Below, one piece after another: positions 1-64,000 of a stretch of DNA of 64,000 nt (positions are counted from its first letter, which is position 1; each line of letters begins with the position of its first letter). The notes under the pieces were generated by a model. That model made no database searches and had not been told where the DNA came from. It worked only from the letters and a program-made list of their open reading frames with translations. The stretch comes from a virus. Its lineage: Duplodnaviria > Caudoviricetes. The position numbers and the translations under genes were made by a program. The stretch lies in IMG/VR virus record IMGVR_UViG_3300027983_002389, one strand, 5' to 3'.

Positions 1-77
1 GCCGCCGACATTCTCGGAACGGTTACGTCCGACAGCGACGAATAACGATGTTCGTGTTTTGAGTGAACTGAGTTTAG

Positions 78-112
78 GCCCCCGGTCAAGTGAAATTGAC
101 CGGGGTTTTTTA
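78..112 (+). terminator. Rho-independent terminator
   Basis: ccccggtcaa-gtgaaa-ttgaccgggg hairpin followed by T-tract. Confidence 0.85.
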
Positions 113-128
113 TTTATTGCACAAGACA

Positions 129-134
129 TAAATA
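129..134 (+). promoter_or_regulatory. TAAATA late-type promoter candidate
   Basis: TAAATA just after terminator, upstream of structural-looking gene; recurs at 12779, 14571, 28441 and 14544-14549(-). Confidence 0.45.
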
Positions 135-245
135 GGAGAACAATTCAAGTTTATAATTACTGTAGGGGGGCAGACGCCTATGACGGTTAAGAAATGTGCC
201 TTCCATTGGCGCACAGTGCCAATTAAAACCCTATTGGAGATAATT

Positions 246-806
246 ATGGGCTTATTCAAAAGTCGTAACATATTGCGAATCTCGCCAACAGATCGGCGAG
301 ACAACTACATCTGTAACAAAATTGCGCCGGGCGAAAACGTCAACATCGAACTTGAAGACGGACCTTATGGTGAACAATTGGTCATTACAGCCAATAAAAG
401 CCAGGGTCGCAAGGTTCGAGTCTTAACGGAAAGTGGAGTGGTAAATTCTGATGAGTATTTAGTTTTGGTTGATGCCAGCAAAAATCATGTGGCGGTTACG
501 TTGCCGCCAACTCATGATTACCTGGGTCAACTACACATTGTCTGCGTAGACCCTAGCAATGGTATTGAGCTAATTCCAAATGGCTCAACATCTAACGTCA
601 TTTTTGATTTAAGCAATGTGACGTTCAATGCTAAGGGAGACGCATTAACCCTAGTCAGTGACCGAGGTAAGTCGCTACCACCTGTGGACCCCGATGAAGA
701 CCTCTCTGATGTAGCATTGGCTGCATTGAGTGTTGAATTCATCGAGACGATTACGCCGGGAACATGGTATGTGGTTGGGCGATATGCCGCTTTGTGGTAT
801 GCTTAA
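246..806 (+). CDS. putative virion structural protein (beta-rich, VLVDAS..VTLP motif)
   Basis: GGAG RBS at 236, ATG 246; motif resembles phage tail/fibre accessory domains. Confidence 0.5.
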   Translation: MGLFKSRNILRISPTDRRDNYICNKIAPGENVNIELEDGPYGEQLVITANKSQGRKVRVLTESGVVNSDEYLVLVDASKNHVAVTLPPTHDYLGQLHIVCVDPSNGIELIPNGSTSNVIFDLSNVTFNAKGDALTLVSDRGKSLPPVDPDEDLSDVALAALSVEFIETITPGTWYVVGRYAALWYA

Positions 807-808
807 AA

Positions 809-1465
809 ATGAAGTGGTATCCGAAGATGTTCGGGACGTACAGTGAAGATACGCCTTGGGGCGACCATTGTATTGCTTTCAACAAACTCGATGGTTCCAA
901 TCTCCGATTCGAGTGGAATCGGAAACAAGGTTGGTATAAGTTCGGTACTCGAAACCGAATGTTCGACCGTAGCGACAAAGAATATGGTCATGCTATTGAC
1001 ATATTCTTAAACAAATACGGCGAGGGTTTGTCCAAGGTAATGCAGGACAAATTTGCCAAGGTCGAATCAGCTATTGCTTATGCTGAATACCTGGGTCCAG
1101 TTAGCTTTGGCGGTCTACATGACGCTCTCTATATGCACCAAATTGGGCATCTGGCAGAAGTTGTCTCGAACGATCCTAAAGACGTTGTGTTGTTCGATTT
1201 CAATCCTCACAAACGAGGGTTTCTATCACCTGTTGAATTCGTTAAACACTTCTCTCATTTGCATATCCCCGCAATCATATACGAAGGCAGATTCACGAAA
1301 GAATTTGTGGAAGACATTCGAGCGGGTCAATATCCAGTATACGAAGGCATTGTCGCCAAGGGCGGCGAAGGCCATAAACTCTGGATGAGAAAAGTCAAAA
1401 CAAATGCTTATCTGACTGAAATTCGACGTGTGTTCAGCACTGGCTGGCAAGACCATTGGGAATGA
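809..1465 (+). CDS. RNA ligase-like nucleotidyltransferase
   Basis: motif I KLDGSN, YAEY, LFD, EGIVAK, terminal KVK. Confidence 0.75.
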   Translation: MKWYPKMFGTYSEDTPWGDHCIAFNKLDGSNLRFEWNRKQGWYKFGTRNRMFDRSDKEYGHAIDIFLNKYGEGLSKVMQDKFAKVESAIAYAEYLGPVSFGGLHDALYMHQIGHLAEVVSNDPKDVVLFDFNPHKRGFLSPVEFVKHFSHLHIPAIIYEGRFTKEFVEDIRAGQYPVYEGIVAKGGEGHKLWMRKVKTNAYLTEIRRVFSTGWQDHWE

Positions 1466-1470
1466 TCGGC

Positions 1471-1499
1471 TTTACAGCACAATTTATTTGTGGTATATT
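1471..1499 (+). promoter_or_regulatory. sigma70-type promoter (class A)
   Basis: TTTACA-N17-TATATT. Confidence 0.7.
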
Positions 1500-1530
1500 G
1501 TGATTGAGGTTTTTACGAAGGAGATTTGAC

Positions 1531-1792
1531 ATGATTGAAGCAGGGCAACAGTACGTGTTGCGGAACGGGATGATTACTTCGCCCCGAACTCCCTTTTGCC
1601 ATTCTCACCTATGGGCTGGGTGATATGTTCACTGGACTGTTTGCCCTAAAGTGCAACTATGTAAAGTGGCAAGGCTCTTTGGGCAAAGTCCAGTTGTATA
1701 TCCGTCATAATTTGACAGATGAACGATTGAAGCAATTTTTGCTATCCAACTCCGACTACAACATTCAACAGAAGGTGTCAACCTTATCATGA
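1531..1792 (+). pseudogene. deletion-fused or frameshifted gene remnants
   Basis: AGGAG+ATG 1531 ORF stops after 30 codons; a second frame carries a startless protein-like tail to 1792. Confidence 0.45.
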
Positions 1793-2406
1793 TTGAAACA
1801 GCACTCAGTCAGGCAATAGCTGCGGCAGTGGACTATAAAGCCAAGGCGCAGGTCGTATGGGACCACTATCTTAGTCGTCAATTGCCACCGGCCACGATTG
1901 ATCCTGTTGTTGGTACTCTCGAACCGGACTGGATTCATGGTGGATATGAATTCGTTCATAAGTTTGTTTCTAAAAAGTTGGACGCCTACGGACTTGAATT
2001 GGTCGCTCAAATTATCGCCAGTCATTCTCTCAAAGATGGACAAACTGTACCGGCGTTCCCAGGTCAGCCAAAAAGTCCGATGCGGATTATCCATGATGGT
2101 TGGAAAGCTGGTACGCCGACTTGGATATTCATGGGTCGTGCGTTGACCCCGAAGAGTGTCGTTCATTTAGGTGGTGGTTGGGTCGCAGTGCAGCGAACTA
2201 TTCCTGACGACTTCTATAAGGACATGGACCAGCAAGCCGCTCCTGCAACGTTGTGGATGGCGTATAAGAGGGATAGGCAAATGGGCGTTACAGCTTTGAC
2301 TTCCAATGTCATAGGCCCGGCAATATCATTTAATCAACTTTGGGAAGCCGTGGTTGCCGAACACGGTCCTTTGTATAAGACCGGAGCCAACGAAGAATAC
2401 GCCTAG
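1789..2406 (+). CDS. hypothetical protein
   Basis: 205-aa ORF. Confidence 0.75.
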   Translation: MIETALSQAIAAAVDYKAKAQVVWDHYLSRQLPPATIDPVVGTLEPDWIHGGYEFVHKFVSKKLDAYGLELVAQIIASHSLKDGQTVPAFPGQPKSPMRIIHDGWKAGTPTWIFMGRALTPKSVVHLGGGWVAVQRTIPDDFYKDMDQQAAPATLWMAYKRDRQMGVTALTSNVIGPAISFNQLWEAVVAEHGPLYKTGANEEYA

Positions 2407-2470
2407 CCGAACCCAGATGGTTTCGGTGCGTCTTTGTCATTATGGTTCATGAGGTTATTTATTCAGATAA

Positions 2471-2499
2471 TTTACAAAGTCATTGATGCGTGGTAGAAT
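2471..2499 (+). promoter_or_regulatory. sigma70-type promoter (class A)
   Basis: TTTACA-N17-TAGAAT; ATG 7 nt downstream (near leaderless). Confidence 0.8.
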
Positions 2500-2505
2500 C
2501 AGGAC

Positions 2506-3138
2506 ATGATTCAGCATTTGCGACTTTCCGGTGATCTCAAATTTGGACAGTACAAGGGAATATCTTGTGCTGTCCACCTTCAAGTTGACATTCACGAAGA
2601 CGATGAGTGGGCCGAGCCGGACCCCAACTACAATCCAGCCAACTACATCGATGGCGTTCGTGTCACTGGCGAGTTTTATTTTGACACTTCACCACTTGGT
2701 TGGAACGATAAGCATCCGGTTGAACCCAACGCCATTGGTGAATTGTTTGTTCGTGATGGCGAGGAAAGTTCCAAGTTGAATATCCTTGTCACAGAGAAGT
2801 CTGGTGAGTCTGATCTTATTCCAAAGAAACTGAAACGCTATTTTTGGCAGTTCTTCGTTGTCGGTAAGCCCTCTTGGGATAAACTCAAGATATTTCCAGA
2901 GAACTACCGAGGCGCAAACATGAACCGTCTATATGCTTGCACCGACTTTCGAGGTTATTGGCCGGTTGGAGTCGCTTCTGTTATTGTTGCCACCGATAAA
3001 CGTGAGGCTAGACGATTGCTCAATCAGAAACTCGAAGAGGCAGGCATCCCAATTGAAAGTGGCGTCGATTTCAATTTGACTGAAATCAATCTTCAAGATA
3101 AAGGCGCTGTTATCCTCAATAATGGCGACTGGAAATAG
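2506..3138 (+). CDS. hypothetical protein, probably fusion of two small genes (internal ATG 2920)
   Basis: 210-aa ORF with internal MNRLYACTDF start. Confidence 0.65.
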   Translation: MIQHLRLSGDLKFGQYKGISCAVHLQVDIHEDDEWAEPDPNYNPANYIDGVRVTGEFYFDTSPLGWNDKHPVEPNAIGELFVRDGEESSKLNILVTEKSGESDLIPKKLKRYFWQFFVVGKPSWDKLKIFPENYRGANMNRLYACTDFRGYWPVGVASVIVATDKREARRLLNQKLEEAGIPIESGVDFNLTEINLQDKGAVILNNGDWK

Positions 3139-3224
3139 CATGGACCCAAAGGTGCGACCGGCATTTTACGTCATTGTTTTCTTTCTGCCAAGCACAATAA
3201 TACATGGACCACAATAATACACCC

Positions 3225-3307
3225 GTTCTTTAATCTAAGGAATTCCCAATGAGTAGAGCGGCGAACTCTAAATTTGCTGGTTGTGGGTTCGATTCCCATC
3301 GGGAACG
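3225..3307 (+). tRNA. degenerate tRNA with CUA anticodon (amber suppressor-like, 5' half damaged)
   Basis: anticodon arm gcgaa-CTCTAAA-tttgc (CTA 3268-3270), T arm gtggg-TTCGATT-cccat, 3' acceptor cgggaac; 5' acceptor/D stem scrambled. Confidence 0.65.
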
Positions 3308-3312
3308 CTTTA

Positions 3313-3383
3313 GCTCCGTTGGTATAGAGGTTGTGCCGGGAACTCTAAATTCCCAGAGGCAGGTTCAAGTCCTGTACGGAGCA
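3313..3383 (+). tRNA. amber suppressor tRNA (anticodon CUA)
   Basis: acceptor GCTCCGT/ACGGAGC, D stem gtat/gtgc, anticodon arm gggaa-CTCTAAA-ttccc (CTA 3345-3347), T arm gcagg-TTCAAGT-cctgt, discriminator A, no encoded CCA. Confidence 0.9.
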
Positions 3384-3401
3384 TTTTTTCAAGGTGATGA
3401 C

Positions 3402-3773
3402 ATGCAAGTAAATGTAAACGGCAAATCGTTCAATGTTCGTGATGGTGCCAATATCAGCATTACCAATAACGTCTTGTACGTTGATGGTCAAGAATATGTT
3501 GGCGATGGCTACGATTCCAAAGAATTCAAAATCGAGATAACTGGTGGCGTTGCCAATGTCAAAGTCGAGCGTGGAAGCGTAGTTGTTCACGGTGACGCAG
3601 GACCAGTCAATGCTGGTGGTAATGTCACCTGTGGCAACATATTTGGTGGGATTGATGCTGGTGGTAATGTCACCTGTGGCAATGTTGCTAATACAATTGA
3701 TGCTGGTGGCAATATTACCTGTGGCTCGGTCGGTGGCAATGTTGTCGCCGGTGGCAATGTTCATCACCAGTAG
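3402..3773 (+). CDS. beta-solenoid repeat protein (AGGNVTCGN repeats)
   Basis: tandem 16-aa Gly-rich repeats; AAGGTG RBS. Confidence 0.7.
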   Translation: MQVNVNGKSFNVRDGANISITNNVLYVDGQEYVGDGYDSKEFKIEITGGVANVKVERGSVVVHGDAGPVNAGGNVTCGNIFGGIDAGGNVTCGNVANTIDAGGNITCGSVGGNVVAGGNVHHQ

Positions 3774-3784
3774 GAGATTTTCAA

Positions 3785-4117
3785 ATGAGAAACGGAAACG
3801 GGTTCACGCTGATCGAGTTGTTGGTTGTGCTTTGCATAATCGCAGTCCTTGTTTCTCTTGTCATTGGTGCAGTCGGCGGTATCACCGGCAGAACCTTTGA
3901 AGCCGAGGTTACTGACAAGTGGACCGATCTTGATCTTGATGACAACAGGATTTACCGAATTCGGACTGTCTCGCCCCAAGGCGATATTGACACTTGGAAT
4001 TCATATTGGTGTCACGACGACATTCATCAAGGCGTATCGTATCAATTCCAGGCTACTGGCAGTGTGATTCGCAAATCCAACAGACTGGCTTTGCAGCCAG
4101 TGAAAATTCAAAATTAA
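3785..4117 (+). CDS. prepilin-type N-terminal cleavage/methylation domain protein
   Basis: NGFTLIELLVVLCIIAVLVSL class III signal (G|F, E+5). Confidence 0.85.
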   Translation: MRNGNGFTLIELLVVLCIIAVLVSLVIGAVGGITGRTFEAEVTDKWTDLDLDDNRIYRIRTVSPQGDIDTWNSYWCHDDIHQGVSYQFQATGSVIRKSNRLALQPVKIQN

Positions 4118-4126
4118 GGGTTCACA

Positions 4127-4399
4127 ATGGTTCCAGTTGATGGAGTGGACGGCACGCCTGACCTAAAGATCGACGCTCTTTATGCCTATCTTGCTCAAGG
4201 CAAAGAGGGCGAAGGCGTTATGGGAATGTCTGTTCCCATCAATGGTCAAATGATGATGCTGCCTATGGTTGGAGCAGACATTGATCGGATTAAATCCCTT
4301 CTGCCCCTCGCTACGCAAATTGCTCAGGCAAGCGGAATCACATTTAGAATCTATCGTTTCGACAACAAGGTGGATATCACCGAGGAAATCGAACTCTAA
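4127..4399 (+). CDS. hypothetical protein
   Basis: 90-aa ORF. Confidence 0.7.
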   Translation: MVPVDGVDGTPDLKIDALYAYLAQGKEGEGVMGMSVPINGQMMMLPMVGADIDRIKSLLPLATQIAQASGITFRIYRFDNKVDITEEIEL

Positions 4400-4404
4400 A
4401 ATGG

Positions 4405-4433
4405 TTTACAAAAACCTAGTTTCGTGGTAGATT
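4405..4433 (+). promoter_or_regulatory. sigma70-type promoter (class A)
   Basis: TTTACA-N17-TAGATT. Confidence 0.7.
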
Positions 4434-4449
4434 ACATAGGGAGTACACC

Positions 4450-5196
4450 ATGTACAAGCATAAGCTGTTGATTGCCAATCCGATGATTAACGACCCTGTA
4501 TTTGCAGGGAGCGTTGTGTTTATTTTTGAACACACCAAAAAGGGCGCACAAGGCGTCATTCTCAACTCCAGAGAAGTTGGGAAAGTTGGTTTTGGGCATA
4601 TGAAAGATGTGTTCAATGCGCCACCCGGCAACTTCAATGAAGCCAAAGACATGATCCTCAATGGCAAGTTGCAATCTGTCCCGCTCTATTTAGGTGGACC
4701 GTGCCAGACGCCGGGCGTATTTTTCCTTCATGGATATGAGGAACTTCTCAACATTCACGAAGGACAAGAACAGGGGTCGGAATACGACCTGGGAATTCCA
4801 GCCAGCTTTAATCTTTACGATGAAGATGAACAGCCCGCCTACAAAGATGATATTCCCAGCCCATTCGCCAAGTTGACCGTAACCGAAGGGTTGTATTTTG
4901 GCTCGCCATACACCTTCGGTCACTTGGTTGAAAACGGCAAATTGGACGAAGACAAGTTCAGGTTTTTTACTGGATTATCCGCATGGAGTGCAGGCCAGTT
5001 GGAATATGAAATCCAAAGTGGAGCTTGGACTGTTGCTGAATCGACTCCTGAATTGTTCTTCAATGTCGAAGAGTTGAATAAACTTGCACAATCAGTCGGC
5101 AGTAAACGGCATGAGCCTGAACCTGCGTCAAACCCAAAACCAAAACATCCTTGGCTTCCCGAAACGAAACAAGGGTTCGACCCGTCTTGGAACTAA
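4450..5196 (+). CDS. YqgE/AlgH (DUF179) family protein
   Basis: LLIANP..DPVF..SVV..EH...GAQGVILN, LYLGGP, RFFTGLSAWSAGQLEYEI..GAW. Confidence 0.9.
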   Translation: MYKHKLLIANPMINDPVFAGSVVFIFEHTKKGAQGVILNSREVGKVGFGHMKDVFNAPPGNFNEAKDMILNGKLQSVPLYLGGPCQTPGVFFLHGYEELLNIHEGQEQGSEYDLGIPASFNLYDEDEQPAYKDDIPSPFAKLTVTEGLYFGSPYTFGHLVENGKLDEDKFRFFTGLSAWSAGQLEYEIQSGAWTVAESTPELFFNVEELNKLAQSVGSKRHEPEPASNPKPKHPWLPETKQGFDPSWN

Positions 5197-5199
5197 AAC

Positions 5200-5943
5200 A
5201 TGGCCAACCATAGCGAGATCGTAGAAAAATTCAGTACACGTCAACCAAACAAGCGGCATCAAGGCCAAGTTGTTTGGCGTGGCAGTCGTGTGTATTGCTC
5301 AGCCGATCTGATCTTCAGCTATGGTAGTCATTTCCCAATGGCGAAGCATCTTGGAGAACGAGACAACAAACCGTTCTTCATTAGAAATGATGATAAGTAC
5401 AGCAGTTCAACTAGCGCTCATCAAAGCAAAGTGAGACAACATTGTCCCGGCCCTGATGTGTCACGACGTAAGCTGTCAAAGCACATTCATTTTGAAGACC
5501 TGGAAATGGTGCATATTCACTTATGGCGTCCTGGTTTGTTCAAGCATATGTGGCAGGATACTCAGACTGGTTTGTTCTACGATGATGCTGATTATCGTAG
5601 ACTTGAGCCAAATGATCCCGATCCTACTGATCCGTTTAAGTCGCTCGATCAAGAGGCTGACGTGAGTGATTTCAGCAGGGCATTCAGAGTAGTGAACCTT
5701 CAGCGTCGAGTGTATGTTTTTGTCAAGCCATGTAAACTGTCACGTTTTGGCTCGTTCAAAGCGTATAAGAGGAGCAACGAGCGATTTCAGCAGGGCATTT
5801 ATTCTGTGGAGCAGATACTTGTTTTGAAGATCAAGGACAAGTATCTTTTGTCCACAAACGGCAATATAGTTGAGCTTGTTGGAGAGCCAAAAACAATTGC
5901 TCAATCGATGAAGATGAAACATAAAGTAGTAGTAGTAACCTAA
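5200..5943 (+). CDS. hypothetical protein
   Basis: 247-aa ORF, YGSHFP / YSSSTSAHQ motifs. Confidence 0.75.
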   Translation: MANHSEIVEKFSTRQPNKRHQGQVVWRGSRVYCSADLIFSYGSHFPMAKHLGERDNKPFFIRNDDKYSSSTSAHQSKVRQHCPGPDVSRRKLSKHIHFEDLEMVHIHLWRPGLFKHMWQDTQTGLFYDDADYRRLEPNDPDPTDPFKSLDQEADVSDFSRAFRVVNLQRRVYVFVKPCKLSRFGSFKAYKRSNERFQQGIYSVEQILVLKIKDKYLLSTNGNIVELVGEPKTIAQSMKMKHKVVVVT

Positions 5944-5955
5944 CTGGAGAAATAA

Positions 5956-6264
5956 ATGCAATCAGTAACGTCTCAGACATTCGATCAAGAAGTCACACAG
6001 TCCGCAGTGCCAGTCATTGTGGACTTTTGGGCTACATGGTGCGGTCCTTGCCGTACTTTGAAGCCTGTGTTGGAATCCATGAACGGTGAAGCCAATGGTC
6101 AATTCAAGGTCGTCACCGTTGACGTTGACGCTGAGGCTGATCTTGCGTCGAAATATGGAATCAGCCATATCCCAACCCTCTTGATTTTCAAGAATGGCGA
6201 AGTATCCGAACGCATTGTTGGCATGAAGTCTAAGAAAGATTTACTGGAAGCGGTGGCACGATGA
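5956..6264 (+). CDS. trxA: thioredoxin
   Basis: VDFWATWCGPC, IPTL..FKNG. Confidence 0.95.
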   Translation: MQSVTSQTFDQEVTQSAVPVIVDFWATWCGPCRTLKPVLESMNGEANGQFKVVTVDVDAEADLASKYGISHIPTLLIFKNGEVSERIVGMKSKKDLLEAVAR

Positions 6265-6626
6265 ACTGGCACGGGCAAATACTAACGACTTATCTGGACC
6301 TGTTGCGAGAAGTCGCTAGGGTTGGCTCGCCAGAAGAGGCGCATGAGTTTCTATCTGCATACCGGCAGGTAAACCCTCATGCTGATTCAAACATCGGTTG
6401 GATGATTGGCGACGTGGATCGGGACGTGGGCAGACGAATCATTGAATGGTTCGGCTGTTCACATCCTGTATTTGGCACGACGTTCCCGACAGTCGAGGAG
6501 GCTCTACGGAAGGGCATGGAAATGGGAGAAGCAATGAAAAATGGCGGCATTGACGCCGTTCATAGGATTCTTCCACGATACAACCCTAACCCTTGGTTTC
6601 TCGGCGCACTCGATGACCAGGAGTGA
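6261..6626 (+). CDS. hypothetical protein with C-terminal WFLGAL motif
   Basis: 121-aa ORF, coupled start/stop. Confidence 0.75.
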   Translation: MNWHGQILTTYLDLLREVARVGSPEEAHEFLSAYRQVNPHADSNIGWMIGDVDRDVGRRIIEWFGCSHPVFGTTFPTVEEALRKGMEMGEAMKNGGIDAVHRILPRYNPNPWFLGALDDQE

Positions 6627-7075
6627 TCGTGTATTTTTCGTACTCATTATTTCGTCACAATCCAACGACCGATCAATGGATTGAACTTGCGGAAGTTGAA
6701 TCATTGCAAGAAATGATTCGACTTATCGAAAGTTACTTTGACATTATTGAGCCTGTATCGGCGAATTGGTTGCCGAGAGACTATGAAACTGCATTCAAAG
6801 ATGAAAACGGGCATGTTTATGCCATTTATCGGATGGATGAGCGATATAGTCGGCATGGTTATGATGATTACGAATCGGAATGTCAGTACAATGACTACTA
6901 CGACGACATTGACAGGCAAACCGATAGTTATTACGCTCAACAACGACGAGGAGTGGAGAAGTGGGAATATGTTTTCAACAATCCAGAATTGTTGATGAAG
7001 AGATATTTCCCACAACCGGAGTTGAGCATTGCGAGCCGCCAAAATGAATGGTATGTTGGTGCGTTGCATGATTGA
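6623..7075 (+). CDS. hypothetical protein with C-terminal WYVGAL motif
   Basis: 150-aa ORF, AGGAG + GTG. Confidence 0.7.
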   Translation: MIVYFSYSLFRHNPTTDQWIELAEVESLQEMIRLIESYFDIIEPVSANWLPRDYETAFKDENGHVYAIYRMDERYSRHGYDDYESECQYNDYYDDIDRQTDSYYAQQRRGVEKWEYVFNNPELLMKRYFPQPELSIASRQNEWYVGALHD

Positions 7076-7295
7076 ATTTGACGTTAAAAACGATCAGTTG
7101 TACGCTTGCTACAACGATGGTTCTTTTCCTGCATTCTTTGCACACGTTTCTTTGCCTATTGTTCTAACGGCGTTTCCAGATTCAAATAACGAATGGTTCA
7201 TCGGGGCATTGAGGGATAATCATGAAGATTCGACATCATCAGGACAGACAACAGGATGGTCTAGTAGTCCTAGAATCAGAGCCACAACTCCGTAG
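7068..7295 (+). CDS. small hypothetical protein with WFIGAL motif
   Basis: ATG overlapping upstream stop region. Confidence 0.55.
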   Translation: MIEFDVKNDQLYACYNDGSFPAFFAHVSLPIVLTAFPDSNNEWFIGALRDNHEDSTSSGQTTGWSSSPRIRATTP

Positions 7296-7902
7296 CATCT
7301 TCGTGTATAGCCAGACCCGCAACAATATACGGGTTCCATTGCCGTACATTCTTTTCACAATTCGATATGTAAAACTATCTTCAGGGAAGTTTACATATCC
7401 TGGCATTTATGGATCAGGACTCCACGTCTATGGAAACTTAAAGCCGTTGTCTGATTTTTCAGACAAAGTGGTTTATCTTCCAACTGATTATGCCAACTAT
7501 AAGGGCTTGGTTTGCACCGATCACGGATCAGACAACAAAAAGTTTGACTCGGTGCCACAATTGGTCAACTATGTGGTGACACATTGGTGGAGTCATATGC
7601 ACTATATTGACTATCAACCATTCGGAGCCACGGCTTGGCATGAAGCAAAATTAACCGATATTCCAAATGGCAAGTGGGAAAAAGCGGGAAATTTTCGTCA
7701 AGCTCTTTTGTTGGGTAAGTGTTACGGAGTATCTGAGCAGCGATTCATTCCCGATGAAGCCAAAGTTTTGGACCTGCAATGGCCCGCTACGCTTGAAATC
7801 AAGCCGTTTGAAGGCGTGGAACATTCCGTTAACTACCTGAGTTCGTGGCCTGTCCCAATCGGGTGTCAGTGTGGAGATTGTCGTGCTGCCAGAGGCGAAT
7901 AA
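7222..7902 (+). CDS. hypothetical protein (possible prokaryotic E2-like family D)
   Basis: RVPLPYILF..., GLVC, WW pattern; resembles 53520..54134. Confidence 0.55.
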   Translation: MKIRHHQDRQQDGLVVLESEPQLRSIFVYSQTRNNIRVPLPYILFTIRYVKLSSGKFTYPGIYGSGLHVYGNLKPLSDFSDKVVYLPTDYANYKGLVCTDHGSDNKKFDSVPQLVNYVVTHWWSHMHYIDYQPFGATAWHEAKLTDIPNGKWEKAGNFRQALLLGKCYGVSEQRFIPDEAKVLDLQWPATLEIKPFEGVEHSVNYLSSWPVPIGCQCGDCRAARGE

Positions 7903-7917
7903 AATTTCGCAACCAGC

Positions 7918-7946
7918 TTTACAAAGCCGAAAACCGATGGTAGAAT
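7918..7946 (+). promoter_or_regulatory. sigma70-type promoter (class A) driving Pth2-like gene
   Basis: TTTACA-N17-TAGAAT. Confidence 0.8.
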
Positions 7947-8001
7947 GATTGCAGTAAAGAATAGATAACTCGAATTAACCCTCAAATTTTGGAGATTGAC
8001 C

Positions 8002-8460
8002 ATGACTCTTTAGGTATCAGCCCCGACCCGTAAAAGCCACGTTTACATTTTTGTACGTCGTGACCTACCGCCTGCACAGATTGTTGTGCAGGCTTCGCAC
8101 GCTGCTTTTGAAGCAGCCTCTCTTCATACCCCTGAACTCGACCACCCGCACATCGTCTTACTTGGTTTTCGTGACCAAAGAGAACTTGAGCGTGCGCTTC
8201 GGAGAGTTCAATCTTCGGGGTTTCAGGTCTGCCCATTTTTCGAGGCCGACCGTGGTGACGAACTTACTGCTTTCGCCACCCAGCCCATTTCTAAATCTCA
8301 GCGTTCGTTTTTTCGCAGATATAACTGCTTGAGCGACGATTTGCTGTTCTCTGGATTCACAAAGGGCAAATCAAAAAATATATCCTCAGCCGAAGGTCCG
8401 TCCATTGTGGACGCTGATCCCGGAGAGGGTGCGAAACAATTACAGGAAGCATATACATGA
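8002..8460 (+). CDS. peptidyl-tRNA hydrolase type 2 (Pth2)-like protein with in-frame TAG at codon 4
   Basis: GGAG RBS 7991, ATG ACT CTT TAG then VSAPTRKSHVYIFVRRDLPPAQIVVQASHAAFEA...IVLLG...FFEADRGDELTAFA, matching the Pth2 pattern Y.+VR.DL....Q..HA. Confidence 0.8.
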
Positions 8461-8672
8461 CAGAACCATATAGGCATATTCACGTCTCTACATTTGAGGC
8501 ATTCTTCAAGAGTGAAGACTGGCGAAGGAATTGGATCGCCACCAATCGTCCAGAGAAAGAATTAGAGGTTCATGATAAACGAATGTCCGTGACGAAAAGA
8601 GAAAGAAATTCAGGGAACGATTTCCGTTCACGGCAATTCTCCAAGGGGCATATCCAGAACACGATTTTGTGA
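8457..8672 (+). CDS. small hypothetical protein
   Basis: 71-aa ORF coupled to Pth2 stop. Confidence 0.5.
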   Translation: MTEPYRHIHVSTFEAFFKSEDWRRNWIATNRPEKELEVHDKRMSVTKRERNSGNDFRSRQFSKGHIQNTIL

Positions 8673-8717
8673 GTCGTTGGTGTTGGCAGTCGTTGGTGTT
8701 GGCAGAACATTGGTCCG

Positions 8718-9512
8718 ATGCAATGTGAAGAGTGCCATGAATCGTCATCGGAATATCCCGGTTGTCCACTGGTACTAGCAACCGAGTATATCCAAACAGG
8801 CTGGTATTTAACCAATACTGGCAAGCGGGTGTATTGGTCCAATAAGGCTTACATCGAAGAGAAGGTGCCAAAACACAGCCACGAGGGAACGTGGATTGCT
8901 TTCTGGTTAGGGAAGACCGGATACGACTATGGTTTAAGTGAGTATTACTTTCAGAATGAATCAGATCGGGATAGGTTTCTCGCCGCAACCCCGATCTTTA
9001 CCCTTGGCGAGAAGTACGAAAAGGAAAATGATATGACGACAATGACCGCAGAAAAGGCCGTTCACCAAAGCAAATGGGGACACCACCCCATCAGCCGTGA
9101 GGCGAGCCAGAAGCTCCGTTTCATCAATGGAGTTTATGCAAAGGCCCAGCACTTGGCTGGTGCTTGGGAGCGTTGGGAACGTAAATTGCCTGAGAACCGT
9201 GTGGTGAGAAGGGCAGTGAAGGACGACAAAGGAATGAAGATCGGCACAGAGATCGTCAAGGATGCCGCTGGCAATCCTGTGGCGTGGCTTGAACCGGGAA
9301 TCTGCCCTTTGTTCCACGAGAAGGTTCCTGGCCACATTAAGTATGGTAGCTATGTCCGTGGCGTTGCCAAGGATAATGGCTTCGGCGACAAGATTCTCTT
9401 TGCCTCTCGTCAGGCACGGACTCCTCAGCCGACCCCGGAAGAAGTTCTGTCCTTCCCCTTCACTGAGGAAGAGATTGACCGTCTTTATGAGACGGTCAAG
9501 GCTTGGGAATAG
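8718..9512 (+). CDS. hypothetical protein, likely two fused genes (internal RBS+ATG ~9033)
   Basis: 264-aa ORF; AAGGA before MTTMTAEK. Confidence 0.7.
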   Translation: MQCEECHESSSEYPGCPLVLATEYIQTGWYLTNTGKRVYWSNKAYIEEKVPKHSHEGTWIAFWLGKTGYDYGLSEYYFQNESDRDRFLAATPIFTLGEKYEKENDMTTMTAEKAVHQSKWGHHPISREASQKLRFINGVYAKAQHLAGAWERWERKLPENRVVRRAVKDDKGMKIGTEIVKDAAGNPVAWLEPGICPLFHEKVPGHIKYGSYVRGVAKDNGFGDKILFASRQARTPQPTPEEVLSFPFTEEEIDRLYETVKAWE

Positions 9513-9610
9513 TTGAATTTGGCGCTGGACGCCAATACCGAATTGCAGATTAACTTTCACAGGTTTATCGGCAAGATTGGAAGTCAAACAGTCAGATATA
9601 TCTGATTGTA

Positions 9611-9647
9611 AAGCCCACTGGTCGATATAACCAGTGGGCTTTTTTGT
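9611..9647 (+). terminator. Rho-independent terminator
   Basis: aagcccactgg..ccagtgggctt + T-tract. Confidence 0.9.
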
Positions 9648-9716
9648 TTATCTGACTTGATCGACCCCGATATTTTGGAGATATTGCCTATATCCAGCCC
9701 ATATCGGAGGTTTATC

Positions 9717-10004
9717 ATGAATTTGTTTCTTCCAGTTGTGAAACCAGAAATCGGCGGCTCTCTTGAAAGGGAGATGACCGAAAAAGCAAATGATCTTAAA
9801 TACATCAAAGAACAATTGCGTCGTCTTGATACAGAAAATCCCACGGTTGCATATTTCATTCGTAATTTTGCGAAGACCACCAAAGACAAAATGGGCGCAG
9901 CATATTGTGGACTGATTGTATATCGGTTGTTGGAGAGCCAAGCAGAAGCCAATCTAATGCTTCATGAAGAACTTGAAGCTGAACAATCGGTAATGAAACA
10001 GTAG
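9717..10004 (+). CDS. hypothetical protein
   Basis: GGAGG RBS, ATG 9717. Confidence 0.75.
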   Translation: MNLFLPVVKPEIGGSLEREMTEKANDLKYIKEQLRRLDTENPTVAYFIRNFAKTTKDKMGAAYCGLIVYRLLESQAEANLMLHEELEAEQSVMKQ

Positions 10005-10042
10005 ATAGGTTATGTGAAACTTAATGACCATCAAGGAGCCAA

Positions 10043-10474
10043 ATGGAAGCAGACGAGCGTACATTCGGAGAAAGAGTAAGCGATACTGTCGCTAAATTTG
10101 GTGGCTCTTGGTGGTTCATTATCACAGGAGCCGTAGTGATCGCACTTTGGGTGACGATCAATATAGTTCCATTTTTAGGTTGGATTAGATGGGACAATTA
10201 TCCATTTATCCTTCTGAACCTTTTCCTTTCGCTAATCGCTGCGTTTCAAGCACCATTTATTTTGATGGCGCAACGCCGGTGCGAAATAAAACAAGATATG
10301 ATATACCGGAGTCTATTCCGGGAAATCAAAGAACTTGTGGAGGCTGATTTGAGCCTGGAACACGAGATCATCGAAAAAAACATAAGCCTTGAGGCTGAAT
10401 TGCAGACTGTCCGTAGAGAACTCCGGTCGGTCAAAAGGATGCTTCGTAGACTGATAAAGGAGAAGGGGGTCTAG
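10043..10474 (+). CDS. DUF1003 family membrane protein
   Basis: RTFGERVSD.VAKFGGSW.FI...D.YPFILLNL.LS.IAA.QAP.ILMAQ.R. Confidence 0.9.
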   Translation: MEADERTFGERVSDTVAKFGGSWWFIITGAVVIALWVTINIVPFLGWIRWDNYPFILLNLFLSLIAAFQAPFILMAQRRCEIKQDMIYRSLFREIKELVEADLSLEHEIIEKNISLEAELQTVRRELRSVKRMLRRLIKEKGV

Positions 10475-10523
10475 GGTTACTGCAACGATTGTAATTTTTC
10501 ATTGCGGTAGGTCTATATAAGGC

Positions 10524-11288
10524 ATGAGAAAAAAATATACGACACAATACATTGCTGATTTTTTTGCAAAAGAAGGCTACACCTTAACAACAAGTGATGA
10601 ATTCGTAAATAGTCATCAATATTTTGAATACATCTGCCCTGCGGGTCATTCTGGTAAAGTGCAATGGCACCATTTCAAAAACGGTGGAAGATGCGCCAAG
10701 TGTAAAGGGAACGCCAAAATAACCCAACAAGAAGCTGAAAAATATTTCAGCGACAACGGTTGTGAGCTTGTCGATATTTATGTTTCAAGCCAACTTCCTT
10801 TACAGTACAAGTGTTCTTGTGGTAGAATATCGCAGATACGCTGGTATGACTTCAAAGCAGGAAAAAGATGCAATGGTTGCAGACCAGAAAGACAATCTGG
10901 TCCAGCACATCCACGCTGGAACAGGGAGAAAGTTGAAATTACCAAAAAATTAGCCAACGCTTCTCACACGGCTTTGAAGACGACTTTCAAATATCTTGGA
11001 GTGAAAAAAGAAGCAAGAACTTATTTGCTTCTAGGCTACAATGGAGAACAACTAAGAAGTTGGATCGAGCAACATCCTAATTGGAAAAATGTGAAAGATG
11101 GAAGTTGGTCTTTGGATCACGTTTTTCCAATTAAAGCCTTTGTGGATTATGGCATTGTTGATGTTCGCTTAATCAATTCACTAGATAATTTACAACCATT
11201 GATTTTGAAGGAAAATCAATCAAAAAGTAAAGCCTACTCAAAGGAGGATTTTATGAAATGGCTTAAAGGCAAGGGCTATGCGTTTTAG
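10524..11288 (+). CDS. HNH homing endonuclease-like protein with Zn-ribbon repeats
   Basis: CPAGH...RCAKC repeats, WSLDHVFP...NLQPL...N..K; AT-rich; TATATA at 10514. Confidence 0.8.
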   Translation: MRKKYTTQYIADFFAKEGYTLTTSDEFVNSHQYFEYICPAGHSGKVQWHHFKNGGRCAKCKGNAKITQQEAEKYFSDNGCELVDIYVSSQLPLQYKCSCGRISQIRWYDFKAGKRCNGCRPERQSGPAHPRWNREKVEITKKLANASHTALKTTFKYLGVKKEARTYLLLGYNGEQLRSWIEQHPNWKNVKDGSWSLDHVFPIKAFVDYGIVDVRLINSLDNLQPLILKENQSKSKAYSKEDFMKWLKGKGYAF

Positions 11289-12234
11289 GGCGACTGCGAC
11301 GATTGTGTGGGACACACAATTGCCGCATAACGAAGCCCAGGAGCTTGCGAATAAGCACCTGGGAGAATTTCCTAACCAGGATGGACTCAACGACTTACGA
11401 CTTGTAGTTCGCTTAGACAAACTCAAGGAGAAGGTCGAGAAGGTCAAACTTGGGGAATTCAAAATCGAAGAAGTTATCCCTTTCATCACCAAAGAAGACG
11501 GAAAGCGAGAATACGAGTACGAGGGAGTCAAGCACGCAGTCAGGATGAATTCTCACAGGTATTTCATATTCCGTGAGTGCATGACCTGTGTGGCGTGTGG
11601 ATTGCCTGGGACTCGGATGTTTTTGGAATGTCATCCAGCGGATAAAAGCCCTCATTTTAACCTATACGGTGAAGAAGATGGCAAGCTGATATTGATGACC
11701 AAGGACCATATTCACGCTAAGGCATTTGGCGGCGAAGATAGACACTCCAATTATCAGACCATGTGCCTAGTTTGCAATAACCTGAAAGGGCATTCTAATT
11801 TGACTTTGGAAGGCGTTCGTGAACTGCGAATTGTCTATAATGAGAATAAGACCAAAGCCACCAAAAAGAAATTGCATTTGCTCATAGAAGAAACACGGTT
11901 GAGGCTGGAACAGCCCTGGCCTAGCATGAAATTGTCCGAGACTCAGCGAAGGAAGCGGTTGGCGAAGATAAAGGCTACTGCCGATGCAGTAATGACTGCT
12001 TGCGACATTAACCTATATTCTGGTCAAGACATAGAGATATATGGCAGGTCCGTTTATGACGCAATTGACAATGAGCATAAGCACGTTGGCTGCATCAAAA
12101 AGGGAACTTGCCTGGAACCTCTGGTGGCGACTAAAGAAAAGGTTATGTGCAAGTTATTCAATCAGGATGTAGTGGTTTTACACCACAGTCTCGTTAAAGC
12201 AAACAAAGGAATAGGCTATGTCTATCTCGATTAG
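11278..12234 (+). CDS. HNH endonuclease domain protein
   Basis: CVACG...MTKDHIHAKAFGG....NYQTMC..CN..KG. Confidence 0.8.
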   Translation: MRFRATATIVWDTQLPHNEAQELANKHLGEFPNQDGLNDLRLVVRLDKLKEKVEKVKLGEFKIEEVIPFITKEDGKREYEYEGVKHAVRMNSHRYFIFRECMTCVACGLPGTRMFLECHPADKSPHFNLYGEEDGKLILMTKDHIHAKAFGGEDRHSNYQTMCLVCNNLKGHSNLTLEGVRELRIVYNENKTKATKKKLHLLIEETRLRLEQPWPSMKLSETQRRKRLAKIKATADAVMTACDINLYSGQDIEIYGRSVYDAIDNEHKHVGCIKKGTCLEPLVATKEKVMCKLFNQDVVVLHHSLVKANKGIGYVYLD

Positions 12235-12781
12235 AGGGGTCAGCGATCATTTGTTACTCAATGAACTGATAGTAATGCAGGACGATCTTCGTCATTGGGA
12301 CACCATAAAAGAAATGGTCGCCTTTGTAAAAGGAGGCGGTTTCTGGACACAGGAATATCTGGAAAAATATTCCAAGAAAAAGAAACTACCCAGGACTTCC
12401 CCTTTAATTGCCATTACTCAATTTGAGGATGGGCTAAGGTTTCTCCATGATGGACACCATCGGTGTGTGGCAACTTGGCTTGGTGGTCGGGAGTTTTTGA
12501 TCCCCGACGAATATCAGGTTAGTTCCTGGGTTTATGACGATTACCTGGAAATTGCACCACAAAACAATTGGTATACTCCATTTAATCCCAAAACTCACGT
12601 CCGCACCGCCGACTTTGGAAGATTCAAAGTCGAGGCCAAAGAACGCTTCCAGCAGGATCAAAAAGAAGCCGTCGATTGGCTCTACGATCATCTTGATGAT
12701 TTTCGTACAGTTCGCACTATTAAGAGTGTGCCGGAACTGGCTGCTATTATCAACAAACAAAAACGATTGGTGCCACGCTAA
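12218..12781 (+). CDS. ParB/Srx-like nuclease domain protein
   Basis: FLHDGHHRCVA motif. Confidence 0.6.
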   Translation: MSISIRGVSDHLLLNELIVMQDDLRHWDTIKEMVAFVKGGGFWTQEYLEKYSKKKKLPRTSPLIAITQFEDGLRFLHDGHHRCVATWLGGREFLIPDEYQVSSWVYDDYLEIAPQNNWYTPFNPKTHVRTADFGRFKVEAKERFQQDQKEAVDWLYDHLDDFRTVRTIKSVPELAAIINKQKRLVPR

Positions 12782-12811
12782 ATAAGAGTGCAAGACTACT
12801 AAAGGAGGAGT

Positions 12812-13393
12812 ATGGCACTCGAACAGTGGGAAGTTGACCTTCGCCGACAATTGGAAGGCAAAATAAACAACACCAAGCCGAAAGACCAAACTTGGGAAGA
12901 TAAACTGGTGGAAGATATTCAAACTACTCTGCCTCGCAGGGCAGAAAAGCCTAAAGATAACAACACAATTCTTATGATAGTGCTGTTGATTATTTTGGGT
13001 GGCGTTATGCTCTTTGCTTATGACTCTAAAAGTGGCGGCAAGGTTCAATCTAGCGAAGAAGCTGGCAGCGTTCAACCGACACCTTCAGTGAGCGGTCCAA
13101 ATAACTATGATGCTGAGATTGCATCTTTGCATACTGATATTCAGAGAGTAGACGCTGACAATAAAGCCAAATTGGATAAATTGACGACCAAAGTTCAATG
13201 GAACAATGATCGTCTTACCCTAATGGGCATGTTGTTGAATGAAAACTTTATGATCGTTCGCAACAACTACAATAAGGGTCATTTGGTATTCTTTAACCGT
13301 GACTGGACCCTCGATCAAATGCCGCACTATTTGGAACTATCGGACGACGACAAGGAATACTTGAAGAAGTTCGTAAAGCCAAGCGGTCAGTAA
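12812..13393 (+). CDS. single-TM hypothetical protein (late-type promoter)
   Basis: AGGAGG RBS, hydrophobic helix, TAAATA at 12779. Confidence 0.75.
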   Translation: MALEQWEVDLRRQLEGKINNTKPKDQTWEDKLVEDIQTTLPRRAEKPKDNNTILMIVLLIILGGVMLFAYDSKSGGKVQSSEEAGSVQPTPSVSGPNNYDAEIASLHTDIQRVDADNKAKLDKLTTKVQWNNDRLTLMGMLLNENFMIVRNNYNKGHLVFFNRDWTLDQMPHYLELSDDDKEYLKKFVKPSGQ

Positions 13394-14082
13394 GACTTAT
13401 AGCTTTTGCTAGCGCTGAAGCTCTTGACACTCAACATATCTTTCACAGCAGAGGCGATATACACTGCTGTGAGTGTTGCCATGTCTTTGCAATTTCTCAA
13501 GTCATGCACAATCTCTATTTGCATAGAATGCACATCAGGATCAGGATACCATTTTCTGAATAACTGATTCATATTTGATCTAGCCCAACCACTCATCGGC
13601 CCGCCTTTTTTGCCTTCAAAGGCATTGATGCCAGCTTCATGCAATAAATGGCAAAGTAAATCTTTGTGCCATGTTTCGCATGTGTGACTATTCGGCGACC
13701 CTGCGCCATATCCAATCACCACATCCAGGTCGTCATCGCCAGCAATCTTGCGGTGTTTGTTTCCCATTCCATGAATATGGTAAACGTAAACCGATTCATA
13801 GTTTTGCAGGATTCTGTTCTTATATCGCAAAATTGGCTCTAAGAATTCTTCCTTGACCACATCTTCATGGCAGTGACGCACATCGTTGCAGTCGGCTTTG
13901 TCAAGCATGTAATCAACCGCATCGGCTCGCTCCCAGCCTCGATTGATGACTGCATAAGCATTGATACTTCTCGCAATATGCTCTGCTACGATTGATGTAT
14001 TTTCATCATTGCCATCAAAACCGTGAGGAGCCACTATGATAATGGGCAACTTTCCCGAAATGATAGATACTCTCTCGCTCAT
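13387..14082 (-). CDS. N-formylglutamate amidohydrolase/Zn-peptidase-like protein
   Basis: IIVAPHG...D, HIHG, D..IG.G, QIE motifs. Confidence 0.65.
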   Translation of the reverse strand: MSERVSIISGKLPIIIVAPHGFDGNDENTSIVAEHIARSINAYAVINRGWERADAVDYMLDKADCNDVRHCHEDVVKEEFLEPILRYKNRILQNYESVYVYHIHGMGNKHRKIAGDDDLDVVIGYGAGSPNSHTCETWHKDLLCHLLHEAGINAFEGKKGGPMSGWARSNMNQLFRKWYPDPDVHSMQIEIVHDLRNCKDMATLTAVYIASAVKDMLSVKSFSASKSYKSY

Positions 14083-14121
14083 TTTTCCTCCAAGGTAAGT
14101 GATAGAATTTCATCTGTTTCC

Positions 14122-14538
14122 TTATTGTTTGATAGTATTGTAATCTTTATCAAGCAGGATGGCATATTTTAACCAATCTGGTGGTAATAAAACATAGCCT
14201 TCAGGAGATATTGATCCAGGATTTTCATCTTCTGGCAAGAGGCCAGATTGTTTTGCTATAGAGCCGATTACGAGTCGAGCTTTTTGATCTCGAACTAAGT
14301 ATTCGTTGCTTCCTGGGATGGGTGCGATAAACTTGGCTTCATAGCCAACAAGTTTGTTCCAATCAAATCCACCTTTTGGATAGAACTCGGTTCAAAGGTC
14401 GATCATACCAATCTGTTGTCCAGGAAGGCATGGCAATTCAAGACCAGCCGCAATAAGCGCAGGACAGGGTATTGTCATGTTGTCACTTACTGAGAAGTGG
14501 GGTATCTCATCTAATCGTAACCAATTTTTGAACTTCAT
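14122..14538 (-). pseudogene. putative head-packaged protein (MKFKNWLRLDE) interrupted by single in-frame TGA at 14394-14392
   Basis: frame stays open (TEFYPKGGFDW...DYNTIKQ) for 89 codons after the TGA; TAAATA 5 nt upstream of ATG. Confidence 0.7.
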
Positions 14539-14608
14539 ATGGTTATTTAGGGTTTTTGAGTTGAAATGTCTAAATAATAGTCCAACCCTAACAAGAGAAA
14601 GGTGGTTA

Positions 14609-14785
14609 ATGCAGAAAGGTTTAGTTAATAGTTCGATCCGTATAGATTTGTCCGACAAAGCACCGGATGAGATAGCTGAATATCTGCAAGCCCTTCTTGC
14701 CATTCGATATTCCCTGCACAAAAAGGGACTCAAGTTGAAAATTGAACGTCGTCGTCCAGCCAAGGTAAAAATTACTCAGGCATAG
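14609..14785 (+). CDS. small basic hypothetical protein
   Basis: AAGGTG RBS, TAAATA at 14571. Confidence 0.55.
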   Translation: MQKGLVNSSIRIDLSDKAPDEIAEYLQALLAIRYSLHKKGLKLKIERRRPAKVKITQA

Positions 14786-14816
14786 GTCGAACCAAACGCC
14801 TTTTTCACTCTCTAGG
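14785..14816 (+). promoter_or_regulatory. class B promoter motif copy 1
   Basis: GGTCGAACC-N14-CTCTCTAGG. Confidence 0.85.
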
Positions 14817-14869
14817 TTCGTGAACACCACTTTTCACAACTTTTCACAACTCATCGAGAGAGGCCCGCC

Positions 14870-15199
14870 ATGTCTACTGATCGTGATCGCTCTGTCCCGG
14901 AAGGCGGTATTAAGGTCGGTCAAGGTGCCGTTTTTGGCATCGGCAGTGATCGTTACCCATATACCGTGGTTGAAATTTCCAGTCCAACTCGTGTTGTGGT
15001 TCAGGCCGATAATTATCGGCGCACGGACCAGAATGGGATTTCGGAGGCTCAGACATACGAATACACCCCCAATTCTTCAGCCTGTCGTATTGTCGTGACT
15101 CGTCGTAAAGACGGGGCGTGGCGAAAGAAAGGCGACACCAAGGGCGGTGGAAGATTCTCATTCCACGGACGCCATGCTTATCAAGACCCCAGCTTCTAG
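14870..15199 (+). CDS. conserved phage hypothetical protein
   Basis: SDRYPYTVVE...Y.DPSF pattern. Confidence 0.8.
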   Translation: MSTDRDRSVPEGGIKVGQGAVFGIGSDRYPYTVVEISSPTRVVVQADNYRRTDQNGISEAQTYEYTPNSSACRIVVTRRKDGAWRKKGDTKGGGRFSFHGRHAYQDPSF

Positions 15200-15226
15200 C
15201 GAATATTTTGGGAAACAAGAGAGGTA

Positions 15227-15258
15227 GGTCGAACCAAATTCGACTGTGCCTCTCTTGT
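15227..15258 (+). promoter_or_regulatory. class B promoter motif copy 2
   Basis: GGTCGAACC-N14-CTCTCTTGT. Confidence 0.85.
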
Positions 15259-15294
15259 CTTTTGTAAACACAATACGCCAAAGAAAGCAATATC

Positions 15295-15750
15295 ATGTCG
15301 AATGTCACGAAGCAATTCGTCCTTGCGGGTCGCTCAATCTTCACTATTGAAATTGCTGAAGACTATCGGGCCAAGCACGATCTCAAACCTCATTACACGT
15401 TCCGAGTGGACCATAAGGCCCCTGAAGGCAAATGGAAGGAAACGTGGTTTGTTAAATACCTTACCGGGTCTGACAATACTCGTGACTATTCTTACGTTGG
15501 CACTCTTAATGCCGAGAATGGGCAGGTCCGCACCACCGCTAAGAGCAATCTGAATGACAATAGTATTGTCTTCAAGCTACTCACTCATACTCTTGCCCTA
15601 ATTTGGGGCAATGATGTGACGCCGATGACCGACAAGGGATTCGGACTTCACCATGAAGGTCGCTGTGGCAAGTGTGGTAAATTGCTTACCACTCCATCAT
15701 CAATTGCTATCGGCGTCGGACCAGAATGCTTAATTAGGCTCAACAGGTGA
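15295..15750 (+). CDS. DUF6011-like Zn-finger protein
   Basis: HEGRCGKCGKLLTTPSSI..GVGPEC. Confidence 0.8.
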   Translation: MSNVTKQFVLAGRSIFTIEIAEDYRAKHDLKPHYTFRVDHKAPEGKWKETWFVKYLTGSDNTRDYSYVGTLNAENGQVRTTAKSNLNDNSIVFKLLTHTLALIWGNDVTPMTDKGFGLHHEGRCGKCGKLLTTPSSIAIGVGPECLIRLNR

Positions 15751-16039
15751 GACCAATTCCTAATTTTGAACATTAGGAATTGGTCCATGTTGCATATCAT
15801 TGTCACAAGACAAATAAACTGCGTAGTCTTCTTTGTTCAGCTTGCAACTTAGGATTGGGAAAATTTCAAGACGATCCAAATTTGTTGAAAGTTGCTCTTG
15901 CTTATCTGGAAAAACATAAAACTGACTGAAAAAGAAAAATGAGCAATTTGTATTTTGACACCTATACGAATTGGAATTCGGAAAAGGCAAACGAGGCTGT
16001 TCGGGATGAATATTTACGTCTTTCACGGGGATCGGAACA

Positions 16040-16555
16040 ATGACCGAAGATGATTATTACAACTTCAACAGTCCTTATTTTAGGTCTTTCAAGCCTGCTG
16101 TGATTCGCAACGAAGACTCAATACTTGACACCTGGAATTCGGAAAAGGCAAACAAGGAACGAGATATATTCGGCGAAAAAGAAAAAGGGTTATTCTACAA
16201 CTACTCCGACCGTCTTGAACAATGGGACTATGAAAAGACTCGGAGAGCCAACGAATATGCTCGGTTGGTTGCAGAGCCAAAAACCGCCAGATACTTTACA
16301 GCCATGTTGTCGTATTTCCACAATGGCAGCAAAGTCATTCTTCGACATATCATTGCTGGTTGTAATCGGTCCAACGGTTTTCCATATTTGGTTTATGGTT
16401 ACAAATATGAAGAAGATGCTGTTGAAGACCTCAAGAGACTGGCTGAATACGATGAACTGATTAAGGTTCGTTCTCAAGTGGTCGAACAAGCTGTCGAAGA
16501 TTTTGCCGCTAAATTTGACGAGACAATATCAGCGGTTTTGGAAAATATCAATTAG
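16040..16555 (+). CDS. hypothetical protein
   Basis: 171-aa ORF; YSDRL.QWD, N.SNGFPY motifs. Confidence 0.75.
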   Translation: MTEDDYYNFNSPYFRSFKPAVIRNEDSILDTWNSEKANKERDIFGEKEKGLFYNYSDRLEQWDYEKTRRANEYARLVAEPKTARYFTAMLSYFHNGSKVILRHIIAGCNRSNGFPYLVYGYKYEEDAVEDLKRLAEYDELIKVRSQVVEQAVEDFAAKFDETISAVLENIN

Positions 16556-16586
16556 GTCGAACCAAATTCACATTCTGCTCTCTTGG
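16555..16586 (+). promoter_or_regulatory. class B promoter motif copy 3
   Basis: GGTCGAACC-N14-CTCTCTTGG. Confidence 0.85.
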
Positions 16587-16622
16587 TTTTTGTAACGAAC
16601 AAACACAACACCCTTTTGGAGA

Positions 16623-17747
16623 ATGGTCATGTCGCAGCGAGTTGTTAATTATACGGCTGGTGAAAAGGTTGAAGAATTGGTTGCTCTTGGCGACATTACT
16701 GTCAGCCACAATCCTCGTGCTTCGCTTCGAGGCGTCCTCGATCTTTTCCATAGTGACGGCAGTTCGAGCCAATCACCGGAAACCCGGCAGGCATTCGTAT
16801 CGTATATGCTGGAGGAACACCCGGAGATTGATGGGCTTCGCAAGTCCATCGAACAGCACGGTTTGCTTCAGTCGCCAGTGGTGCGAGCCTTTCGTGCCAA
16901 GCAGGGCGATGAATATGTCCAGCGATATGGTATTGTGCTGGGCGAAGGTCGTATTTTGGCTCATGCTCTGATCGAAGCCACGACCGGCGTTGCTCAGAAA
17001 ATTCGTGTTCGCATCGAATCTCGGTTGGGTGTGGACGCTGCTTTTGAGCAGGGTTTGGCTGAAAACCTTGACCGAAACGACATGAACCCTGTCGATCTGG
17101 CGACGGCATTCCATGAGATGTTGACGATTCGTATCAATCCGGCTACAAAGTCCCCTGAAGTCAATGGGGAAGCCAACCCGCTGTATTCTTCCGACAGTCC
17201 GAAGGGTCGTCCGTATACGCTTCGAGAATTGGCCGAACGTGTCAATAAGACATATTGGTGGGTTCGAGATCACGAAGCGATTTCGTACCTTCCCGATAAC
17301 TTGCAGTCGCAGTGTATCAAGTCCTGGCAGTCGGGTAAGCGAAATGTTACTCGGTTCTGCAAGCTGGGTCTTCGATACAAGGCTCAAGTGACTGGACAAC
17401 CGGAAGAAACCGGGCTTGACAGCCAGACTGAAACAACCGATACTGTCGCAAATGATGGAACTTCGACGGAACTTGTCGGAACTTCGACGGAAACTGCCCA
17501 AGTTACGCAGCTTAACGTGGAAGCACCAATTTCCCTTGAACCTGCACAGCGACGGCGTGTCCTCAGTCTGAAGTCGGTGGTGGGATTGTTCGATGGAACG
17601 GCACTGGAAAACAGGGAGCGGCTGCTGACGCTGGCTGAAGTCATGGGAATCACTCTTGAAGAGGCTTTGACTGAACGAGATTTACGTCTTGCTCACCAAG
17701 CCGACACCCAGGCTCGCAAGCAACAGAAGAAAGTTGTAACTGTTTGA
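16623..17747 (+). CDS. ParB/Spo0J-like protein
   Basis: LRKSIEQHGLLQSPVVR, IVLGEGR, ENLDRNDMNPVDLA, HTH LRELAERVNK. Confidence 0.8.
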   Translation: MVMSQRVVNYTAGEKVEELVALGDITVSHNPRASLRGVLDLFHSDGSSSQSPETRQAFVSYMLEEHPEIDGLRKSIEQHGLLQSPVVRAFRAKQGDEYVQRYGIVLGEGRILAHALIEATTGVAQKIRVRIESRLGVDAAFEQGLAENLDRNDMNPVDLATAFHEMLTIRINPATKSPEVNGEANPLYSSDSPKGRPYTLRELAERVNKTYWWVRDHEAISYLPDNLQSQCIKSWQSGKRNVTRFCKLGLRYKAQVTGQPEETGLDSQTETTDTVANDGTSTELVGTSTETAQVTQLNVEAPISLEPAQRRRVLSLKSVVGLFDGTALENRERLLTLAEVMGITLEEALTERDLRLAHQADTQARKQQKKVVTV

Positions 17748-17762
17748 AATAAATCAAGGTTT

Positions 17763-17794
17763 GGTCGAACCAAAAGCCGACCAAACTCTCTTGG
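17763..17794 (+). promoter_or_regulatory. class B promoter motif copy 4 (upstream of sigma gene)
   Basis: GGTCGAACC-N14-CTCTCTTGG. Confidence 0.85.
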
Positions 17795-17853
17795 TTTTTG
17801 TAGGAACGAACTTAATCAGGATGAACCCCAACACAACGTCGAAGGAGAAGATC

Positions 17854-18876
17854 GTGGACTTTCAAGAAATTCCTTACTTCAAACTGTCAGGCAACCAGAA
17901 ACAAAAAACCCTCGAAATTCTCGGTCGTGGCAATGTCCTCTTGAAGAAGTGGGCTGCGTTCTTCCCGCCCAAGAAGTACCGACAGTTCCGCAACTCCGTG
18001 ATGGATGGCAGCACGAATCCTCAGCACGAAGGCAAGACTGGAATTCCTTCCGACAAGTTGAAGGAATTCCACGCTGACCTACCTTTCATGACGGCAATTC
18101 GTCATGGCAAATATGACGATCTCGATGGTCGCTCGGTTGAGCAGACGGTACTTGAAGGCTTCAGCGCTCTTGCCAAGGGACATGCTCGCAAGTGGTCGTT
18201 GGAAGGTGATCCGGTTGGATTGACCAAGCAGGACTTCTTACAGGAAGCCTACATGCAGGTCATCGAAGCCATGTATTCATGGTTGCCAGAATTCAATGTC
18301 GAAATCTCGACATACATCTGGTGGGCATTGAAGAACCGGATGAGCAATGTCGTCAACCAACAGGGTCAGATGCTTTGTCCACTCACCAACTCCGATCTGG
18401 AACTGATGACTCGGTTTGAGCAGAAGAAGCGTGGAATGCCACAATACTTCACGTTCGATCAGATCATTGCTGAGTTGGGACTCTCTAATGAGGAAGGCAA
18501 GCATTTGAACACACTGTTGACTCGTGTGTTCGCTGAGAATCAGTTGGGCGGTCAACAGGATGGACACGACGATATGAGTGCTTCCGGCAATGACTACACC
18601 GGGCATCGTGTTGGCGTGGATCGGGAGTCGGAAACCGAAACTGTGTTGCAAGAGCAGCATGTCATTGACACCTTGAACCGGGCTGGTTTGAACACGTTGG
18701 AGCGACAAGTGATTGAAGCGGCAATGGAGCCGTACCACGGATGGCAGACGGAATTTGCCAAGACCCATACCAACCCAGCAACGGGCAAGCCATATTCTCG
18801 CATGAGAATCACACAGGTTCTCGAAATGGCACGAGAAAAGGTTGCCAAGACTTTGGAGCTACAAAAAGCGGCCTAA
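17854..18876 (+). CDS. phage sigma70-family RNA polymerase sigma factor
   Basis: region 2 QDFLQEAYMQVIEA...ISTYIWWALKNRM; region 4 LNTLERQVI...YSRMRITQVLEMAREKV; AAGGAG + GTG 17854. Confidence 0.8.
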   Translation: MDFQEIPYFKLSGNQKQKTLEILGRGNVLLKKWAAFFPPKKYRQFRNSVMDGSTNPQHEGKTGIPSDKLKEFHADLPFMTAIRHGKYDDLDGRSVEQTVLEGFSALAKGHARKWSLEGDPVGLTKQDFLQEAYMQVIEAMYSWLPEFNVEISTYIWWALKNRMSNVVNQQGQMLCPLTNSDLELMTRFEQKKRGMPQYFTFDQIIAELGLSNEEGKHLNTLLTRVFAENQLGGQQDGHDDMSASGNDYTGHRVGVDRESETETVLQEQHVIDTLNRAGLNTLERQVIEAAMEPYHGWQTEFAKTHTNPATGKPYSRMRITQVLEMAREKVAKTLELQKAA

Positions 18877-18893
18877 GCAATGACGGTCAACAG

Positions 18894-18924
18894 AAAAGCC
18901 GGGGTTTTATCCCCGGCTTTTTTT
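18894..18924 (+). terminator. Rho-independent terminator
   Basis: aaaagccgggg-tttta-tccccggctttttt. Confidence 0.9.
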
Positions 18925-18925
18925 A

Positions 18926-18957
18926 GGTCGAACCAAAAGAGTATTTGACTCTCTAGG
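18926..18957 (+). promoter_or_regulatory. class B promoter motif copy 5
   Basis: GGTCGAACC-N14-CTCTCTAGG. Confidence 0.85.
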
Positions 18958-18965
18958 ATTTTACT

Positions 18966-19643
18966 ATGAACTACAAAATCATCACCGATGAACAAAAGCT
19001 GGATGAATTCATCAGCTTTCTGCCAGACATTGAAGACACGGAGGTTTATTATCTCTGTTTGTTCGGTCGGCACAAATATGCTGCCGAGTTTCCCAACACC
19101 AAGGACAGTGGGCAATTGGCTCGTATTGCTTCTCGTAAGGGCGACCTCAAAGAGAAGATTCGTCGGCTAGAAACCCCTGTGGGTTCTTACTCACGAGACG
19201 GTGCAGTGGCTCCCCAAGAGGCATTGGCTGTTTATATTGGGTTGAATCCTCGGTCATTGGCGAAGGCGAATAAGAAGCTGCTCATTGAGTTGGCGACTCG
19301 TATTTCCGAAGGCGATCTGAATTTCAATCCGATTTCAGCCGCCACCACCGAGATTCATCGAGCAACTTCTCGTAAGTTCTTTGTGGACTTCGACTACGAT
19401 CACGTTGATCCTGTTGAGCAACTTCCCAAAATCAAGGAAATTCTGCCTGATGGTGCCTATAAGGTGCTGAAGACACGGGGCGGTTTTCATTTGATTGTCG
19501 AATTGGCCAAGATGAATACGCCAAAACGCAAGGATTGGCACAAACAATTGGCTTCTTTACCAAATTGTGATGTTCGTGGGACCAATAATCTGACGCCGGT
19601 TCCTGGTTGTACTCAGGGAGGTTTTACACCCTATTTTCTATAG
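18966..19643 (+). CDS. AEP (primase-polymerase)-like protein
   Basis: FVDFDYD, KTRGGFHL, PVPG motifs. Confidence 0.6.
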   Translation: MNYKIITDEQKLDEFISFLPDIEDTEVYYLCLFGRHKYAAEFPNTKDSGQLARIASRKGDLKEKIRRLETPVGSYSRDGAVAPQEALAVYIGLNPRSLAKANKKLLIELATRISEGDLNFNPISAATTEIHRATSRKFFVDFDYDHVDPVEQLPKIKEILPDGAYKVLKTRGGFHLIVELAKMNTPKRKDWHKQLASLPNCDVRGTNNLTPVPGCTQGGFTPYFL

Positions 19644-19675
19644 GGTCGAACCAAAAGGGAACTTCACTCTCTTGG
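19644..19675 (+). promoter_or_regulatory. class B promoter motif copy 6
   Basis: GGTCGAACC-N14-CTCTCTTGG, followed by TATATA 19678. Confidence 0.85.
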
Positions 19676-19688
19676 CATATATACCAGC

Positions 19689-20327
19689 ATGATGACATTC
19701 AAGGAATTTTTAATGGCCGACACTGTGAACCTTCGGGAAGTTTCCCTGTTTGACTCGACTTTTCTGTTCAATGAAATGGCTGTTCTGAATCAGAACTCCA
19801 TCACCAAGACTCAGACAGCGATGCAATTCATTCACAACAACAATATTCCCGGTGTCATCATTGGTGGTATTGCAGTGTCCAATTACACCCACGACAGGCC
19901 GCTCACCCCGGACGTGGATTTTTTGACTCCCAATATCGCCGGGTTGAAAACCCTGCTGCAACAGCAGAATATCGCTTTCCAGCCATTGGCTTCCAGTGGT
20001 GAGTTTGGTGGTATTTACGTTCCATCGCTTGATGCTGACTTTTTGGACGTGTCCGAGGGCAATGTCGGACTGAACCGATATATCATCCAGACTGCTACAA
20101 CTGCCAAGATCGGGGGCGTGTCCTTTCCAATTATTGACGCAGCGGTATTGACGATCATGAAGTTCATTATCGGTCGTGATAAAGATCAAACTGATGCCTT
20201 CAAATTGCTTCCGACCATCCCCAAGGCCACGCTCAAGCTCCACTTGAAAGCGTTGGGTCGATACCTGCCAGAAGACATGGATGCACAAACGATCTGGAGC
20301 TACGCCAAGGCAATGTCTCCGGGCTAA
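19689..20327 (+). CDS. nucleotidyltransferase (Pol-beta superfamily) with CTS-like N-terminus
   Basis: IIGGIAV...RPLTPDVDF, K...GRDKD..D; starts MMTFKEFL. Confidence 0.75.
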   Translation: MMTFKEFLMADTVNLREVSLFDSTFLFNEMAVLNQNSITKTQTAMQFIHNNNIPGVIIGGIAVSNYTHDRPLTPDVDFLTPNIAGLKTLLQQQNIAFQPLASSGEFGGIYVPSLDADFLDVSEGNVGLNRYIIQTATTAKIGGVSFPIIDAAVLTIMKFIIGRDKDQTDAFKLLPTIPKATLKLHLKALGRYLPEDMDAQTIWSYAKAMSPG

Positions 20328-20328
20328 T

Positions 20329-20357
20329 TTTACAGTTCTCTTATATTGTGGTAGAAT
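20329..20357 (+). promoter_or_regulatory. sigma70-type promoter (class A)
   Basis: TTTACA-N17-TAGAAT. Confidence 0.8.
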
Positions 20358-20474
20358 CCGGTATGTCGCACGTTTGTGGTGTGTTGTGACACCTTCAACA
20401 TCACAACCGGCAAAGTTGTCGGTGCTTAATTTGTGTTCACTGTTCACCGCCTGTCCTCGACGAAAGAAACTGAA

Positions 20475-20663
20475 ATGCGTGGCTACGGATTACCTCGGAG
20501 ACTTAATATTGAATGTCCTAGCGTTTGGGACATCAAGAACTTTGGTTTGAACACTTCTGCCGGTGGAGACCTGTTCAAAAATAAGAATTCAAAAGCAGCA
20601 AGCCGACGCATATGGAAGAGGCTTGCTCGACGTGCTGGCAAAGCTGCTTGCAACTGCGACTAG
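20475..20663 (+). CDS. small basic hypothetical protein
   Basis: MRGYGLPR...RRIWKR.AR. Confidence 0.65.
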   Translation: MRGYGLPRRLNIECPSVWDIKNFGLNTSAGGDLFKNKNSKAASRRIWKRLARRAGKAACNCD

Positions 20664-20743
20664 ACTTTGTGTTCACTGTTCACTGTTCACCACTTGTCCT
20701 CAACGTGTCAACCCAATCTTTCACTCTCTTTTGAAAAAGACAA

Positions 20744-21337
20744 ATGCAGTCTATTCACATTAGCGACTTCGTGCGCCGTCAAACCCCCCAAAGCGGGTTC
20801 TCTCACTGGACTCTCAGTGATGAAGAGTTGCTGGCTCGCATTCAGAAGAATTTGGATAAAGCCAAGCCCGGTTATCGTGAAGGCGTCATCCTCGTCCCGG
20901 TTGAGCCTGATGGCTTCTTCAGCAGCACCGTATTGCTCCGTGAAGGCGACGTATTCGTTGGCGAGTATGTCGCTCGCAAGGCTGGCGAAGAACCTCGCAA
21001 GTCCACCTACGTTGTTTCTAACAAGCTAGGTGAGCCGGTGGAGAAGATCGAGGCTGTGAGTGTCGATATTGTCTTGTATGCTCACAACGTATTGGCTGAG
21101 AACGACGAGAACGACACTGACGCCGAATATGAAATCATCAGCGTCAACGCCAATGCTTCTGAGGAAGAGGCTCCGATTCCAACTGGCGCTCTAATTGCCA
21201 ATCATCTGCAATTGAGTGGCGGGACTGCCACGCACCTAAACAATGATGAGTTTGTAGAGCTTTTAAGAAAGAGTGTTTCTTATTGGAAAGACAAATCATT
21301 AGTCTGTCCTGAACATTTGCGCAACTTGCGCAACTAA
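20744..21337 (+). CDS. DUF3228-like protein
   Basis: PGYREGV, Y.AR..GEEP, N.L..SGG, SVSYW. Confidence 0.6.
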   Translation: MQSIHISDFVRRQTPQSGFSHWTLSDEELLARIQKNLDKAKPGYREGVILVPVEPDGFFSSTVLLREGDVFVGEYVARKAGEEPRKSTYVVSNKLGEPVEKIEAVSVDIVLYAHNVLAENDENDTDAEYEIISVNANASEEEAPIPTGALIANHLQLSGGTATHLNNDEFVELLRKSVSYWKDKSLVCPEHLRNLRN

Positions 21338-21574
21338 CTGGGATGGCAACTTCTTGAGGAAAAGGGTTACGATGCAATCTGACGACAGAATCAAGCGAAT
21401 CAATGGTTTCATGAAAGAATCCGTTGATCGTTCATATCAAAAAATTGAAAATCTGGGAACCCCGATTCGTGATGAACGTGGACGCCTTCTTCCTCAGCCG
21501 CAGAGTGACCGAGAGAAAGTAATTTTTCTTTCGGGTCAAATCAGCATGGCTTTGTTTGTTCAAGGAGCAACGTC

Positions 21575-22114
21575 GTGAACTTCAAACTGCGAGCGGCGTG
21601 TAAAATAGCTTATGAATCATTGTCTAATCCCGACGTAGCCAAGCGGGATTACGATGCAGCACAAGCGGTCTTGTCTCAGCACGCAGCAGACATTTGGCGT
21701 TACATCTGTAAACAGTCAAAGCGAACACTTGGATGGGATTTGGCATCGGTTATTGGGCCAGAAGTGGTCAAGATACAAGGTGACTACAGCGAATTTGTCA
21801 CTGAGATTGGAGAATTCGAGACACGGGATAATCCTCACTACAAATATACTGAGGGATTTCCAACAGAGTTGTTGTTATCTGATGATTGGCAGTCCATTGT
21901 TGACAAGCATATTGTCGATGCTGTAGAAAATTACGCTGTGGAGAATCGAGAGAAGATAGAAGAAAAAAACAAAATCAAAAAGGCAAGCAAAGTCAGGCAG
22001 AAAGTAACCCGTCAGCGAACCGAAGAATTGCAAAGGTCGGTCTTGGAAAAGACCAAAGATGTTCTCACTGAAGAAGAGTACGAATTTCTTGTGAAAAACC
22101 TGTTTTCAAGGTAG
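21575..22114 (+). CDS. hypothetical protein
   Basis: AAGGAG + GTG, 179 aa. Confidence 0.75.
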   Translation: MNFKLRAACKIAYESLSNPDVAKRDYDAAQAVLSQHAADIWRYICKQSKRTLGWDLASVIGPEVVKIQGDYSEFVTEIGEFETRDNPHYKYTEGFPTELLLSDDWQSIVDKHIVDAVENYAVENREKIEEKNKIKKASKVRQKVTRQRTEELQRSVLEKTKDVLTEEEYEFLVKNLFSR

Positions 22115-22118
22115 AACA

Positions 22119-22466
22119 ATGATTAAGCCAATCACTCCACGAGAGGTCATCGGCAAAAAGACAGAATTGATCCCTGATGCAGTTCTGCTGGCATTCAATG
22201 AAACAATTGCTCGCACCTATCACAACGGAGTTGCGACCTTTACTCAGGACGAAATTATTCTTCTGATTATCCAAAAGTTTGAGCAAGAAGTCAATAAGGG
22301 ATTGGGTGCTGAAGACTGGATTAAACAGTCTCGACAACAGGTTTTTGATAATCATTGGTTGGACGTTGAAGGCATTTATCGCAAAGCAGGCTGGATTGTC
22401 GAATATGACAAACCGGCATACAACGAGTCATATCCAGCCACTTTTACTTTTCGGGGCAAGCTATGA
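22119..22466 (+). CDS. conserved phage hypothetical protein
   Basis: WLDVE.IYR.AGW.VEYDKPAYNESY. Confidence 0.8.
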   Translation: MIKPITPREVIGKKTELIPDAVLLAFNETIARTYHNGVATFTQDEIILLIIQKFEQEVNKGLGAEDWIKQSRQQVFDNHWLDVEGIYRKAGWIVEYDKPAYNESYPATFTFRGKL

Positions 22467-22981
22467 CTGATTTCAGAACCATCCCAACTCGCATTATTGT
22501 CAATGGCGAAGAGAAAACCATTGACGCTGCTCCAAGGTTCACCTGCATTGTGCATCAGCAGGGCATTAGGGTCAATCTTCCTGATTTCGTGGAGATCAAT
22601 AGTCGCAACACTATTGACTGCATGGAGAAGATGAGCCAACGAGCCTGGGTGCATATTAGCGAAGGGAAATTGTTCCAGATTCTTTTCCGGGAATTCTTCC
22701 CTGAAGAAGATGGCAACGTGCCGATCCCAGGAACTATTGAACAACTAAATGCAGGAGACTTGGGAGTTGTTCATGCTGCTGGGATGATTGTGCTGGCTTG
22801 TGAGGCGATATTTGAAGGCAAGACTAGAATCTTCTTTCGTAACCCGGAAAATAACCTTCATCCAAAGGCTGAACGTCGCATTCACGGCATGTTCATGAAA
22901 ATGAGAGACTTGTTGGCTCCTGATGAAGAAGGTGGAGTGGCAACCGCCGTCGCACCAGAGCCAGAGCCTACAGAGGAATAG
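22463..22981 (+). CDS. hypothetical protein (possible TAG readthrough to 23026)
   Basis: 172 aa; NPENNLHP motif. Confidence 0.7.
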   Translation: MTDFRTIPTRIIVNGEEKTIDAAPRFTCIVHQQGIRVNLPDFVEINSRNTIDCMEKMSQRAWVHISEGKLFQILFREFFPEEDGNVPIPGTIEQLNAGDLGVVHAAGMIVLACEAIFEGKTRIFFRNPENNLHPKAERRIHGMFMKMRDLLAPDEEGGVATAVAPEPEPTEE

Positions 22982-23030
22982 AAGCCTAAGCAGCCTCGCA
23001 AGCCTCGTAAAAAGAAGGATACATAGTGTT

Positions 23031-23909
23031 GTGGCAAATCAACAAGAAATCCGCAACGATCTTTCTAATCGGGTGCTAGAAGCACTCAAGGCAGGCTCAC
23101 CCCCTTGGCGGTCGAAGTACAACCGTGGTTTTCCTACGAACCCTCAAACGGGTCGCAAGTTCACAGGCATCAATCCGCTTGTGTTGGACGCCGTTGCTGA
23201 TCGACACCAGTACCGCAGTAAGTATTGGGCTACTTACCACCAATGGCATATACTAGGCATTCAAGTCCCTAAGCGACCAGCACATATTAGGGCTGGAGAT
23301 TTCGGCATTCATATTGTCAACTGGCAATCGTTCATCAAAACGGTTGATAGAGGCGACATTCTCCGAATGGACCGATTCCACTTGTTGCAAACACATTTGG
23401 TGTTTAATGCCGAACAGTGTTTTGGAAAGACCTGTGGAAAATATCTAATCCTAACTGAAAACAAACAAGAACCGGACTATACACAAGGCGAAGTCATTGT
23501 TGAGGCCACACGAGCAAACATCCGTGAACACGGCTCGGTTAAAATCCCTCGATATGATCGACCATCGGATCGCATTCTATTGCCGTCTCGAAAAAACTTC
23601 ATCAATGATGCCCAATATTGGGCCACTAAATTTCATGAAGTTTTTCATTGGGCAGAGGGTCGAATTGGATGGGTTGGCTCTGTCGATCAGGGCGAATTGA
23701 TCGCAGAAATTGCCACTGGCTATCTGGAGTCGGAACTCAATCTGCCACACGACATGGACACGGCCAACCATGACAAGTGGATGGCGACGTGGATCGAAAA
23801 CATTGAGAAGAATCCCAAATATCTCTTCGAGGCCGCAGCCCAAGCTGCTCGTGCCGTGGATTATGTCCTTGGCTTCACGAAAGTTCAGGAAAGAGAAGAT
23901 GCAGAATGA
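23031..23909 (+). CDS. ardC: ArdC-like antirestriction protein (ssDNA-binding + zincin-like domain)
   Basis: PPW...P.NPQTGRKFTGIN.L.L, WATY.QW, VFNAEQ, HE.FHW, ELIAEI. Confidence 0.85.
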   Translation: MANQQEIRNDLSNRVLEALKAGSPPWRSKYNRGFPTNPQTGRKFTGINPLVLDAVADRHQYRSKYWATYHQWHILGIQVPKRPAHIRAGDFGIHIVNWQSFIKTVDRGDILRMDRFHLLQTHLVFNAEQCFGKTCGKYLILTENKQEPDYTQGEVIVEATRANIREHGSVKIPRYDRPSDRILLPSRKNFINDAQYWATKFHEVFHWAEGRIGWVGSVDQGELIAEIATGYLESELNLPHDMDTANHDKWMATWIENIEKNPKYLFEAAAQAARAVDYVLGFTKVQEREDAE

Positions 23910-23914
23910 TTGGT

Positions 23915-23943
23915 TTTACAACAGAGTTTTTCTGTGGTAGAAT
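23915..23943 (+). promoter_or_regulatory. sigma70-type promoter (class A)
   Basis: TTTACA-N17-TAGAAT. Confidence 0.8.
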
Positions 23944-23979
23944 TCACAGCAAATAGCAACTTGCATCTTAGGAGTATCT

Positions 23980-24738
23980 ATGACCACCAGAAATTTTGCG
24001 CCGATTTCGATTGAAGACCTTATTGTCAAGATCAAGGGACAGTTTTCATTTCCGTGGATTGACACACACGCCTTGCTACAACATTTAGGGTCTGACATTA
24101 AGGTTACTTTTGACCTTGAAAATGTCAGTGATTCACCCAAGGACTTCGGACCTAAAACCCTAATGGGCTTTCACACTGAAGCCAATGGTCTGACCTATTG
24201 CGGCATGTGTGCCGGTGGCGATTGGGAACATCCTGTATTCTTTTGTGTTTATTGGGATGGCAAGAAACTCCGTGGCTATGTTCCCACGGAAGGCAATCCT
24301 TGGAACACCACAACCAATACAGCGTATGGGAATGATGAAAAAGCCGATCTCAAGAACGCTCGTAAGCGATGGCCGGATAAATTTGGTGCTGACACGGAAG
24401 AAGTTGGCTCTGGTAAATTTGTACCAGATGTTATTGCTCTGGTGAACCGATTCAGGTCCATAGCGATTGACTTCGATCCAGAACTGATTCGTAAAGACAT
24501 TATTGAGCGACTTCTTCCCCAAGGTCAAAAGCCTCCAGGCAAGGTTAAAACCAGGAAGCCAGATAAGCTCCCGACGACTGACAAGCTCCCGCCGACGACT
24601 GAGTGGACCCATGCAGCAGAAGAGTGCATGAACGCATTGCTTGATGCTCACGAAAAGATGGATAAAGATGGATTGGGACGGGCATTGCAGGGAATGAGGA
24701 TTCTTTTGGGCAGGACGCCTGGGACAAAAACGAACTAA
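23980..24738 (+). CDS. conserved phage hypothetical protein
   Basis: AGGDWEHPV...YWDGKKLRGYVP..GN. Confidence 0.8.
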   Translation: MTTRNFAPISIEDLIVKIKGQFSFPWIDTHALLQHLGSDIKVTFDLENVSDSPKDFGPKTLMGFHTEANGLTYCGMCAGGDWEHPVFFCVYWDGKKLRGYVPTEGNPWNTTTNTAYGNDEKADLKNARKRWPDKFGADTEEVGSGKFVPDVIALVNRFRSIAIDFDPELIRKDIIERLLPQGQKPPGKVKTRKPDKLPTTDKLPPTTEWTHAAEECMNALLDAHEKMDKDGLGRALQGMRILLGRTPGTKTN

Positions 24739-24814
24739 ACTCAAACCAAACAAGGTGTTTTGGGCAGGACGCCTGGGACAAAAACGAACTAAACTCAAAC
24801 CAAATAAGGTGTTT
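24704..24814 (+). repeat. 54-bp tandem duplication
   Basis: two copies, one mismatch, spanning stop codon and next RBS. Confidence 0.95.
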
Positions 24815-24816
24815 CG

Positions 24817-26103
24817 ATGAATGACATGCAGACCTGGGTTGATCTTGCCAAGAGCCAAAAGGCTTGGGCAGTAGATTGTACTAATCGTGGTGATATTTCG
24901 CCAATGGTTATTGTTGAACGTGACGGTGAAGTCCTGGCTATTGTAATCTCCCCGGAGATTGATAAGCGTTACGGGCTTCAAGCTGCTGCTATGTGTCAAG
25001 CTGGCTTTGATCCTGATGCTTTGACAATGGTGGTCGATGCTCACATTCATCAGGGCACGACGAAGGAAGGTCAAACGGTTGAAGAATCCGTTGATGAATA
25101 TCACAAGAAGTTCCCCAAGGGGATGCAACACGCTTGTGACAACGAAGGTGCTTGTGCTGTCGGTGAAATCTCTGATTGTCTGATTTGTCATCGAATCACT
25201 CGTGATGGCAAAATTACGTTGGTGACTTTACCCTATTCTTATCACGGCAAGGACGGCGGCGTGCCGTTCCAGTGGCTTGATACGGATGAACGATATAAGG
25301 ACATGGGAAATATGTCCGACAATGATGAAGGTGTTCGTCTGGAAGGTTTCATTCCTGACAGCCTTCGGGAGATCATGAAGGTTCCTTCTATTCTTGAGCA
25401 TATTCCTCAATTGAAGGAAATGTCCGAGGCTAATGATTTCAATCCTGAACGTGTTCGCTATCACACGGCACGGGCGATCATGGCGATGATGACCGCCAAT
25501 AAATTCATTGTGGCTGATTTTGTTTCAGGCAAACACCCGGAATGGACTGGTGCAAAGCAGACCGGCAATGAAATGATCTCGAAGATGATTGAAAGTGGTT
25601 TCTTTCCAAAAGAAGCATACGAGCCAATTAAAGAGATTATTGACAACTATATCGGCACACGAGCATTTGCCGAAAAGTTGACCGCATTGCTCACTGCCAA
25701 TTCGTATTGGTTGCCCGCCGAGATTCGTGAGGGTATTCCTAAGTTCGCCTCAGAACTCGAAAGTATTTGTATGTCTCCGGTTGTTCCGAAGGAATTCAGG
25801 GACGATGACGATGATGACGATGACGATGATGATGAAGCCGATGAAGAGATCGAGCCGAAGCGGGTTCGAGTGTGGAATGGCGATCAGAGCGAGTCTTTAG
25901 GTGAAGGTAACTATGTTGGCAACGTGGCAATCTATGCCATCGAAATGCCAGATGGTTCACTTCGATCTAATACGAACGCTGAGATTGAGCCTGAAGACGT
26001 GCCTGAAGGTGGAATCGTTCGTAAGATGGGCAACAATCCCAAGATCGTGCTGGACAACGGACAAACGGTTTATGGGTGCCAAGTTTGGTGGGAGCCGGTA
26101 TGA
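24817..26103 (+). CDS. acidic hypothetical protein with poly-Asp linker
   Basis: 428 aa, D11 tract. Confidence 0.8.
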   Translation: MNDMQTWVDLAKSQKAWAVDCTNRGDISPMVIVERDGEVLAIVISPEIDKRYGLQAAAMCQAGFDPDALTMVVDAHIHQGTTKEGQTVEESVDEYHKKFPKGMQHACDNEGACAVGEISDCLICHRITRDGKITLVTLPYSYHGKDGGVPFQWLDTDERYKDMGNMSDNDEGVRLEGFIPDSLREIMKVPSILEHIPQLKEMSEANDFNPERVRYHTARAIMAMMTANKFIVADFVSGKHPEWTGAKQTGNEMISKMIESGFFPKEAYEPIKEIIDNYIGTRAFAEKLTALLTANSYWLPAEIREGIPKFASELESICMSPVVPKEFRDDDDDDDDDDDEADEEIEPKRVRVWNGDQSESLGEGNYVGNVAIYAIEMPDGSLRSNTNAEIEPEDVPEGGIVRKMGNNPKIVLDNGQTVYGCQVWWEPV

Positions 26104-26224
26104 ATCTGATTCTGCTAATCATTGCCTCAATCTGCATTGGCAATGGGGTCAATGCACTTACGGGTTGGGGCATTTTTATTCTTGGTGTCATCTTCCTGGG
26201 TGGCATCAAGATTGAATTCAGAGA

Positions 26225-26536
26225 TTGAATATGGAAATAGAAATCAAAGTCAGAAAAAACTGGGATGAAACCGAGCTTGCCAAACGTATTGCTCGAATTG
26301 TTTCATACAGCGATGCTTTTTGTCAGAAGAAGGAAAGTGGCTACAAGTGGTCGCTGAATTACCAAGGCAATGATTGGTGGATGAGTGGCATTGAAGAGGT
26401 CGAAGGTCGCCTTGGCTTCGACAGCCATAGACACGCCATCGTTAAAGTTTCATACCGTTATGGTCACGGTCATGAAAAGATGATGGAAGCACTCAAGGTC
26501 TTTTTGCAATGGGAGGTTGGGGTTCATGAAGATTGA
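26225..26536 (+). CDS. hypothetical protein
   Basis: 103-aa ORF. Confidence 0.65.
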   Translation: MNMEIEIKVRKNWDETELAKRIARIVSYSDAFCQKKESGYKWSLNYQGNDWWMSGIEEVEGRLGFDSHRHAIVKVSYRYGHGHEKMMEALKVFLQWEVGVHED

Positions 26537-26780
26537 ATACATCGTGATGGAAGGTGATCCTCGCAATGGCAAACAACGAGCATTTGATTTTTTGCCTATC
26601 GACAATGCCTTCACCACTGAGGAAGCAGCAGAAGCGGCTATCACTCACTATTTCGCCGACTTTGTCACGGGTCTAGGTCCGGTTTTGTTTGTCTTGAAGG
26701 TGTTTAACGGAAAAAACAACTAAAGTTCGGTAACTTTCAGCCGATATAACTTTCAACCACTCACTAACAAGAACACTTTC

Positions 26781-27974
26781 ATGGCTAACGATCACGATCA
26801 ACAAAAACAACTGCTTATTCCCGAAACCATCAAGGTTGGGTATCAAAAACGAGACGACACATACACTGGCAAATTGGCCTATGTGATCTACACCGATCAT
26901 AAGGGCGTTTTGAGAAAAGCAACGTCCTGGGAAAGCTGGCGTGACAAGAAGATCACAGCCAGTGATTACAACAATGAACCAACTGATGGTTTTGTTCTCA
27001 ATCGTGGCGTTGGTGGCGCTCGTCGGTCATACGGCTGGAATGCTCGCAATGAGTATATTCGTGTCTACGATCCTCGTGGATTCGAGTTTGAGATTTCCAT
27101 CGCCAACCTTCTATTCATTCTCCGGGAAGGTGCCTGTAGTCCCGGCAAGGGTCTTGAAGGACAGTTTGTCTACGCTTGGGATGGCACGGAGCTAGTATTG
27201 CTCCCGGTTGCTTCGCAGGATTACCAAAACTGCAAGCAATTCACTGATCTGCAAAGTCAAGGCGTACATGCAAAAGACCTTGTTGATGGAGCCAGCTACA
27301 CCACCAAGAAGCAGGATGTTCTCACTTACCTTGGTAAGTTCGATTATTATTTCGTACTGGAAATGCAGCATCGTTCTGAATGGAATATTGGCAATCTCTC
27401 ATACACTCTTCAGCCAAGGACCAAAGCTGATACCAAGGGTCAGATTAAGCTGTATGTCTTTTGGAATGGTAAGGACTTTGTTTACTTAAAGGAACTCAAG
27501 TCACTGGCCGTTCGCAATGGCGATGCCATTGCCGATGACTATGCTAAGTTGGTTGACAAGTACAATAAGTCGGCCCACGGGTCCAAGGTCGTCAAATTGT
27601 TCCTGAAGGATGTTGCCGAGTCTAAAAAGGACAAAGAGGGATATTATTATCAAGATGATCCTTGGTACATTGAGTCAGAAGACGGTTCTTTCATTGAGTG
27701 TCGCACCAACTATGAAAGAAAGTGGAACGCCGCTACTGGCAAATACAATGACCACAAGATTTCTGGAGTATCGGCAGTTCATCGTTACTTCATCAATGAC
27801 GATGGGGTGTTCACTCAAGAGCCTTGCTCTATTGATTTACGCCCTGATGCAGTCAAAAAATCTACAACCCCTACACTCGCTCGTCTCTTTGTCGAGACGG
27901 AAAATGGTGGCAAGGTCCGTGTGGACAAGCTCGCTAACAGATACTACAAAAACGCTTTAACAAAGGACATTTAA
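26781..27974 (+). CDS. conserved jumbo-phage hypothetical protein
   Basis: DTYTGKLAYVIY...SW..WRD, RVYDPRGFEFEI. Confidence 0.85.
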   Translation: MANDHDQQKQLLIPETIKVGYQKRDDTYTGKLAYVIYTDHKGVLRKATSWESWRDKKITASDYNNEPTDGFVLNRGVGGARRSYGWNARNEYIRVYDPRGFEFEISIANLLFILREGACSPGKGLEGQFVYAWDGTELVLLPVASQDYQNCKQFTDLQSQGVHAKDLVDGASYTTKKQDVLTYLGKFDYYFVLEMQHRSEWNIGNLSYTLQPRTKADTKGQIKLYVFWNGKDFVYLKELKSLAVRNGDAIADDYAKLVDKYNKSAHGSKVVKLFLKDVAESKKDKEGYYYQDDPWYIESEDGSFIECRTNYERKWNAATGKYNDHKISGVSAVHRYFINDDGVFTQEPCSIDLRPDAVKKSTTPTLARLFVETENGGKVRVDKLANRYYKNALTKDI

Positions 27975-27978
27975 TCAA

Positions 27979-28422
27979 ATGGCAGCTACAGACAAAAAGA
28001 CTCTTGAATTGATTGGGCAGGTCAAGGCAAAGAAGGCAGCAATCGCCAAGGCTGAAAAACCCAGCTACAAAACCAATATGTCATTCTCGTATATCGAGGG
28101 AAACAAAAGTTCTGCCAGCAACTTGAATGTCGAATCGGACTTGAAAAGACTGATCTGCATTGCAGCTTTTCTCACCGAACGCAGTGCATCCTACACGTTG
28201 GTTGCCACCAAGGTTTTGGGGGTGGATAAGCCGCCTGAATTCACCTGGGACGGCTACACGGTTGATGATTGGATCGGCGACTTGAAGATGAGGATTACGA
28301 AAATCCAAATCGTCGCCGAAAAGAAGAAGCTGGAATCGTTGGAAGAACGGCTCAACAAGATTATCAGCCCTGAAAAGCGTGCTGAACTCGAACTTGAGGC
28401 TATTGCCAACGAGTTGGGATAA
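27979..28422 (+). CDS. coiled-coil hypothetical protein
   Basis: 147 aa. Confidence 0.8.
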   Translation: MAATDKKTLELIGQVKAKKAAIAKAEKPSYKTNMSFSYIEGNKSSASNLNVESDLKRLICIAAFLTERSASYTLVATKVLGVDKPPEFTWDGYTVDDWIGDLKMRITKIQIVAEKKKLESLEERLNKIISPEKRAELELEAIANELG

Positions 28423-28451
28423 TTTTCCTAATTATCACGCTAAATAATGGT

Positions 28452-29810
28452 ATGAGATTCAGTTTCCGCAAATGGCTTGAAGCCGAAGATAACAACCCAC
28501 AAATCCAGTGGCGCAGTGATATTCCGACCTACCATCAAGGTTTGGTCCGGGCAGATCAGAAGCGTCCTGGATTTGTGCATGTTTATGATCCGAGTCATTA
28601 TGGTGCCGGAAACAGAAAAGTCTTCCATGACGAACATGGCGAAGTCGGATATTCTCTATTGCCCCAGGATTCTCCTTTACAAAACCATGTCAATCCAGGT
28701 AAAATAGAAATAGCTGGGGTTTACAACCACGGTGGAGATCGTACAAAAGGCTGGGGCGTTCATGCCATTAAACACGCTGTTCGACAGGGTGGCAATTACT
28801 TGGAAGCCTTTGAAGGGAACGATAGATTCTCTCTTCCTTTATATTATCATTCCCACTTAGGAGTCGAACCAGTTGGATATTTGCCTTGGGATAATCAATA
28901 TGCCCCAAAGCGGTGGAATGCAGAAAGAGATAACGAGCCTGGAATTGTCCAGATGCAAATCCCACCAGAGGCAATGGCAGATTTAGATGCTTGGTTGAGC
29001 GTTAGACATGACAACGATCAAGCTGTTTTTATGGCCAAGTTGAAAAGACTGAAACAACAAGCGGGTGTTCAGATGGAAGAAAACAAAAAACATAGCGGCG
29101 GTCACGATGCCAAGAAGCACAAGGATCATTGCGTATCTCCAGAAGAATATAATCGTTTGGTTGCCGGGGTTGACGACTTCTATTTTGGATCAGGAGATGA
29201 TGATCCTGTTCCTTCTCCCGATGACAAAATTGGTCGCTTCATTCACATGAAGGCTCACGAGTGGAATGTCAGCATCACTGAAGCGGCTGAACGCTCGATG
29301 GCACGTCTTTATGGGCAAATCAACAATAACGACAAGACAGTGATTATTGTCACGGCGTTTCGTCATGAAAATGACCTGAAGACCAATCGTCAATTGAATG
29401 TATCCCTGGGTTCTGACCTTCGTAAGTTGGGATGGGGATATACACCTGTTATGGGTGGCTTTGTCGAGAAAGGTGAGGGCGGCAAAGACGTTCACGTTCA
29501 AGAAGAATCGTTGTTCGTCAATGCAACTGGTGATTCGCACCAAGTTGTTAGAACTGTTCACGAGTTGCTGAAGAAATATCAGCAGCAAGCCGCATTGGTC
29601 AAGTTGCCAGACGATCCAATTGCTGTATTGTTGTGGGATGATGGTCACACCACACCAGCCGGTCAATGGCACGCCGATCCTCAGCAGATGGCTCAATACT
29701 ACACGCAAATGAGAAGCGGACCTCCGGGTCGTCAATTCAAGTTCGAGGCAGCAGGCGACGATTCGGTGATGACTCGCATGGCGGTCGAGAACTTCTTCAA
29801 AACTCGCTAG
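28452..29810 (+). CDS. putative head-packaged multidomain protein (CTS-like MRFSFRKWLEAE)
   Basis: TAAATA 5 nt upstream; C-terminal TAFR...N..L..DL...G.GY...GGFVE...EESL domain. Confidence 0.75.
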   Translation: MRFSFRKWLEAEDNNPQIQWRSDIPTYHQGLVRADQKRPGFVHVYDPSHYGAGNRKVFHDEHGEVGYSLLPQDSPLQNHVNPGKIEIAGVYNHGGDRTKGWGVHAIKHAVRQGGNYLEAFEGNDRFSLPLYYHSHLGVEPVGYLPWDNQYAPKRWNAERDNEPGIVQMQIPPEAMADLDAWLSVRHDNDQAVFMAKLKRLKQQAGVQMEENKKHSGGHDAKKHKDHCVSPEEYNRLVAGVDDFYFGSGDDDPVPSPDDKIGRFIHMKAHEWNVSITEAAERSMARLYGQINNNDKTVIIVTAFRHENDLKTNRQLNVSLGSDLRKLGWGYTPVMGGFVEKGEGGKDVHVQEESLFVNATGDSHQVVRTVHELLKKYQQQAALVKLPDDPIAVLLWDDGHTTPAGQWHADPQQMAQYYTQMRSGPPGRQFKFEAAGDDSVMTRMAVENFFKTR

Positions 29811-29815
29811 TATGC

Positions 29816-29844
29816 TTTACAATGAGTGGATTTTACGGTAAAAT
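29816..29844 (+). promoter_or_regulatory. sigma70-type promoter (class A) overlapped by 31-bp palindrome
   Basis: TTTACA-N17-TAAAAT; ATGAGTGGATTTTAC-G-GTAAAATCCACTCAT. Confidence 0.8.
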
Positions 29845-29850
29845 CCACTC

Positions 29851-30510
29851 ATGAAAGGCTACATCCTCCCCAACGAAAATGTCGATTACCTGGACCATCT
29901 GTTGCTCGCCAACGGACTTCTTCAGGTTCTTCCGGCACCTGTTCTTGCAGTCATTCCTCAACTCCATCTGAGTATTTGGGGAAATAAGCGAGGCGTATAT
30001 TGTTTTCCCACCACTGAACTAATTGAGTGGTTGCGAGATCAAGTTGCCGGTCGCAGTGCCATCGAAATATGTTCTGGCACAGGTGTTATTGGTCGGGCTT
30101 TGGGAATTCCCAGCACTGACTCGTATATCCAAACCACGCCGGAAATGATTGCCTATTACGCTCTGTACAATCAGAAACCCATCTTTCCGCCTCAAGACGT
30201 GCATAAGTTCGAGGCCATTGAAGCTGTCGATCACTTCAAGCCAGCCATTGTTCTTGGTTCTTACATCACGCAGAAATATCTGCCGGGTGATGAAGATGCC
30301 CAACCAAAGATTGGTTCTTCTTTTTATGGCGTTGACGAATTAGCTCTATTGCCCAAGGTTGAGACTTATATTGCCATTGGCAATAAGACTTCGCACGGCG
30401 ATAAGCGCATTCGTAAATTCCCTCACACAACCCATCAGTTTCCTTGGTTGTTTACCCGTTCGGTAAAGCCAGAGGAAAATGAAATCTCAGTTTGGAGCCG
30501 CAATGATTGA
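29851..30510 (+). CDS. SAM-dependent methyltransferase-like protein
   Basis: IEICSGTGVIGRAL motif I-like. Confidence 0.55.
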   Translation: MKGYILPNENVDYLDHLLLANGLLQVLPAPVLAVIPQLHLSIWGNKRGVYCFPTTELIEWLRDQVAGRSAIEICSGTGVIGRALGIPSTDSYIQTTPEMIAYYALYNQKPIFPPQDVHKFEAIEAVDHFKPAIVLGSYITQKYLPGDEDAQPKIGSSFYGVDELALLPKVETYIAIGNKTSHGDKRIRKFPHTTHQFPWLFTRSVKPEENEISVWSRND

Positions 30511-31095
30511 AGCCTTGAATTATGAACAACTTGAATGTCTGAATAGCTGGCCTGCGGTGTGTGGGCATCAGCCAGCTTGCTCAGGCTCTTGAAGAAATCT
30601 GGAGAAATCTGGAGGAATCCAGAGTTCCATGATGAACGAATGCAACTGTTGATGTTGGGTGTATTTTTAGGGAATTGGTTGATCGTTCCATATTTCACCC
30701 GCACTAGGGATCGCAGGTTGAATCTGCTCGGTCCTAGCCGTGAAGATCACACTAAGGGATTTTTCATTGGTTTGATTGCTGCATTTCTTGTTTTTGTTTT
30801 CTATTGGCTTTTTGGTTGGGAAAGTTATGAAGCCATATTCATTGATGACACCAGAAGAACAACGAGCGGTTTGGTTACGATCCCGATATTCCGGTAGATA
30901 TTTGGGAATTGCAAACGTCGTTCACAAAAACACCAATTCAAAGTTTGATTTTTATTGGAAGCAGGGCAACAGAGTTGTAATTTGTTACTTAGGCTGTAAT
31001 GGCACTTGCTTGTCTGGAGGATACGATCCAGAAACTAAAACCCTCATAGGGTTGCCACAAGAATTTGCCGCACCCTTTTTTGAATTGCTTGAAAA

Positions 31096-31707
31096 ATGAG
31101 AAATGTAGCCTTATTCGATCTCGATGGTTCCCTTGCTGATTATGTCGGAGCATTGGTTCGTGACATGAATTTATTGGCAAGTCCAGAAGACGAGCCAATC
31201 ACCGCCGATAACTTGTATTCGCTCGAAAAACAAGATCATATTCGCAATCGAATGAGGCTCATTAAGCTGCAACCAAATTGGTGGCTCGATTTACGTCCTA
31301 TCGAAATAGGTGTATGTGCCCTTGCCTGGGCAAAAGACATTGGATACGACATTCACGTTCTGACAAAAGGGCCTAAAAAGGCGTCTCTTGCTTGGAAGGA
31401 AAAACTCGAATGGTCCCAGCGACATCTTGGGATATATTGTGGCGACATTGATGTGCATATCACCAGCGACAAGGGACTTGTTTATGGCAAATTGTTATAT
31501 GACGATTATCCAGAATACATGGACGCATGGCTCAAACATCGTCCTCGTGGATTAGGCATTATGCCTGTCACTTCATATAACAAGGATTACACTCATCCCA
31601 ATGTGGTCAAGTGGGATGGCACAAACCTCGAAGAATTAACCACTGCGTTGAAACTAGCCTTTAATCGTCAGTCAGGAGAAGAATTGTGCTTTCCCGCAAA
31701 AAACTGA
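31096..31707 (+). CDS. HAD 5'(3')-deoxyribonucleotidase-like
   Basis: LFDLDGSLADY, LT, K..W, K.LV.G.LLYDDYP. Confidence 0.85.
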   Translation: MRNVALFDLDGSLADYVGALVRDMNLLASPEDEPITADNLYSLEKQDHIRNRMRLIKLQPNWWLDLRPIEIGVCALAWAKDIGYDIHVLTKGPKKASLAWKEKLEWSQRHLGIYCGDIDVHITSDKGLVYGKLLYDDYPEYMDAWLKHRPRGLGIMPVTSYNKDYTHPNVVKWDGTNLEELTTALKLAFNRQSGEELCFPAKN

Positions 31708-32507
31708 AAGTAGAACAGCCTCTTAGTCCGTTCGCCAGCACTGAAAATCACAGCAGCAACGAACCGCTGTTAATTGATCCAGATGCCAGAGTGTCTTCTT
31801 TGGAATCGCTCAAAAGTGCTATTGGGGCTTTGAGTTTTTTACATGAATTGATTACAAAGGGAACGGCGACTATTGGCATTCGACACAATACGCTTGGTAT
31901 TTGTCGAGCGAAATTGGGACAACTTGATAAGTTTTTGGGAGCCAAGGACGATCTCAAGCAAGAAGAGGAATTGAAAAAGAATCTTCTTCGTCAAGCCAAT
32001 CTGGAAAATCATCGACTTCGTGAAGAAATGGGCAAGGGAGTCACCATTGAATCTATTGGCAGCAAGCTGCATCAGCTTGACCGCTCCATCTACAACTGGT
32101 GGCAAAACCTGGGATTTACTTACAGTTCGGCCAAGTTGCAGCCACATTCTCATGGAGCAACATTTCATGTGGAGTTCTCTGTCGGCGTAGAGCGACACGT
32201 TAGCAGTCATTCAGAAAAGCCTGTGACCGATAGGGCCAGGATGAATGCAAAACGAGAGGCACTAGGCGCTGAACTGGAAATCGTTTACAAAAGCGATGAT
32301 CCATATGTGGTGGACAATCCCAATAATCGGGCGTGGCTCACCAATAAATTCAAAGAAAGATTTCCTACCTGCCGCATTTGGAAGTGGGAGTCAATTTCTG
32401 CTCGTGGACTTGATGATGTATTCCAGATTCGTCATGTAGAAGTGAATATCGACATGACGGATGTTGGCGATGAACCTGAAAAGAATGAAAAATACGACGG
32501 ATTCTAA
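31686..32507 (+). CDS. hypothetical protein
   Basis: 273 aa. Confidence 0.75.
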   Translation: MLSRKKLKVEQPLSPFASTENHSSNEPLLIDPDARVSSLESLKSAIGALSFLHELITKGTATIGIRHNTLGICRAKLGQLDKFLGAKDDLKQEEELKKNLLRQANLENHRLREEMGKGVTIESIGSKLHQLDRSIYNWWQNLGFTYSSAKLQPHSHGATFHVEFSVGVERHVSSHSEKPVTDRARMNAKREALGAELEIVYKSDDPYVVDNPNNRAWLTNKFKERFPTCRIWKWESISARGLDDVFQIRHVEVNIDMTDVGDEPEKNEKYDGF

Positions 32508-32783
32508 TTTCGACCCCGAACCTGCACCGCATTTCAAGAGTCCTATCGGTAGATGGGAACTCTTTTTCTTTCAATGAGGACAACGTGGCAAAAATGCAAA
32601 AAGTCCATTGTAATTCTCGCATTGGAAAATGGACGGTGCTTCGTGAAGATGGAGCCGTGATGTGTCATGGGTCCAAACAAAATATTGAAGATTTTTTGGA
32701 TTGGAAGCAGAACGCCGACGCCGAGACGGAACGAAAGCGAAAAGCAAGAATTCACAGAAGAATGTGCGAACTCTTGAATTGGC

Positions 32784-32812
32784 TTTACAACAATAAAAAA
32801 GGACGGTAAAAT
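32784..32812 (+). promoter_or_regulatory. sigma70-type promoter (class A)
   Basis: TTTACA-N17-TAAAAT. Confidence 0.7.
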
Positions 32813-32852
32813 CTCTCAAGGCAAAAATACTTTAACCTTGGGAGACGAAGCC

Positions 32853-33437
32853 GTGCCGAAAAGTCAAAGTGATTACATTCGTGAAGAGTTGGAGCGGGAT
32901 TTTAATGCACCCGCTGCCGCAATTGTGGCCCGAATCTTAAAGAAGGGGCTGCGATGCAACGTACAGAATGTGTACCTGGGACAGCATATTATCAACATTT
33001 TGACTTCTCACCCTGAAGGTCTTTCTGACCGTGACTTGACTGGTAGAATCCTACTGATTCAAGGGGATTCCATCAAGAAGGCTGGTTATACCAGTCGTGC
33101 TACCGATTTCTTGACGGTGGTTTGTGAGAAGTTGCATGACATGGTAGAGAAGGGTCATATCGCCAAGAATGGCTTGCAATACAAGCTGCACGGCCTTAAT
33201 GCCGAACTATACACACGCACAGCATTGGAACTGGCTCTACAGCAAGTTGCCGAGGTTGTTGCCGAGGCGTCTGATCTCGACGTGCTTCGAGAGGCCGTCA
33301 CTGATTTCGCCAGGGCCAAGGGCATTGCCGACCCGGAATTGTTCCCCGATACGTTGATTCGTCAGCGTCGAGAGTTCATTCAGGCGCAAACCCAATACTT
33401 CACTCTGTTTGAGTCGGGTTCAAATGGAAGCAAGTGA
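32853..33437 (+). CDS. hypothetical protein (possible winged helix)
   Basis: GGAG + GTG. Confidence 0.7.
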   Translation: MPKSQSDYIREELERDFNAPAAAIVARILKKGLRCNVQNVYLGQHIINILTSHPEGLSDRDLTGRILLIQGDSIKKAGYTSRATDFLTVVCEKLHDMVEKGHIAKNGLQYKLHGLNAELYTRTALELALQQVAEVVAEASDLDVLREAVTDFARAKGIADPELFPDTLIRQRREFIQAQTQYFTLFESGSNGSK

Positions 33438-33621
33438 CTTTTTACAATCCTGGTCCTTGACTCGGTAATCCTTGACTCGGTAAGTCGTCTTTAGCGGCGG
33501 GGTAGTTCACATAGATGATGCTGCGTTTGGTCGCCCTCTTAAATATATCGAATATGAAAGACCTGTCGTTGATTGGTCTAAAGTTGTTGAAACGTTAAAC
33601 ATTAAAGATAGAGAGCAATTT

Positions 33622-33819
33622 ATGGTAGAAATAGATTTTCGCAAAACAGGTGTTGATGTAGCAAAAAATATTATTGGAATGAAAATCGAAGATGCAGAAC
33701 AATATGCTGAACAAAACGGTTTTGTTTTGTATTCAATTCTTGCAACATGTCGATTTAAATCAAACAGAATTCAATATGATTTATAGAATGGGTTGATCAC
33801 ATCAGCCATTCATGGATAG
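33622..33819 (+). pseudogene. small protein with in-frame TAG at 33784
   Basis: MVEIDF...IIGMKIEDAEQYAEQNG...NRIQYDL*NGLITSAIHG*. Confidence 0.6.
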
Positions 33820-34064
33820 GAGAGAACATGGCCTTAACACAAAATCAAGTTAACGTCTGACAAAAATATTGTCGATATAGAAGTAGATGAATTTTTAGAC
33901 GACATGAATAAGACTGGTCAAGATCCAATTAGTCAAGGAGTTCCATTGGGGGACAATTGCAATGGTTATATTAAACTGACCACAAAAGCACAGGGATATG
34001 ATTTAGACAAATCGTAAGGAGATATTATGAGTATGGATTTTTTATTCCCGATAAATTGTCGAAA

Positions 34065-34096
34065 GGTCGAACCAGGAGAACACTTCACTCTCTAGG
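34065..34096 (+). promoter_or_regulatory. class B promoter motif copy 7
   Basis: GGTCGAACC-N14-CTCTCTAGG. Confidence 0.85.
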
Positions 34097-34135
34097 TAGG
34101 TGGCAAAGATGAGCAACCGAACCGGAGAAAGTGAT

Positions 34136-36313
34136 ATGTTCCCTAACAAATTTGCGGGTACTTGCAACAATCCTACTTGCAAATGCAAGGTAGAAGCCCA
34201 TTCTGGTTTCACTCAGAAAATCAACGGTCGTTGGGCCGTTTGGTGCAAGCAGTGCGTTCCAGTTCGCATTGAAGCTGCGCCCGTTGTCCGTCGTATTCTT
34301 ACGACTGATGGAAAAATCATTATTCCATATGAGCCACAGAATCTCGATCTGTTACGTTCGATTCCTGGCGCTCGTTGGGAAAAAGACAACCAGTGGTGGA
34401 GTGTCAGCCTTGAAATGGCCGACCGTCGCCGTCTTTTGGAAGTCGCCGAGAAAATTGGACTGGAAGTTCCTCCGTCACTTCGTGTCATCGAAGTGACCGA
34501 AGAGGCTCAAAATGCCACCAATGCCGGTCTATACCCATTCCAAGTGGAGGGCGTCAACTTCCTTGCCCACAAGGACAAAGCGTTGCTAGGCGACGAAATG
34601 GGCCTTGGCAAGACCGTTCAATCGCTCATGGGCATTCCTACTCGTGGTGCCGCTCTCGTCATCTGCCGTGCCGGTTTGAAATATAACTGGTTGGATGAAG
34701 TCAACAAGTGGCGTCCTGACTTAAAGCCTGTTGTTCTTAATGGTCGCAAGAGCTTCCGTTGGCCTTCTTCTGGCGAGGTCGTCATCATCAATAACGATAT
34801 TCTACCAGCAGAGTTCAATACACCTAAGAAGAACAAAGGCGAACAAATGCAAGCCTATTGGGATCGTCTCAAGACGTTCCGCAATGGGTTGAAAGAACGT
34901 CATCCTCAAGCTGTCAGTGTCAACCTTATTGTAGATGAGGCCCATGACTACAAGAACCGTGATGCGGCTCGTAGTCGTAAGGTGAAGGAGTTCGCAAAAC
35001 TCGCTCGTAAGTTGACCGGCTTGACTGGTTCACCTTTGACCAATCGTCCCGAAGATTTGTTTGGCGTATTGGATGTATTGGGTTTGGCAAAAGAAGTGTT
35101 CGGAACATGGGAACGATTCCAACTATTGTTCAATGCCTACTCAGATCGGGTCTGGACGGGCAGGGGATACATCAACAAGATTGTATGGGGTAAGCCTCAG
35201 CCTATTGTTCCTGAACTTCTACGTCGTTCTATGCTTCGTCGTCGTCGTGCCGATGTATTGCCGGACCTTCCTGCTAAGACCTACACTAATCTGTTGGTCG
35301 GGCCGGTCGATCCTACACTTCAGAAGGCATTGGACGAATTGTGGGAAGAATGGGGAACCGCTGTTCAAATTGAAGGTGAACTTCCTCCGTTCGAGAAATT
35401 CAGTGAAATTCGTGAAAAGCTGGCCCGCAGCCGGGTCGATGCTATGATCGAATACGTCGAAAACGCTGAGGAACAAGAGGTTCCATTGGTAGTGTTCAGC
35501 GCTCACTTGGCTCCGCTCGATGCTCTATTGGGCCGACCGGGTTGGGCAGTGATTACGGGTGTTACTTCGCCGATTAAACGTCAAGAAATTGTTCGTGCTT
35601 TCCAAGCCGGACAATTGAAGGGCGTGGGTGTGAGCATTAAGGCTGGTGGTGTTGGGATTAACCTGACTCACGCATGGAAGGCATTGTTTGTTGATTTGGA
35701 CTGGACTCCTGCCGCTAATTGGCAGGCAGAAGATCGGATTGCTCGTATTGGGCAATTGTCCAACAAAGTCGAAATCATTCGTATGGTGAGCGACCATCCT
35801 CTTGACTTGCATATTCAGAACATGCTGGTTGATAAAATCGACACGATCATCAAGGCGATTGATTCGTCTGTTCATGGTGAGAAAGTTGAAGTTAAACCCG
35901 GAGTGCAGGGCGAGACAGAAGAAGAGTTCCAGGCTCGCATCAACAAGCTGTTGGAACGTGCTGAAATTGACATTAAGGAACGTAAGGCACGAGCCGAGAG
36001 TGATCGCAAATTGGCTGCTAAAGGCAAGGTCAGTGTCATTCATGGTCGAGAAAAGGCTCGACTGACCAAACCAGTATTGTCTCTTACTGCTGAAAGAACC
36101 GAAGCCGTTCGTGATTCTTTTAAATACATGCTTTCCATTTGTGATGGGGCGCATACTTGGGATAACCTCGGATTCAACAAGCCTGACGCATCAGTGGCAC
36201 ATTGGCTGCTGTCGGCTGGTCTGGAAACAGATCAGGAGGTTGAAGCAGCATATTACATGCTGACTCGATACCATCGACAGCTTGCTCCGAAGTATCCGGT
36301 GCTATTCAAATAG
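34136..36313 (+). CDS. SNF2-family helicase/translocase
   Basis: LYPFQ, GDEMGLGKT, DEAH, LTGSP, GGVGINL, QAEDRIARIGQ. Confidence 0.95.
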   Translation: MFPNKFAGTCNNPTCKCKVEAHSGFTQKINGRWAVWCKQCVPVRIEAAPVVRRILTTDGKIIIPYEPQNLDLLRSIPGARWEKDNQWWSVSLEMADRRRLLEVAEKIGLEVPPSLRVIEVTEEAQNATNAGLYPFQVEGVNFLAHKDKALLGDEMGLGKTVQSLMGIPTRGAALVICRAGLKYNWLDEVNKWRPDLKPVVLNGRKSFRWPSSGEVVIINNDILPAEFNTPKKNKGEQMQAYWDRLKTFRNGLKERHPQAVSVNLIVDEAHDYKNRDAARSRKVKEFAKLARKLTGLTGSPLTNRPEDLFGVLDVLGLAKEVFGTWERFQLLFNAYSDRVWTGRGYINKIVWGKPQPIVPELLRRSMLRRRRADVLPDLPAKTYTNLLVGPVDPTLQKALDELWEEWGTAVQIEGELPPFEKFSEIREKLARSRVDAMIEYVENAEEQEVPLVVFSAHLAPLDALLGRPGWAVITGVTSPIKRQEIVRAFQAGQLKGVGVSIKAGGVGINLTHAWKALFVDLDWTPAANWQAEDRIARIGQLSNKVEIIRMVSDHPLDLHIQNMLVDKIDTIIKAIDSSVHGEKVEVKPGVQGETEEEFQARINKLLERAEIDIKERKARAESDRKLAAKGKVSVIHGREKARLTKPVLSLTAERTEAVRDSFKYMLSICDGAHTWDNLGFNKPDASVAHWLLSAGLETDQEVEAAYYMLTRYHRQLAPKYPVLFK

Positions 36314-36318
36314 CCGAA

Positions 36319-36354
36319 ACAATAGGGGATGTAAAAATCCCCTATTGTCGTTTT
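36319..36354 (+). terminator. hairpin/terminator
   Basis: acaataggggat..atcccctattgt then T-rich. Confidence 0.75.
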
Positions 36355-36357
36355 ATA

Positions 36358-36389
36358 GGTCGAACCAAATACAGTTTTCACTCTCTTGG
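36358..36389 (+). promoter_or_regulatory. class B promoter motif copy 8
   Basis: GGTCGAACC-N14-CTCTCTTGG. Confidence 0.85.
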
Positions 36390-36429
36390 TTTTTAGGGAA
36401 AGAACCTTCAACCAAAAGAAAGCAAAGAC

Positions 36430-36729
36430 ATGAGCCATCAACAACTTCAAGTTCAGCCCACACGATTTATCAATGCTGAACCTGGCATTTTACCCTCCTT
36501 AGAAGGCCCTGTGCCGATTGTGTTATTGTCCTTCGGAGCCGAGGAAGGCCCCATTGAAGATCGAGCCATTGGCATCATAGAGGCTCGACAAATGGTTATG
36601 GACATTCTGGAATCGTTGGCTACGATGGGTGATCCGCTTGCTCAGGCCATCGGCAGTCAGTTTTTCTCACATCAAGAATCTTCCGACGATGGAAGCGAGT
36701 ATGACGATGAATGTTCCGATTGTGAGTAA
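36430..36729 (+). CDS. acidic hypothetical protein
   Basis: 99 aa after class B motif. Confidence 0.7.
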   Translation: MSHQQLQVQPTRFINAEPGILPSLEGPVPIVLLSFGAEEGPIEDRAIGIIEARQMVMDILESLATMGDPLAQAIGSQFFSHQESSDDGSEYDDECSDCE

Positions 36730-37045
36730 AAGCATAGTCCGCATGAACGCCGAGAAAGACCCGAACTATTGCCCGTATTGTATGCGGTGTACTGGTTTGG
36801 TTCGTATGGAAAAAATAGATGCCTTTCTTTGGGGTTGTAATTGTGGGGCAATTGGCGACGAACGGGATGACGTTGAATGTCCTTCTTGCAAAGGGACGAA
36901 GATCAATGCTGGGGCATCTTGTCTTTGTTGTGAGGGAGCGGGAACAATAACCCAATTCAAAGCCGACTCGTTGACTGGAATACGACGAGACTTGAAGCGA
37001 CGAACGTTCAAGAGAGGCTGGAAGGGCTGGCGACTGAATGGTTAA
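36701..37045 (+). CDS. Cys-rich Zn-finger protein
   Basis: CPYCMRC, CNCG, CPSCKG, CLCCEG. Confidence 0.65.
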   Translation: MTMNVPIVSKSIVRMNAEKDPNYCPYCMRCTGLVRMEKIDAFLWGCNCGAIGDERDDVECPSCKGTKINAGASCLCCEGAGTITQFKADSLTGIRRDLKRRTFKRGWKGWRLNG

Positions 37046-37268
37046 TGAAAAAAACGCAAAAGCCACCAAGATTATGCTCGAACGTATTGTCGAACGCAGT
37101 GGGGAGGACCGAGCCAGTGTCTTTTTGGATATTATCATTGACACGATATTCCACAAAGGCGATATAAACATCTGGAGCCAACAACAAGCAATTAACCATA
37201 TTGCTGAGACATACGGCTTGATATCCCCAGCGTTGACCTATAGAGCAACAGAAGAAGTCCCATTTTGA

Positions 37269-37297
37269 TTTACACCACATTATTTGTGTGGTAGAAT
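37269..37297 (+). promoter_or_regulatory. sigma70-type promoter (class A)
   Basis: TTTACA-N17-TAGAAT. Confidence 0.8.
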
Positions 37298-37326
37298 CTC
37301 TTTGGACGACCGGACAGTGAGGGAAT

Positions 37327-37893
37327 TTGATGAATGGCAACGGACCAAATAGTGAGTTGGCGTATTGGATTGCTGTGCGTGGCATTGCGAAGAAAGCAAT
37401 GTACGCATTTGGGACCGGCCCGCTATACGACTTCGTTAATGGAACCGTAACTAGAAGCCCCGAATATGGTGAAAAGGTTCGAGTTTATGTGCGAGAACAA
37501 GTCGAATACTCAAGTTGGATCGTTTCCAAACAGCGTACGACTTATGTTCTGAGGTATACACGGCACAATTCCAACAGTGCTGTGCAGTCCATGCAGGAAG
37601 ATGTTCGTCAAGAATCCGATGATTTGTTAAAAGCTAATGTTCCTACTTATTATCGACTCCGTTTCGTTTTGGACCCTACTTTGACCCGAATCAGTGGGGT
37701 GAGATTTGTAGTGGCACCTGATTTTGATGACAGTGACAGCGAAGACTATGAATCGCCGATGCGATGGAACCATCCTGATGAAATCGGCGATGCGATGGTC
37801 AAATTAGAAGCACAATACAAACAAGCCAAGTTGCCCTTGCCCACAATTGAATTTGTGGCTTTCAATAAAGAACACCAGGAGATACCGAAATGA
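37327..37893 (+). CDS. hypothetical protein
   Basis: 188 aa. Confidence 0.75.
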   Translation: MMNGNGPNSELAYWIAVRGIAKKAMYAFGTGPLYDFVNGTVTRSPEYGEKVRVYVREQVEYSSWIVSKQRTTYVLRYTRHNSNSAVQSMQEDVRQESDDLLKANVPTYYRLRFVLDPTLTRISGVRFVVAPDFDDSDSEDYESPMRWNHPDEIGDAMVKLEAQYKQAKLPLPTIEFVAFNKEHQEIPK

Positions 37894-38774
37894 AAAATCA
37901 AATTGATCCGAGTTGGATTTCCTGGGCCGAGCGTCGAGCCAGTCTTCTCAAGGATGGTGGATACATTATCTTTCCGTCTGACGGAGCGCTTTTTCAACTC
38001 AACAAAACCAGTAAGACTCTCAATCTGGTTTGCTGTGTTCCATCGTGGCTAGGATCTGAAGTCGAAACTACAAACCGACAGGTCTTCGCCAAGATCAATT
38101 ATCGGTATCAGAAGCCAGATGAAGTGCCTACCACTCCTGATGCCATTATCGACAAGATATTCTCCAACTTGCAAAAGTATGCGTCGGATATTCCAACGCT
38201 GTTACATGGTATTGGTGTTATCTTTGGATTGAAGCGTGAAAACCAGTCCGATGACGAGAAGTTGCTGGACTTGATTGCCAAGAAGGGCAAGAAATTACCT
38301 ATCAATCCTGTGACAATTCGAGGCGTAGGAAACTTCACTGCTGGTCGTTTATGGATTGGAGTTGATTCTGTGCCGGACACAGCGCATCGCTTCAACCCCG
38401 CAGTTCAACGTGGACCACGATGGGAGAAGCCGATCACAATCATTTTGTGGCGTGAAGGACAGGGGCTTAATGTCGATGACCCCAATCGCCCAGCCATGAT
38501 TGTGGACGAGCCAGACTTCATTCAATTTGTGAATTCATTGAAGGATTCACTGTCCGCACACGTCAAGTTGTGGGGACAAGCTGATCGAGTGAATGAGCAT
38601 CAAAAAATGTTCGCTTTATTCGACAAGCATGAAGAAGATTCTCGTCTTGAAGTTAAGTTGTATAAAACCAACGACGACTATACCGAGAACACCTTGGTTG
38701 GCGAGGCTGAACTTAACTCCAATAAATTCTTTGAGGGTTTGGGGCATCTATTCTCTAATGGAGAATTATTGTGA
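37890..38774 (+). CDS. hypothetical protein
   Basis: 294 aa, AGGAG RBS. Confidence 0.8.
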   Translation: MKNQIDPSWISWAERRASLLKDGGYIIFPSDGALFQLNKTSKTLNLVCCVPSWLGSEVETTNRQVFAKINYRYQKPDEVPTTPDAIIDKIFSNLQKYASDIPTLLHGIGVIFGLKRENQSDDEKLLDLIAKKGKKLPINPVTIRGVGNFTAGRLWIGVDSVPDTAHRFNPAVQRGPRWEKPITIILWREGQGLNVDDPNRPAMIVDEPDFIQFVNSLKDSLSAHVKLWGQADRVNEHQKMFALFDKHEEDSRLEVKLYKTNDDYTENTLVGEAELNSNKFFEGLGHLFSNGELL

Positions 38775-39151
38775 TTGCAGTCACACATTTTCAAATATTT
38801 CTGTTTGTTGCTTTGGCAATCTTTCTGATTTTGTCTTATCTCATTTACATGCTAATTAAATGGGATGAACAACCATTGCCTTCCACATTGAAAAATGAAG
38901 AAGGCGATTTGCCATTCTCCACTTTGAAAAAAGTAAAAGTTGTTGATTTTTTGGTAGATCCTGATTTTAAGTTGTTGTGCATCTTTGTGTCTTCTGACGC
39001 AATTAAATACGATCACTTTGTTTTAGGAAGTGTAACATTTACCGAAACCAGTCAAAATGACAGCCATATAAAGCTCATTCGCTCAGGAACCGGCTTCAGG
39101 GTTTACAATCATCCGACCGTCAAAGAGGGGCAGTGGTTGCCATGTCGATAA
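38771..39151 (+). CDS. N-terminal TM hypothetical protein
   Basis: hydrophobic N-terminus. Confidence 0.7.
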   Translation: MIAVTHFQIFLFVALAIFLILSYLIYMLIKWDEQPLPSTLKNEEGDLPFSTLKKVKVVDFLVDPDFKLLCIFVSSDAIKYDHFVLGSVTFTETSQNDSHIKLIRSGTGFRVYNHPTVKEGQWLPCR

Positions 39152-39630
39152 GAAAGTTCCAAGTTCGAGATTTGGTGATCACCACGGATGTATTTGGCGC
39201 ACGCACCTTCGTTTTGGTTTCCATCACCGAAACCGGCTATCGTGCTGTTGCCATGAAAGACAAAAAAAGGTATAACCTAACCGACGAGCAAATCGCTTGT
39301 AGGGTTGGGGTTATATCAGAAGATAGTCCTTTGCTTGTTGATGAATATGATGCCGAAAAAGGGAAAGATCACTGTCTCCAGCAGGCTCGTGAGTTTCCAG
39401 CCGAGGCAGCAAAATGGCGGGCCTTGGCGAACCTCAAACCCGACAACACGCTCCGTCTTGTTCATCGACGCAAAATTTTTCAAGACGCCGTGTTCATCGC
39501 AGTAAATTGCAAAAAGCCTCTGTATCCGATTCGAGCCAAGATCAAAGGTCTTGCTCACGACTTTAGGCTTGACGCCATGATCCTTGAAGATTGGTTTACA
39601 ACCAATCAGAATCAGGGTATAATCGACTGA
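39133..39630 (+). CDS. hypothetical protein
   Basis: 165 aa. Confidence 0.7.
   Translation: MVAMSIRKFQVRDLVITTDVFGARTFVLVSITETGYRAVAMKDKKRYNLTDEQIACRVGVISEDSPLLVDEYDAEKGKDHCLQQAREFPAEAAKWRALANLKPDNTLRLVHRRKIFQDAVFIAVNCKKPLYPIRAKIKGLAHDFRLDAMILEDWFTTNQNQGIID
39595..39623 (+). promoter_or_regulatory. sigma70-type promoter (class A)
   Basis: TTTACA-N17-TATAAT. Confidence 0.8.
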
Positions 39631-39650
39631 CAAAAGGAAAGGGATCACCC

Positions 39651-40022
39651 ATGATTGAATTTGAGGACGGCTCAACGCTCGCCACCGAAGACTGGTTTCG
39701 TATCATGTCCGTCATTAAGCAACGGGCAAAAGAAGGCAAGGTAAAACCCGAAGCGATCAAACAAGGTGGCGTTACCGTGAAGGTTAAGGGTTACGATCCT
39801 GTTGCAACTGGCGGCAAGGTTGTGGGTCCAGCGTATGCCAACTACATTGAAGCGACACACAACGGATGGAAACTCCGAGTGTGGCGAAAAGAGGAAGAGG
39901 GCGTATACGGCTGCAATTACTACCAGGGCGAAGACGTTCGCTACTTGGAAGTGCCATTTGGTGACGTTAGAGACGAGAACGGCGTATTCAAATATGCCTC
40001 CTCAATTATCGACGATATGTGA
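39651..40022 (+). CDS. hypothetical protein
   Basis: ATG after promoter. Confidence 0.7.
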   Translation: MIEFEDGSTLATEDWFRIMSVIKQRAKEGKVKPEAIKQGGVTVKVKGYDPVATGGKVVGPAYANYIEATHNGWKLRVWRKEEEGVYGCNYYQGEDVRYLEVPFGDVRDENGVFKYASSIIDDM

Positions 40023-40084
40023 TATGAGCAAAAAATTCGATATGACAATCCGAGGTTGACAATTCGGGACTGAGGCTGGTAGCA

Positions 40085-40441
40085 ATGTCTAAGGTAGCAA
40101 TGTCTAAGGTATATCACGACAAGCGATTTCCAGTTATTGAATCGCAGGAACGTAATTTCCCTGATGATTTCATGGAAATTGCTGAGTGTGACACCGAAGA
40201 CCTTGGTGAGATATTTCAACTTACCAATCATAATGACAAAGCATGGTGGTTGAACGAGGGCGTGCGAAAAGTCGGTGACGCTCAATTTCGATCTACTTCG
40301 GTTGGTGATGTTGTGGTGCTGTCTGAAGGCACTGCGTATGTTTGTCGCACGTTGGGCTGGTCTGTTATTGGCAAAGTCAATGATGGTCCATTGCCGCTTG
40401 TATTCACAACCGGGATGGGAATATTCGATGAAGGACAATAA
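40085..40441 (+). CDS. hypothetical protein (RSTSVGDVVV motif, YodL-like)
   Basis: IFQLTNH...RSTSVGDVV...Y.C...GW. Confidence 0.6.
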   Translation: MSKVAMSKVYHDKRFPVIESQERNFPDDFMEIAECDTEDLGEIFQLTNHNDKAWWLNEGVRKVGDAQFRSTSVGDVVVLSEGTAYVCRTLGWSVIGKVNDGPLPLVFTTGMGIFDEGQ

Positions 40442-40886
40442 TCACAATCACTCTAAGCCATTGCCTAAATGGACCGAGAAGTTGTTCTTCTTGATTCGCA
40501 AGCATTGGCAGTACCATGCTCCCTGTGTGCATATCAACATTCAGACGTTTTTCGACCACGAGAATAAGGTGTGGCAGGTCAAGGCTGCTCCTGTCTATCA
40601 AGAGGTCTATGGCGGCGACGATGATGGCAAGAAGGTATGGGCCGGATTCGTTTTTGACATTGGTGACTTCAGCCGAGAAACTGGTGTGTGGGTAGAAGAA
40701 TTCGCAATTTCTTCGTATTGTCAGGAATGCACAGAACATCCGAAATTGATGGCACGAGGAAAGTTTCAGGGACATCAGTTCTTCTTGCATATTTTCCTGG
40801 AACCAGTTGCCGAGACTGAGCCTGTTGAAGTGATTGATACTATTCAACAGCAGATTCGGGATATGCCTGAAACGGATGGAGAATGA
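40428..40886 (+). CDS. hypothetical protein
   Basis: EVYGGDDDG motif. Confidence 0.7.
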   Translation: MKDNNHNHSKPLPKWTEKLFFLIRKHWQYHAPCVHINIQTFFDHENKVWQVKAAPVYQEVYGGDDDGKKVWAGFVFDIGDFSRETGVWVEEFAISSYCQECTEHPKLMARGKFQGHQFFLHIFLEPVAETEPVEVIDTIQQQIRDMPETDGE

Positions 40887-41091
40887 ATGATGACAGTACA
40901 AAATAACGACAATAAATCAATCGACCAACAATTGCATGATGCGTGCTTGATGACGTTCGGCGGGGTTGGTGCGTGTTCGCCGGAAATTTATCAGGCTGCA
41001 CTTGAGCGAATTGCTTTTGAAACCGGGCGTGTTTTTGACGATCAATTTCGTGAAGATGTGCGAAATATCTTGAAAGACATTCCTTGTCCAC

Positions 41092-41472
41092 TTGATTGAG
41101 CAAACAATGCAAGAATCTGATTTAGCAGAAATGTTCGACGAAATGACGACCGATGAATCGGAAGCGTTGTTGCGTGATCGCCTTTGGACGCCAAAGCCTG
41201 ATTATGTTAAACATTTCTCGCAAACCCTATACACCGACGCCGAATTGGTAGATGCCTTCATCGCCACTACGGATAGGTGGTACATAGACAACGCCAATGC
41301 TTTGTGTGGTTGGCAAGATGAGATTCGTATTGAATTGATTCGTTGTCTCAAAGAAAACTATGAAGCCAATTCGGTTCACCAGTTGATTTATGCTGAAATG
41401 AAATTCAGCAAAGAATGGACAGGACCAGAAGGCATGTTCCTAGAATACCACCCTGAAAGGATAGCAAGCTGA
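41092..41472 (+). CDS. hypothetical protein
   Basis: 126 aa. Confidence 0.7.
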   Translation: MIEQTMQESDLAEMFDEMTTDESEALLRDRLWTPKPDYVKHFSQTLYTDAELVDAFIATTDRWYIDNANALCGWQDEIRIELIRCLKENYEANSVHQLIYAEMKFSKEWTGPEGMFLEYHPERIAS

Positions 41473-41951
41473 TGTTGTTGTACGCAAGATTGAAAGAGCG
41501 ATTGACGCAGGCAATGAAAGCCAGCGACACCAATGCCAAGAATGCCGTGCGAGCATTATTGTCGAGGCTACAAACTTCTGGTCAAGAAACCGACGAGGCT
41601 GTTATCTCTTCCGTCAAGATGCTCATCAAGCAAAACGAGGAAGAGATCGAGACTCGAAATGGTCGAGTGGCGATGCCAGACGGCAGCATCAAAGAAGTCG
41701 CCGTCTCTGGTCAGGAGAATGAGATTGCTCGTATCATTGCCCAAACTTTGGTCTTCAAGGAGTTTCTGCCGGACTTCCTGAGCGTCGAAAGGATCAAAGA
41801 AATTCTGACAATGCCTTTGCATCAGACGCAGATCAATGCAGCTAAGAATTCTGGTGCTGCAACTGGTGTAGCTATGAAGATTTTGAAGCCGCATGGCGCT
41901 GTTGAAGGCGGCACGGTCAAAGATGTTGTTACTGCCATCTACGGACAATAA
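41472..41951 (+). CDS. GatB/YqeY domain protein
   Basis: L..RL..AMKA.D.....VR.L, FLPDFLS.E.I, G.AMK.LK...V.G..V. Confidence 0.8.
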   Translation: MLLYARLKERLTQAMKASDTNAKNAVRALLSRLQTSGQETDEAVISSVKMLIKQNEEEIETRNGRVAMPDGSIKEVAVSGQENEIARIIAQTLVFKEFLPDFLSVERIKEILTMPLHQTQINAAKNSGAATGVAMKILKPHGAVEGGTVKDVVTAIYGQ

Positions 41952-42043
41952 CATGAAATATCTTCCCGCTGTTGCAACGATTAAGAAATGTGCCTTCCAT
42001 TAAGAAATGTGCCTTCCATTGGCACATCCCATGAGCGATACCC

Positions 42044-42331
42044 ATGAGCGATACCCCTGAAAACGTCAAAGAAGTAGCCCTGTATGCTTGGGTTGGTGAG
42101 GATGAATTGGGTTCTGGCGTTGTCGGACTCAAACAGGCTTGGACACGGGCGGGAGCCGTACCATTGGTTGCTGTGGACCACGCCAAAATGCTGAACGAAG
42201 TTATTCAGCAACAGTTGTAAGCACAAACGAACCAGTATGGTAAAACCATACGTCTTTGCAAATTCACATTTGTTGAAGAAATCCTTGCACTCGAACCTGA
42301 GAGTGTTGCACCCGAACCGGAGAAGAATTGA
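42044..42331 (+). pseudogene. small protein with single in-frame TAA at 42218
   Basis: MSDTPENVKEVALYAWVGEDELGSGVVGLKQ...IQQQL*AQTNQYGKTIRLCKF... Confidence 0.7.
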
Positions 42332-43017
42332 TGTTTGGAGCATTAGGCAGCATACGGAAGGAAAATGTCCCACACGGAACCAAAGTGGATACATTGCGCA
42401 CTCCGGGCATTGCCGAGCGTAGCAACGACGCTTTTGTTCTTCAGGGAAAAGATACCAGCAAGCTACATTTGATTGTTGATATGTCCCGCATTGGCGCTGG
42501 ACTATTCAACGTCAAGATGGAATACACCTACTTCGCTCCGAGGTCGGGTAAAAACTACTTATTTGAATTGGTGTTGATGAAGTGGCCTGATGTACAAACT
42601 TTCTTGTGGGCTATCGCTTCATTCCCCATAGAATATCGACCTCAAGCTGAGGCTTTCGCAAAAGAGTGTGGGCTTCGTTTGGCAGATGGCGTTCCCACCA
42701 TCTTTGATGGCAGTGGCGCACATCAGTTTCCATTGGAAGGCCCTACGGTCTATACTATGGAGAACATTAGTGGGCATCAAGTGTATGGAAACAGTGGTGA
42801 GAAGTTGAAGTTGAAGTTGAAGAAGGAAGAACATGCCGCAATTGATGCCATCATTGGTGCCGACCGAGCCAAACTTCATGCTGAAATGAGGGGGCAAGGT
42901 TATACTGATGAGCAGATCAAGCGAATCCTGAGTCATTGGGAGTCAGGAAATGAAGCATATGAGGAGGCTCCCGCCGCAGCCGGGGATGGGCAGCATCGTC
43001 ACAAGAGTCTGAAATAA
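42328..43017 (+). CDS. hypothetical protein
   Basis: 229 aa. Confidence 0.75.
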   Translation: MMFGALGSIRKENVPHGTKVDTLRTPGIAERSNDAFVLQGKDTSKLHLIVDMSRIGAGLFNVKMEYTYFAPRSGKNYLFELVLMKWPDVQTFLWAIASFPIEYRPQAEAFAKECGLRLADGVPTIFDGSGAHQFPLEGPTVYTMENISGHQVYGNSGEKLKLKLKKEEHAAIDAIIGADRAKLHAEMRGQGYTDEQIKRILSHWESGNEAYEEAPAAAGDGQHRHKSLK

Positions 43018-43449
43018 GGAACACAGCTATGTCCGTCGAGAAGTTTGCCAAAGCCTTTGGTGTTTATCATTGGGACACGTTCGATAATGAAACGATCCTG
43101 ATTGGTGAATCCGATACGCTCGACGAGGCACGTCAATTCGTCCAAGAGAAATACAAGGGGCGACTCGGCTCTGATGGAGCAGATCGAGTCGATATTGTGG
43201 ATCAACAGGGCGATATTGTGGATCACTTCTCAACACGCTGAAGGCGGTGTTACATGGTTGACGTTCGGGGATATTTTGCATCCAAAGAAAGAGCAACTAA
43301 GTTGCCGCAAGTTCAAGTGAACAAAGACGAATTTGTTCGCCGTCTTATAGAACGAGGCGAGGTTCCAGAGAAGGCTGAACAAATTGCTATGGTTGCCGAG
43401 ACGTTAGGGAGCCATATCGAAATCAACAACGAAATGGTTGGAATCATCA

Positions 43450-43887
43450 ATGTCTGAAAAGACTGAGTTTGAAAAAATTGGCGTTCATACTATTCGCCCA
43501 TTCAAGTCGAATGGGCGATGGGTGTTTAAGCACAACAATCAAACATACGATATGGCACCAGCCGGGATTATGGATTCCGTATTGAGTCCATTGGTCATTG
43601 GTGCCGACCGACTTATCGCCCTGGGTTGTCAGATGAAAGGCATCCCAAATCCTGAAGCTGGTTTTAACTTGCTGTTTTCGGAAGAATATTTTCCAAATGC
43701 AGATGTTAAATTCAACTTCGTGGAAGTCAAGCACAGTGGTTGGATTTATGCTGTCGAGGAATTGAACCTCAAGGGCTTGATGCCCGGCCAATCGGCTTGG
43801 ATTTGTCCATACATGACGTTCTATTACTCTCAGCCGCCCAAGATTTTGTACTTGAAAGTGGAGTCCTGTGATGGAATTCCTGAGTGA
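43450..43887 (+). CDS. conserved hypothetical protein
   Basis: I.PFK.NG.WVF, V.GAD..I, W.CP....Y..PPK.LY. Confidence 0.75.
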   Translation: MSEKTEFEKIGVHTIRPFKSNGRWVFKHNNQTYDMAPAGIMDSVLSPLVIGADRLIALGCQMKGIPNPEAGFNLLFSEEYFPNADVKFNFVEVKHSGWIYAVEELNLKGLMPGQSAWICPYMTFYYSQPPKILYLKVESCDGIPE

Positions 43888-44190
43888 TGGTCAGCATCGG
43901 CATGGTGGCGAAAAGATGAATTGTTTCTTCTGCACCACGCAGAAGAACAACTGTCAGTTGTTTCGATTGGGAGAAAATCCTTCTCATCCTCCCGAGTATG
44001 CAGCACTATATAACCACAGATTTGTCATCTGTCCTGAATGTCATGCAAGAGGATCGGAATTTCTTGCACAGCATTTATTGCACTGGATAAAGGTACAAGA
44101 ATTCTTGACCGATCACGGTGTTGGACTCCCGGAAATTGAACGACATAAGAAAACCGGGAAGCTGCCTATGTTCAACAAGAGGAAAAAAAG

Positions 44191-44703
44191 ATGAAGTGTT
44201 TCGTTCACGTTGGGTTCGATCCTAAGCCTCACGAGGCTGACGACCCCGCTGAAGCAATAAGTTTAGCTGAAAGATATTTGCTTGCAGAAAGCAGGCGAGA
44301 GCCTGAAGAGGAACATCTACCTGTCAAATGGAGACGGGATGATTTATATCCAGATAACTTCCTGGATTACACGAAAGACGAATTGGTTTCTCATTTGAGT
44401 CAGAAGGGTGAGGTAGTGTTGCAACTCGCCGAGTTTGACTTGGACGGCTTGCCAATTATGGGCGAAATCGTTAACATCTTTACTGCTTCTGAAGAAGAAA
44501 AGAACACTCAAGAAGCAGAAGAGGCGTTGGACGTAGTTTCTCCTGAAGGATCAATCAGATTCAAAAAAGCTGTGGCTTTTGGCCTTGCTCGACCAAAAAA
44601 TACGCCGACTCTTTTGCCTGGCAGGAAAATAAAAAGGAACCCTGCGAAAAAGCGAACCATGAAGCCTGACGGAACTGACGGAAAAAAATCAAGCGACGAC
44701 TAG
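44191..44703 (+). CDS. hypothetical protein
   Basis: 170 aa. Confidence 0.7.
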   Translation: MKCFVHVGFDPKPHEADDPAEAISLAERYLLAESRREPEEEHLPVKWRRDDLYPDNFLDYTKDELVSHLSQKGEVVLQLAEFDLDGLPIMGEIVNIFTASEEEKNTQEAEEALDVVSPEGSIRFKKAVAFGLARPKNTPTLLPGRKIKRNPAKKRTMKPDGTDGKKSSDD

Positions 44704-44783
44704 GTGAGTAATGACTCAAGTGCTGCCTCTTGTCGCTAGACTTGAGGGAAAGCACAGTAATCCATCCACACAAGGAAAACGTC

Positions 44784-45260
44784 ATGGCTAGTGAAGACTA
44801 TGAAATCTTCAAAGTCTTGAAGCAAGAACGAATTCGAGAAGGTGCTGACAGACGAGCATCAAATACTGATGACTTTGGTGCTGCCAGTCAATTGGCTGTC
44901 CAAGCTGGAATGACCCTCGTGCGACACTCAGAGGTTCATTATCAATTGCGAGGCCAAACTGGTTGGATGCTCAATATTTATCCAGGCAATCAAAGGCTAT
45001 ATCACGACCGCAACCGGCCCAAGCCGCCATTCTTGAAGGTCAAGCCTGACTGGATGCTCACTGATGTTGTTCATGCCGCTATTGCAGCATCGAATAATAC
45101 AGATTCTTTTGCCGAAGAAATCGAAAAGAAAGTTGTGACCGACGAACAAATCCAAGTTCGTGCGTATTATTTGTGGCAAGCTGTTGGTTGTCCTTGCGGT
45201 GACGGCAGTGAATTCTGGTTTCAAGCACAGAAAGATATGCGAGGCCAATTATGGACATAA
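44784..45260 (+). CDS. protein with C-terminal DUF2934-like domain
   Basis: EQIQVRAYYLWQ..G.P.G...EFW.QA. Confidence 0.7.
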   Translation: MASEDYEIFKVLKQERIREGADRRASNTDDFGAASQLAVQAGMTLVRHSEVHYQLRGQTGWMLNIYPGNQRLYHDRNRPKPPFLKVKPDWMLTDVVHAAIAASNNTDSFAEEIEKKVVTDEQIQVRAYYLWQAVGCPCGDGSEFWFQAQKDMRGQLWT

Positions 45261-45769
45261 TGTGTTTATCTTTGGACACGGATATGTCTGATGATGAAAT
45301 CAAAGAATCCATACAGAATATGATCCCAATATGCACCATAAAATCGCAAGGTTTCTGTTTGAGCATCAATGGATACGATGAAGATCATCGTGAGTTGTGG
45401 CAAATTCCAGAAGCTCTTGGATTCATGAGGCGGCTCTGTGATTTTGGTTTCTTGTCCGTACTCGAAACTTCGACTACTTGCCCTGATTTAATCAACAAGC
45501 AATACAAAGTGGACAATTTGCCCGGCTTTGGCGCACTTGAAGTTTGGATGTGTGCCACAAATAGATTGGAAAAAGGCAAAAACGATATTGATCGAGAGAC
45601 GATGAATAAATTTCATGAAGCCCTTGGCGTTTCCAATCGACGAGCCGAGGAAATAATGAAAGAACCACCGTATCAAACCGGGATACAAAAATTTGCAAGC
45701 CGAACGCAAGTACCAGACGCCCCAATTAAACACCACGGCTACAATAAGGATCGTGGGAAACCCAGGTGA
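45251..45769 (+). CDS. hypothetical protein
   Basis: GYDED.RELWQIPE motif. Confidence 0.7.
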   Translation: MDIMCLSLDTDMSDDEIKESIQNMIPICTIKSQGFCLSINGYDEDHRELWQIPEALGFMRRLCDFGFLSVLETSTTCPDLINKQYKVDNLPGFGALEVWMCATNRLEKGKNDIDRETMNKFHEALGVSNRRAEEIMKEPPYQTGIQKFASRTQVPDAPIKHHGYNKDRGKPR

Positions 45770-46457
45770 TATATGCAATACCGGACAAGGAATCGACAAG
45801 ATTGTCATGGTAATGGTGGATCAAAATGGAAATTCAACACCCCAGAAAAACTGCTGTCCGAGTCGAAAGCAATTAGCATCACAGGCTGTTTATCCCCATT
45901 CAGGGATGGACAGCCATGTTGCATTCAGATGCCCGGCAACCCACATTTTTGGGTTGCAGTTTTTACGACAAAAGATAAACTAGAAGAATCGTGTGCCGAC
46001 CTTGGCATCACTGATTACACCATCAAACAAGTGACAGATGGAAGAGATTTCATTGAGTCGATTGTTGAAGGCGGCGTAAGGATCATGCTTGATCCTTACG
46101 CCGTTAGGAGCGAAAATAAAACTCGTTGGACGGAAATCATACTGGAGCGACCATGAACGAAGCATTCAATTACACCGTGGTCATTCGTGGCCTTGACGGA
46201 ATCCCTCTCAGGACTACTGCCAAGGGAGCAAAGGCCCTGATGCAATCTTTCCATGAAGAACCCAACATGGAACAACTGCTGCTTGAGGCAGTAGACAGTG
46301 GTACGCCATTCAAGAATAAACTTGTTAGCGTTACCGCTCTATTTCCACGTCCAAAAATCAAACAAGCCGTTGTTGTGATGGCTATGGCTGCGTCAGCGTC
46401 AGCGTCAGTCGCTCCTAAGAAGGCTGTTCCTAAAACCACCAAAAAGAGGAGTTAAAT

Positions 46458-46745
46458 ATGGCAAAAATTACTGTGACATTTGAAGACATTGAAGAAGGCG
46501 TAGCTGTAAAGGTTGAATCAGAACCAGCTTTTCCTGGTCCTGCGGCCAGTCAGGAGGAACAAGATGCCCTCACTGATGCCCAACAAATGGGCTTGCGTAT
46601 GACTAAAATGCTGACTGAAGTAGTGGCGTCCCAACAAGGACTTGAACACGATCACGATCATGACCACGATGAACATTGTCCCCACCATCATCATGCCAGC
46701 GAGGTTCCGAGCGACGGGACGCCTGCGGTACAGTCCAACGAATAA
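46458..46745 (+). CDS. small protein with His/Asp-rich tail
   Basis: HDHDHDHDEHCPHHHH. Confidence 0.7.
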   Translation: MAKITVTFEDIEEGVAVKVESEPAFPGPAASQEEQDALTDAQQMGLRMTKMLTEVVASQQGLEHDHDHDHDEHCPHHHHASEVPSDGTPAVQSNE

Positions 46746-47121
46746 TGGCAAAATTATTCGTCGTGATGGCGGCACCACTAAATGGTGGTTGGTAATTGAT
46801 TGTGATCCCAATATTGGTAGGTATTATCGTGAACTATATCGACTGGATAATTACAGCGTGCGGACTATTCAACGTCCCACCTGGGATGCTCATATTTCGG
46901 TAATTGCAAACGAAATACCGCCCGATCAAACGAATTGGCGAAAATACGAGGGGCGGCGAATTGAATACGAATATATTCATCAGTCGCAAAGCAATGGAAC
47001 ATACGTTTGGTTGCCTGTTTGGTGCAATGAAGCCCTCGATATGAGGGAAGAATTGGGATTAGCCAGAAACCCGTATCATCCCTTACACTTGACCGTGGGG
47101 AACTGCAAAGAGACGACTTGA
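46693..47121 (+). CDS. 2H phosphoesterase family protein
   Basis: two Hx(S/T)x motifs: AHISV and LHLTVG. Confidence 0.75.
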   Translation: MPARFRATGRLRYSPTNNGKIIRRDGGTTKWWLVIDCDPNIGRYYRELYRLDNYSVRTIQRPTWDAHISVIANEIPPDQTNWRKYEGRRIEYEYIHQSQSNGTYVWLPVWCNEALDMREELGLARNPYHPLHLTVGNCKETT

Positions 47122-47173
47122 AAAAGGAAGGGGGCAAGCCTTAGCTCTGTGGTTCGTAAATCTGCGAATCGGC

Positions 47174-47203
47174 TTTACAAGAAGACCAAAACCAAGGTAT
47201 AAT
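47174..47203 (+). promoter_or_regulatory. sigma70-type promoter (class A)
   Basis: TTTACA-N18-TATAAT. Confidence 0.65.
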
Positions 47204-47297
47204 CCCAGGTCGAGTTGCTGCAAGGCGATGTTCCAGTTGCCCCCAAAGATCAACTTCGTCAAAGCCGCCCCAAAAGCCTAAAAGAAGGGTAAGAAAA

Positions 47298-47741
47298 ATG
47301 GAACCAAAATTTGATCGTGTCGGAATTCGTGATTTCAAAGTAACCAATATTGAGTCACATAAAATTACCGATCTGAACAAGACATTTTGCCCCTCTTGTA
47401 GTGCTGGTCCGATGGATGGCGTTTCCGGGGCGAATGTTGAGGATGTAAATCCTTACGCTCCTGATGCTCCTACGAAACATTCCGCTGAATCTCGTCGAGT
47501 TTTCCCCCAAGATGGGTCGCCGACCATATGTGTCTATTGTGCTGAACTCTTGGTCTTCAAAAAAGTGGATAAGTTATTCACTTTAGCATACCCGACAGAA
47601 TCACAATTGACATTGTTCAAATCAGATGCCCAGGCTTGGCGATTGATTTCTAAAATTCAAGAGGGTCTGAAATCAGACGCTCAGGAAGGGAGACTAAGAG
47701 GAGACAAAAGATATGCAAAATCAAAGCCCAAACGATTCTGA
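47298..47741 (+). CDS. Zn-finger hypothetical protein
   Basis: CPSC...CVYC. Confidence 0.7.
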   Translation: MEPKFDRVGIRDFKVTNIESHKITDLNKTFCPSCSAGPMDGVSGANVEDVNPYAPDAPTKHSAESRRVFPQDGSPTICVYCAELLVFKKVDKLFTLAYPTESQLTLFKSDAQAWRLISKIQEGLKSDAQEGRLRGDKRYAKSKPKRF

Positions 47742-48098
47742 TCCAATGCCGCTGCCAATGCCGAGGCTTTTTTCCACAAGCACGATCATCACAACTTTGT
47801 TTTTGGCAGTATTGGCAACGTGGTGTTTTTCTCGATCCAATTGGATTGGCGGAAGCATTGATGTGTTGTTGATAGTTTTGAACATCACAATGTCTCTGAT
47901 TCACTACAGAGCGATGACTAGGCTTGTGCGACGACAGCATGACTTACTTGCCATTCAGAAATTCCTCACGACACCCGTGTTTGTCGAAGATGGAAATTCT
48001 ATGATCCTTACTTTCACCACGCTTTCTGATCGGCTCATGGATGAAATGAAAAAGATTGCTGAGGAAGCCAGCCAACCAACAACAAAAGCGAATAAAAA

Positions 48099-48701
48099 GT
48101 GAACGCAGATGAATTGAACGCTCTCTATCAAGAAAGCTGTGATCTGATCCTTCCTTACATTCGACTTGAAGAGTCGAATGCGGCAAAACCACGTCCTGAC
48201 CCACGTCCTGACCCACGTCCTGACCCTACAAAGGCACTAGAATCACTTAAAAAGGGACTAGAGGGGCTTGAGACGGTCTTAGAGGGCAATGCCTCAAACT
48301 GGCCTGCTCGATGGATGCTGGGCAAAGCCAAACAAGCTCTGGGACTTCACGAAGAAGCCTATACAGCATTCCTTACGGCCCATCGCAATGTATTAACGAA
48401 TCAAAACGTCATGCGTGAATTGGCGTTGGAATGTCTCCAAACCAAACGCTTCAAGCAAGCTGTTCATTATTGTCATGTGGCAATGGAATTTGACCCTGAC
48501 GATTATTCTCTATGGCCCAATATGGCCGTTGCTCAATTGTTTAACGGCAGCATTGATGAGGCTGAGACTTGGGCCAACAGGTCGCTCGTGAAGATTCCAG
48601 GAGATGAACCTGCGTTGAATGTTTTGAAGATCGTTGCTGAAATCAGGGAAGGTAAGCGTGGCGTCCCTACTGATTTCACACTTATGGAGAACGGAGACTG
48701 A
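48099..48701 (+). CDS. TPR repeat protein
   Basis: WMLGKA...EEA, A.EFDPDD..LW.N.A.A; PRPD x3 repeat. Confidence 0.8.
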   Translation: MNADELNALYQESCDLILPYIRLEESNAAKPRPDPRPDPRPDPTKALESLKKGLEGLETVLEGNASNWPARWMLGKAKQALGLHEEAYTAFLTAHRNVLTNQNVMRELALECLQTKRFKQAVHYCHVAMEFDPDDYSLWPNMAVAQLFNGSIDEAETWANRSLVKIPGDEPALNVLKIVAEIREGKRGVPTDFTLMENGD

Positions 48702-48939
48702 AGCATAGACTTTCTTAAACGATTTGCTTGGATATTGTTCAAAGATTTGTTGCTGCCTGCGGCACTTGGCACACTTATTTGGCTGTGGATGTTATTCCTA
48801 CTGCGAAGTCCCTCTCAGTCGTTCTACTACGCTTTACGCATTGACGGGAAACTTACTCTTTCCGAATTACCAAATTGTATATTTGGTGCGCTGATTGGTT
48901 GGAATATAACTGAGGTCGTTAAAATCTGGAGAAACAGAC

Positions 48940-49389
48940 GTGAGCGAAAATTGGAAACTCCACGATCTAGTAGTGGTGAAGCAACAACCCAAGATGCAGC
49001 CTTTCGTGCAGATCGAGGGATTGATAGCAGTAATCACGGAGATTGATGGCGACTACGCCACGATCTGTGAATTGCAACTCTCAGGTAGAGCCGAAGGCGG
49101 CAGTGGAGCAGTTGAACTTGCTTGTCTGGAGAAGCCCACTAAGGTCAGTGGTCCAATGCGAGCAGCTTATGCTGTCTACAAACAAGATGTCATTAAATAT
49201 TACACCACGACAGGGGAACCCGAAGATACTGAAGAAGCAAAGAAACGACGAAGACGGGCGCTGAAAATAATTGCTGAAAAATACAGCATTGAACCCAAGT
49301 CGCTGCATAAAATACTCAAAGACCTAGATGCAGCAGAAGTGATTCAATACTATTGGAAGAGAACAAATCACGCACCAAGTTGCTCATGA
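48940..49389 (+). CDS. hypothetical protein
   Basis: 149 aa. Confidence 0.65.
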   Translation: MSENWKLHDLVVVKQQPKMQPFVQIEGLIAVITEIDGDYATICELQLSGRAEGGSGAVELACLEKPTKVSGPMRAAYAVYKQDVIKYYTTTGEPEDTEEAKKRRRRALKIIAEKYSIEPKSLHKILKDLDAAEVIQYYWKRTNHAPSCS

Positions 49390-49512
49390 TTCATGTTTTC
49401 ATAGTCTTGGCTTTGATTTGTTTTGTTTGGGTAATAGTTTTCACGATCATTTTTAACGAGCGTTCCAAACGATCTCAAAAAGAAATTGACGATTACAACT
49501 TGAAAATTAAAA

Positions 49513-50133
49513 ATGAAAAACATATTCGATCAAGTCTGGAGGAATGATCTCGTCGGCCAAGGGTATTATTTCTTGGACGTTGGGATTGTAGACTCGAAGA
49601 CTCTTCGACAACGCATGTTTGAAGTCAAAGAAAAATTGAGCGACTTCATGCCGTTTGGTTTCCGGTCAATGGCTCGATTCGATCAGCAAGAAACCACACG
49701 ATACCACCAAGATGGTGGTCCTGATCTCAATATTCTGATGCTTGGATATGAAGCATCCAAGGTCAAGAGTAGACTCTTCATTGCGGATCATGTGTGCGCC
49801 GCCAATGACATTAGAGAGATTCCACCAATTAAGGTGACGCCGCAATACATCATCACCGAAGCTCTGTTTGGCTGGGATGAATTACTGGACTTCTATACCA
49901 GCGAATTACCTCAGCCTCAAGAGGGACATTCATATATCCTTCTTGTCAATAACTCCAAAGAACTAGGAGTATTACATAAGGCTATTGTCGAGAAAAATCC
50001 AGATGAGCGAAGGATCATTAACTCCATCATGCTGCTAGTGGGCGAAGATGAAGTCAGCAATGAACAACAGCAAGACTTCCTCACTACCGACAAGATCAGC
50101 GAGCAATACCATGCTGGGAAACAGGTCCGATGA
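49513..50133 (+). CDS. hypothetical protein, possible HxD...H dioxygenase-like fold
   Basis: RFDQQETTRYHQDGGPD..LMLGYE, LLVNNS..GVLHKA. Confidence 0.6.
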   Translation: MKNIFDQVWRNDLVGQGYYFLDVGIVDSKTLRQRMFEVKEKLSDFMPFGFRSMARFDQQETTRYHQDGGPDLNILMLGYEASKVKSRLFIADHVCAANDIREIPPIKVTPQYIITEALFGWDELLDFYTSELPQPQEGHSYILLVNNSKELGVLHKAIVEKNPDERRIINSIMLLVGEDEVSNEQQQDFLTTDKISEQYHAGKQVR

Positions 50134-50236
50134 TATTTTTAATGTGTTGTTTGTGTTGTACTCTTTATGTTTTCATTGATCTTTTTTTGCCCTTTTTTCT
50201 TGCGAGGAACTTGAATCGGAAGAAGCGAGCAATACC

Positions 50237-50833
50237 ATGCTGGGAAACAGGCATAGAGGTTTTCGGGTCATTCGAGAAGACTCAGTATTGATCGCAAGCA
50301 ACTCAATATCATCCATTGATGTTGAGTCTGCTCTCCGCAGAGTGTTGAAGTGCATAAATGGCAAATGCTCCCAACGACGTGTTGAGCATCCAGATCAGCA
50401 CTCAATTCAGTCCACCATTAAAGAGAATGTGGGGCTTTGTTCCTTTTATGGGGCATTGCCAACCATCAAAGGGCAGACATCACGGCTCGCCATTGCGTGG
50501 TGGACCGATGATAATGCAATCAAGCATCTCAGAGTTTTTGGCGACCGCATTCATTGCACTGAGCAGCATGTTGAAGTGCCTCGTTTGTATTCTCTTGGAG
50601 GCGATTCCTACCATGTCATCTACCCTACTAATTATCCTAATCATTGTTTGCATTGTCAGCGTCAAATCAAAAAGGGAGAGGGAACGTGGCATAAAAATGA
50701 GAAGGAAATTGACATGATGGAGATCGAACCAATAATTGCTTATTTCTTGTGCCTTACTTGCCAATACGAAAAAGACACAGGATTCAAGCCCGGATTTAAC
50801 AGACTGTTAAATAAAACTATCTCCAAATCTTAA
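50237..50833 (+). CDS. hypothetical Cys/His-rich protein
   Basis: 198 aa. Confidence 0.6.
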   Translation: MLGNRHRGFRVIREDSVLIASNSISSIDVESALRRVLKCINGKCSQRRVEHPDQHSIQSTIKENVGLCSFYGALPTIKGQTSRLAIAWWTDDNAIKHLRVFGDRIHCTEQHVEVPRLYSLGGDSYHVIYPTNYPNHCLHCQRQIKKGEGTWHKNEKEIDMMEIEPIIAYFLCLTCQYEKDTGFKPGFNRLLNKTISKS

Positions 50834-51469
50834 ACCACAGTTGGTTGGACTTTGAAACTCGTTGTATCCTGAATTGTTCAGCCCTACATGCTCGATTAAG
50901 CTGGGTGCGGCATAATAGCAATCTAATCCCTGATGCAAGAAGAACTCTCCTAATACGGCATCAATGGCAAACCATTCAGTGTCGAGTTTGGGTGCGGTTG
51001 AAAATAATTCGACCGACTTGCGCTGCATGAGTATGCACTGACACCCCCAAGTGTTCCAGCCTCGATTGATCCTTGCCCAGCCGTGATGTCTTCTAAGCCA
51101 CGGCCATGTTTCGACATAGGCGTTGGGAGTATAAGCAGATATAAATCCTATCTGCTTTCTAATAGACGTGCATAATCCCACAATATGTTTCTTGGCATCT
51201 GGCGAACATAAGATGTCATCTTCTACAAACATATACCACGGCTCCTTGCTTGTTTTCAGCACCCGTTCCATGTTGATCTTCCATTGTTGGCAATTGCCAA
51301 TTTGTGTCTTATTGTGAAATATTTCAACATTGTCATGTCTCCCTATGATCGCTCCGGGATCAGCGGATATATTGATTTTTTGATCAAAACCACTCGTCCT
51401 TAATGACGAAATGGTATTGTCAATAGTCGGCACAGGCCGAGTTCCGGTGATTACAGTGATCGCTATCAT
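50807..51469 (-). CDS. GT-A fold glycosyltransferase-like protein
   Basis: FVEDD, WGCQC, PSLIEHVG. Confidence 0.7.
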   Translation of the reverse strand: MIAITVITGTRPVPTIDNTISSLRTSGFDQKINISADPGAIIGRHDNVEIFHNKTQIGNCQQWKINMERVLKTSKEPWYMFVEDDILCSPDAKKHIVGLCTSIRKQIGFISAYTPNAYVETWPWLRRHHGWARINRGWNTWGCQCILMQRKSVELFSTAPKLDTEWFAIDAVLGEFFLHQGLDCYYAAPSLIEHVGLNNSGYNEFQSPTNCGLRFGDSFI

Positions 51470-51524
51470 TTGAGTTCCTCCTGGATATATAAGAGTAGGC
51501 TATTGCCTGAAGACAAGGAGGTTT

Positions 51525-52004
51525 ATGCGTCACTGGATTTTAGCTTTGTTTGTATTTTATATTGCAGGTTGCCTGCCTACGGGACAATCGCAATATGACC
51601 CGGTTGATTGGAATTCTCAGGCACAGCCGAACCCGGAAACACATGAAGTACCGGCTACACTACAAGCCCTATTGAAACTGCACAATGAGCAACGTGAACT
51701 TAAAGGGCGTCCCGGTTTTCAACTTGATCCATATCTTTGCCAATATGCTCAAAATCACTCAGATTGGATGGCGAAGAAGAATAACCTAAAGCACTCAGAC
51801 ATTGGTGCGTTAATGGGCAAGTATTCAACAGCAGGCGAGAATATCGCCTGGAATCAAAAAACAGAATCCGAAGTGGTAGATGCGTGGATGCACTCGTCGG
51901 GCCACAGAGCGAATATTATGAACCGAGCATACACCAAAGTTGGCTTTGGTGTATCGTACAACAGTAAAGGTGAGCCATATTGGTGTACATGCTTTGGTGG
52001 CTAA
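51525..52004 (+). CDS. CAP/SCP domain lipoprotein
   Basis: lipobox IAGC, HN..R, AGENIA, WMHSSGHRANI, VGFG. Confidence 0.9.
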   Translation: MRHWILALFVFYIAGCLPTGQSQYDPVDWNSQAQPNPETHEVPATLQALLKLHNEQRELKGRPGFQLDPYLCQYAQNHSDWMAKKNNLKHSDIGALMGKYSTAGENIAWNQKTESEVVDAWMHSSGHRANIMNRAYTKVGFGVSYNSKGEPYWCTCFGG

Positions 52005-52036
52005 TGCGGGGACAGTGATGAAAATCGCTGGCTTTT

Positions 52037-52639
52037 TTATTTGGTTATTCTGAATGCAACTTGATATTTGCCATGACAGAGAGTTTGAGCTAAACGATTC
52101 TGTTCATTTAGGAATTCATTAAATGCTTTGAATTCATGCTGTTCATAGTCCATGACGTTAATCATTTCATCAAACAAAATTATCGTGCCAGGAATAATTC
52201 GGTCCTTCAATGCAGTCAAAACATATTTGGCAGAAGAATACACATCACAATCAATGTGTATAAAAGAAGCAAAGCCGGGATGATTCAGCAAGAAATCGGG
52301 AAGAACTTCATTAAACCAACCAGGGACAATAACGATTCCCTTGTCCTGAAAATCAGGCGAATATCCACCAATATTGAAGCTGCCCTCTCCAAGTGTTCCC
52401 CACGCTTCTGGCAATCCCTTAAAAGAATCGAACCCATAAATTGGACTAGAAATAATGCCGCATTTTCTCATGGCACCAATCAGTCGTCGAATGCTATTTC
52501 CCTGCCAAACTCCAAATTCCATAAATAAGCCGCCACGAACAACTGCGGGCAACAACCTTTGAGCCATTTCATCTACAAGCCCAACATGATCGCCAGCTAT
52601 TCTTGGACTGGCTTCAATATTTTCTAATGTTATATTCAT
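52037..52639 (-). CDS. TylF/MycF-type class I O-methyltransferase
   Basis: EFGVWQG.S, GFDSFKGLPE, GWF, FIHIDCD.Y, FDE. Confidence 0.85.
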   Translation of the reverse strand: MNITLENIEASPRIAGDHVGLVDEMAQRLLPAVVRGGLFMEFGVWQGNSIRRLIGAMRKCGIISSPIYGFDSFKGLPEAWGTLGEGSFNIGGYSPDFQDKGIVIVPGWFNEVLPDFLLNHPGFASFIHIDCDVYSSAKYVLTALKDRIIPGTIILFDEMINVMDYEQHEFKAFNEFLNEQNRLAQTLCHGKYQVAFRITK

Positions 52640-52653
52640 GGTGTATATACCTT

Positions 52654-53094
52654 ATGCAATTATTGAACTTCAAACAGTGGATATGCGAATCTGCCGACTT
52701 TCCAGAGTCAACCGATCTCGCATCGTTTATTGAACACGCAATTACCGTTTGCATCAGAACTCATCAGGAAATGTTCGCACAGGCACACAGCCAAAAGCAA
52801 AAAGACCTTATGAATGAAATAATTGCCCTCTCTGAGTTGCTTCAACATATTCAAAAGAGTATGGAGGAGCAAATCCCTTTTGAGCCTATCAATACAGATA
52901 AATTTCAAGGGCGACCGGCAATATCGTTAACAAAAAACCAGTTGCAGCACAAATACCCCAAGTTGCCATCTGTTCTTCAGGTTCTTCGTACCATTGGTGG
53001 CAATCCAGCTATCGACAAACCTACATCTCAAGCTCTTTCCGATAGAATCGAATCTCTTTTTCGGGCGTGGAAATCTGCTTTACAGCAAACCTGA
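52654..53094 (+). CDS. putative head-packaged protein (MQLLNFKQWICE)
   Basis: TATATA 4 nt upstream; CTS-like N-terminus. Confidence 0.65.
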   Translation: MQLLNFKQWICESADFPESTDLASFIEHAITVCIRTHQEMFAQAHSQKQKDLMNEIIALSELLQHIQKSMEEQIPFEPINTDKFQGRPAISLTKNQLQHKYPKLPSVLQVLRTIGGNPAIDKPTSQALSDRIESLFRAWKSALQQT

Positions 53095-53107
53095 AATACG
53101 GTAGAAT
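53079..53107 (+). promoter_or_regulatory. sigma70-type promoter (class A)
   Basis: TTTACA-N17-TAGAAT. Confidence 0.8.
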
Positions 53108-53128
53108 CTAGTTCAAGGAACCGATCAC

Positions 53129-53506
53129 ATGGGGTGGAAATGGTGGACCAAAACATATTTTTCGGTGTTTTTTAGCCGAAGGAAGTGGCCCGAGAACATG
53201 TGGTTTTCTCCGTTTTTTGCATTCCTTGAAGTATTGATGGTCATTGGTTGTTTCGACAGCAAAAGTCGATTCCATCAAAGTCCAATTTTATATGTCGCAA
53301 TGTTTTCCCTTGCTGTTGCATTTACGACATTGGGAATGATCCAAGCGTCTTACACCCACAGAATGCAAAACCGTTTTCATGCGGATCTGAGACGCCGTGG
53401 TGCGGCCTACATTGAGGCCGAACGTAAAGAGCGAATAAATCAGTTGCCTAAACAGGAAGAACCAACGGTCAGTCCTTGGTTTTTAGGTTGCTGGGAAAAC
53501 ATTTGA
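53129..53506 (+). CDS. membrane protein with C-terminal WFLGCW motif
   Basis: two hydrophobic segments. Confidence 0.7.
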   Translation: MGWKWWTKTYFSVFFSRRKWPENMWFSPFFAFLEVLMVIGCFDSKSRFHQSPILYVAMFSLAVAFTTLGMIQASYTHRMQNRFHADLRRRGAAYIEAERKERINQLPKQEEPTVSPWFLGCWENI

Positions 53507-53519
53507 ACAAGGGTGAATA

Positions 53520-54134
53520 ATGCCAGCGGAATCCAGTAATACCAAAGGATATGGACTCGTTTTGGTCCCACAACCGCCACTCGTTAGAACCATTTTCTTT
53601 GCCGAAGGTGGCAAGCGACAATTAGCGTTTCCGTATACGATGTTCGGGCTGTTTTATTTCAGAACTCCCGATTACAAATATCACCTGAAGCGTTTGCATG
53701 TCATTTTCGGACAGAAACCCTTCACTGGCACCGACCTGACTGAAGAGTTCTTCGGGTTGCCGCTTCGTAATCACGACGGCGCATTTGCCACCTGCTTTTA
53801 CCAATGGGACACAGAGCAGACTGCCGAGAAGTTTGCCGAAAAGATCATCGGTCAATACTGGATGAGTCCCTACGCCGAATACAACGATTGGGCGTCATGG
53901 TGGACTACTCGGTACGCTGCTCTCAACCCGGATTTCCTCAAGCGGTGGCAGGAAGCTACCGACAAGAAGGATTACGCCTTCATCATGAACGAGCCGCTGC
54001 TAAAAGCAGACCATCACGTCAACCTTGGTAAATTGCTCGAAGCCAACAAGAGCCACTATGCAGAAGGTGGCATTGAAGTTGTTACGCTCTTTCCCAAACT
54101 GGATTTAATCAAGAAAATTGAAGAGGCTGCATAA
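53520..54134 (+). CDS. hypothetical protein (possible prokaryotic E2-like family D)
   Basis: RQLAFPY..F, LPLRN.....C, YWMS, WQ. Confidence 0.55.
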   Translation: MPAESSNTKGYGLVLVPQPPLVRTIFFAEGGKRQLAFPYTMFGLFYFRTPDYKYHLKRLHVIFGQKPFTGTDLTEEFFGLPLRNHDGAFATCFYQWDTEQTAEKFAEKIIGQYWMSPYAEYNDWASWWTTRYAALNPDFLKRWQEATDKKDYAFIMNEPLLKADHHVNLGKLLEANKSHYAEGGIEVVTLFPKLDLIKKIEEAA

Positions 54135-54966
54135 AAAACTTTTTTTCTATGGAGAACGTGTAATGGAACTTAAAACCATCGCAGTCATTTCCAGACATCT
54201 TGAAACGTATTGAATCCATAGACGGATTCGGTGTTGTTCAGATACAGTATCAAACACTTGTCGTTTTCACGACAAGATATGCAATTTCCAAATCCCGAAA
54301 TGCAAAGAACATTTCTGGAGGCGTTCTTTGGTGGCAACAAGGATATTCTTGATCTGCCAACCACATTGTCATATGTTGTTCAATTTGCCAAATTTGTGAT
54401 TTTCGATGTCCAAAATAACTGAATTCAAATTTACTGGAAGAACACCAACATCTGGAAGAACACCATCATCAAAGATGGAGAAAGGGAGGGAAAATATGCA
54501 CGATCTGAGTCATGAATACGATGACGAATGCGAATGCTGTCAGCCAGGGTTGATAGACTTGAAGACTGGCAAGCAGATGGAGAAAGACCATCCGGTTATG
54601 ATCGCCGTGCTTAAAGCATGGAAAGAAAGAACAACTTTCGCAGAACGTCGAGCCACCAGCCGAGTGTGGATGGGACAATCAACTAATCCAACTGAAATCA
54701 GAATCATGGAGAAGGTTGGCGGCATGATTCAAGAGGTCATCAAAGAGATCGAAGAATGAAACCTCAAAAATTCACTCGAACCATTGATGACGACAACGCC
54801 CCTGAACGACTTCGGGGATTGGTTATGCTTGCGGTATTGACTGAAACACGATTGGAGTTTCAAGTTGATTTACCCAATGAACTCACCAATCAAGAAATTG
54901 CCTATCTCAGGTGGTTCACTGGTGAAATAGTGGACGAGATGAAGACTAAGTTGCCGCCTGATACAT

Positions 54967-55350
54967 TTGGAGAAGCCAGATATGGAAACAAAATTCATAG
55001 AAGTGACGAACAACAACCAGAATTGGGGTAAGTTTTTGTTATTTCGTTTTGACAACGAATGGCAATATGAATCTGCACTCAGTGGTCGTTCATTACTCAA
55101 TGAAGTTGGTTGGACCGAAGACAACATCTTCTTATTGGACCTACAAACTGGTGAGGGCGCTCGATTTAGACCGGGTGGACTCGCCAGTACCGATTTGGAT
55201 AAACACAAAATATGGTGCTGTCCAATGTACGAGCCGTTCCTAAACTGGCTCTACAAACAAGACCTAACAGATTTCAGCAAATTGCCTGATTCACTTAATT
55301 TGCCTGACGCCGAGTTTCAATACAGAGGATACAGAAGGGAAGGTAAATGA
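54967..55350 (+). CDS. conserved phage hypothetical protein
   Basis: NWGKF, DLQTGEGA.F.PGG.A..DL.KH.IW.CP.YEPFL.WLY. Confidence 0.8.
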   Translation: MEKPDMETKFIEVTNNNQNWGKFLLFRFDNEWQYESALSGRSLLNEVGWTEDNIFLLDLQTGEGARFRPGGLASTDLDKHKIWCCPMYEPFLNWLYKQDLTDFSKLPDSLNLPDAEFQYRGYRREGK

Positions 55351-55741
55351 ATCAGCCTAATCTACACCATGAAGGCCCGCTCACTGTTGAACTCGTCAGT
55401 GGACTCATGAATAAAGCCAAATTAGCAATGGACGAAATCATTGCTTTTGAACCTCCTGACGAAGATATTGAATGGGTTATTTGCAAAGGCAATTGGGCCA
55501 AGCAACTGCAATATGCAGGCATTCGTTGTGCTGCCATCCTCACAAAGCTGGAGATGAATATCGAACATCGTCTTAAAGAGGACCATAAGTGCATTGATAT
55601 TACTTTGTGTATTCTTCGAGACTACGAGGCAGCTAAGGCAAAGAACTGGACGTTGGCTGAATAACTGGACTACGCTGACGAAATGGAAGATCATGATCCT
55701 TCCTATGAGGATGGTCGGCATTTTGAGGAAATCAAGTAGAT

Positions 55742-55770
55742 TTTACAGTTCTTGCAATGCGTGGTATAAT
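55742..55770 (+). promoter_or_regulatory. sigma70-type promoter (class A)
   Basis: TTTACA-N17-TATAAT. Confidence 0.85.
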
Positions 55771-55778
55771 CAGAAATC

Positions 55779-56165
55779 ATGAGTAAAATTCGACTCGATA
55801 TTGGACGCCCAACACCTATGCCCGGTCGCTATCGCCCTGATTATTGGGTGGTGCGACAAGAGGGCAATCTCATTGTTCGCTACAATAACGAGCTTAATCG
55901 TTTTGGATGGCCTCGGCTGAAGACCATAGCCGAGAAAGCCCTCAAGGAATGCGACCTATGGGACTCACATGGTACGCATCGAGCCGAAATTGGCAATTTG
56001 GACGGTGTTCTCTATATCGCCTTCCCCATCAAAGACCCTGCTGGTAATGTCAATGTCTGTATTGAAACACAGGTTGGATTTGAAACAGGATTGGGGGTCA
56101 AACTGTCTGACCTTGCGGAATACGACTTAATCAGTGACGGACAACACAAACATGGCATCAACTAA
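55779..56165 (+). CDS. hypothetical protein
   Basis: 128 aa after promoter. Confidence 0.7.
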   Translation: MSKIRLDIGRPTPMPGRYRPDYWVVRQEGNLIVRYNNELNRFGWPRLKTIAEKALKECDLWDSHGTHRAEIGNLDGVLYIAFPIKDPAGNVNVCIETQVGFETGLGVKLSDLAEYDLISDGQHKHGIN

Positions 56166-56420
56166 AGTCGATAACTTTTGCCCGATATGCAAAAAAGAAA
56201 TACAGCCAGGATTGACGATCTATATCACCAAGGTCAACTTGACCGATAATGGTCGCACTGGTTCTGGTGATGGCGGCATACCTTTTGGAGGCATATATAA
56301 GCCAACGCCAGAAGGAAAACTCCGCATCAAATATCTTGGCAATTCCACACCACGAGTATGCGTTCATCAGGAATGCTATGAATCAAAAATAGAATCCATC
56401 CTCTTTGGAAAAAAGAAGAA

Positions 56421-56852
56421 ATGAGACACACAGAACTATTATCGCCTGAAGCCCAAGAAGAATTCGGCAATGCACTGGAAAGTGTGTTCAACGGAATTCT
56501 CAAAAGATCACACGAAGAACGAGAACAGACTGAGCCTTGGAAGAATCTTTTCACAGCTTCCGAACAAGGGCTGCGTGGCATCCTCAGCGAAGCCAATAGT
56601 CAGATGGTGCGTGTGACTATTGACACTACTGATATTATCCAAAAGAAGTTCGGCATTCGGTGTTCTAACAAGTTGCATGGGTTGATTAAAGCCCTGCCAT
56701 TTGTCATGAACAAATTGGGCGATGCCATTCACGACGAACAAGGCTTGTCATGTTGTAGCGATAAAGCACGACAAGTTTACTACGATGAGGTCTTGGCTGA
56801 GATCAAACATCTGTTGAAAGAACAGAGAAAAAACAAGGAAATTCAACCATGA
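56421..56852 (+). CDS. hypothetical protein
   Basis: 143 aa. Confidence 0.7.
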   Translation: MRHTELLSPEAQEEFGNALESVFNGILKRSHEEREQTEPWKNLFTASEQGLRGILSEANSQMVRVTIDTTDIIQKKFGIRCSNKLHGLIKALPFVMNKLGDAIHDEQGLSCCSDKARQVYYDEVLAEIKHLLKEQRKNKEIQP

Positions 56853-57397
56853 AGTACATCGAAGGCGATCTCTTTGACCATGTCCCTACTGAAGACGATG
56901 AAGTAGTCATCATAGCCCATGTTTGCAATGACATTGGCGCATGGGGTGCTGGTTTCGTCGTGCCTTTGGGTCGCAAATATCCTTCGGCCAGACAGTCATT
57001 CATTGATATGACTGAGAGGAACCTTGGCGAAGTGATGTTCGTTCCTCAAGCTGACAAGATCGTTGTCGCCAATATGATCGGGCAGGAAGGCACCGGCCCT
57101 AAATTCGAGGGCGACAAAATGATTCCTCCTATTCGATATGAGGCATTGAAGAAGTGCCTACATCACGTTCACGCTATGGCAAAAGGGTTTCAGCAGCAAG
57201 GTAAGAAGGTCCGCATCGCTTGTCCCATGTTCGGTGCTGGTCTTGCTGGTGGTGATTGGGACACGATTTCCCAAATGATATTTTTGATCTGGTCTGAACA
57301 AGGGATTGAGACTAACATCTATTATCTCCCTCAATTCCTTCCACCGGGGTTCACACCCCCAGGAGCAGATGATGGCAAGCAAGAAGTCGCCACTTGA
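56849..57397 (+). CDS. macrodomain (ADP-ribose processing) protein
   Basis: YIEGDLF, IAHVCN..G.WGAGF, N.IGQ, P.FGAGLAGGDW. Confidence 0.9.
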   Translation: MKYIEGDLFDHVPTEDDEVVIIAHVCNDIGAWGAGFVVPLGRKYPSARQSFIDMTERNLGEVMFVPQADKIVVANMIGQEGTGPKFEGDKMIPPIRYEALKKCLHHVHAMAKGFQQQGKKVRIACPMFGAGLAGGDWDTISQMIFLIWSEQGIETNIYYLPQFLPPGFTPPGADDGKQEVAT

Positions 57398-57724
57398 GTT
57401 GTCGCCCGAAGAAATGTCTACATATGTCGGCACGGTAAAAGATGCTGTTCAATTATTTTTGAATGAATCAGGCGTCGGGAGTAAATTCTCCGACCTTGTG
57501 GCATTCATGAACACACGATTTCGCACTGCTGATGAGCAAATGTTCAAAGAATGGACCGAGAAGGAATTCCCAGGTCAGTTCACTTACACTCACACTCACA
57601 CAGCAACTTACGATGGTGGCGAAGATGTGGTGGATTAAACCTTCTGACCTTGGAGAGAAGACCAAAACTGGATATTCAAGAACAAAGTTTGCCACGTCTG
57701 TAGTTTCCATAATGGAGTCCACGG

Positions 57725-58123
57725 ATGAATGATATGAATGATATTGAAGATGTACTAAGGAATGCCAAAGTGGTATTTGGTCTTGAGAAGCAAGGCCATA
57801 TCCCAACCATTAGCAGGCTACTCGCCGAAGGAAAAAAGTGGGATGAGATTGGAGAGGTAATTGGCTGGTGTTCAATTACAGCACGAGAACACTATGAGCA
57901 ATACCTTCACCGATCAGATGCCATTCAAACAATCTGGTTTGAAAATGAAGTCTGTCCTCTACTCGCAAGAGCAGTTGAAATGTTGAGGAAATTCGGCAAT
58001 AAGCCAGAGACTCCAGTTTGGGATCGCAATGATATTTCCAGCTTCATTTATCATGCCGAGAAACACCTGTTGTCATCACCAAAAAACATTCATCCTATTT
58101 TGAAGTCTCCAGAAGATGTCTAA
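57725..58123 (+). CDS. hypothetical protein
   Basis: 132 aa. Confidence 0.7.
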   Translation: MNDMNDIEDVLRNAKVVFGLEKQGHIPTISRLLAEGKKWDEIGEVIGWCSITAREHYEQYLHRSDAIQTIWFENEVCPLLARAVEMLRKFGNKPETPVWDRNDISSFIYHAEKHLLSSPKNIHPILKSPEDV

Positions 58124-58736
58124 TACAAAAGAGCAAAGATTGGCATTCGCCGTCAGTTGTCTTAAATTGGCTCGAAAAGAGATCAAGGATCATGGACGTG
58201 AGTTCATGAAGCCAGACGAAGATGTTTTTGACTCTGCCCTCCAATACGGTGGCTCCATCAGTCCAAAATTGACGAAGGCCGAAGTCATTGACGCTGACCA
58301 ACTGAACCATCAACGTCGGGATTGAATCCTCTCATGGACCACTCTACGACGGGATTGAAAAAGATTACTTTAATCCACTGGAGTTGCTATGAGTAATTTA
58401 ATGTACAAAGGGATTGAATGCGTCTTCAGCGAGAAAGCCGAGGCAATACTTTCATCTGATGATCTCAAGATTTTTTTGCTAGATTCATTTTTTACCTACG
58501 AACCCATTGATTCAATAAGATGGGTTAACGTCAAAGAAGCAACAGATGACGAGCAATTGCCAATGTATCGCATTAGCAATAATGCCAATCAATCATTGTT
58601 ATTGTGGCCCACACTAAATGGCAGTGATCTCTTGCTCGCCGTTGACTCTGTTGAGGACAGACCAGATTTGGGGTGGATTAAAAACAAAAATTGACTATAA
58701 TTGCAGTGGTGTTTTAACCCCTTTTAGGAGAAGAAA

Positions 58737-59492
58737 ATGCAAGAAGAAGTAAAGCCTAATACCACCAAAGAAATGAAATCAAATCTCGGTGGCTCTCCCA
58801 ACGTCGTATTTAGTTTCGACACCACTGGAAGTATGAACCCCTGTATTCAACAGGTGCGACAAAAACTGCGTGATCTCATCGAAATGATGACTGCCGATAT
58901 TCCCGGCCTCAAGATTGGTCTAATCGCCCACGGCGATTATTGTGATGGCGACAATGCCATTGCATTCCTCGATCTAACTGATGATCTCGAAAAGATCATG
59001 ACCTTCATTAACACTACACCCAATACTAGCGGTGGCGATCCTCCTGAATGCTACGAATACGCTCTCCAGACGGCAAGGAAAATGTCTTGGCCCAAGGAAG
59101 GTGGCAGCGTAGTGCTTATTGGTGACGATGAACCGCACGAAGTAAATCCCAATAATATCAATTGGCGGGATGAACTGCGTCAGATGCTTGAACTCAATGT
59201 CAAAGTATTTCCGATGCAGTGTCTATTCAGTAACCTTCGTGTCAATGCCAATGAGTTTTGGGAAGAAGTTTCTCAAATCAGCGGAACGCCACTGTTAATG
59301 CTTGAATCCTTTGGCGATAGCGCCAATACGCTTGAAGCTGTATCATATGCTGCATCTGGTGGCGCTGCATATGATACCTACAAAGGCAAATTCGCATCAG
59401 AAGTTTCAAGTGGCATGAGAAGTTGCGCAACTAGCAATCTTGTGGACAATCAGTCCAAGCTGGAAACGTATGCCAATAGTCCGAAAGGGTAA
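58737..59492 (+). CDS. vWA domain protein
   Basis: FSFDTTGSM MIDAS, HGDYCD, GGD.PECY, LIGDDEPH. Confidence 0.9.
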   Translation: MQEEVKPNTTKEMKSNLGGSPNVVFSFDTTGSMNPCIQQVRQKLRDLIEMMTADIPGLKIGLIAHGDYCDGDNAIAFLDLTDDLEKIMTFINTTPNTSGGDPPECYEYALQTARKMSWPKEGGSVVLIGDDEPHEVNPNNINWRDELRQMLELNVKVFPMQCLFSNLRVNANEFWEEVSQISGTPLLMLESFGDSANTLEAVSYAASGGAAYDTYKGKFASEVSSGMRSCATSNLVDNQSKLETYANSPKG

Positions 59493-59497
59493 AGGTC

Positions 59498-59746
59498 GTG
59501 AAAGAACAGGTTGAAGAAACGCTCAGAGAGGAAAATCCGAACGCATTGTTCCTTGATGGTTTCGATGAAGCCATTATCGGGATTGCCAGACGAGCAAACC
59601 TCGCCGTCGTCGCCTACAGTGAATTGACCTGCATTGATATTCTCATGCAGTAACAAAAAATGACCGAAGACGAAGCCTGGGATTACTTTGGACACAATAT
59701 CCAAGGGGCCTGGGTGGGCGAACACACGCCAGTTCTCATCAGCTAA
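59498..59746 (+). pseudogene. conserved small phage protein with in-frame TAA at 59651
   Basis: FLDGFDEAIIGI...CIDILMQ*QKMTEDEAWDYF..NIQGAWVGEHTP. Confidence 0.75.
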
Positions 59747-59766
59747 CCCAACTTCACTTTAAGCCG

Positions 59767-59792
59767 AAAAGCCACTCACGAGTGGCTTTTTA
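59767..59792 (+). terminator. Rho-independent terminator
   Basis: aaaagccactc-ac-gagtggcttttt. Confidence 0.8.
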
Positions 59793-59821
59793 TTTACAGT
59801 CATTTATTTTCATGGTAAAAT
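59793..59821 (+). promoter_or_regulatory. sigma70-type promoter (class A)
   Basis: TTTACA-N17-TAAAAT, tandem with class B copy 9. Confidence 0.75.
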
Positions 59822-59828
59822 CCCAATT

Positions 59829-59860
59829 GATCGAACCAAAATGACAATTGGCTCTCTAGG
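59829..59860 (+). promoter_or_regulatory. class B promoter motif copy 9
   Basis: GATCGAACC-N14-CTCTCTAGG. Confidence 0.8.
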
Positions 59861-59865
59861 CGGGT

Positions 59866-60087
59866 GTGAAAGAAATGCAATCACCACCACAATCAGGCGA
59901 AATATGGGTGAATATCCATACTAGCAAAAAGGCGACCATTCAGTCAATTGAGGAAGCGAGAGGCGGGTTGGTTGTCGTATATGACCAACCTGAATGGAAA
60001 AAACAGCGATGCGACATCGTGACATTCAATGTCCATTGGAAACGATTCAAATCAGCCAGTAAATGGTTTTTGGGAGCATTGCAATGA
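59866..60087 (+). CDS. small protein ending WFLGALQ
   Basis: 73 aa. Confidence 0.7.
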   Translation: MKEMQSPPQSGEIWVNIHTSKKATIQSIEEARGGLVVVYDQPEWKKQRCDIVTFNVHWKRFKSASKWFLGALQ

Positions 60088-60360
60088 TAACGATTGTTTT
60101 AGATGCCCATCGAATCCCTGATGGAACTGAAGTTCGCAAGCTGACAGGTCAGAAAGTCTATGTCTTACAGAGACAACTCAAGATTTACATGCCCGGCGAA
60201 AGAAAAGATGTCAATTTCGACGGATTCGTGTTTCTCACGTCGGATCGTTCAATCAATGGCTACCCGGACACAAACAAATTTGCCATAGACCTGCCTGACG
60301 AAGACGCTGTTGAATTTGTGGAAAAACTCCTGACGCCCATTCCGTATTGAAAGACGCACA

Positions 60361-60804
60361 ATGAAACGCAGCAAACCATTCATCGACGATCATGCAGAAG
60401 AACCACCTGAAGTGGATTTGGCACAACTTCGTCAACTTACCGAGCAAGCCATTCAACGTGGCAAGTGGAAAGAAGAAAAACGACTGGTTGACATTAAGGT
60501 CGAAGACGAACGAAAGGTCAAGCGTGACCAGTTGTTCGCTGCCGCCGTATTGTCTGATTTTCCTGATAAGTGTGAGAAGGAAGCGGGACGAGGCCGATCT
60601 CACGCCATCATCATGGGGCTGAAATACAGTCGAGATTATGTCTACCAAGGCAATAATTTCAACTCTATTCATGTTGAGTTGCTTACAGGCCCCGGAGCAA
60701 TCGTTTGGAACTACCTGCAAGAAGCTGGACTCAAACCTTCGATTGAGTATTGGCATGACGGCATGGGCATGGAAAGCGGCTTCAACATTCTCGTTCACTG
60801 GTAA
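60361..60804 (+). CDS. hypothetical protein
   Basis: WHDG.G..SGF.I.V.W C-terminus. Confidence 0.75.
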   Translation: MKRSKPFIDDHAEEPPEVDLAQLRQLTEQAIQRGKWKEEKRLVDIKVEDERKVKRDQLFAAAVLSDFPDKCEKEAGRGRSHAIIMGLKYSRDYVYQGNNFNSIHVELLTGPGAIVWNYLQEAGLKPSIEYWHDGMGMESGFNILVHW

Positions 60805-60814
60805 GGACCATCGT

Positions 60815-61342
60815 ATGTGCATGACTCAACGTGTTGTTTCTGAGAAGCCAGTCTCATTGGTGCCGCAGGATGCTTTCAAAGTATTCTCCCGCACCAAAGA
60901 TGGGCAGCTTCAGTCTGTCTTCGTGCCGACCTTCAAAGTGGGATTGATATATCCACCGAATGAGCGAATTCGAGTGGACACTGAGGATGCCACGTTCTTC
61001 GCTTTTGAGAACTTCAAAAATGCAATATCCATTGCACGGCAGGGACGCAAGCGATGGAATATGGTCAATGGTGATTTGATCGTATTGCCTGTCACAATGA
61101 ACGAAATTGTCGCAACAGGCAAATACTTCGTCCGCAGCGAAGACGTTCAGTGCTTGGATGGGTTTTACCCGGCTTTAGAGTCCAAGGAAATCATCGTCCA
61201 CGACACTGAAGAAAACCGCAACGCTTTCTACGACGCTGTATTGTCTCAGTGGTTGGGATTACAAAAATACAGCATGTCCAAGATCGAGAAGGAAGCATTT
61301 GCCGCTCGCATACCGCATTTGGCTAAGGCCGCATTTGGCTAA
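60815..61342 (+). CDS. hypothetical protein
   Basis: AAGGA RBS, MCM start. Confidence 0.7.
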   Translation: MCMTQRVVSEKPVSLVPQDAFKVFSRTKDGQLQSVFVPTFKVGLIYPPNERIRVDTEDATFFAFENFKNAISIARQGRKRWNMVNGDLIVLPVTMNEIVATGKYFVRSEDVQCLDGFYPALESKEIIVHDTEENRNAFYDAVLSQWLGLQKYSMSKIEKEAFAARIPHLAKAAFG

Positions 61343-61539
61343 GGCCACAAAGTAATGGACAAAATACAAAAGCTGAAAGAACTCTTGGCCGACATTCGCA
61401 TTAAACACGGCGTTGATTATGCCATTTTGCACAAATATGGCAAAACCCGTGTGATGTGCGACAAGATTTGGGAGCAATCAATAAAGGAACAGGCGGCAAT
61501 TGTCGATTTGGAGATTTTTGATTGGCATTTCTACAACTA

Positions 61540-61571
61540 GGTCGAACCATTCAGGATATTTCCTCTCTAGG
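61540..61571 (+). promoter_or_regulatory. class B promoter motif copy 10
   Basis: GGTCGAACC-N14-CTCTCTAGG. Confidence 0.85.
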
Positions 61572-61609
61572 TGTTTGTGGCGAACATCCTCAAACATGGA
61601 GACAAAATA

Positions 61610-61984
61610 ATGTGTAACACCAGAGGCATTTGTGATGAATGTGGCATCGAATGCGATTCTGTCACAGAAGACCAAGGCATCGGCCCTTATGAGTATTGGG
61701 GCAGTCGTGGTGTTCACCACGATTATGTTAAAGTTTCTCCATGTTGCGGCGCTGAAGTTGTAGAAGGTGGCAATACACTGGTTCGCATCAGCGACCATAC
61801 TGCCCGACGTGACCACAAAAGCGGCGGCATCAGAAAGGGCGACCACTATCGACTCGTTGTGACTCGTTGCTGGCGTCATCATGGTCCGCACTGGATTAGC
61901 ACTCGCAAGATCAAGAAGGACGCTCCACCCGTTCAATTCTTTGGCAAGTTCAAGTTCCTGAAAGGCGTCTCCAATGAGGAATAG
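61610..61984 (+). CDS. Cys-rich hypothetical protein
   Basis: CDEC, D.GIGPYEYWG, SPCC. Confidence 0.75.
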   Translation: MCNTRGICDECGIECDSVTEDQGIGPYEYWGSRGVHHDYVKVSPCCGAEVVEGGNTLVRISDHTARRDHKSGGIRKGDHYRLVVTRCWRHHGPHWISTRKIKKDAPPVQFFGKFKFLKGVSNEE

Positions 61985-62015
61985 GTCGAACCAAAACATA
62001 AATTTGATCTCTAGG
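61984..62015 (+). promoter_or_regulatory. class B promoter motif copy 11
   Basis: GGTCGAACC-N14-ATCTCTAGG. Confidence 0.85.
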
Positions 62016-62059
62016 TCTTTGTAAGAGCAAATGACAAAAAGCACAACGAGGGTTGAATA

Positions 62060-62914
62060 ATGGGCATGTTTTCATGGCTTTGTAAAGGTTGCGGACACGA
62101 ACTAAAAGATGGAGAACACGTTCGCCTCAATAGTTCTGTTGGCACCTATGACGGATATGGTCGTGCTGGTGGGTTTGAATACAGTGGCAGTTACGAAAAT
62201 CCCACTGCTTGGCATGTCCGTTGTTACAAAAATGCAACTACAGAGCAAAAGCGAAATGACGACTCAAGCAGAAACGCCCCAAACCAAGGGTTTGGCATCG
62301 CTGCTCTCGAAAACAAAAAAGAATACAATCCAGAAGCAAAGACGACCTTCTCTCCTGTTCTATTGGTAGATCACTACGACGGTAAGGCAGAGAAAACCAC
62401 CAGACAAGAATGGTACGTCGTCGATGGCGTCTTGGTCAACCAGAGTCACTACGAATCGTTGTGTGAAGTTGCCAATGGTGAGGGCGGCATAACTGAATCT
62501 ATGTTCAACGAACGACCTGATGACTGGTACAATTCAACCACCAGAGAAGAACAAATCGCTTTTTACGAGCTAATCGAGCAAACAGTCGAAGCCCATATTG
62601 GCATGAAGCGACCTCGCACTGATGCCACCATATTCGACAGCTTTGAGGAAGCAAAGAGAGTCGTCGAATCATTGATTCCATCATTACCCAACCCTGATTG
62701 GGGATATGAACTGGCGATCTATGGGATACAAGAAAAAATTCAGGGATTGTATTACAAATACAACAAAATCCCAGGATTTGACATGGTGGATATTCCCGGT
62801 CAGTTTTATCCGCATGGAAAACCCAAGGTTGACTTCGTTTTCAACGGTCAATTTGAAGAAGAAATAGCATTCATTCATGGTCGTCCAGCCGCCGCAGGCG
62901 TCAAGTCATATTGA
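62060..62914 (+). CDS. hypothetical protein
   Basis: MGMFSW.C..CG, G.YDGYGR, QGF. Confidence 0.8.
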   Translation: MGMFSWLCKGCGHELKDGEHVRLNSSVGTYDGYGRAGGFEYSGSYENPTAWHVRCYKNATTEQKRNDDSSRNAPNQGFGIAALENKKEYNPEAKTTFSPVLLVDHYDGKAEKTTRQEWYVVDGVLVNQSHYESLCEVANGEGGITESMFNERPDDWYNSTTREEQIAFYELIEQTVEAHIGMKRPRTDATIFDSFEEAKRVVESLIPSLPNPDWGYELAIYGIQEKIQGLYYKYNKIPGFDMVDIPGQFYPHGKPKVDFVFNGQFEEEIAFIHGRPAAAGVKSY

Positions 62915-62950
62915 ATTGGACAGAACCCGAACCAACAAAGGAACCTGAAC

Positions 62951-63364
62951 ATGGGATGCCGATGTGATTACATGGAACCCAATGCACGAGAAGTCGAAAG
63001 CAAACGGGTTTGTCAATTACTCAAATATCTCTTTGCAGCCGCCGAAATTACGGTTTCTGCTTTTGTGTCTGAAAGAATCGAAAACGGGGCAAAGGAATAC
63101 TACGGCAATACCACCAGTCTGGATGCCGACACAGAATTGCTCTGCCAGTTGCTTCGGACGCTTCCAGATGACAAGGTGGCGACTGTTGTTTATGATGGTC
63201 GTAATCCTGAAGCTCGCAAGCTGGCTGATTGGTGGGATCATCACCAAACCGCTGACGCCAAACGTGAGGTCGAGGAAGAACATCGTCGCAACAATGAATT
63301 TCTTCGGGCGCAAGCCCTCAGTAAATTGACTCCCACCGAAATCGAAGCCTTGAGAATTAAATGA
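62951..63364 (+). CDS. conserved phage hypothetical protein
   Basis: C..M.P, LADWW.HHQ.AD, ALSKLT..E. Confidence 0.8.
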   Translation: MGCRCDYMEPNAREVESKRVCQLLKYLFAAAEITVSAFVSERIENGAKEYYGNTTSLDADTELLCQLLRTLPDDKVATVVYDGRNPEARKLADWWDHHQTADAKREVEEEHRRNNEFLRAQALSKLTPTEIEALRIK

Positions 63365-63630
63365 GCGACAAGATAATCATCCCTTGTGATTTCCGTCATC
63401 CTCATGGAACTTATTGTTCTGATGAAGATTTATGTGAAAAAGGACAAGTATTGATTTACGGAGAAATGGGCGGCAGACCTCCAGAAACAATCACTTGTCC
63501 TAAATGTAATGGTCTTGGAAAGATTGAAGTCGCCAGATCGGAAATTGAAAGTCAGATTTCTGATCTGATTGATGAACGAGATGTAATCAACAGTGAAATC
63601 AAACGATTCAGAAGGCATCTGAAAGAATGA
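63361..63630 (+). CDS. small Zn-finger protein
   Basis: CPKCNGLG. Confidence 0.65.
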   Translation: MSDKIIIPCDFRHPHGTYCSDEDLCEKGQVLIYGEMGGRPPETITCPKCNGLGKIEVARSEIESQISDLIDERDVINSEIKRFRRHLKE

Positions 63631-64000
63631 GACTCGTCATTGATATAAATGGGATTTTGTGGCAAATTGACAAGTGGGGACACTATGTTGTTTATCATGA
63701 TTCTGCTCCCGCTGAAGCTGTCGTAATCAAAGCGGATTTCGACGGCTTTACCGCCTCGTCAGCAGAATATGCAACTGCTTTTGGAATAAGGAACTATAAC
63801 ATGCGTGTGTCAACACAATCAACAACATATGAACTCACCGTCACTGAACTCACCAGCCTAATGGCAAAAGAATTGAATGTTGGTGAAGATCGAATCACCC
63901 TTCGATTCAAGACCCGTGAAGTCGGCGACGACCGATTTGGACCAACCAGCCAAGAAACATATGCTGTAGAAGTTATTGTTTCTGGGCCTCCAACCCAAGG

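Follow-up and report, generated by a model that had tools for sequence, protein, structure and literature searches.

How can a gene be translated when its fourth codon is an amber stop? This question is raised by a Pth2-like gene at 7918-8460 of the window, by which we mean the whole 64,000-nt stretch of phage DNA analysed here. The promoter, the GGAG ribosome-binding site, the leader ATG ACT CTT TAG and the open frame to 8460 reported in the initial annotation were all confirmed by the sequence. The elements of the locus are as follows.

7918-7946, + strand: sigma-70-like promoter TTTACA-N17-TAGAAT with a TG-extended -10 (pattern scan); TTTACA and the -10 are invariant in eight relatives
7991-7994, + strand: Shine-Dalgarno sequence GGAG, 7 nt 5' of the ATG at 8002
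8002-8013, + strand: leader ATG ACT CTT TAG; the amber codon is codon 4 (8011-8013) and the next base is G
8014-8331, + strand: short, variable linker (residues 5-11) and Pth2-fold core (residues 12-110, from 8035)
8332-8460, + strand: disordered, acidic C-terminal tail with the TGA stop
8457-9512, + strand: downstream cistron, whose ATG overlaps the stop of the Pth2-like gene (ATGA)
9610-9642, + strand: strong intrinsic-terminator-like hairpin (13 pairs and a T-run), which closes the two-gene unit

After the TAG, the frame continues with GTA TCA and is open up to the TGA at 8458-8460. The promoter belongs to a class found 14 times on the + strand of the window by the pattern scan, against 0.1 occurrences expected, and a Shine-Dalgarno sequence is located upstream of the leader ATG in all relatives examined. 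The first in-frame ATG, GTG or TTG past the TAG is the GTG at 8086, 24 codons downstream. A start at this GTG would result in the loss of a family-invariant strand (Y15, F17, V18, R19, D21 and L22). No canonical start precedes the invariant first strand, and the proposal that the intact protein requires readthrough of the TAG is supported by the comparative evidence described below. The arrangement of a Shine-Dalgarno sequence, an ATG, one to eight codons, a TAG and a long ORF without a nearby restart occurs only here in the window.

The core residues 12-110 show an AlphaFold pLDDT of ~90. The best 14 Foldseek matches in the PDB are all Pth2 structures (probability 0.98-1.0, target-normalised TM-score 0.51-0.71), including MJ0051, AF2095, PH1539, TA0108, S. 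solfataricus Pth2 and human Bit1. The designation Pth2-like thus stands for the fold of the predicted model but not for Pfam membership: the match of the window protein to PTH2 (PF01981), at 16.7 bits (E 0.0085), is below the 23-bit gathering score. The fused form of the distant member Xoo-sp13 passes PF01981 with 29.5 bits. The phage family is tied to Pth2 by fold comparison only, because the family profile finds no significant Pth2 match among PDB sequences (E 0.7-1.1).

In the ORF downstream of the stop, 24 columns are invariant. Residues Q26, Q30, H33, E37, H48, E81 and T89 are invariant in the family, and D83 is near-invariant. The conserved RxDL...Q..HA and T.F.T stretches presumably resemble Pth2 motifs. 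According to work on S. solfataricus Pth2, the catalytic Lys reportedly follows strand 1 and an Asp precedes the TxxxT segment. Archaeal and eukaryotic Pth2 proteins (PF01981; PDB 2zv3, 3erj, 1xty, 1q7s) share the alpha/beta fold of the phage protein (Foldseek probability 1.0, target-normalised TM-score 0.6-0.7), whereas the phage protein is below the Pfam gathering score and its loop after strand 1, the expected position of the Lys, is shorter than in Pth2. Judged from the predicted model, the window protein is a Pth2-fold protein and a putative hydrolase. In its tail, the K121 codon AAG (8362-8364) aligns with a second in-frame TAG of four relatives (G001, L006, L015 and L037), in which this TAG precedes a conserved tail.

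Relatives have the downstream cistron as a single ORF of ~345 aa. The copy in the window is interrupted by two lesions, a 4-nt deletion near 8586 and a 16-nt tandem duplication at 8673-8704, which leave the ORFs 8457-8672 and 8718-9512. No matching Pfam or PHROG family was found for it. In other phages, an HD-like protein (phrog_14850) either forms a fusion with the Pth2-like protein or is encoded after it.

Conservation of the stop and its pairing with tRNA(CUA)

Two tRNA genes with the anticodon CUA had been annotated upstream of the Pth2-like gene. Only the gene at 3313-3383 is intact; the other, at about 3236-3312, is decayed, with a score below the Rfam tRNA gathering score of 29 bits.

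2471-2499, + strand: promoter TTTACA-N17-GGTAGAAT (pattern scan), the nearest of its class upstream of the tRNAs
3236-3312, + strand: decayed tRNA(CUA) copy; 22.7 bits against the Rfam tRNA model, covering model positions 10-63 only; no ARAGORN call
3313-3383, + strand: intact 71-nt 'type A' tRNA, anticodon CUA, anticodon loop CUCUAAA (ARAGORN; Rfam 50.4 bits)

The tRNA 3313-3383 is presumed to be an amber suppressor. In relatives, compensatory changes occur in 15 of the 23 cloverleaf pairs. According to the alignment, the decayed copy has a 7-nt deletion at the 5' acceptor/D junction; its intact counterpart, a 74-nt 'type B' tRNA(CUA), is found in G001 and L015. The promoter at 2471-2499 probably drives the gene 2506-3138 together with the tRNA(s) behind it; co-transcription of the tRNAs is suggested because no further promoter of this class is found before 4405. 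In a comparison with ~340 phage tRNAs, type B comes closest to Lys(CUU), and a single distant CUA tRNA to Gln(CUG); the type A tRNA of the window reaches a similarity of at most 0.67 and is nearest to none.

A stop at codon 3-5 is retained in ~27 lineages of 35-90% identity, while the flanking codons are variable. Thus, the stop is a conserved feature, as initially supposed, and not a private nonsense mutation. It is present in the lineage of the window (G001, L005, L015, L033, L034, L036, L012, L013 and L007) and in GenBank phages of 31-43% identity (CBB, GAP32, XbC2, Kaldavass, fHe-Yen9-03, ME3, RsoM2USA, Arash, LR756511 and LR756500; the first eight are cultured phages). In CM1 and Xoo-sp13, the leader with the early stop heads a fused ORF of the HD-like and Pth2 parts. 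The larger protein family comprises at least 695 clusters (50% identity) at E<=1e-10, and the early stop is found in three of three cluster representatives sampled. Members of this family are systematically mis-annotated as truncated or split genes or are skipped, also in RefSeq phages. When 5 kb of the window was compared with GenBank phages by megablast, no match was obtained.

In every one of these ~27 lineages, the leader ORF and the body of the gene share one reading frame, and the N-terminal strand downstream of the stop, which could be supplied by readthrough only, is invariant. A glacier contig reads ATG ACT TAG GTA. A purine follows the leader stop in all lineages; amber suppression is reportedly better with a 3' purine, according to work attributed to Bossi and to Miller and Albertini. 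Rare sense variants carry Gln at the position of the stop (MTHQV, MTHQI, MLRHQV and MLQV).

A phage tRNA(CUA), whose co-occurrence with the leader had been proposed as a check, was found in 18 of the 18 TAG-leader lineages that have enough sequence context. L087 is an additional case, with the tRNA(CUA) 300 nt upstream of the gene. Two lineages have an ATG of their own. In L037, a homing-endonuclease insertion and a new ATG are present and the tRNA is missing from the syntenic site; RaK2, the second of them, lacks a canonical CUA tRNA. RaK2 is not a fully clean negative control, because its ninth tRNA-like element, which is atypical (30.4 bits), has an 11-nt loop containing CTA. As the pairing of stop and tRNA is conserved in all suitably covered relatives examined, cultured phages among them, the enzyme is probably made only when the tRNA overrides the stop. 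According to the sequence evidence, we consider it likely that the Pth2-like gene of this standard-code jumbo/mega phage is translated in a programmed, suppressor-tRNA-dependent manner.

Translation could also be restarted at a non-canonical codon just past the stop, and the suppressor tRNA would then not be needed. The three-codon leader would in this case be a regulatory upstream ORF, and its anatomy (Shine-Dalgarno sequence, ATG, two to four codons, stop) is that of a minimal uORF. The L008/L090 lineage has TAA instead of TAG; the longest contig of this lineage stops within the DUF179 gene, short of the site where the tRNA would be expected. The sequence GTG TAG GTG of a mycobacteriophage homologue offers a usable GTG directly past the stop, and Xoo-sp13 has an ATG four codons past the TAG. 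Most lineages, however, lack ATG, GTG or TTG between the stop and strand 1, and the codon after the stop is variable (GTA, GTT, ATT, AAT, AAC, ACC). Reinitiation requires no shared frame, yet the mini-ORF is always in frame. It also leaves unexplained why the stop and tRNA(CUA) co-occur so strictly, why the sense variants have Gln codons, and why there is a second TAG ahead of the tail as well as a TAG at codon 47 of the HD-like partner gene, the latter in five cultured phages. We therefore regard such a restart as improbable.

Leaky termination is an alternative of the same low probability. Host near-cognate tRNAs or escape from RF1 would allow passage through the stop, and the phage tRNA(CUA) would have another purpose. 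Termination on very short nascent chains is inefficient, as known from minigenes and peptidyl-tRNA drop-off, which favours this explanation. It would also fit the phage TAG terminators, which are not adapted to a strong suppressor, and the distance of 0.3-13 kb between tRNA and gene across phages, as the two are not always adjacent. Against it stand the complete co-occurrence, the two own-ATG lineages without the tRNA at the syntenic site or without its canonical form, and the lack of any other client of the tRNA in the 340 kb of G001 and the 64 kb of the window. In a leader-pattern scan of G001, TAG leaders were no commoner than the TGA and TAA controls, and nothing convincing as a second client came to light. 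In the XacN1 study, the two CUA tRNAs of that phage were likewise left without an identified client (PMC5852040).

Use of TAG elsewhere in these genomes

In the window, TAG terminates 19 of 92 ORFs; in G001, it terminates 94 of 440 (~21%). The coding sequence of the window amounts to 52,320 nt under code 11 and to 52,305 nt with TAG as sense. In G001, the coding density is 0.86 under code 11 and 0.89 with TAG as sense, a gain no better than that of the TGA and TAA controls. These results agree with the initial view that TAG is an ordinary terminator here and that the genome is not recoded to code 15, as reading TAG as sense adds no coding. Among the signs of a code-15 phage, neither TAG depletion nor a coding gain was observed, and a phage-encoded tRNA(CUA) is present.

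Partial recoding is about as improbable as restart or leakage. TAG would then be read as Gln in, for example, a late-gene block outside the sequence examined, which covers 64 kb of the ~460 kb genome of the window and a G001 genome with an estimated completeness of 69%. Precedents are phages that combine mixed coding with suppressor tRNAs (bioRxiv 10.1101/2021.08.26.457843; PMC13037316). The 340 kb of G001, however, show the code-11 density and TAG usage given above with no gain from TAG as sense, and a coding-potential test of this sequence detected no mid-gene TAG that lies between two coding-like flanks. This test replaced six-frame comparisons, in which off-frame matches among close relatives dominated. 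The complete genomes of CBB, GAP32, ME3 and Arash were deposited with standard-code CDS annotation in the regions inspected. Moreover, scattered TAGs would not result in conservation at codon 3-5 across relatives of 35% identity.

A pseudogene, a private nonsense mutation or an assembly error is effectively refuted by the comparative data: the neighbouring cistron is truly broken, but the TAG region is identical in three JGI assemblies (L009-L011) and in an unrelated estuary contig of 2022, which rules out the sequencing error considered initially, the same stop recurs in dozens of diverged lineages, and the ORF past it is intact with its invariant columns.

Phage genes that end with TAG show no adaptation to a strong suppressor. 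No back-up stops were found near the phage terminal TAGs, and these TAGs often have a 3' G, the same as the leader TAG. This is a difficulty for the gating, because suppression sufficient to be useful would also extend the ~21% of phage proteins that end with TAG. The TAA leader of the L008/L090 lineage likewise counts against it.

Proposed mechanism and comparison with known systems

In suppressor-dependent translation, the host-type promoter at 7918-7946 would produce the mRNA, and the ribosome would initiate at the ATG at 8002 and reach the UAG at codon 4. If RF1 wins, only a tripeptide would be made. If expression, maturation and charging of the tRNA(CUA) 3313-3383 succeed, it would decode the UAG, and the 152-aa Pth2-fold protein would be produced. 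According to a speculative proposal in the initial annotation, the tripeptide ORF might act as a minigene that promotes drop-off, within a switch that might regulate itself or sense RF1. The residue put in at the UAG is most likely Gln, and possibly Lys. The overlapping downstream cistron would probably be co-translated. We infer the readthrough itself, the inserted residue and the reason for the gating from sequence comparison. What is expected of gene-specific programmed readthrough was found: a conserved in-frame stop, conserved coding after it, no alternative start, and a decoding agent for the stop in the same genomes.

As the reason for the gating, we prefer that it may couple the output of a tRNA-end-processing enzyme to the phage tRNA programme or to the suppressor itself. 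Decoding of UAG would be the sole read-out specific to phage tRNAs, because host tRNAs read all sense codons. It is conceivable, though rather unlikely, that a closed circuit is made up of the tRNA(CUA), the Pth2-fold gene with its amber gate and the HD-like partner that bears an amber codon in other phages, and that this circuit serves no further client. In one form of such a circuit, the enzymes would deacylate or trim the suppressor tRNA, and negative feedback would keep amber suppression at a low set-point. In another form, the suppressor would be a phage-specific 'reporter tRNA' that doses the tRNA-end-servicing pair to the phage pool of ~50 tRNAs.

In the literature searched, no description of a suppressor-tRNA/stop-gated Pth2 module was found, as the initial annotation had supposed. 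Code-15 phages, such as crAss-like and Lak phages (bioRxiv 10.1101/2021.08.26.457843; PMC9523058), also use a phage tRNA(CUA) to decode in-frame UAG where UAG is a stop in the host. In them and in the present phage, UAG is probably read as Gln, and a control of the timing of certain proteins has been proposed. In code-15 phages, however, many genes (structural, lysis) have in-frame TAG, the code-11 density is low and TAG terminators are depleted. The present phage has the standard code, TAG ends ~21% of its genes, the early stop is fixed at codon 3-5, and the only visible clients are the Pth2-fold gene and, in other phages, the HD-like partner. XacN1, which was compared by way of the paper, is likewise a standard-code jumbo phage with a large tRNA set, a tRNA(CUA) and a peptidyl-tRNA hydrolase gene (PMC5852040). 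That study looked only past terminal amber codons, whereas the target proposed here has its amber codon at the start of the gene, which gene callers truncate or skip.

The prfB gene (RF2) likewise has an early in-frame stop (UGA) in a translation-factor-type gene, and its synthesis is tied to decoding of the stop. In prfB a +1 frameshift occurs and the gene senses its own product, whereas here translation would stay in the same frame, with a dedicated tRNA as the proposed effector, and any feedback from the product would be hypothetical. In Q-beta A1 (UGA) and MuLV gag-pol (UAG), a conserved stop is sometimes decoded to give a longer functional protein, a close parallel to the second TAG that relatives have ahead of the C-terminal tail. 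These systems use host tRNAs to make a C-terminal extension of a protein that is functional already; in the present phage, the entire protein lies past the stop and the tRNA is supplied by the virus. The lambda bar minigenes have a Shine-Dalgarno sequence and an ORF of two to four codons as well, and share a thematic link to Pth. They stand alone, with no in-frame fusion to a Pth gene, and their toxicity arises only when Pth is in short supply.

The Pth2-like gene would provide a concrete conserved target for the 'orphan' amber-suppressor tRNAs of standard-code jumbo phages, and it would link suppressor tRNAs to tRNA-end metabolism through the Pth2 fold and the HD-like partner. A natural orthogonal tRNA/stop-codon switch that acts on a single gene is thereby suggested; if the closed circuit were true, such a switch would be widespread in standard-code jumbo phages. 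An amber-gated gene of this kind may be an evolutionary stepping stone from standard coding to full stop-codon reassignment. Cultured carriers are the Acinetobacter phage ME3, the Salmonella phage Arash, the Pectobacterium phage CBB, the Cronobacter phage GAP32 and the Ralstonia phage RsoM2USA.

The amber leader and its conservation

The initial annotation placed an amber codon near the start of a Pth2-like gene, and this description holds: ATG (8002), ACT, CTT and TAG (8011-8013) are followed by a frame open to the TGA at 8458-8460. No in-frame ATG, GTG or TTG lies soon after the TAG, as claimed; the first is GTG 8086, 24 codons on. The upstream signals are as follows.

7918-7946, + strand: promoter-like site (TTTACA and TAGAAT 17 nt apart, TG ahead of the -10); no other site in the region fits the sigma-70 type better
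7991-7994, + strand: Shine-Dalgarno sequence GGAG ahead of ATG 8002

In a pattern scan, 14 exact matches to the promoter class TTTACA-N16-18-(G)GTAnAAT were found in the window, all on the + strand, where 0.1 is expected by chance. Sites of this class on the + strand include 2471, 7918, 10799, 20329, 23915, 37269, 53079 and 59793, and also 4405-4433. These promoters probably mark transcription units of a single temporal class, transcribed by host RNA polymerase.

A sequencing error at the TAG is not borne out, as three JGI assemblies (L009-L011) hold the identical gene including the stop. An unrelated estuary contig is identical to the window from 8006 to 8655. A private nonsense mutation is not seen either, since the stop is kept in relatives down to 56% identity. 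A glacier-metagenome contig has a leader one codon shorter (ATG ACT TAG GTA), and in the 340-kb IMG/VR relative G001 (90% protein identity) the codon before the stop differs (ATG ACT CAC TAG GTA); the stop is kept in both. A tblastn search of GenBank phages detected homologues of 31-43% identity, with matches starting directly after the stop position. Many of them are unannotated or annotated as truncated, and the leaders were read from the DNA itself.

Leaders of Pth2-like genes in relatives (L numbers denote DNA loci; each of these leaders is preceded by a Shine-Dalgarno sequence) and in GenBank phages
L015: ATG AGT CAC TAG
L033, L034, L007: ATG ACT CAT TAG
L012: ATG GAC CAT CTC TAG
L013: ATG ACA TAG
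L036: ATG TTC TAG
Pectobacterium CBB, Cronobacter GAP32: ATG GCA CAA TAG
Xanthomonas XbC2, Erwinia Kaldavass: ATG GCT CAC TAG
Yersinia fHe-Yen9-03: ATG TCT CAC TAG
Acinetobacter ME3: ATG ACT TAG
Ralstonia RsoM2USA: ATG TTG TAG
Salmonella Arash: ATG CTG TAG
uncultured LR756511: ATG ACT CAC TAG
uncultured LR756500: ATG AAG TAG
Stenotrophomonas CM1 (head of fused ORF): ATG AAG TAG
Xanthomonas Xoo-sp13 (head of fused ORF): ATG AAG AAG TAG

All lineages seen share two features: the mini-ORF and the body lie in one frame, and a purine follows the leader stop. A profile search against 1.84 billion cluster representatives recovered 1,970 family members with E<=1e-3, of which 695 reach E<=1e-10. Three members with gene calls starting inside strand 1 were sampled; ATG-x-TAG is located just upstream in all three, and a tRNA(CUA) lies 300 nt away in one. 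A lineage of 30% GC carries ATG CAT TAA ACT at the leader position in two independent assemblies (L008:115-123; L090, ~3683-3691). If the suppression model is right, this lineage should carry a tRNA that reads UAA.

When 20 members are aligned with the TAG translated, 24 columns are invariant. Among them are Y15, F17, V18, R19, D21 and L22 in the first strand, which is encoded downstream of the stop and upstream of the first canonical start codon. ATG, GTG and TTG are absent from this interval in most lineages. The alignment thus indicates that a functional protein needs readthrough of the leader TAG.

The tRNA(CUA) and the genetic code

Two CUA tRNAs had been proposed in the window. One is intact (3313-3383), but the other (~3236-3312) is decayed and falls below the Rfam cut-off. 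The decayed copy belongs to the 74-nt type, which is intact in G001 and L015; a deletion has removed 7 nt from the acceptor/D junction of the window copy. A tRNA(CUA) is present in 18 of the 18 TAG-leader lineages with enough flanking DNA: the window, G001 (two), L003/L005, L012, L015 (two), L033, L034 (two), L036, CBB, fHe-Yen9-03, ME3, LR756511, RsoM2USA, Arash, LR756500, GAP32, CM1 and Xoo-sp13. In ME3 the tRNA is an annotated feature, 450 nt upstream. G001 has 52 tRNA genes, nearly all in one array at ~73-101 kb; its two CUA tRNAs are ~80 kb from the array and 5 kb from the pth2-like gene. Across eight relatives, 15 of the 23 cloverleaf pairs show compensatory changes and the anticodon loop is conserved, a pattern indicating that the tRNA(CUA) itself is under selection. 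In CM1, a tRNA(UUA) candidate lies beside the tRNA(CUA).

Two lineages show the converse state and are informative. In L037 and L038, insertion of an HNH homing-endonuclease ORF (L037:6252-6827, - strand) has split a relic leader (ATG AGT CAC TAG GTA) off from the Pth2 body. The body has gained its own Shine-Dalgarno sequence and ATG, and the tRNA(CUA) is missing from the syntenic site. Judged from these loci, the insertion looks like a natural 'un-gating' event. In Klebsiella phage RaK2 (L052), the Pth2-like gene starts at an ATG of its own, with a relic CAT TAG GTA three codons upstream. RaK2 has no canonical CUA tRNA; one atypical tRNA-like element is present (L052:5541-5616, record 195541-195616; Rfam 30.4 bits), whose 11-nt anticodon loop ATGTGTATCTA contains CTA.

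Genome-wide code-15 recoding is absent, in agreement with the initial annotation. Of the 92 window ORFs, 19 end in TAG, and no coding sequence is gained when TAG is treated as a sense codon. Over all 340 kb of G001, the coding density is 0.86 under code 11, TAG terminates 94 of 440 ORFs, and TAG-as-sense helps no more than TGA-as-sense or TAA-as-sense. In the window and G001, no TAG was found that has coding-like flanks on both sides and lacks a nearby restart, and no amber-leader gene other than the pth2-like one is convincing. A strong, global suppressor is disfavoured, because nearby back-up stops were not found after the TAG-ending phage genes (median distance to the next TAA or TGA 24 codons, in other genes 18-21; p = 0.84), and the +4 base of these genes is often G, the same as at the leader TAG.

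Probable gene-specific suppression and the residue it would insert

The conserved stop, the tRNA(CUA) in every lineage of the co-occurrence set and the standard code support the core of the initial reading, in which the gene is amber-gated and suppressor-dependent; the minigene and self-regulation part of that reading is conjectural. Judged by these sequence comparisons, the gene is quite likely subject to programmed, gene-specific amber suppression by the tRNA that the phage encodes. Where the phage tRNA(CUA) is lacking, the product would be a tripeptide, released at negligible cost. Where it is present, the complete Pth2-fold enzyme would be made, and the coupled downstream cistron would probably be made too when the UAG is read. 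UAG decoding is a signal that no tRNA but a phage one can generate; the gate could hence couple an enzyme acting at the 3' end of tRNAs to the phage's tRNA programme, or else exert feedback on the suppressor.

E. coli amber suppressors tend to be recognised by GlnRS or LysRS on the CUA anticodon alone. The rare family members in which a sense codon replaces the leader stop have Gln there (MTHQV, MTHQI, MLRHQV, MLQV). In a similarity comparison with about 340 phage tRNAs, the 74-nt CUA type comes closest to Lys(CUU) and one distant CUA tRNA to Gln(CUG), whereas the intact window tRNA resembles none closely (at most 0.67). According to these sense variants and the synthetase preference, Gln is favoured at the leader UAG, and Lys is possible. 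A second in-frame TAG, before the C-terminal tail, is present in G001, L006, L015 and L037; other relatives have Gln at this site, and the window has Lys (AAG 8362-8364).

Suppressor tRNAs of recoded phages are well described (bioRxiv 10.1101/2021.08.26.457843; PMC9523058). In those phages, however, they serve many genes and the code-11 coding density is low, which is not so here. XacN1 was reported as a standard-code jumbo phage with two CUA tRNAs and a Pth gene, and its authors found no target genes (PMC5852040). Full-text literature searches gave no description of an amber codon starting a phage Pth2-like gene. The arrangement would be a gene-specific use of a phage suppressor tRNA within a standard-code genome.

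The Pth2-like protein and its gene neighbours

The window protein matches Pfam PTH2 weakly (16.7 bits versus a cut-off of 23 bits) and falls in PHROGs families of unknown function. The sequence profile of the family does not reach the PDB Pth2 structures. In the AlphaFold model, residues 12-110 form a confidently predicted core, and the acidic tail is disordered. As the 14 best Foldseek matches in the PDB are all Pth2 structures, the modelled protein is a Pth2 fold; the kinship is placed at the fold level, and catalysis is putative.

The overlapping next gene is phrog_14850 in ME3, Arash, CBB, GAP32, fHe-Yen9-03 and L036. Its product contains the HD-like motif FHDxGKP and matches Pfam HD weakly. 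In CM1 and Xoo-sp13 the two proteins are fused, and the Pth2 domain forms the C-terminal half. In five phages the partner has its own in-frame TAG at codon 47 (ELDTG TAG GD).

1062-1064 (locus position): codon-47 TAG in L039 (CBB), L061 (GAP32), L041 (fHe-Yen9-03), L056 (XbC2) and L062 (Kaldavass)

Because of this TAG, the partner is annotated in two pieces; in GenBank it appears as two small ORFs or is partly unannotated. The partner is absent from the window lineage, where another cistron follows.

8457-9512: downstream cistron, whose ATG overlaps the pth2-like stop as ATGA
9610-9642: strong terminator-like hairpin after the downstream cistron

No Pfam or PHROG family was matched by this cistron. 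It is a single ORF of ~345 aa in G001, L005, L033 and L015. Two changes break the window copy: a 4-nt deletion at ~8586 (after 8586, relatives carry CCGA) and a tandem duplication of 16 nt at 8673-8704 (GTCGTTGGTGTTGGCA x2).

In Mycobacterium phage ScoobyDoobyDoo (L058), the annotated peptidyl-tRNA hydrolase begins at the second GTG of GTG TAG GTG AAC (locus 568-576), and a tRNA(CUA) is located 180 nt downstream of the gene (locus 1111-1184). Thus, the pairing of a Pth2-like gene with tRNA(CUA) extends to actinobacteriophages.

Follow-up and report, generated by a model that had tools for sequence, protein, structure and literature searches.

A two-box motif as a candidate private promoter class in a tailed phage lineage with several sigma factors

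The stretch of DNA analysed here, from a huge freshwater phage (the window: 64,000 nucleotides, IMG/VR record IMGVR_UViG_3300027983_002389, Caudoviricetes) carries eleven copies of a two-box motif, GGTCGAACC-N14-CTCTCTWGG. Judged from sequence, the motif is very probably a phage-specific promoter class, here called class II, that is used by host core polymerase with a phage-encoded sigma factor. GAACC would be its -35-like box and CTCTCT(W)GG its -10-like box, set at a fixed distance, and transcription is predicted to start a few bases past the GG. Class II would work alongside class I promoters, which are of sigma70 type (TTTACA-N14-16-TGGTAnAAT). The genes most likely switched on by the motif are dispersed and non-structural and, in a relative, include a suppressor tRNA gene. 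The sigma factor encoded beside one of the copies, sigma-d, is only one of two phage-encoded candidate readers of class II.

The motif in the window

A pattern search allowing up to three mismatches recovered the eleven copies at precisely the positions given in an earlier note on this DNA, all on the + strand, eight of them exact and three with one mismatch (Table 1). Shuffled controls gave an expectation of 0.09 copies (maximum 1), and the reversed control pattern had no match. In a weight-matrix scan of both strands the eleven sites scored 47-62 bits and the next best position scored -3.8, with no weaker copies of the motif in the window. The spacer was 14 nt in 11/11 copies, as the earlier note had stated. 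The conserved stretch proved longer than described there, and reads TAGGTCGAACCAAA-N11-CTCTCTWGGtTTTTGTa.

Table 1 Class II copies and associated features in the window. G001 is a 340-kb relative.
Feature	Position	Strand	Context
Class II copy	14785..14816	+	Overlaps stop of 102-aa gene 14477-14785; orthologue G001 194135
109-aa gene	14870-15199		53 nt after class II copy 14785; PHROG 33370, unknown function
Class II copy, one mismatch	15227..15258	+	36 nt before DUF6011 gene 15295-15750
Class II copy	16555..16586	+	At stop of gene 16040-16555; orthologue G001 195816
ParB-like gene	16623-17747		36 nt after class II copy 16555; PHROG 4715, E 2e-10
Class II copy	17763..17794	+	59 nt before sigma-d gene
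Sigma-d gene	17854..18876	+	Divergent sigma70 family, 340 aa; regions 1.2, 2, 3, 4
Intrinsic terminator, AAAAGCCGGGG-TTTTA-TCCCCGGCTTTTTTT	18894..18925	+	Closes sigma-d gene; class II copy 18926 directly after
Class II copy	18926..18957	+	8 nt before ATG of 225-aa gene 18966-19643; orthologue G001 198204
Class II copy	19644..19675	+	13 nt before gene 19689-20327; orthologue G001 198917
Class II copy	34065..34096	+	12 nt before SNF2-family helicase gene; orthologue G001 211315
SNF2-family helicase gene	ATG 34109, end 36313		SNF2-rel_dom, E 3e-25
Class II copy	36358..36389	+	Follows terminator-like hairpin; orthologue G001 213822
99-aa gene	36430-36729		40 nt after class II copy 36358
Class I promoter, sigma70-type, TTTACA-N14-TGGTAAAAT	59793..59821	+	Tandem with class II copy 59829
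Class II copy, one mismatch, GATCGAACC	59829..59860	+	14 nt before small gene 59875-60087; orthologue G001 239321
Class II copy	61540..61571	+	At stop of gene 61355-61540; 38 nt before ATG 61610
Class II copy, one mismatch, GATCTCTAGG	61984..62015	+	At preceding gene's stop; 44 nt before 284-aa gene 62060-62914

Every copy is intergenic or lies on a stop codon, and the next start codon follows within 8-59 nt, which bears out the description of the motif as standing directly upstream of genes. The cluster of six copies around the sigma gene, put at 5 kb, was measured at 4.9 kb. Copies were also said to lie usually at a stop or terminator; overlaps with stop codons were seen, whereas a terminator was clear only at 18926 and 36358. 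Since copy 18926 lies so close to the ATG, the leader of the following gene would be very short or absent.

The DUF6011, ParB-like and SNF2 labels given to downstream genes are supported by profile matches. The "AEP-like" label of the 225-aa gene has no such backing, neither Pfam nor PHROG yielding a family for it, and the nucleotidyltransferase label of gene 19689-20327 corresponds to a match that is present but weak (E 0.003, below the cut-off). A late-type motif, TATATA-N5-ATG, lies between copy 19644 and the start of the latter gene.

Conservation in related phages

Ten of the eleven sites have an orthologously placed copy with the same flanking genes in G001, where GAAC(C/T) and CTCTCT.GG are kept while spacers and flanks have diverged. 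This relative holds 25 copies dispersed over more than 200 kb, all 25 on one strand and co-directional with the genes, with spacers of 14 nt in 23 copies and 13 nt in two. The start codon downstream of copy 61540 was re-read by hand as 61610; its product begins MCNTRG and the counterpart at G001 242637 begins MCGIRG.

Eight related lineages share the core GAAsy-N14-yyCTCT. Around this core the left box varies by lineage: GGTC is peculiar to the lineage of the window, in which TAGGTC directly precedes GAACC in 15/15 copies; G001 has TCGnnnT before GAACY; and L041 has CGAAGT, as apparently does L053, represented by one copy only. GGTC and nnnT are thus found as flanks in phages whose DNA is 80-87% identical. 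Such concerted change within a lineage points to a reader that is probably encoded by the phage and not by the host.

The motif as a promoter

Good support for the private promoter regulon proposed earlier comes from the strand bias, the position of the copies, the conservation footprint in G001, a copy beside a tRNA gene and the failure to find a phage RNA polymerase in the two relatives searched. The tRNA copy, in G001, is followed after 9 nt by a tRNA(CUA) gene, a suppressor tRNA, which argues that the element acts on transcription and not on translation. Also in G001, a Shine-Dalgarno sequence, AGGAG, often starts 5-6 nt after the GG of the motif, which suggests a start site right after it. 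Class II copies stand in tandem with class I promoters at three places in that genome (239270/239321, 181937/181974 and 58383/58453).

Searches of G001 and of G004, a 223-kb contig from the same sample, both incomplete, found no PF00623 and no PF00940, the latter a weak blank given that the PF00940 control matched nowhere. With no phage RNA polymerase found in these two relatives, host core polymerase with a phage sigma is the most likely machinery. G004 carries a gp23-type capsid gene, and jumbo phages with this capsid ("group 2") use sigma factors and host polymerase (PMC7824862). A promoter for a single-subunit, T7-like polymerase was rejected on two grounds: the 11-14 nt variable spacer breaks the block of about 20 bp that it would need, and neither G001 nor G004 gave a PF00940 match, with the same reservation about its control.

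It is very improbable that the motif is instead a non-promoter element, such as a binding site for ParB or another regulator, an RNA-level element, a recombination or cassette junction, or a terminator or processing hairpin. Secondary structure speaks in favour of such an element. A strong hairpin (GAGAGG...CCTCTC, -22.6 kcal/mol, z -6.2) encloses copy 15227, the orthologue of this copy at G001 194556 lies in a hairpin too, and the left box of copy 17763 lies inside hairpin 17759-17786 (z -4.2), whose stem is a perfect 9 bp by hand count and 10 pairs by the scan tool. Altogether 9/34 copies, about a quarter, have significant hairpins (z below -1.64), and T-rich sequence follows some copies. 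Most copies, however, show no structure above shuffled controls, and the fraction with hairpins is similar for class I (17%). A ParB-like gene does lie within the cluster, but neither box resembles the other, they are not palindromic, and their orientation is always that of the downstream gene. A parS site is a palindrome that can face either way and clusters near parB. With boxes that are not inverted repeats and copies spread over such distances in G001, a parS/ParB-binding site, raised in the earlier note, was rejected. In L017, one class II copy and the following gene start are tandemly duplicated, a further point for a non-promoter element; orthologous positions with the same flanking genes in G001 argue against the mobile junctions also raised in that note, and a copy next to a tRNA gene likewise speaks for a promoter.

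Resemblance to ECF promoters

ECF promoters are marked by -35 boxes of GAAC type, by spacing that does not vary and by boxes that hardly do. An ECF-type architecture was taken as AAC in the -35 box, a short C-containing -10 box and a spacer varying by no more than 1 nt, by the ECF consensus; GAACC, CTCTCT and N14 were found in all eleven window copies, in agreement with the architecture originally suggested. The likeness to group 4 (RpoE/AlgU) promoters extends to the TC-containing -10 box and the high stringency, and a class II copy before a sigma gene recalls autoregulated ECF operons. Unlike bacterial ECF systems, the adjacent sigma is not ECF and no anti-sigma gene was seen. Many ECF promoters typically carry CGT/GTC in the -10 box, which CTCTCT lacks. 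In T4, middle promoters pair a MotA box with the sigma70 -10 box of the host. Class II has nothing like a sigma70 -10 box, which makes T4-type sigma appropriation unlikely.

Such a likeness could mean that a host ECF sigma (RpoE/AlgU-like) has been hijacked, the phage placing host stress-sigma promoters before its genes. The geometry GAACnn-N16-TCTnn matches the RpoE/AlgU consensus, GAACTT-N16/17-TCTGA. Yet boxes and flanks differ between closely related phages, and L041, with apparently the single copy of L053, has GAAGT in place of GAAC and has lost the AAC found in nearly every ECF -35 box. That scattered sites change together is easier to reconcile with a phage factor evolving alongside them than with a conserved host sigma, and the phage lineage itself brings four or more sigma genes. 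Hijack of a host sigma is accordingly improbable.

The adjacent sigma factor

Sigma-d starts with a GTG at 17854, preceded by AAGGAG, and is a full-length member of the sigma70 family with sigma2 and sigma4 domains, as judged from profile matches and the predicted fold. Although its Pfam Sigma70_r2 match reaches only E 1e-3, a profile search against PDB sequences matched SigA/RpoD at E 2e-14 and aligned regions 1.2 through 4, region 3 included; the sigma-d family comprised 329 representatives at E <=0.001. The AF2 model (pLDDT 93) aligned in Foldseek with T. thermophilus sigma A over its full length and had 147 PDB matches at E <=0.001, and the 50 matches listed were all of the sigma70 family, mostly principal SigA/RpoD. 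An ECF (group 4) sigma was defined by having only regions 2 and 4, a length of about 200 aa and a match to ECF models. That assignment was rejected for sigma-d, which has 340 aa, region 3, no ECF Pfam match and a TIGR02937 score of 26.5 against a cut-off of 42.9.

The class II copy before the sigma-d gene, reported in the earlier note, has been retained in the window, G001, L049, L041 and L043; none of these five lineages has a class I promoter upstream of the gene, and in 5/5 the copy is wrapped in a strong hairpin. Either class II drives sigma-d, or sigma-d reads class II.

Were sigma-d to read class II, its own upstream copy included, a positive-feedback switch would result, primed by read-through from a sigma70-type promoter near 14100. 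This is rather unlikely, though several observations speak for it. Besides the copy before its gene, sigma-d is surrounded by the densest class II cluster in both the window and G001. Its sigma2 and sigma4 domains are complete, so it should be able to read a two-box promoter; in a hand-read alignment several residues of the sigma70 -11A pocket are not kept, which makes a non-TATAAT -10 box plausible. The invariant GG after CTCTCTW falls at the place of the discriminator contact that region 1.2 makes in full-length sigmas, and T306I and G311N, differences between window and G001 in region 4 beside the recognition helix, accompany the concerted difference in the -35 flank.

Against self-activation, sigma-d is not ECF-like: its 4.2 helix, SRMRITQ, has the sigma70 pattern, not the ECF pattern that is paired with GAAC boxes, and is identical in L041 with its CGAAGT box. 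The hairpin around the upstream copy would hinder priming by read-through. In L042 and L044 (sigma-d 45-50% identical; short contigs) a sigma70-type promoter precedes the gene and there is no clear class II copy. Known phage sigma genes such as SPO1 gp28 and gp34 are expressed not from the promoter class that they serve but from the one before it: the gene for the middle sigma, gp28, belongs to the early set, and that for the late sigma, gp34, to the middle set (PMC13401047).

A second candidate reader and a proposed cascade

G001 encodes four sigma70-family genes, sigma-d and three more, of which only sigma-d and sigma-c have region 1.2. One of them, sigma-b, is small and ECF-like: it is about 220 aa long, has no domains beyond sigma2 and sigma4, passes TIGR02937 and falls just below the Pfam ECF cut-off, and its fold matches are mixed small sigmas, none better than E 0.001. 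Its 4.2 helix, TVYNRLRR, resembles the ECF pattern TV(K/R)SR(L/I)xR, which supports sigma-b as the reader. In each of the four lineages seen, a class I promoter lies within 600 nt upstream of sigma-b. The lineage has no fewer than three abundant promoter classes (I, II and IV) as well as a T4-like late motif.

In the proposed cascade, sigma-b, encoded in a ubiquitin-like locus outside the window, would be made early from class I promoters and would read class II; sigma-d would be one of its targets and, in a second wave, would read a later class, for which class IV is a guess if sigma-b reads class II. A small ECF-like sigma made from sigma70-type promoters suits the ECF-like geometry, and the way phage cascades usually run, no less well than either reader named in the earlier note. 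The wiring from class I through sigma-b and class II to sigma-d is tentative, and is favoured over self-activation and over hijack of a host ECF sigma; resemblance and cascade logic are what point to sigma-b as class II reader, a role it may well not have. The earlier note named the adjacent sigma or a host ECF sigma as reader. The copy upstream of sigma-d agrees with the former, but sigma-d is full length and not ECF, and G001 has further phage sigmas, so that another reader is probably the better choice.

Several points count against the sigma-b cascade. The densest class II cluster surrounds sigma-d and not sigma-b, and the recognition helix of sigma-b is unchanged in L053 with its apparent CGAAGT box, a single copy. 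The mixed fold matches of sigma-b, its score under the Pfam ECF cut-off and the missing CGT/GTC in CTCTCT also weigh against it, and the cascade gives sigma-d no promoter class beyond the guess of class IV.

A wider sigma network is unlikely: at least four phage sigmas would serve one class each (I, II, IV and late), and sigma-d would both read class II and be driven by it, as a self-locking switch gated by the conserved hairpin. If true, such a network with feedback would be a bacterial-style arrangement in a phage; we know of none described for a virus.

Comparison with known phage systems

In the SPO1 cascade, host sigma A gives way to gp28 for middle genes and then to gp34 with gp33 for late genes (PMC13401047). 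As in SPO1, phage sigmas are here proposed to redirect host core polymerase to two-box classes of phage promoters, and each sigma gene would be expressed from the preceding class, sigma-b following a class I promoter and sigma-d a class II copy. Unlike SPO1, this lineage has four or more sigma70-family genes and no fewer than three abundant classes besides the T4-like late motif; its boxes bear no relation in sequence to those of SPO1, and the system is described here from sequence.

The phiEco32 protein gp36 is a small two-domain phage sigma that reads the -10 and -35 of near-invariant promoters with host core polymerase (PMC12276001). A small two-domain sigma, near-invariant two-box promoters and host core polymerase are likewise proposed here. 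However, no sequence relationship of gp36 to sigma-b or sigma-d was found, the promoter sequence is different, and phiEco32 has one phage sigma with a co-factor, gp79, where this lineage has at least four sigmas. With the "group 2" jumbo phages and their T4-type temporal classes (PMC7824862) the lineage shares the gp23-type capsid, the absence of a detected phage RNA polymerase, phage sigmas that would work with host polymerase, and early and middle promoters in tandem.

Eleven class II copies define a sharp motif at gene boundaries

A pattern search allowing up to three mismatches recovered precisely the eleven sites claimed for GGTCGAACC-N14-CTCTCTWGG, the two-box motif here called class II, with 11/11 on the + strand and 0.09 matches expected in shuffled window sequence. 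When a weight matrix was built from these sites, they scored 47-62 bits and the runner-up position on both strands of the window scored -3.8, a gap which indicates that the window holds no degenerate class II copies. The conserved stretch exceeds the version first described and reads TAGGTCGAACCAAA-N11-CTCTCTWGGtTTTTGTa. All eleven copies lie at gene boundaries, 8-59 nt from the next start codon. The earlier note placed them usually right at a stop codon or terminator; four copies do overlap the preceding stop codon, but clear intrinsic terminators were found only before those at 18926 and 36358. For most genes behind class II copies, no function could be assigned by Pfam and PHROG searches.

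No close match to the window was found among deposited phages, and a related-locus search with narrower alignment returned three metagenome loci only. The window is colinear with 172-244 kb of G001, a 340-kb IMG/VR relative, at 76-94% DNA identity. The pattern GAACY-N13-15-YTCTCT occurs 25 times in G001, always on the gene strand, compared with 0 for the reversed control pattern. An orthologous G001 copy exists for 10 of the 11 window sites, with boxes kept and spacers and flanks diverged, which in sequence terms is a classical footprint. The core common to the lineages compared is GAAsy-N14-yyCTCT, with GGTC confined to one lineage.

Features of the window and related sequences (L-numbers are related loci; G002 is a 46-kb contig)
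Feature	Sequence	Position	Strand	Description
Class I copies	Window	2471, 7918, 10799, 20329, 23915, 28676, 29816, 32784, 37269, 39595, 47174, 53079, 55742, 59793	+	
Class II form	Window and G002 (4 copies)			TAGGTCGAACCAAA ... CTCTCTWGG
Class II form	G001			TCG-nnnT-GAACY ... CTCTCTWGG
Class II form	L048/L049			nnGTGAACCAAA ...
Class II form	L041			ACGAAGTAAA-N11-TCCTCTWG
Class II form	L043			GTCGAACY-N15-CCTCTW
Class II form	L051, L052			GAACCTAAA ... CTCTCT
Class II form	L053			GAAGT form, single copy
tRNA-linked class II copy	G001 (L029 61-171)	181974-182084		
Repeated class II copy and gene head	L017	3375-3406, 3648-3679		
Late-type motif	Window	19676-19691		TATATA-N5-ATG
sigma-d promoter stem	Window	17759-17786		9 bp, perfect
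sigma-d promoter stem	G001	197020-197060		11 bp, perfect
sigma-d promoter stem	L043	1860-1900		13 bp, perfect
sigma-a	G001	48 kb		180 aa, FliA-like
sigma-b	G001 (L046 576-1274)	62.4 kb		~220 aa, ECF-like, two-domain; E2/JAB/ThiF locus
sigma-c	G001	156 kb		315 aa, RpoS/RpoD-like; sigma70-type 2.4 and 4.2 helices kept
sigma-d	G001	197 kb		340 aa, divergent full-length
sigma-d	Window	17854-18876		GTG start
Class IV array	G001 (L067-L068)	267409-291452	one strand	~28 copies
Structured RNA-like stretch	L037 89-208	G001 ~267950-268066		
tRNA-like stretch and tRNA(CUA)	Window	3250-3383		tRNA(CUA) at 3313-3383

Class II is predicted to act as a promoter

The sharp consensus, the orthologous copies and the lineage-specific variants allow class II to be defined cleanly, from sequence alone, as a putative promoter class. 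One G001 copy ends 9 nt 5' of an amber-suppressor tRNA gene (anticodon CUA), so the motif is expected to act on transcription and not on translation. A class I promoter, of the sigma70-type family, lies 37 nt further upstream of this copy, and suppressor tRNA expression in G001 would be tied to both classes. Such tandem arrangements are frequent (e.g. window 59793/59829, G001 181937/181974), a layout as would be expected for two-phase gene expression. In G001 the Shine-Dalgarno sequence AGGAG often begins 5-6 nt past the class II GG, which puts the predicted start site very close to the motif end, a few bases away at most. The window copy at 18926 leaves 8 nt before the ATG, and its message would thus be nearly leaderless.

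Other candidate functions were rejected. A ParB site or cassette junction does not fit boxes that are non-palindromic, strictly oriented and found at orthologous positions with the same neighbours, and T4-style sigma appropriation does not fit a motif without a sigma70-like -10 box. A T7-like promoter was discarded because the spacer is variable and a polymerase gene was not found in G001 or G004, a 223-kb contig from the G001 sample that shares no DNA with G001 and carries a gp23-type major capsid gene (E 2e-88). Neither T7-like nor multisubunit RNA polymerase signatures were detected in these two incomplete contigs, an absence that is provisional since the control for the T7-like family matched nowhere. 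This picture, with sigma genes present in G001, agrees with that of the 'group 2' jumbo phages, which have no polymerase of their own and use the host enzyme together with phage-encoded sigmas (PMC7824862).

In many class II copies the spacer or flank is complementary to one box. A hairpin was rejected as a defining part of the class, since only 9 of 34 sites (26%) are significantly structured relative to shuffled controls in which the boxes were kept, and the class I fraction is similar (17%). The copy before sigma-d, the sigma gene adjoining the motif cluster, has a strong hairpin around the promoter in 5/5 lineages. Stem sequences and registers vary between lineages, so that structure is kept and sequence is not; this hairpin may insulate the gene from read-through or, alternatively, regulate the promoter.

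Two side observations concern individual copies. The class II copy at 19644 is followed by a late-type motif ahead of the start codon at 19689, and the gene that begins at this codon may be served by both classes. In L017 an identical class II copy with the head of the next gene occurs twice, 273 bp apart, which is a tandem duplication of promoter and gene head.

The adjacent sigma factor and the sigma repertoire

The window sigma-d gene has AAGGAG ahead of its start codon, and its product is nearly invisible to Pfam. A profile of 66 homologues matched principal sigma factors across regions 1.2 to 4 (E 2e-14), and in the AlphaFold model (pLDDT 93) the full length of the protein aligns with sigma A of T. 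thermophilus; the adjacent sigma is thus a divergent full-length sigma factor and not an ECF sigma. The family has 329 representatives. A tblastn search of deposited phages gave a single match, with 26% identity, in an uncultured phage of 595 kb, and BFVD returned generic phage sigmas only. The reported motif copy before the sigma gene was confirmed, with class II directly upstream of sigma-d in the window, G001, L049, L041 and L043. On the short contigs L042 and L044 (sigma-d 45-50% identity) there is no clear class II copy, and a sigma70-type promoter precedes sigma-d.

Four sigma70-family proteins are encoded in G001. Sigma-b scores above the TIGR02937 cut-off and just under the Pfam ECF cut-off, and Foldseek with its model gave no decisive ECF match. 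Its homologues from four lineages are all located in the ubiquitin-like E2/JAB/ThiF locus, and in 4/4 a class I promoter lies upstream, no more than 600 nt away. The 4.2 helices are TVYNRLRR in sigma-b and SRMRITQ in sigma-d; judged by solved sigma-DNA complexes, the former resembles the ECF signature and the latter follows the sigma70 pattern. The sigma-b family (alignment A4) also has a conserved Cys/His-rich C-terminal tail, HGGxxDECxERExCxLH, possibly an extension for metal or redox sensing of the sort found fused to certain ECF sigmas of bacteria.

Which sigma factor reads class II

Class II is like bacterial ECF promoters in its GAAC-type -35 box, invariant spacing and near-invariant boxes. 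The earlier note had accordingly considered hijack of a host ECF sigma, but within each lineage the motif has changed in concert at dispersed sites; this makes a conserved host ECF sigma less likely as the reader and points to a factor that co-evolves with the phage. Sigma-b would be made from class I and would then read class II, whose targets include sigma-d. The SPO1 cascade has its middle sigma, gp28, encoded by an early gene and its late sigma, gp34, by a middle gene (PMC13401047); on this reasoning a sigma gene preceded by class II would be a target and not the reader.

The ECF-like character of class II, the features of sigma-b and the SPO1 logic rank this cascade slightly above self-activation, the private regulon first suggested, in which sigma-d would read class II including its own upstream copy. 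Self-activation is favoured by the densest class II cluster surrounding sigma-d and by the invariant GG after CTCTCTW, which falls at the region 1.2-discriminator contact position, sigma-b being without region 1.2. Moreover, sigma-b as class II reader leaves sigma-d without a class. When box variants were compared with the sigma recognition helices, neither the sigma-d helix nor the sigma-b helix differed in the lineages with the GAAGT form.

In huge phages several sigma genes coexist, and to our knowledge their division of the genome has hardly been explored, none of these phages being in culture. With class II standing beside two other classes, and with the four sigma genes of a close relative, a small testable wiring diagram emerges, the question being the choice between two phage sigmas as reader of GAACC-N14-CTCTCT. 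The promoter/sigma pairs could be used for in vitro work or as orthogonal expression parts. That phages run sigma cascades with promoter classes of their own is textbook knowledge from SPO1, T4 and phiEco32 (PMC13401047, PMC12276001); the class II system would be a clean example of this established kind, one whose set of sigma factors is unusually rich, and overturns nothing.

Other promoter-like classes and RNA elements

Class I, TTTACA-N14-16-(T)GGTAnAAT, is of sigma70 type with an extended -10 and has 14 window copies. In G001 39 forward copies were found versus 2 reverse, and the consensus recurs in L041, L049, L051, L052 and L053. Phage sigma-c as well as host sigma70 could be its reader.

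The 28-bp motif AGGTCCAGTGTACCCTAGTGGGTGTAA is a third private promoter-like class (class IV), as judged from its array in G001, where a small gene follows each copy at a distance of 25-40 nt and a tRNA-like sequence at 287450 follows one of them. No copy occurs in the window; a second array was found in IMGVR_UViG_3300031952_000040. A search for a sigma gene inside the array found none in G001 or in a second array-bearing contig, and the class could belong to sigma-d or sigma-a. A de novo dyad search with classes I, II and IV masked returned tRNA-derived repeats only.

Following the G001 class II copy at 267919 is a GC-rich stretch with two TTCG loops and no open reading frame, whose appearance suggests a structured RNA; a permissive search of L037 against Rfam (E up to 0.1) listed no family. 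In the window, ARAGORN called a tRNA(CUA) and made no call for the tRNA-like stretch directly upstream, which contains CTCTAAAT and GGTTCGATTCC and could represent a second suppressor tRNA, truncated or of unusual form.
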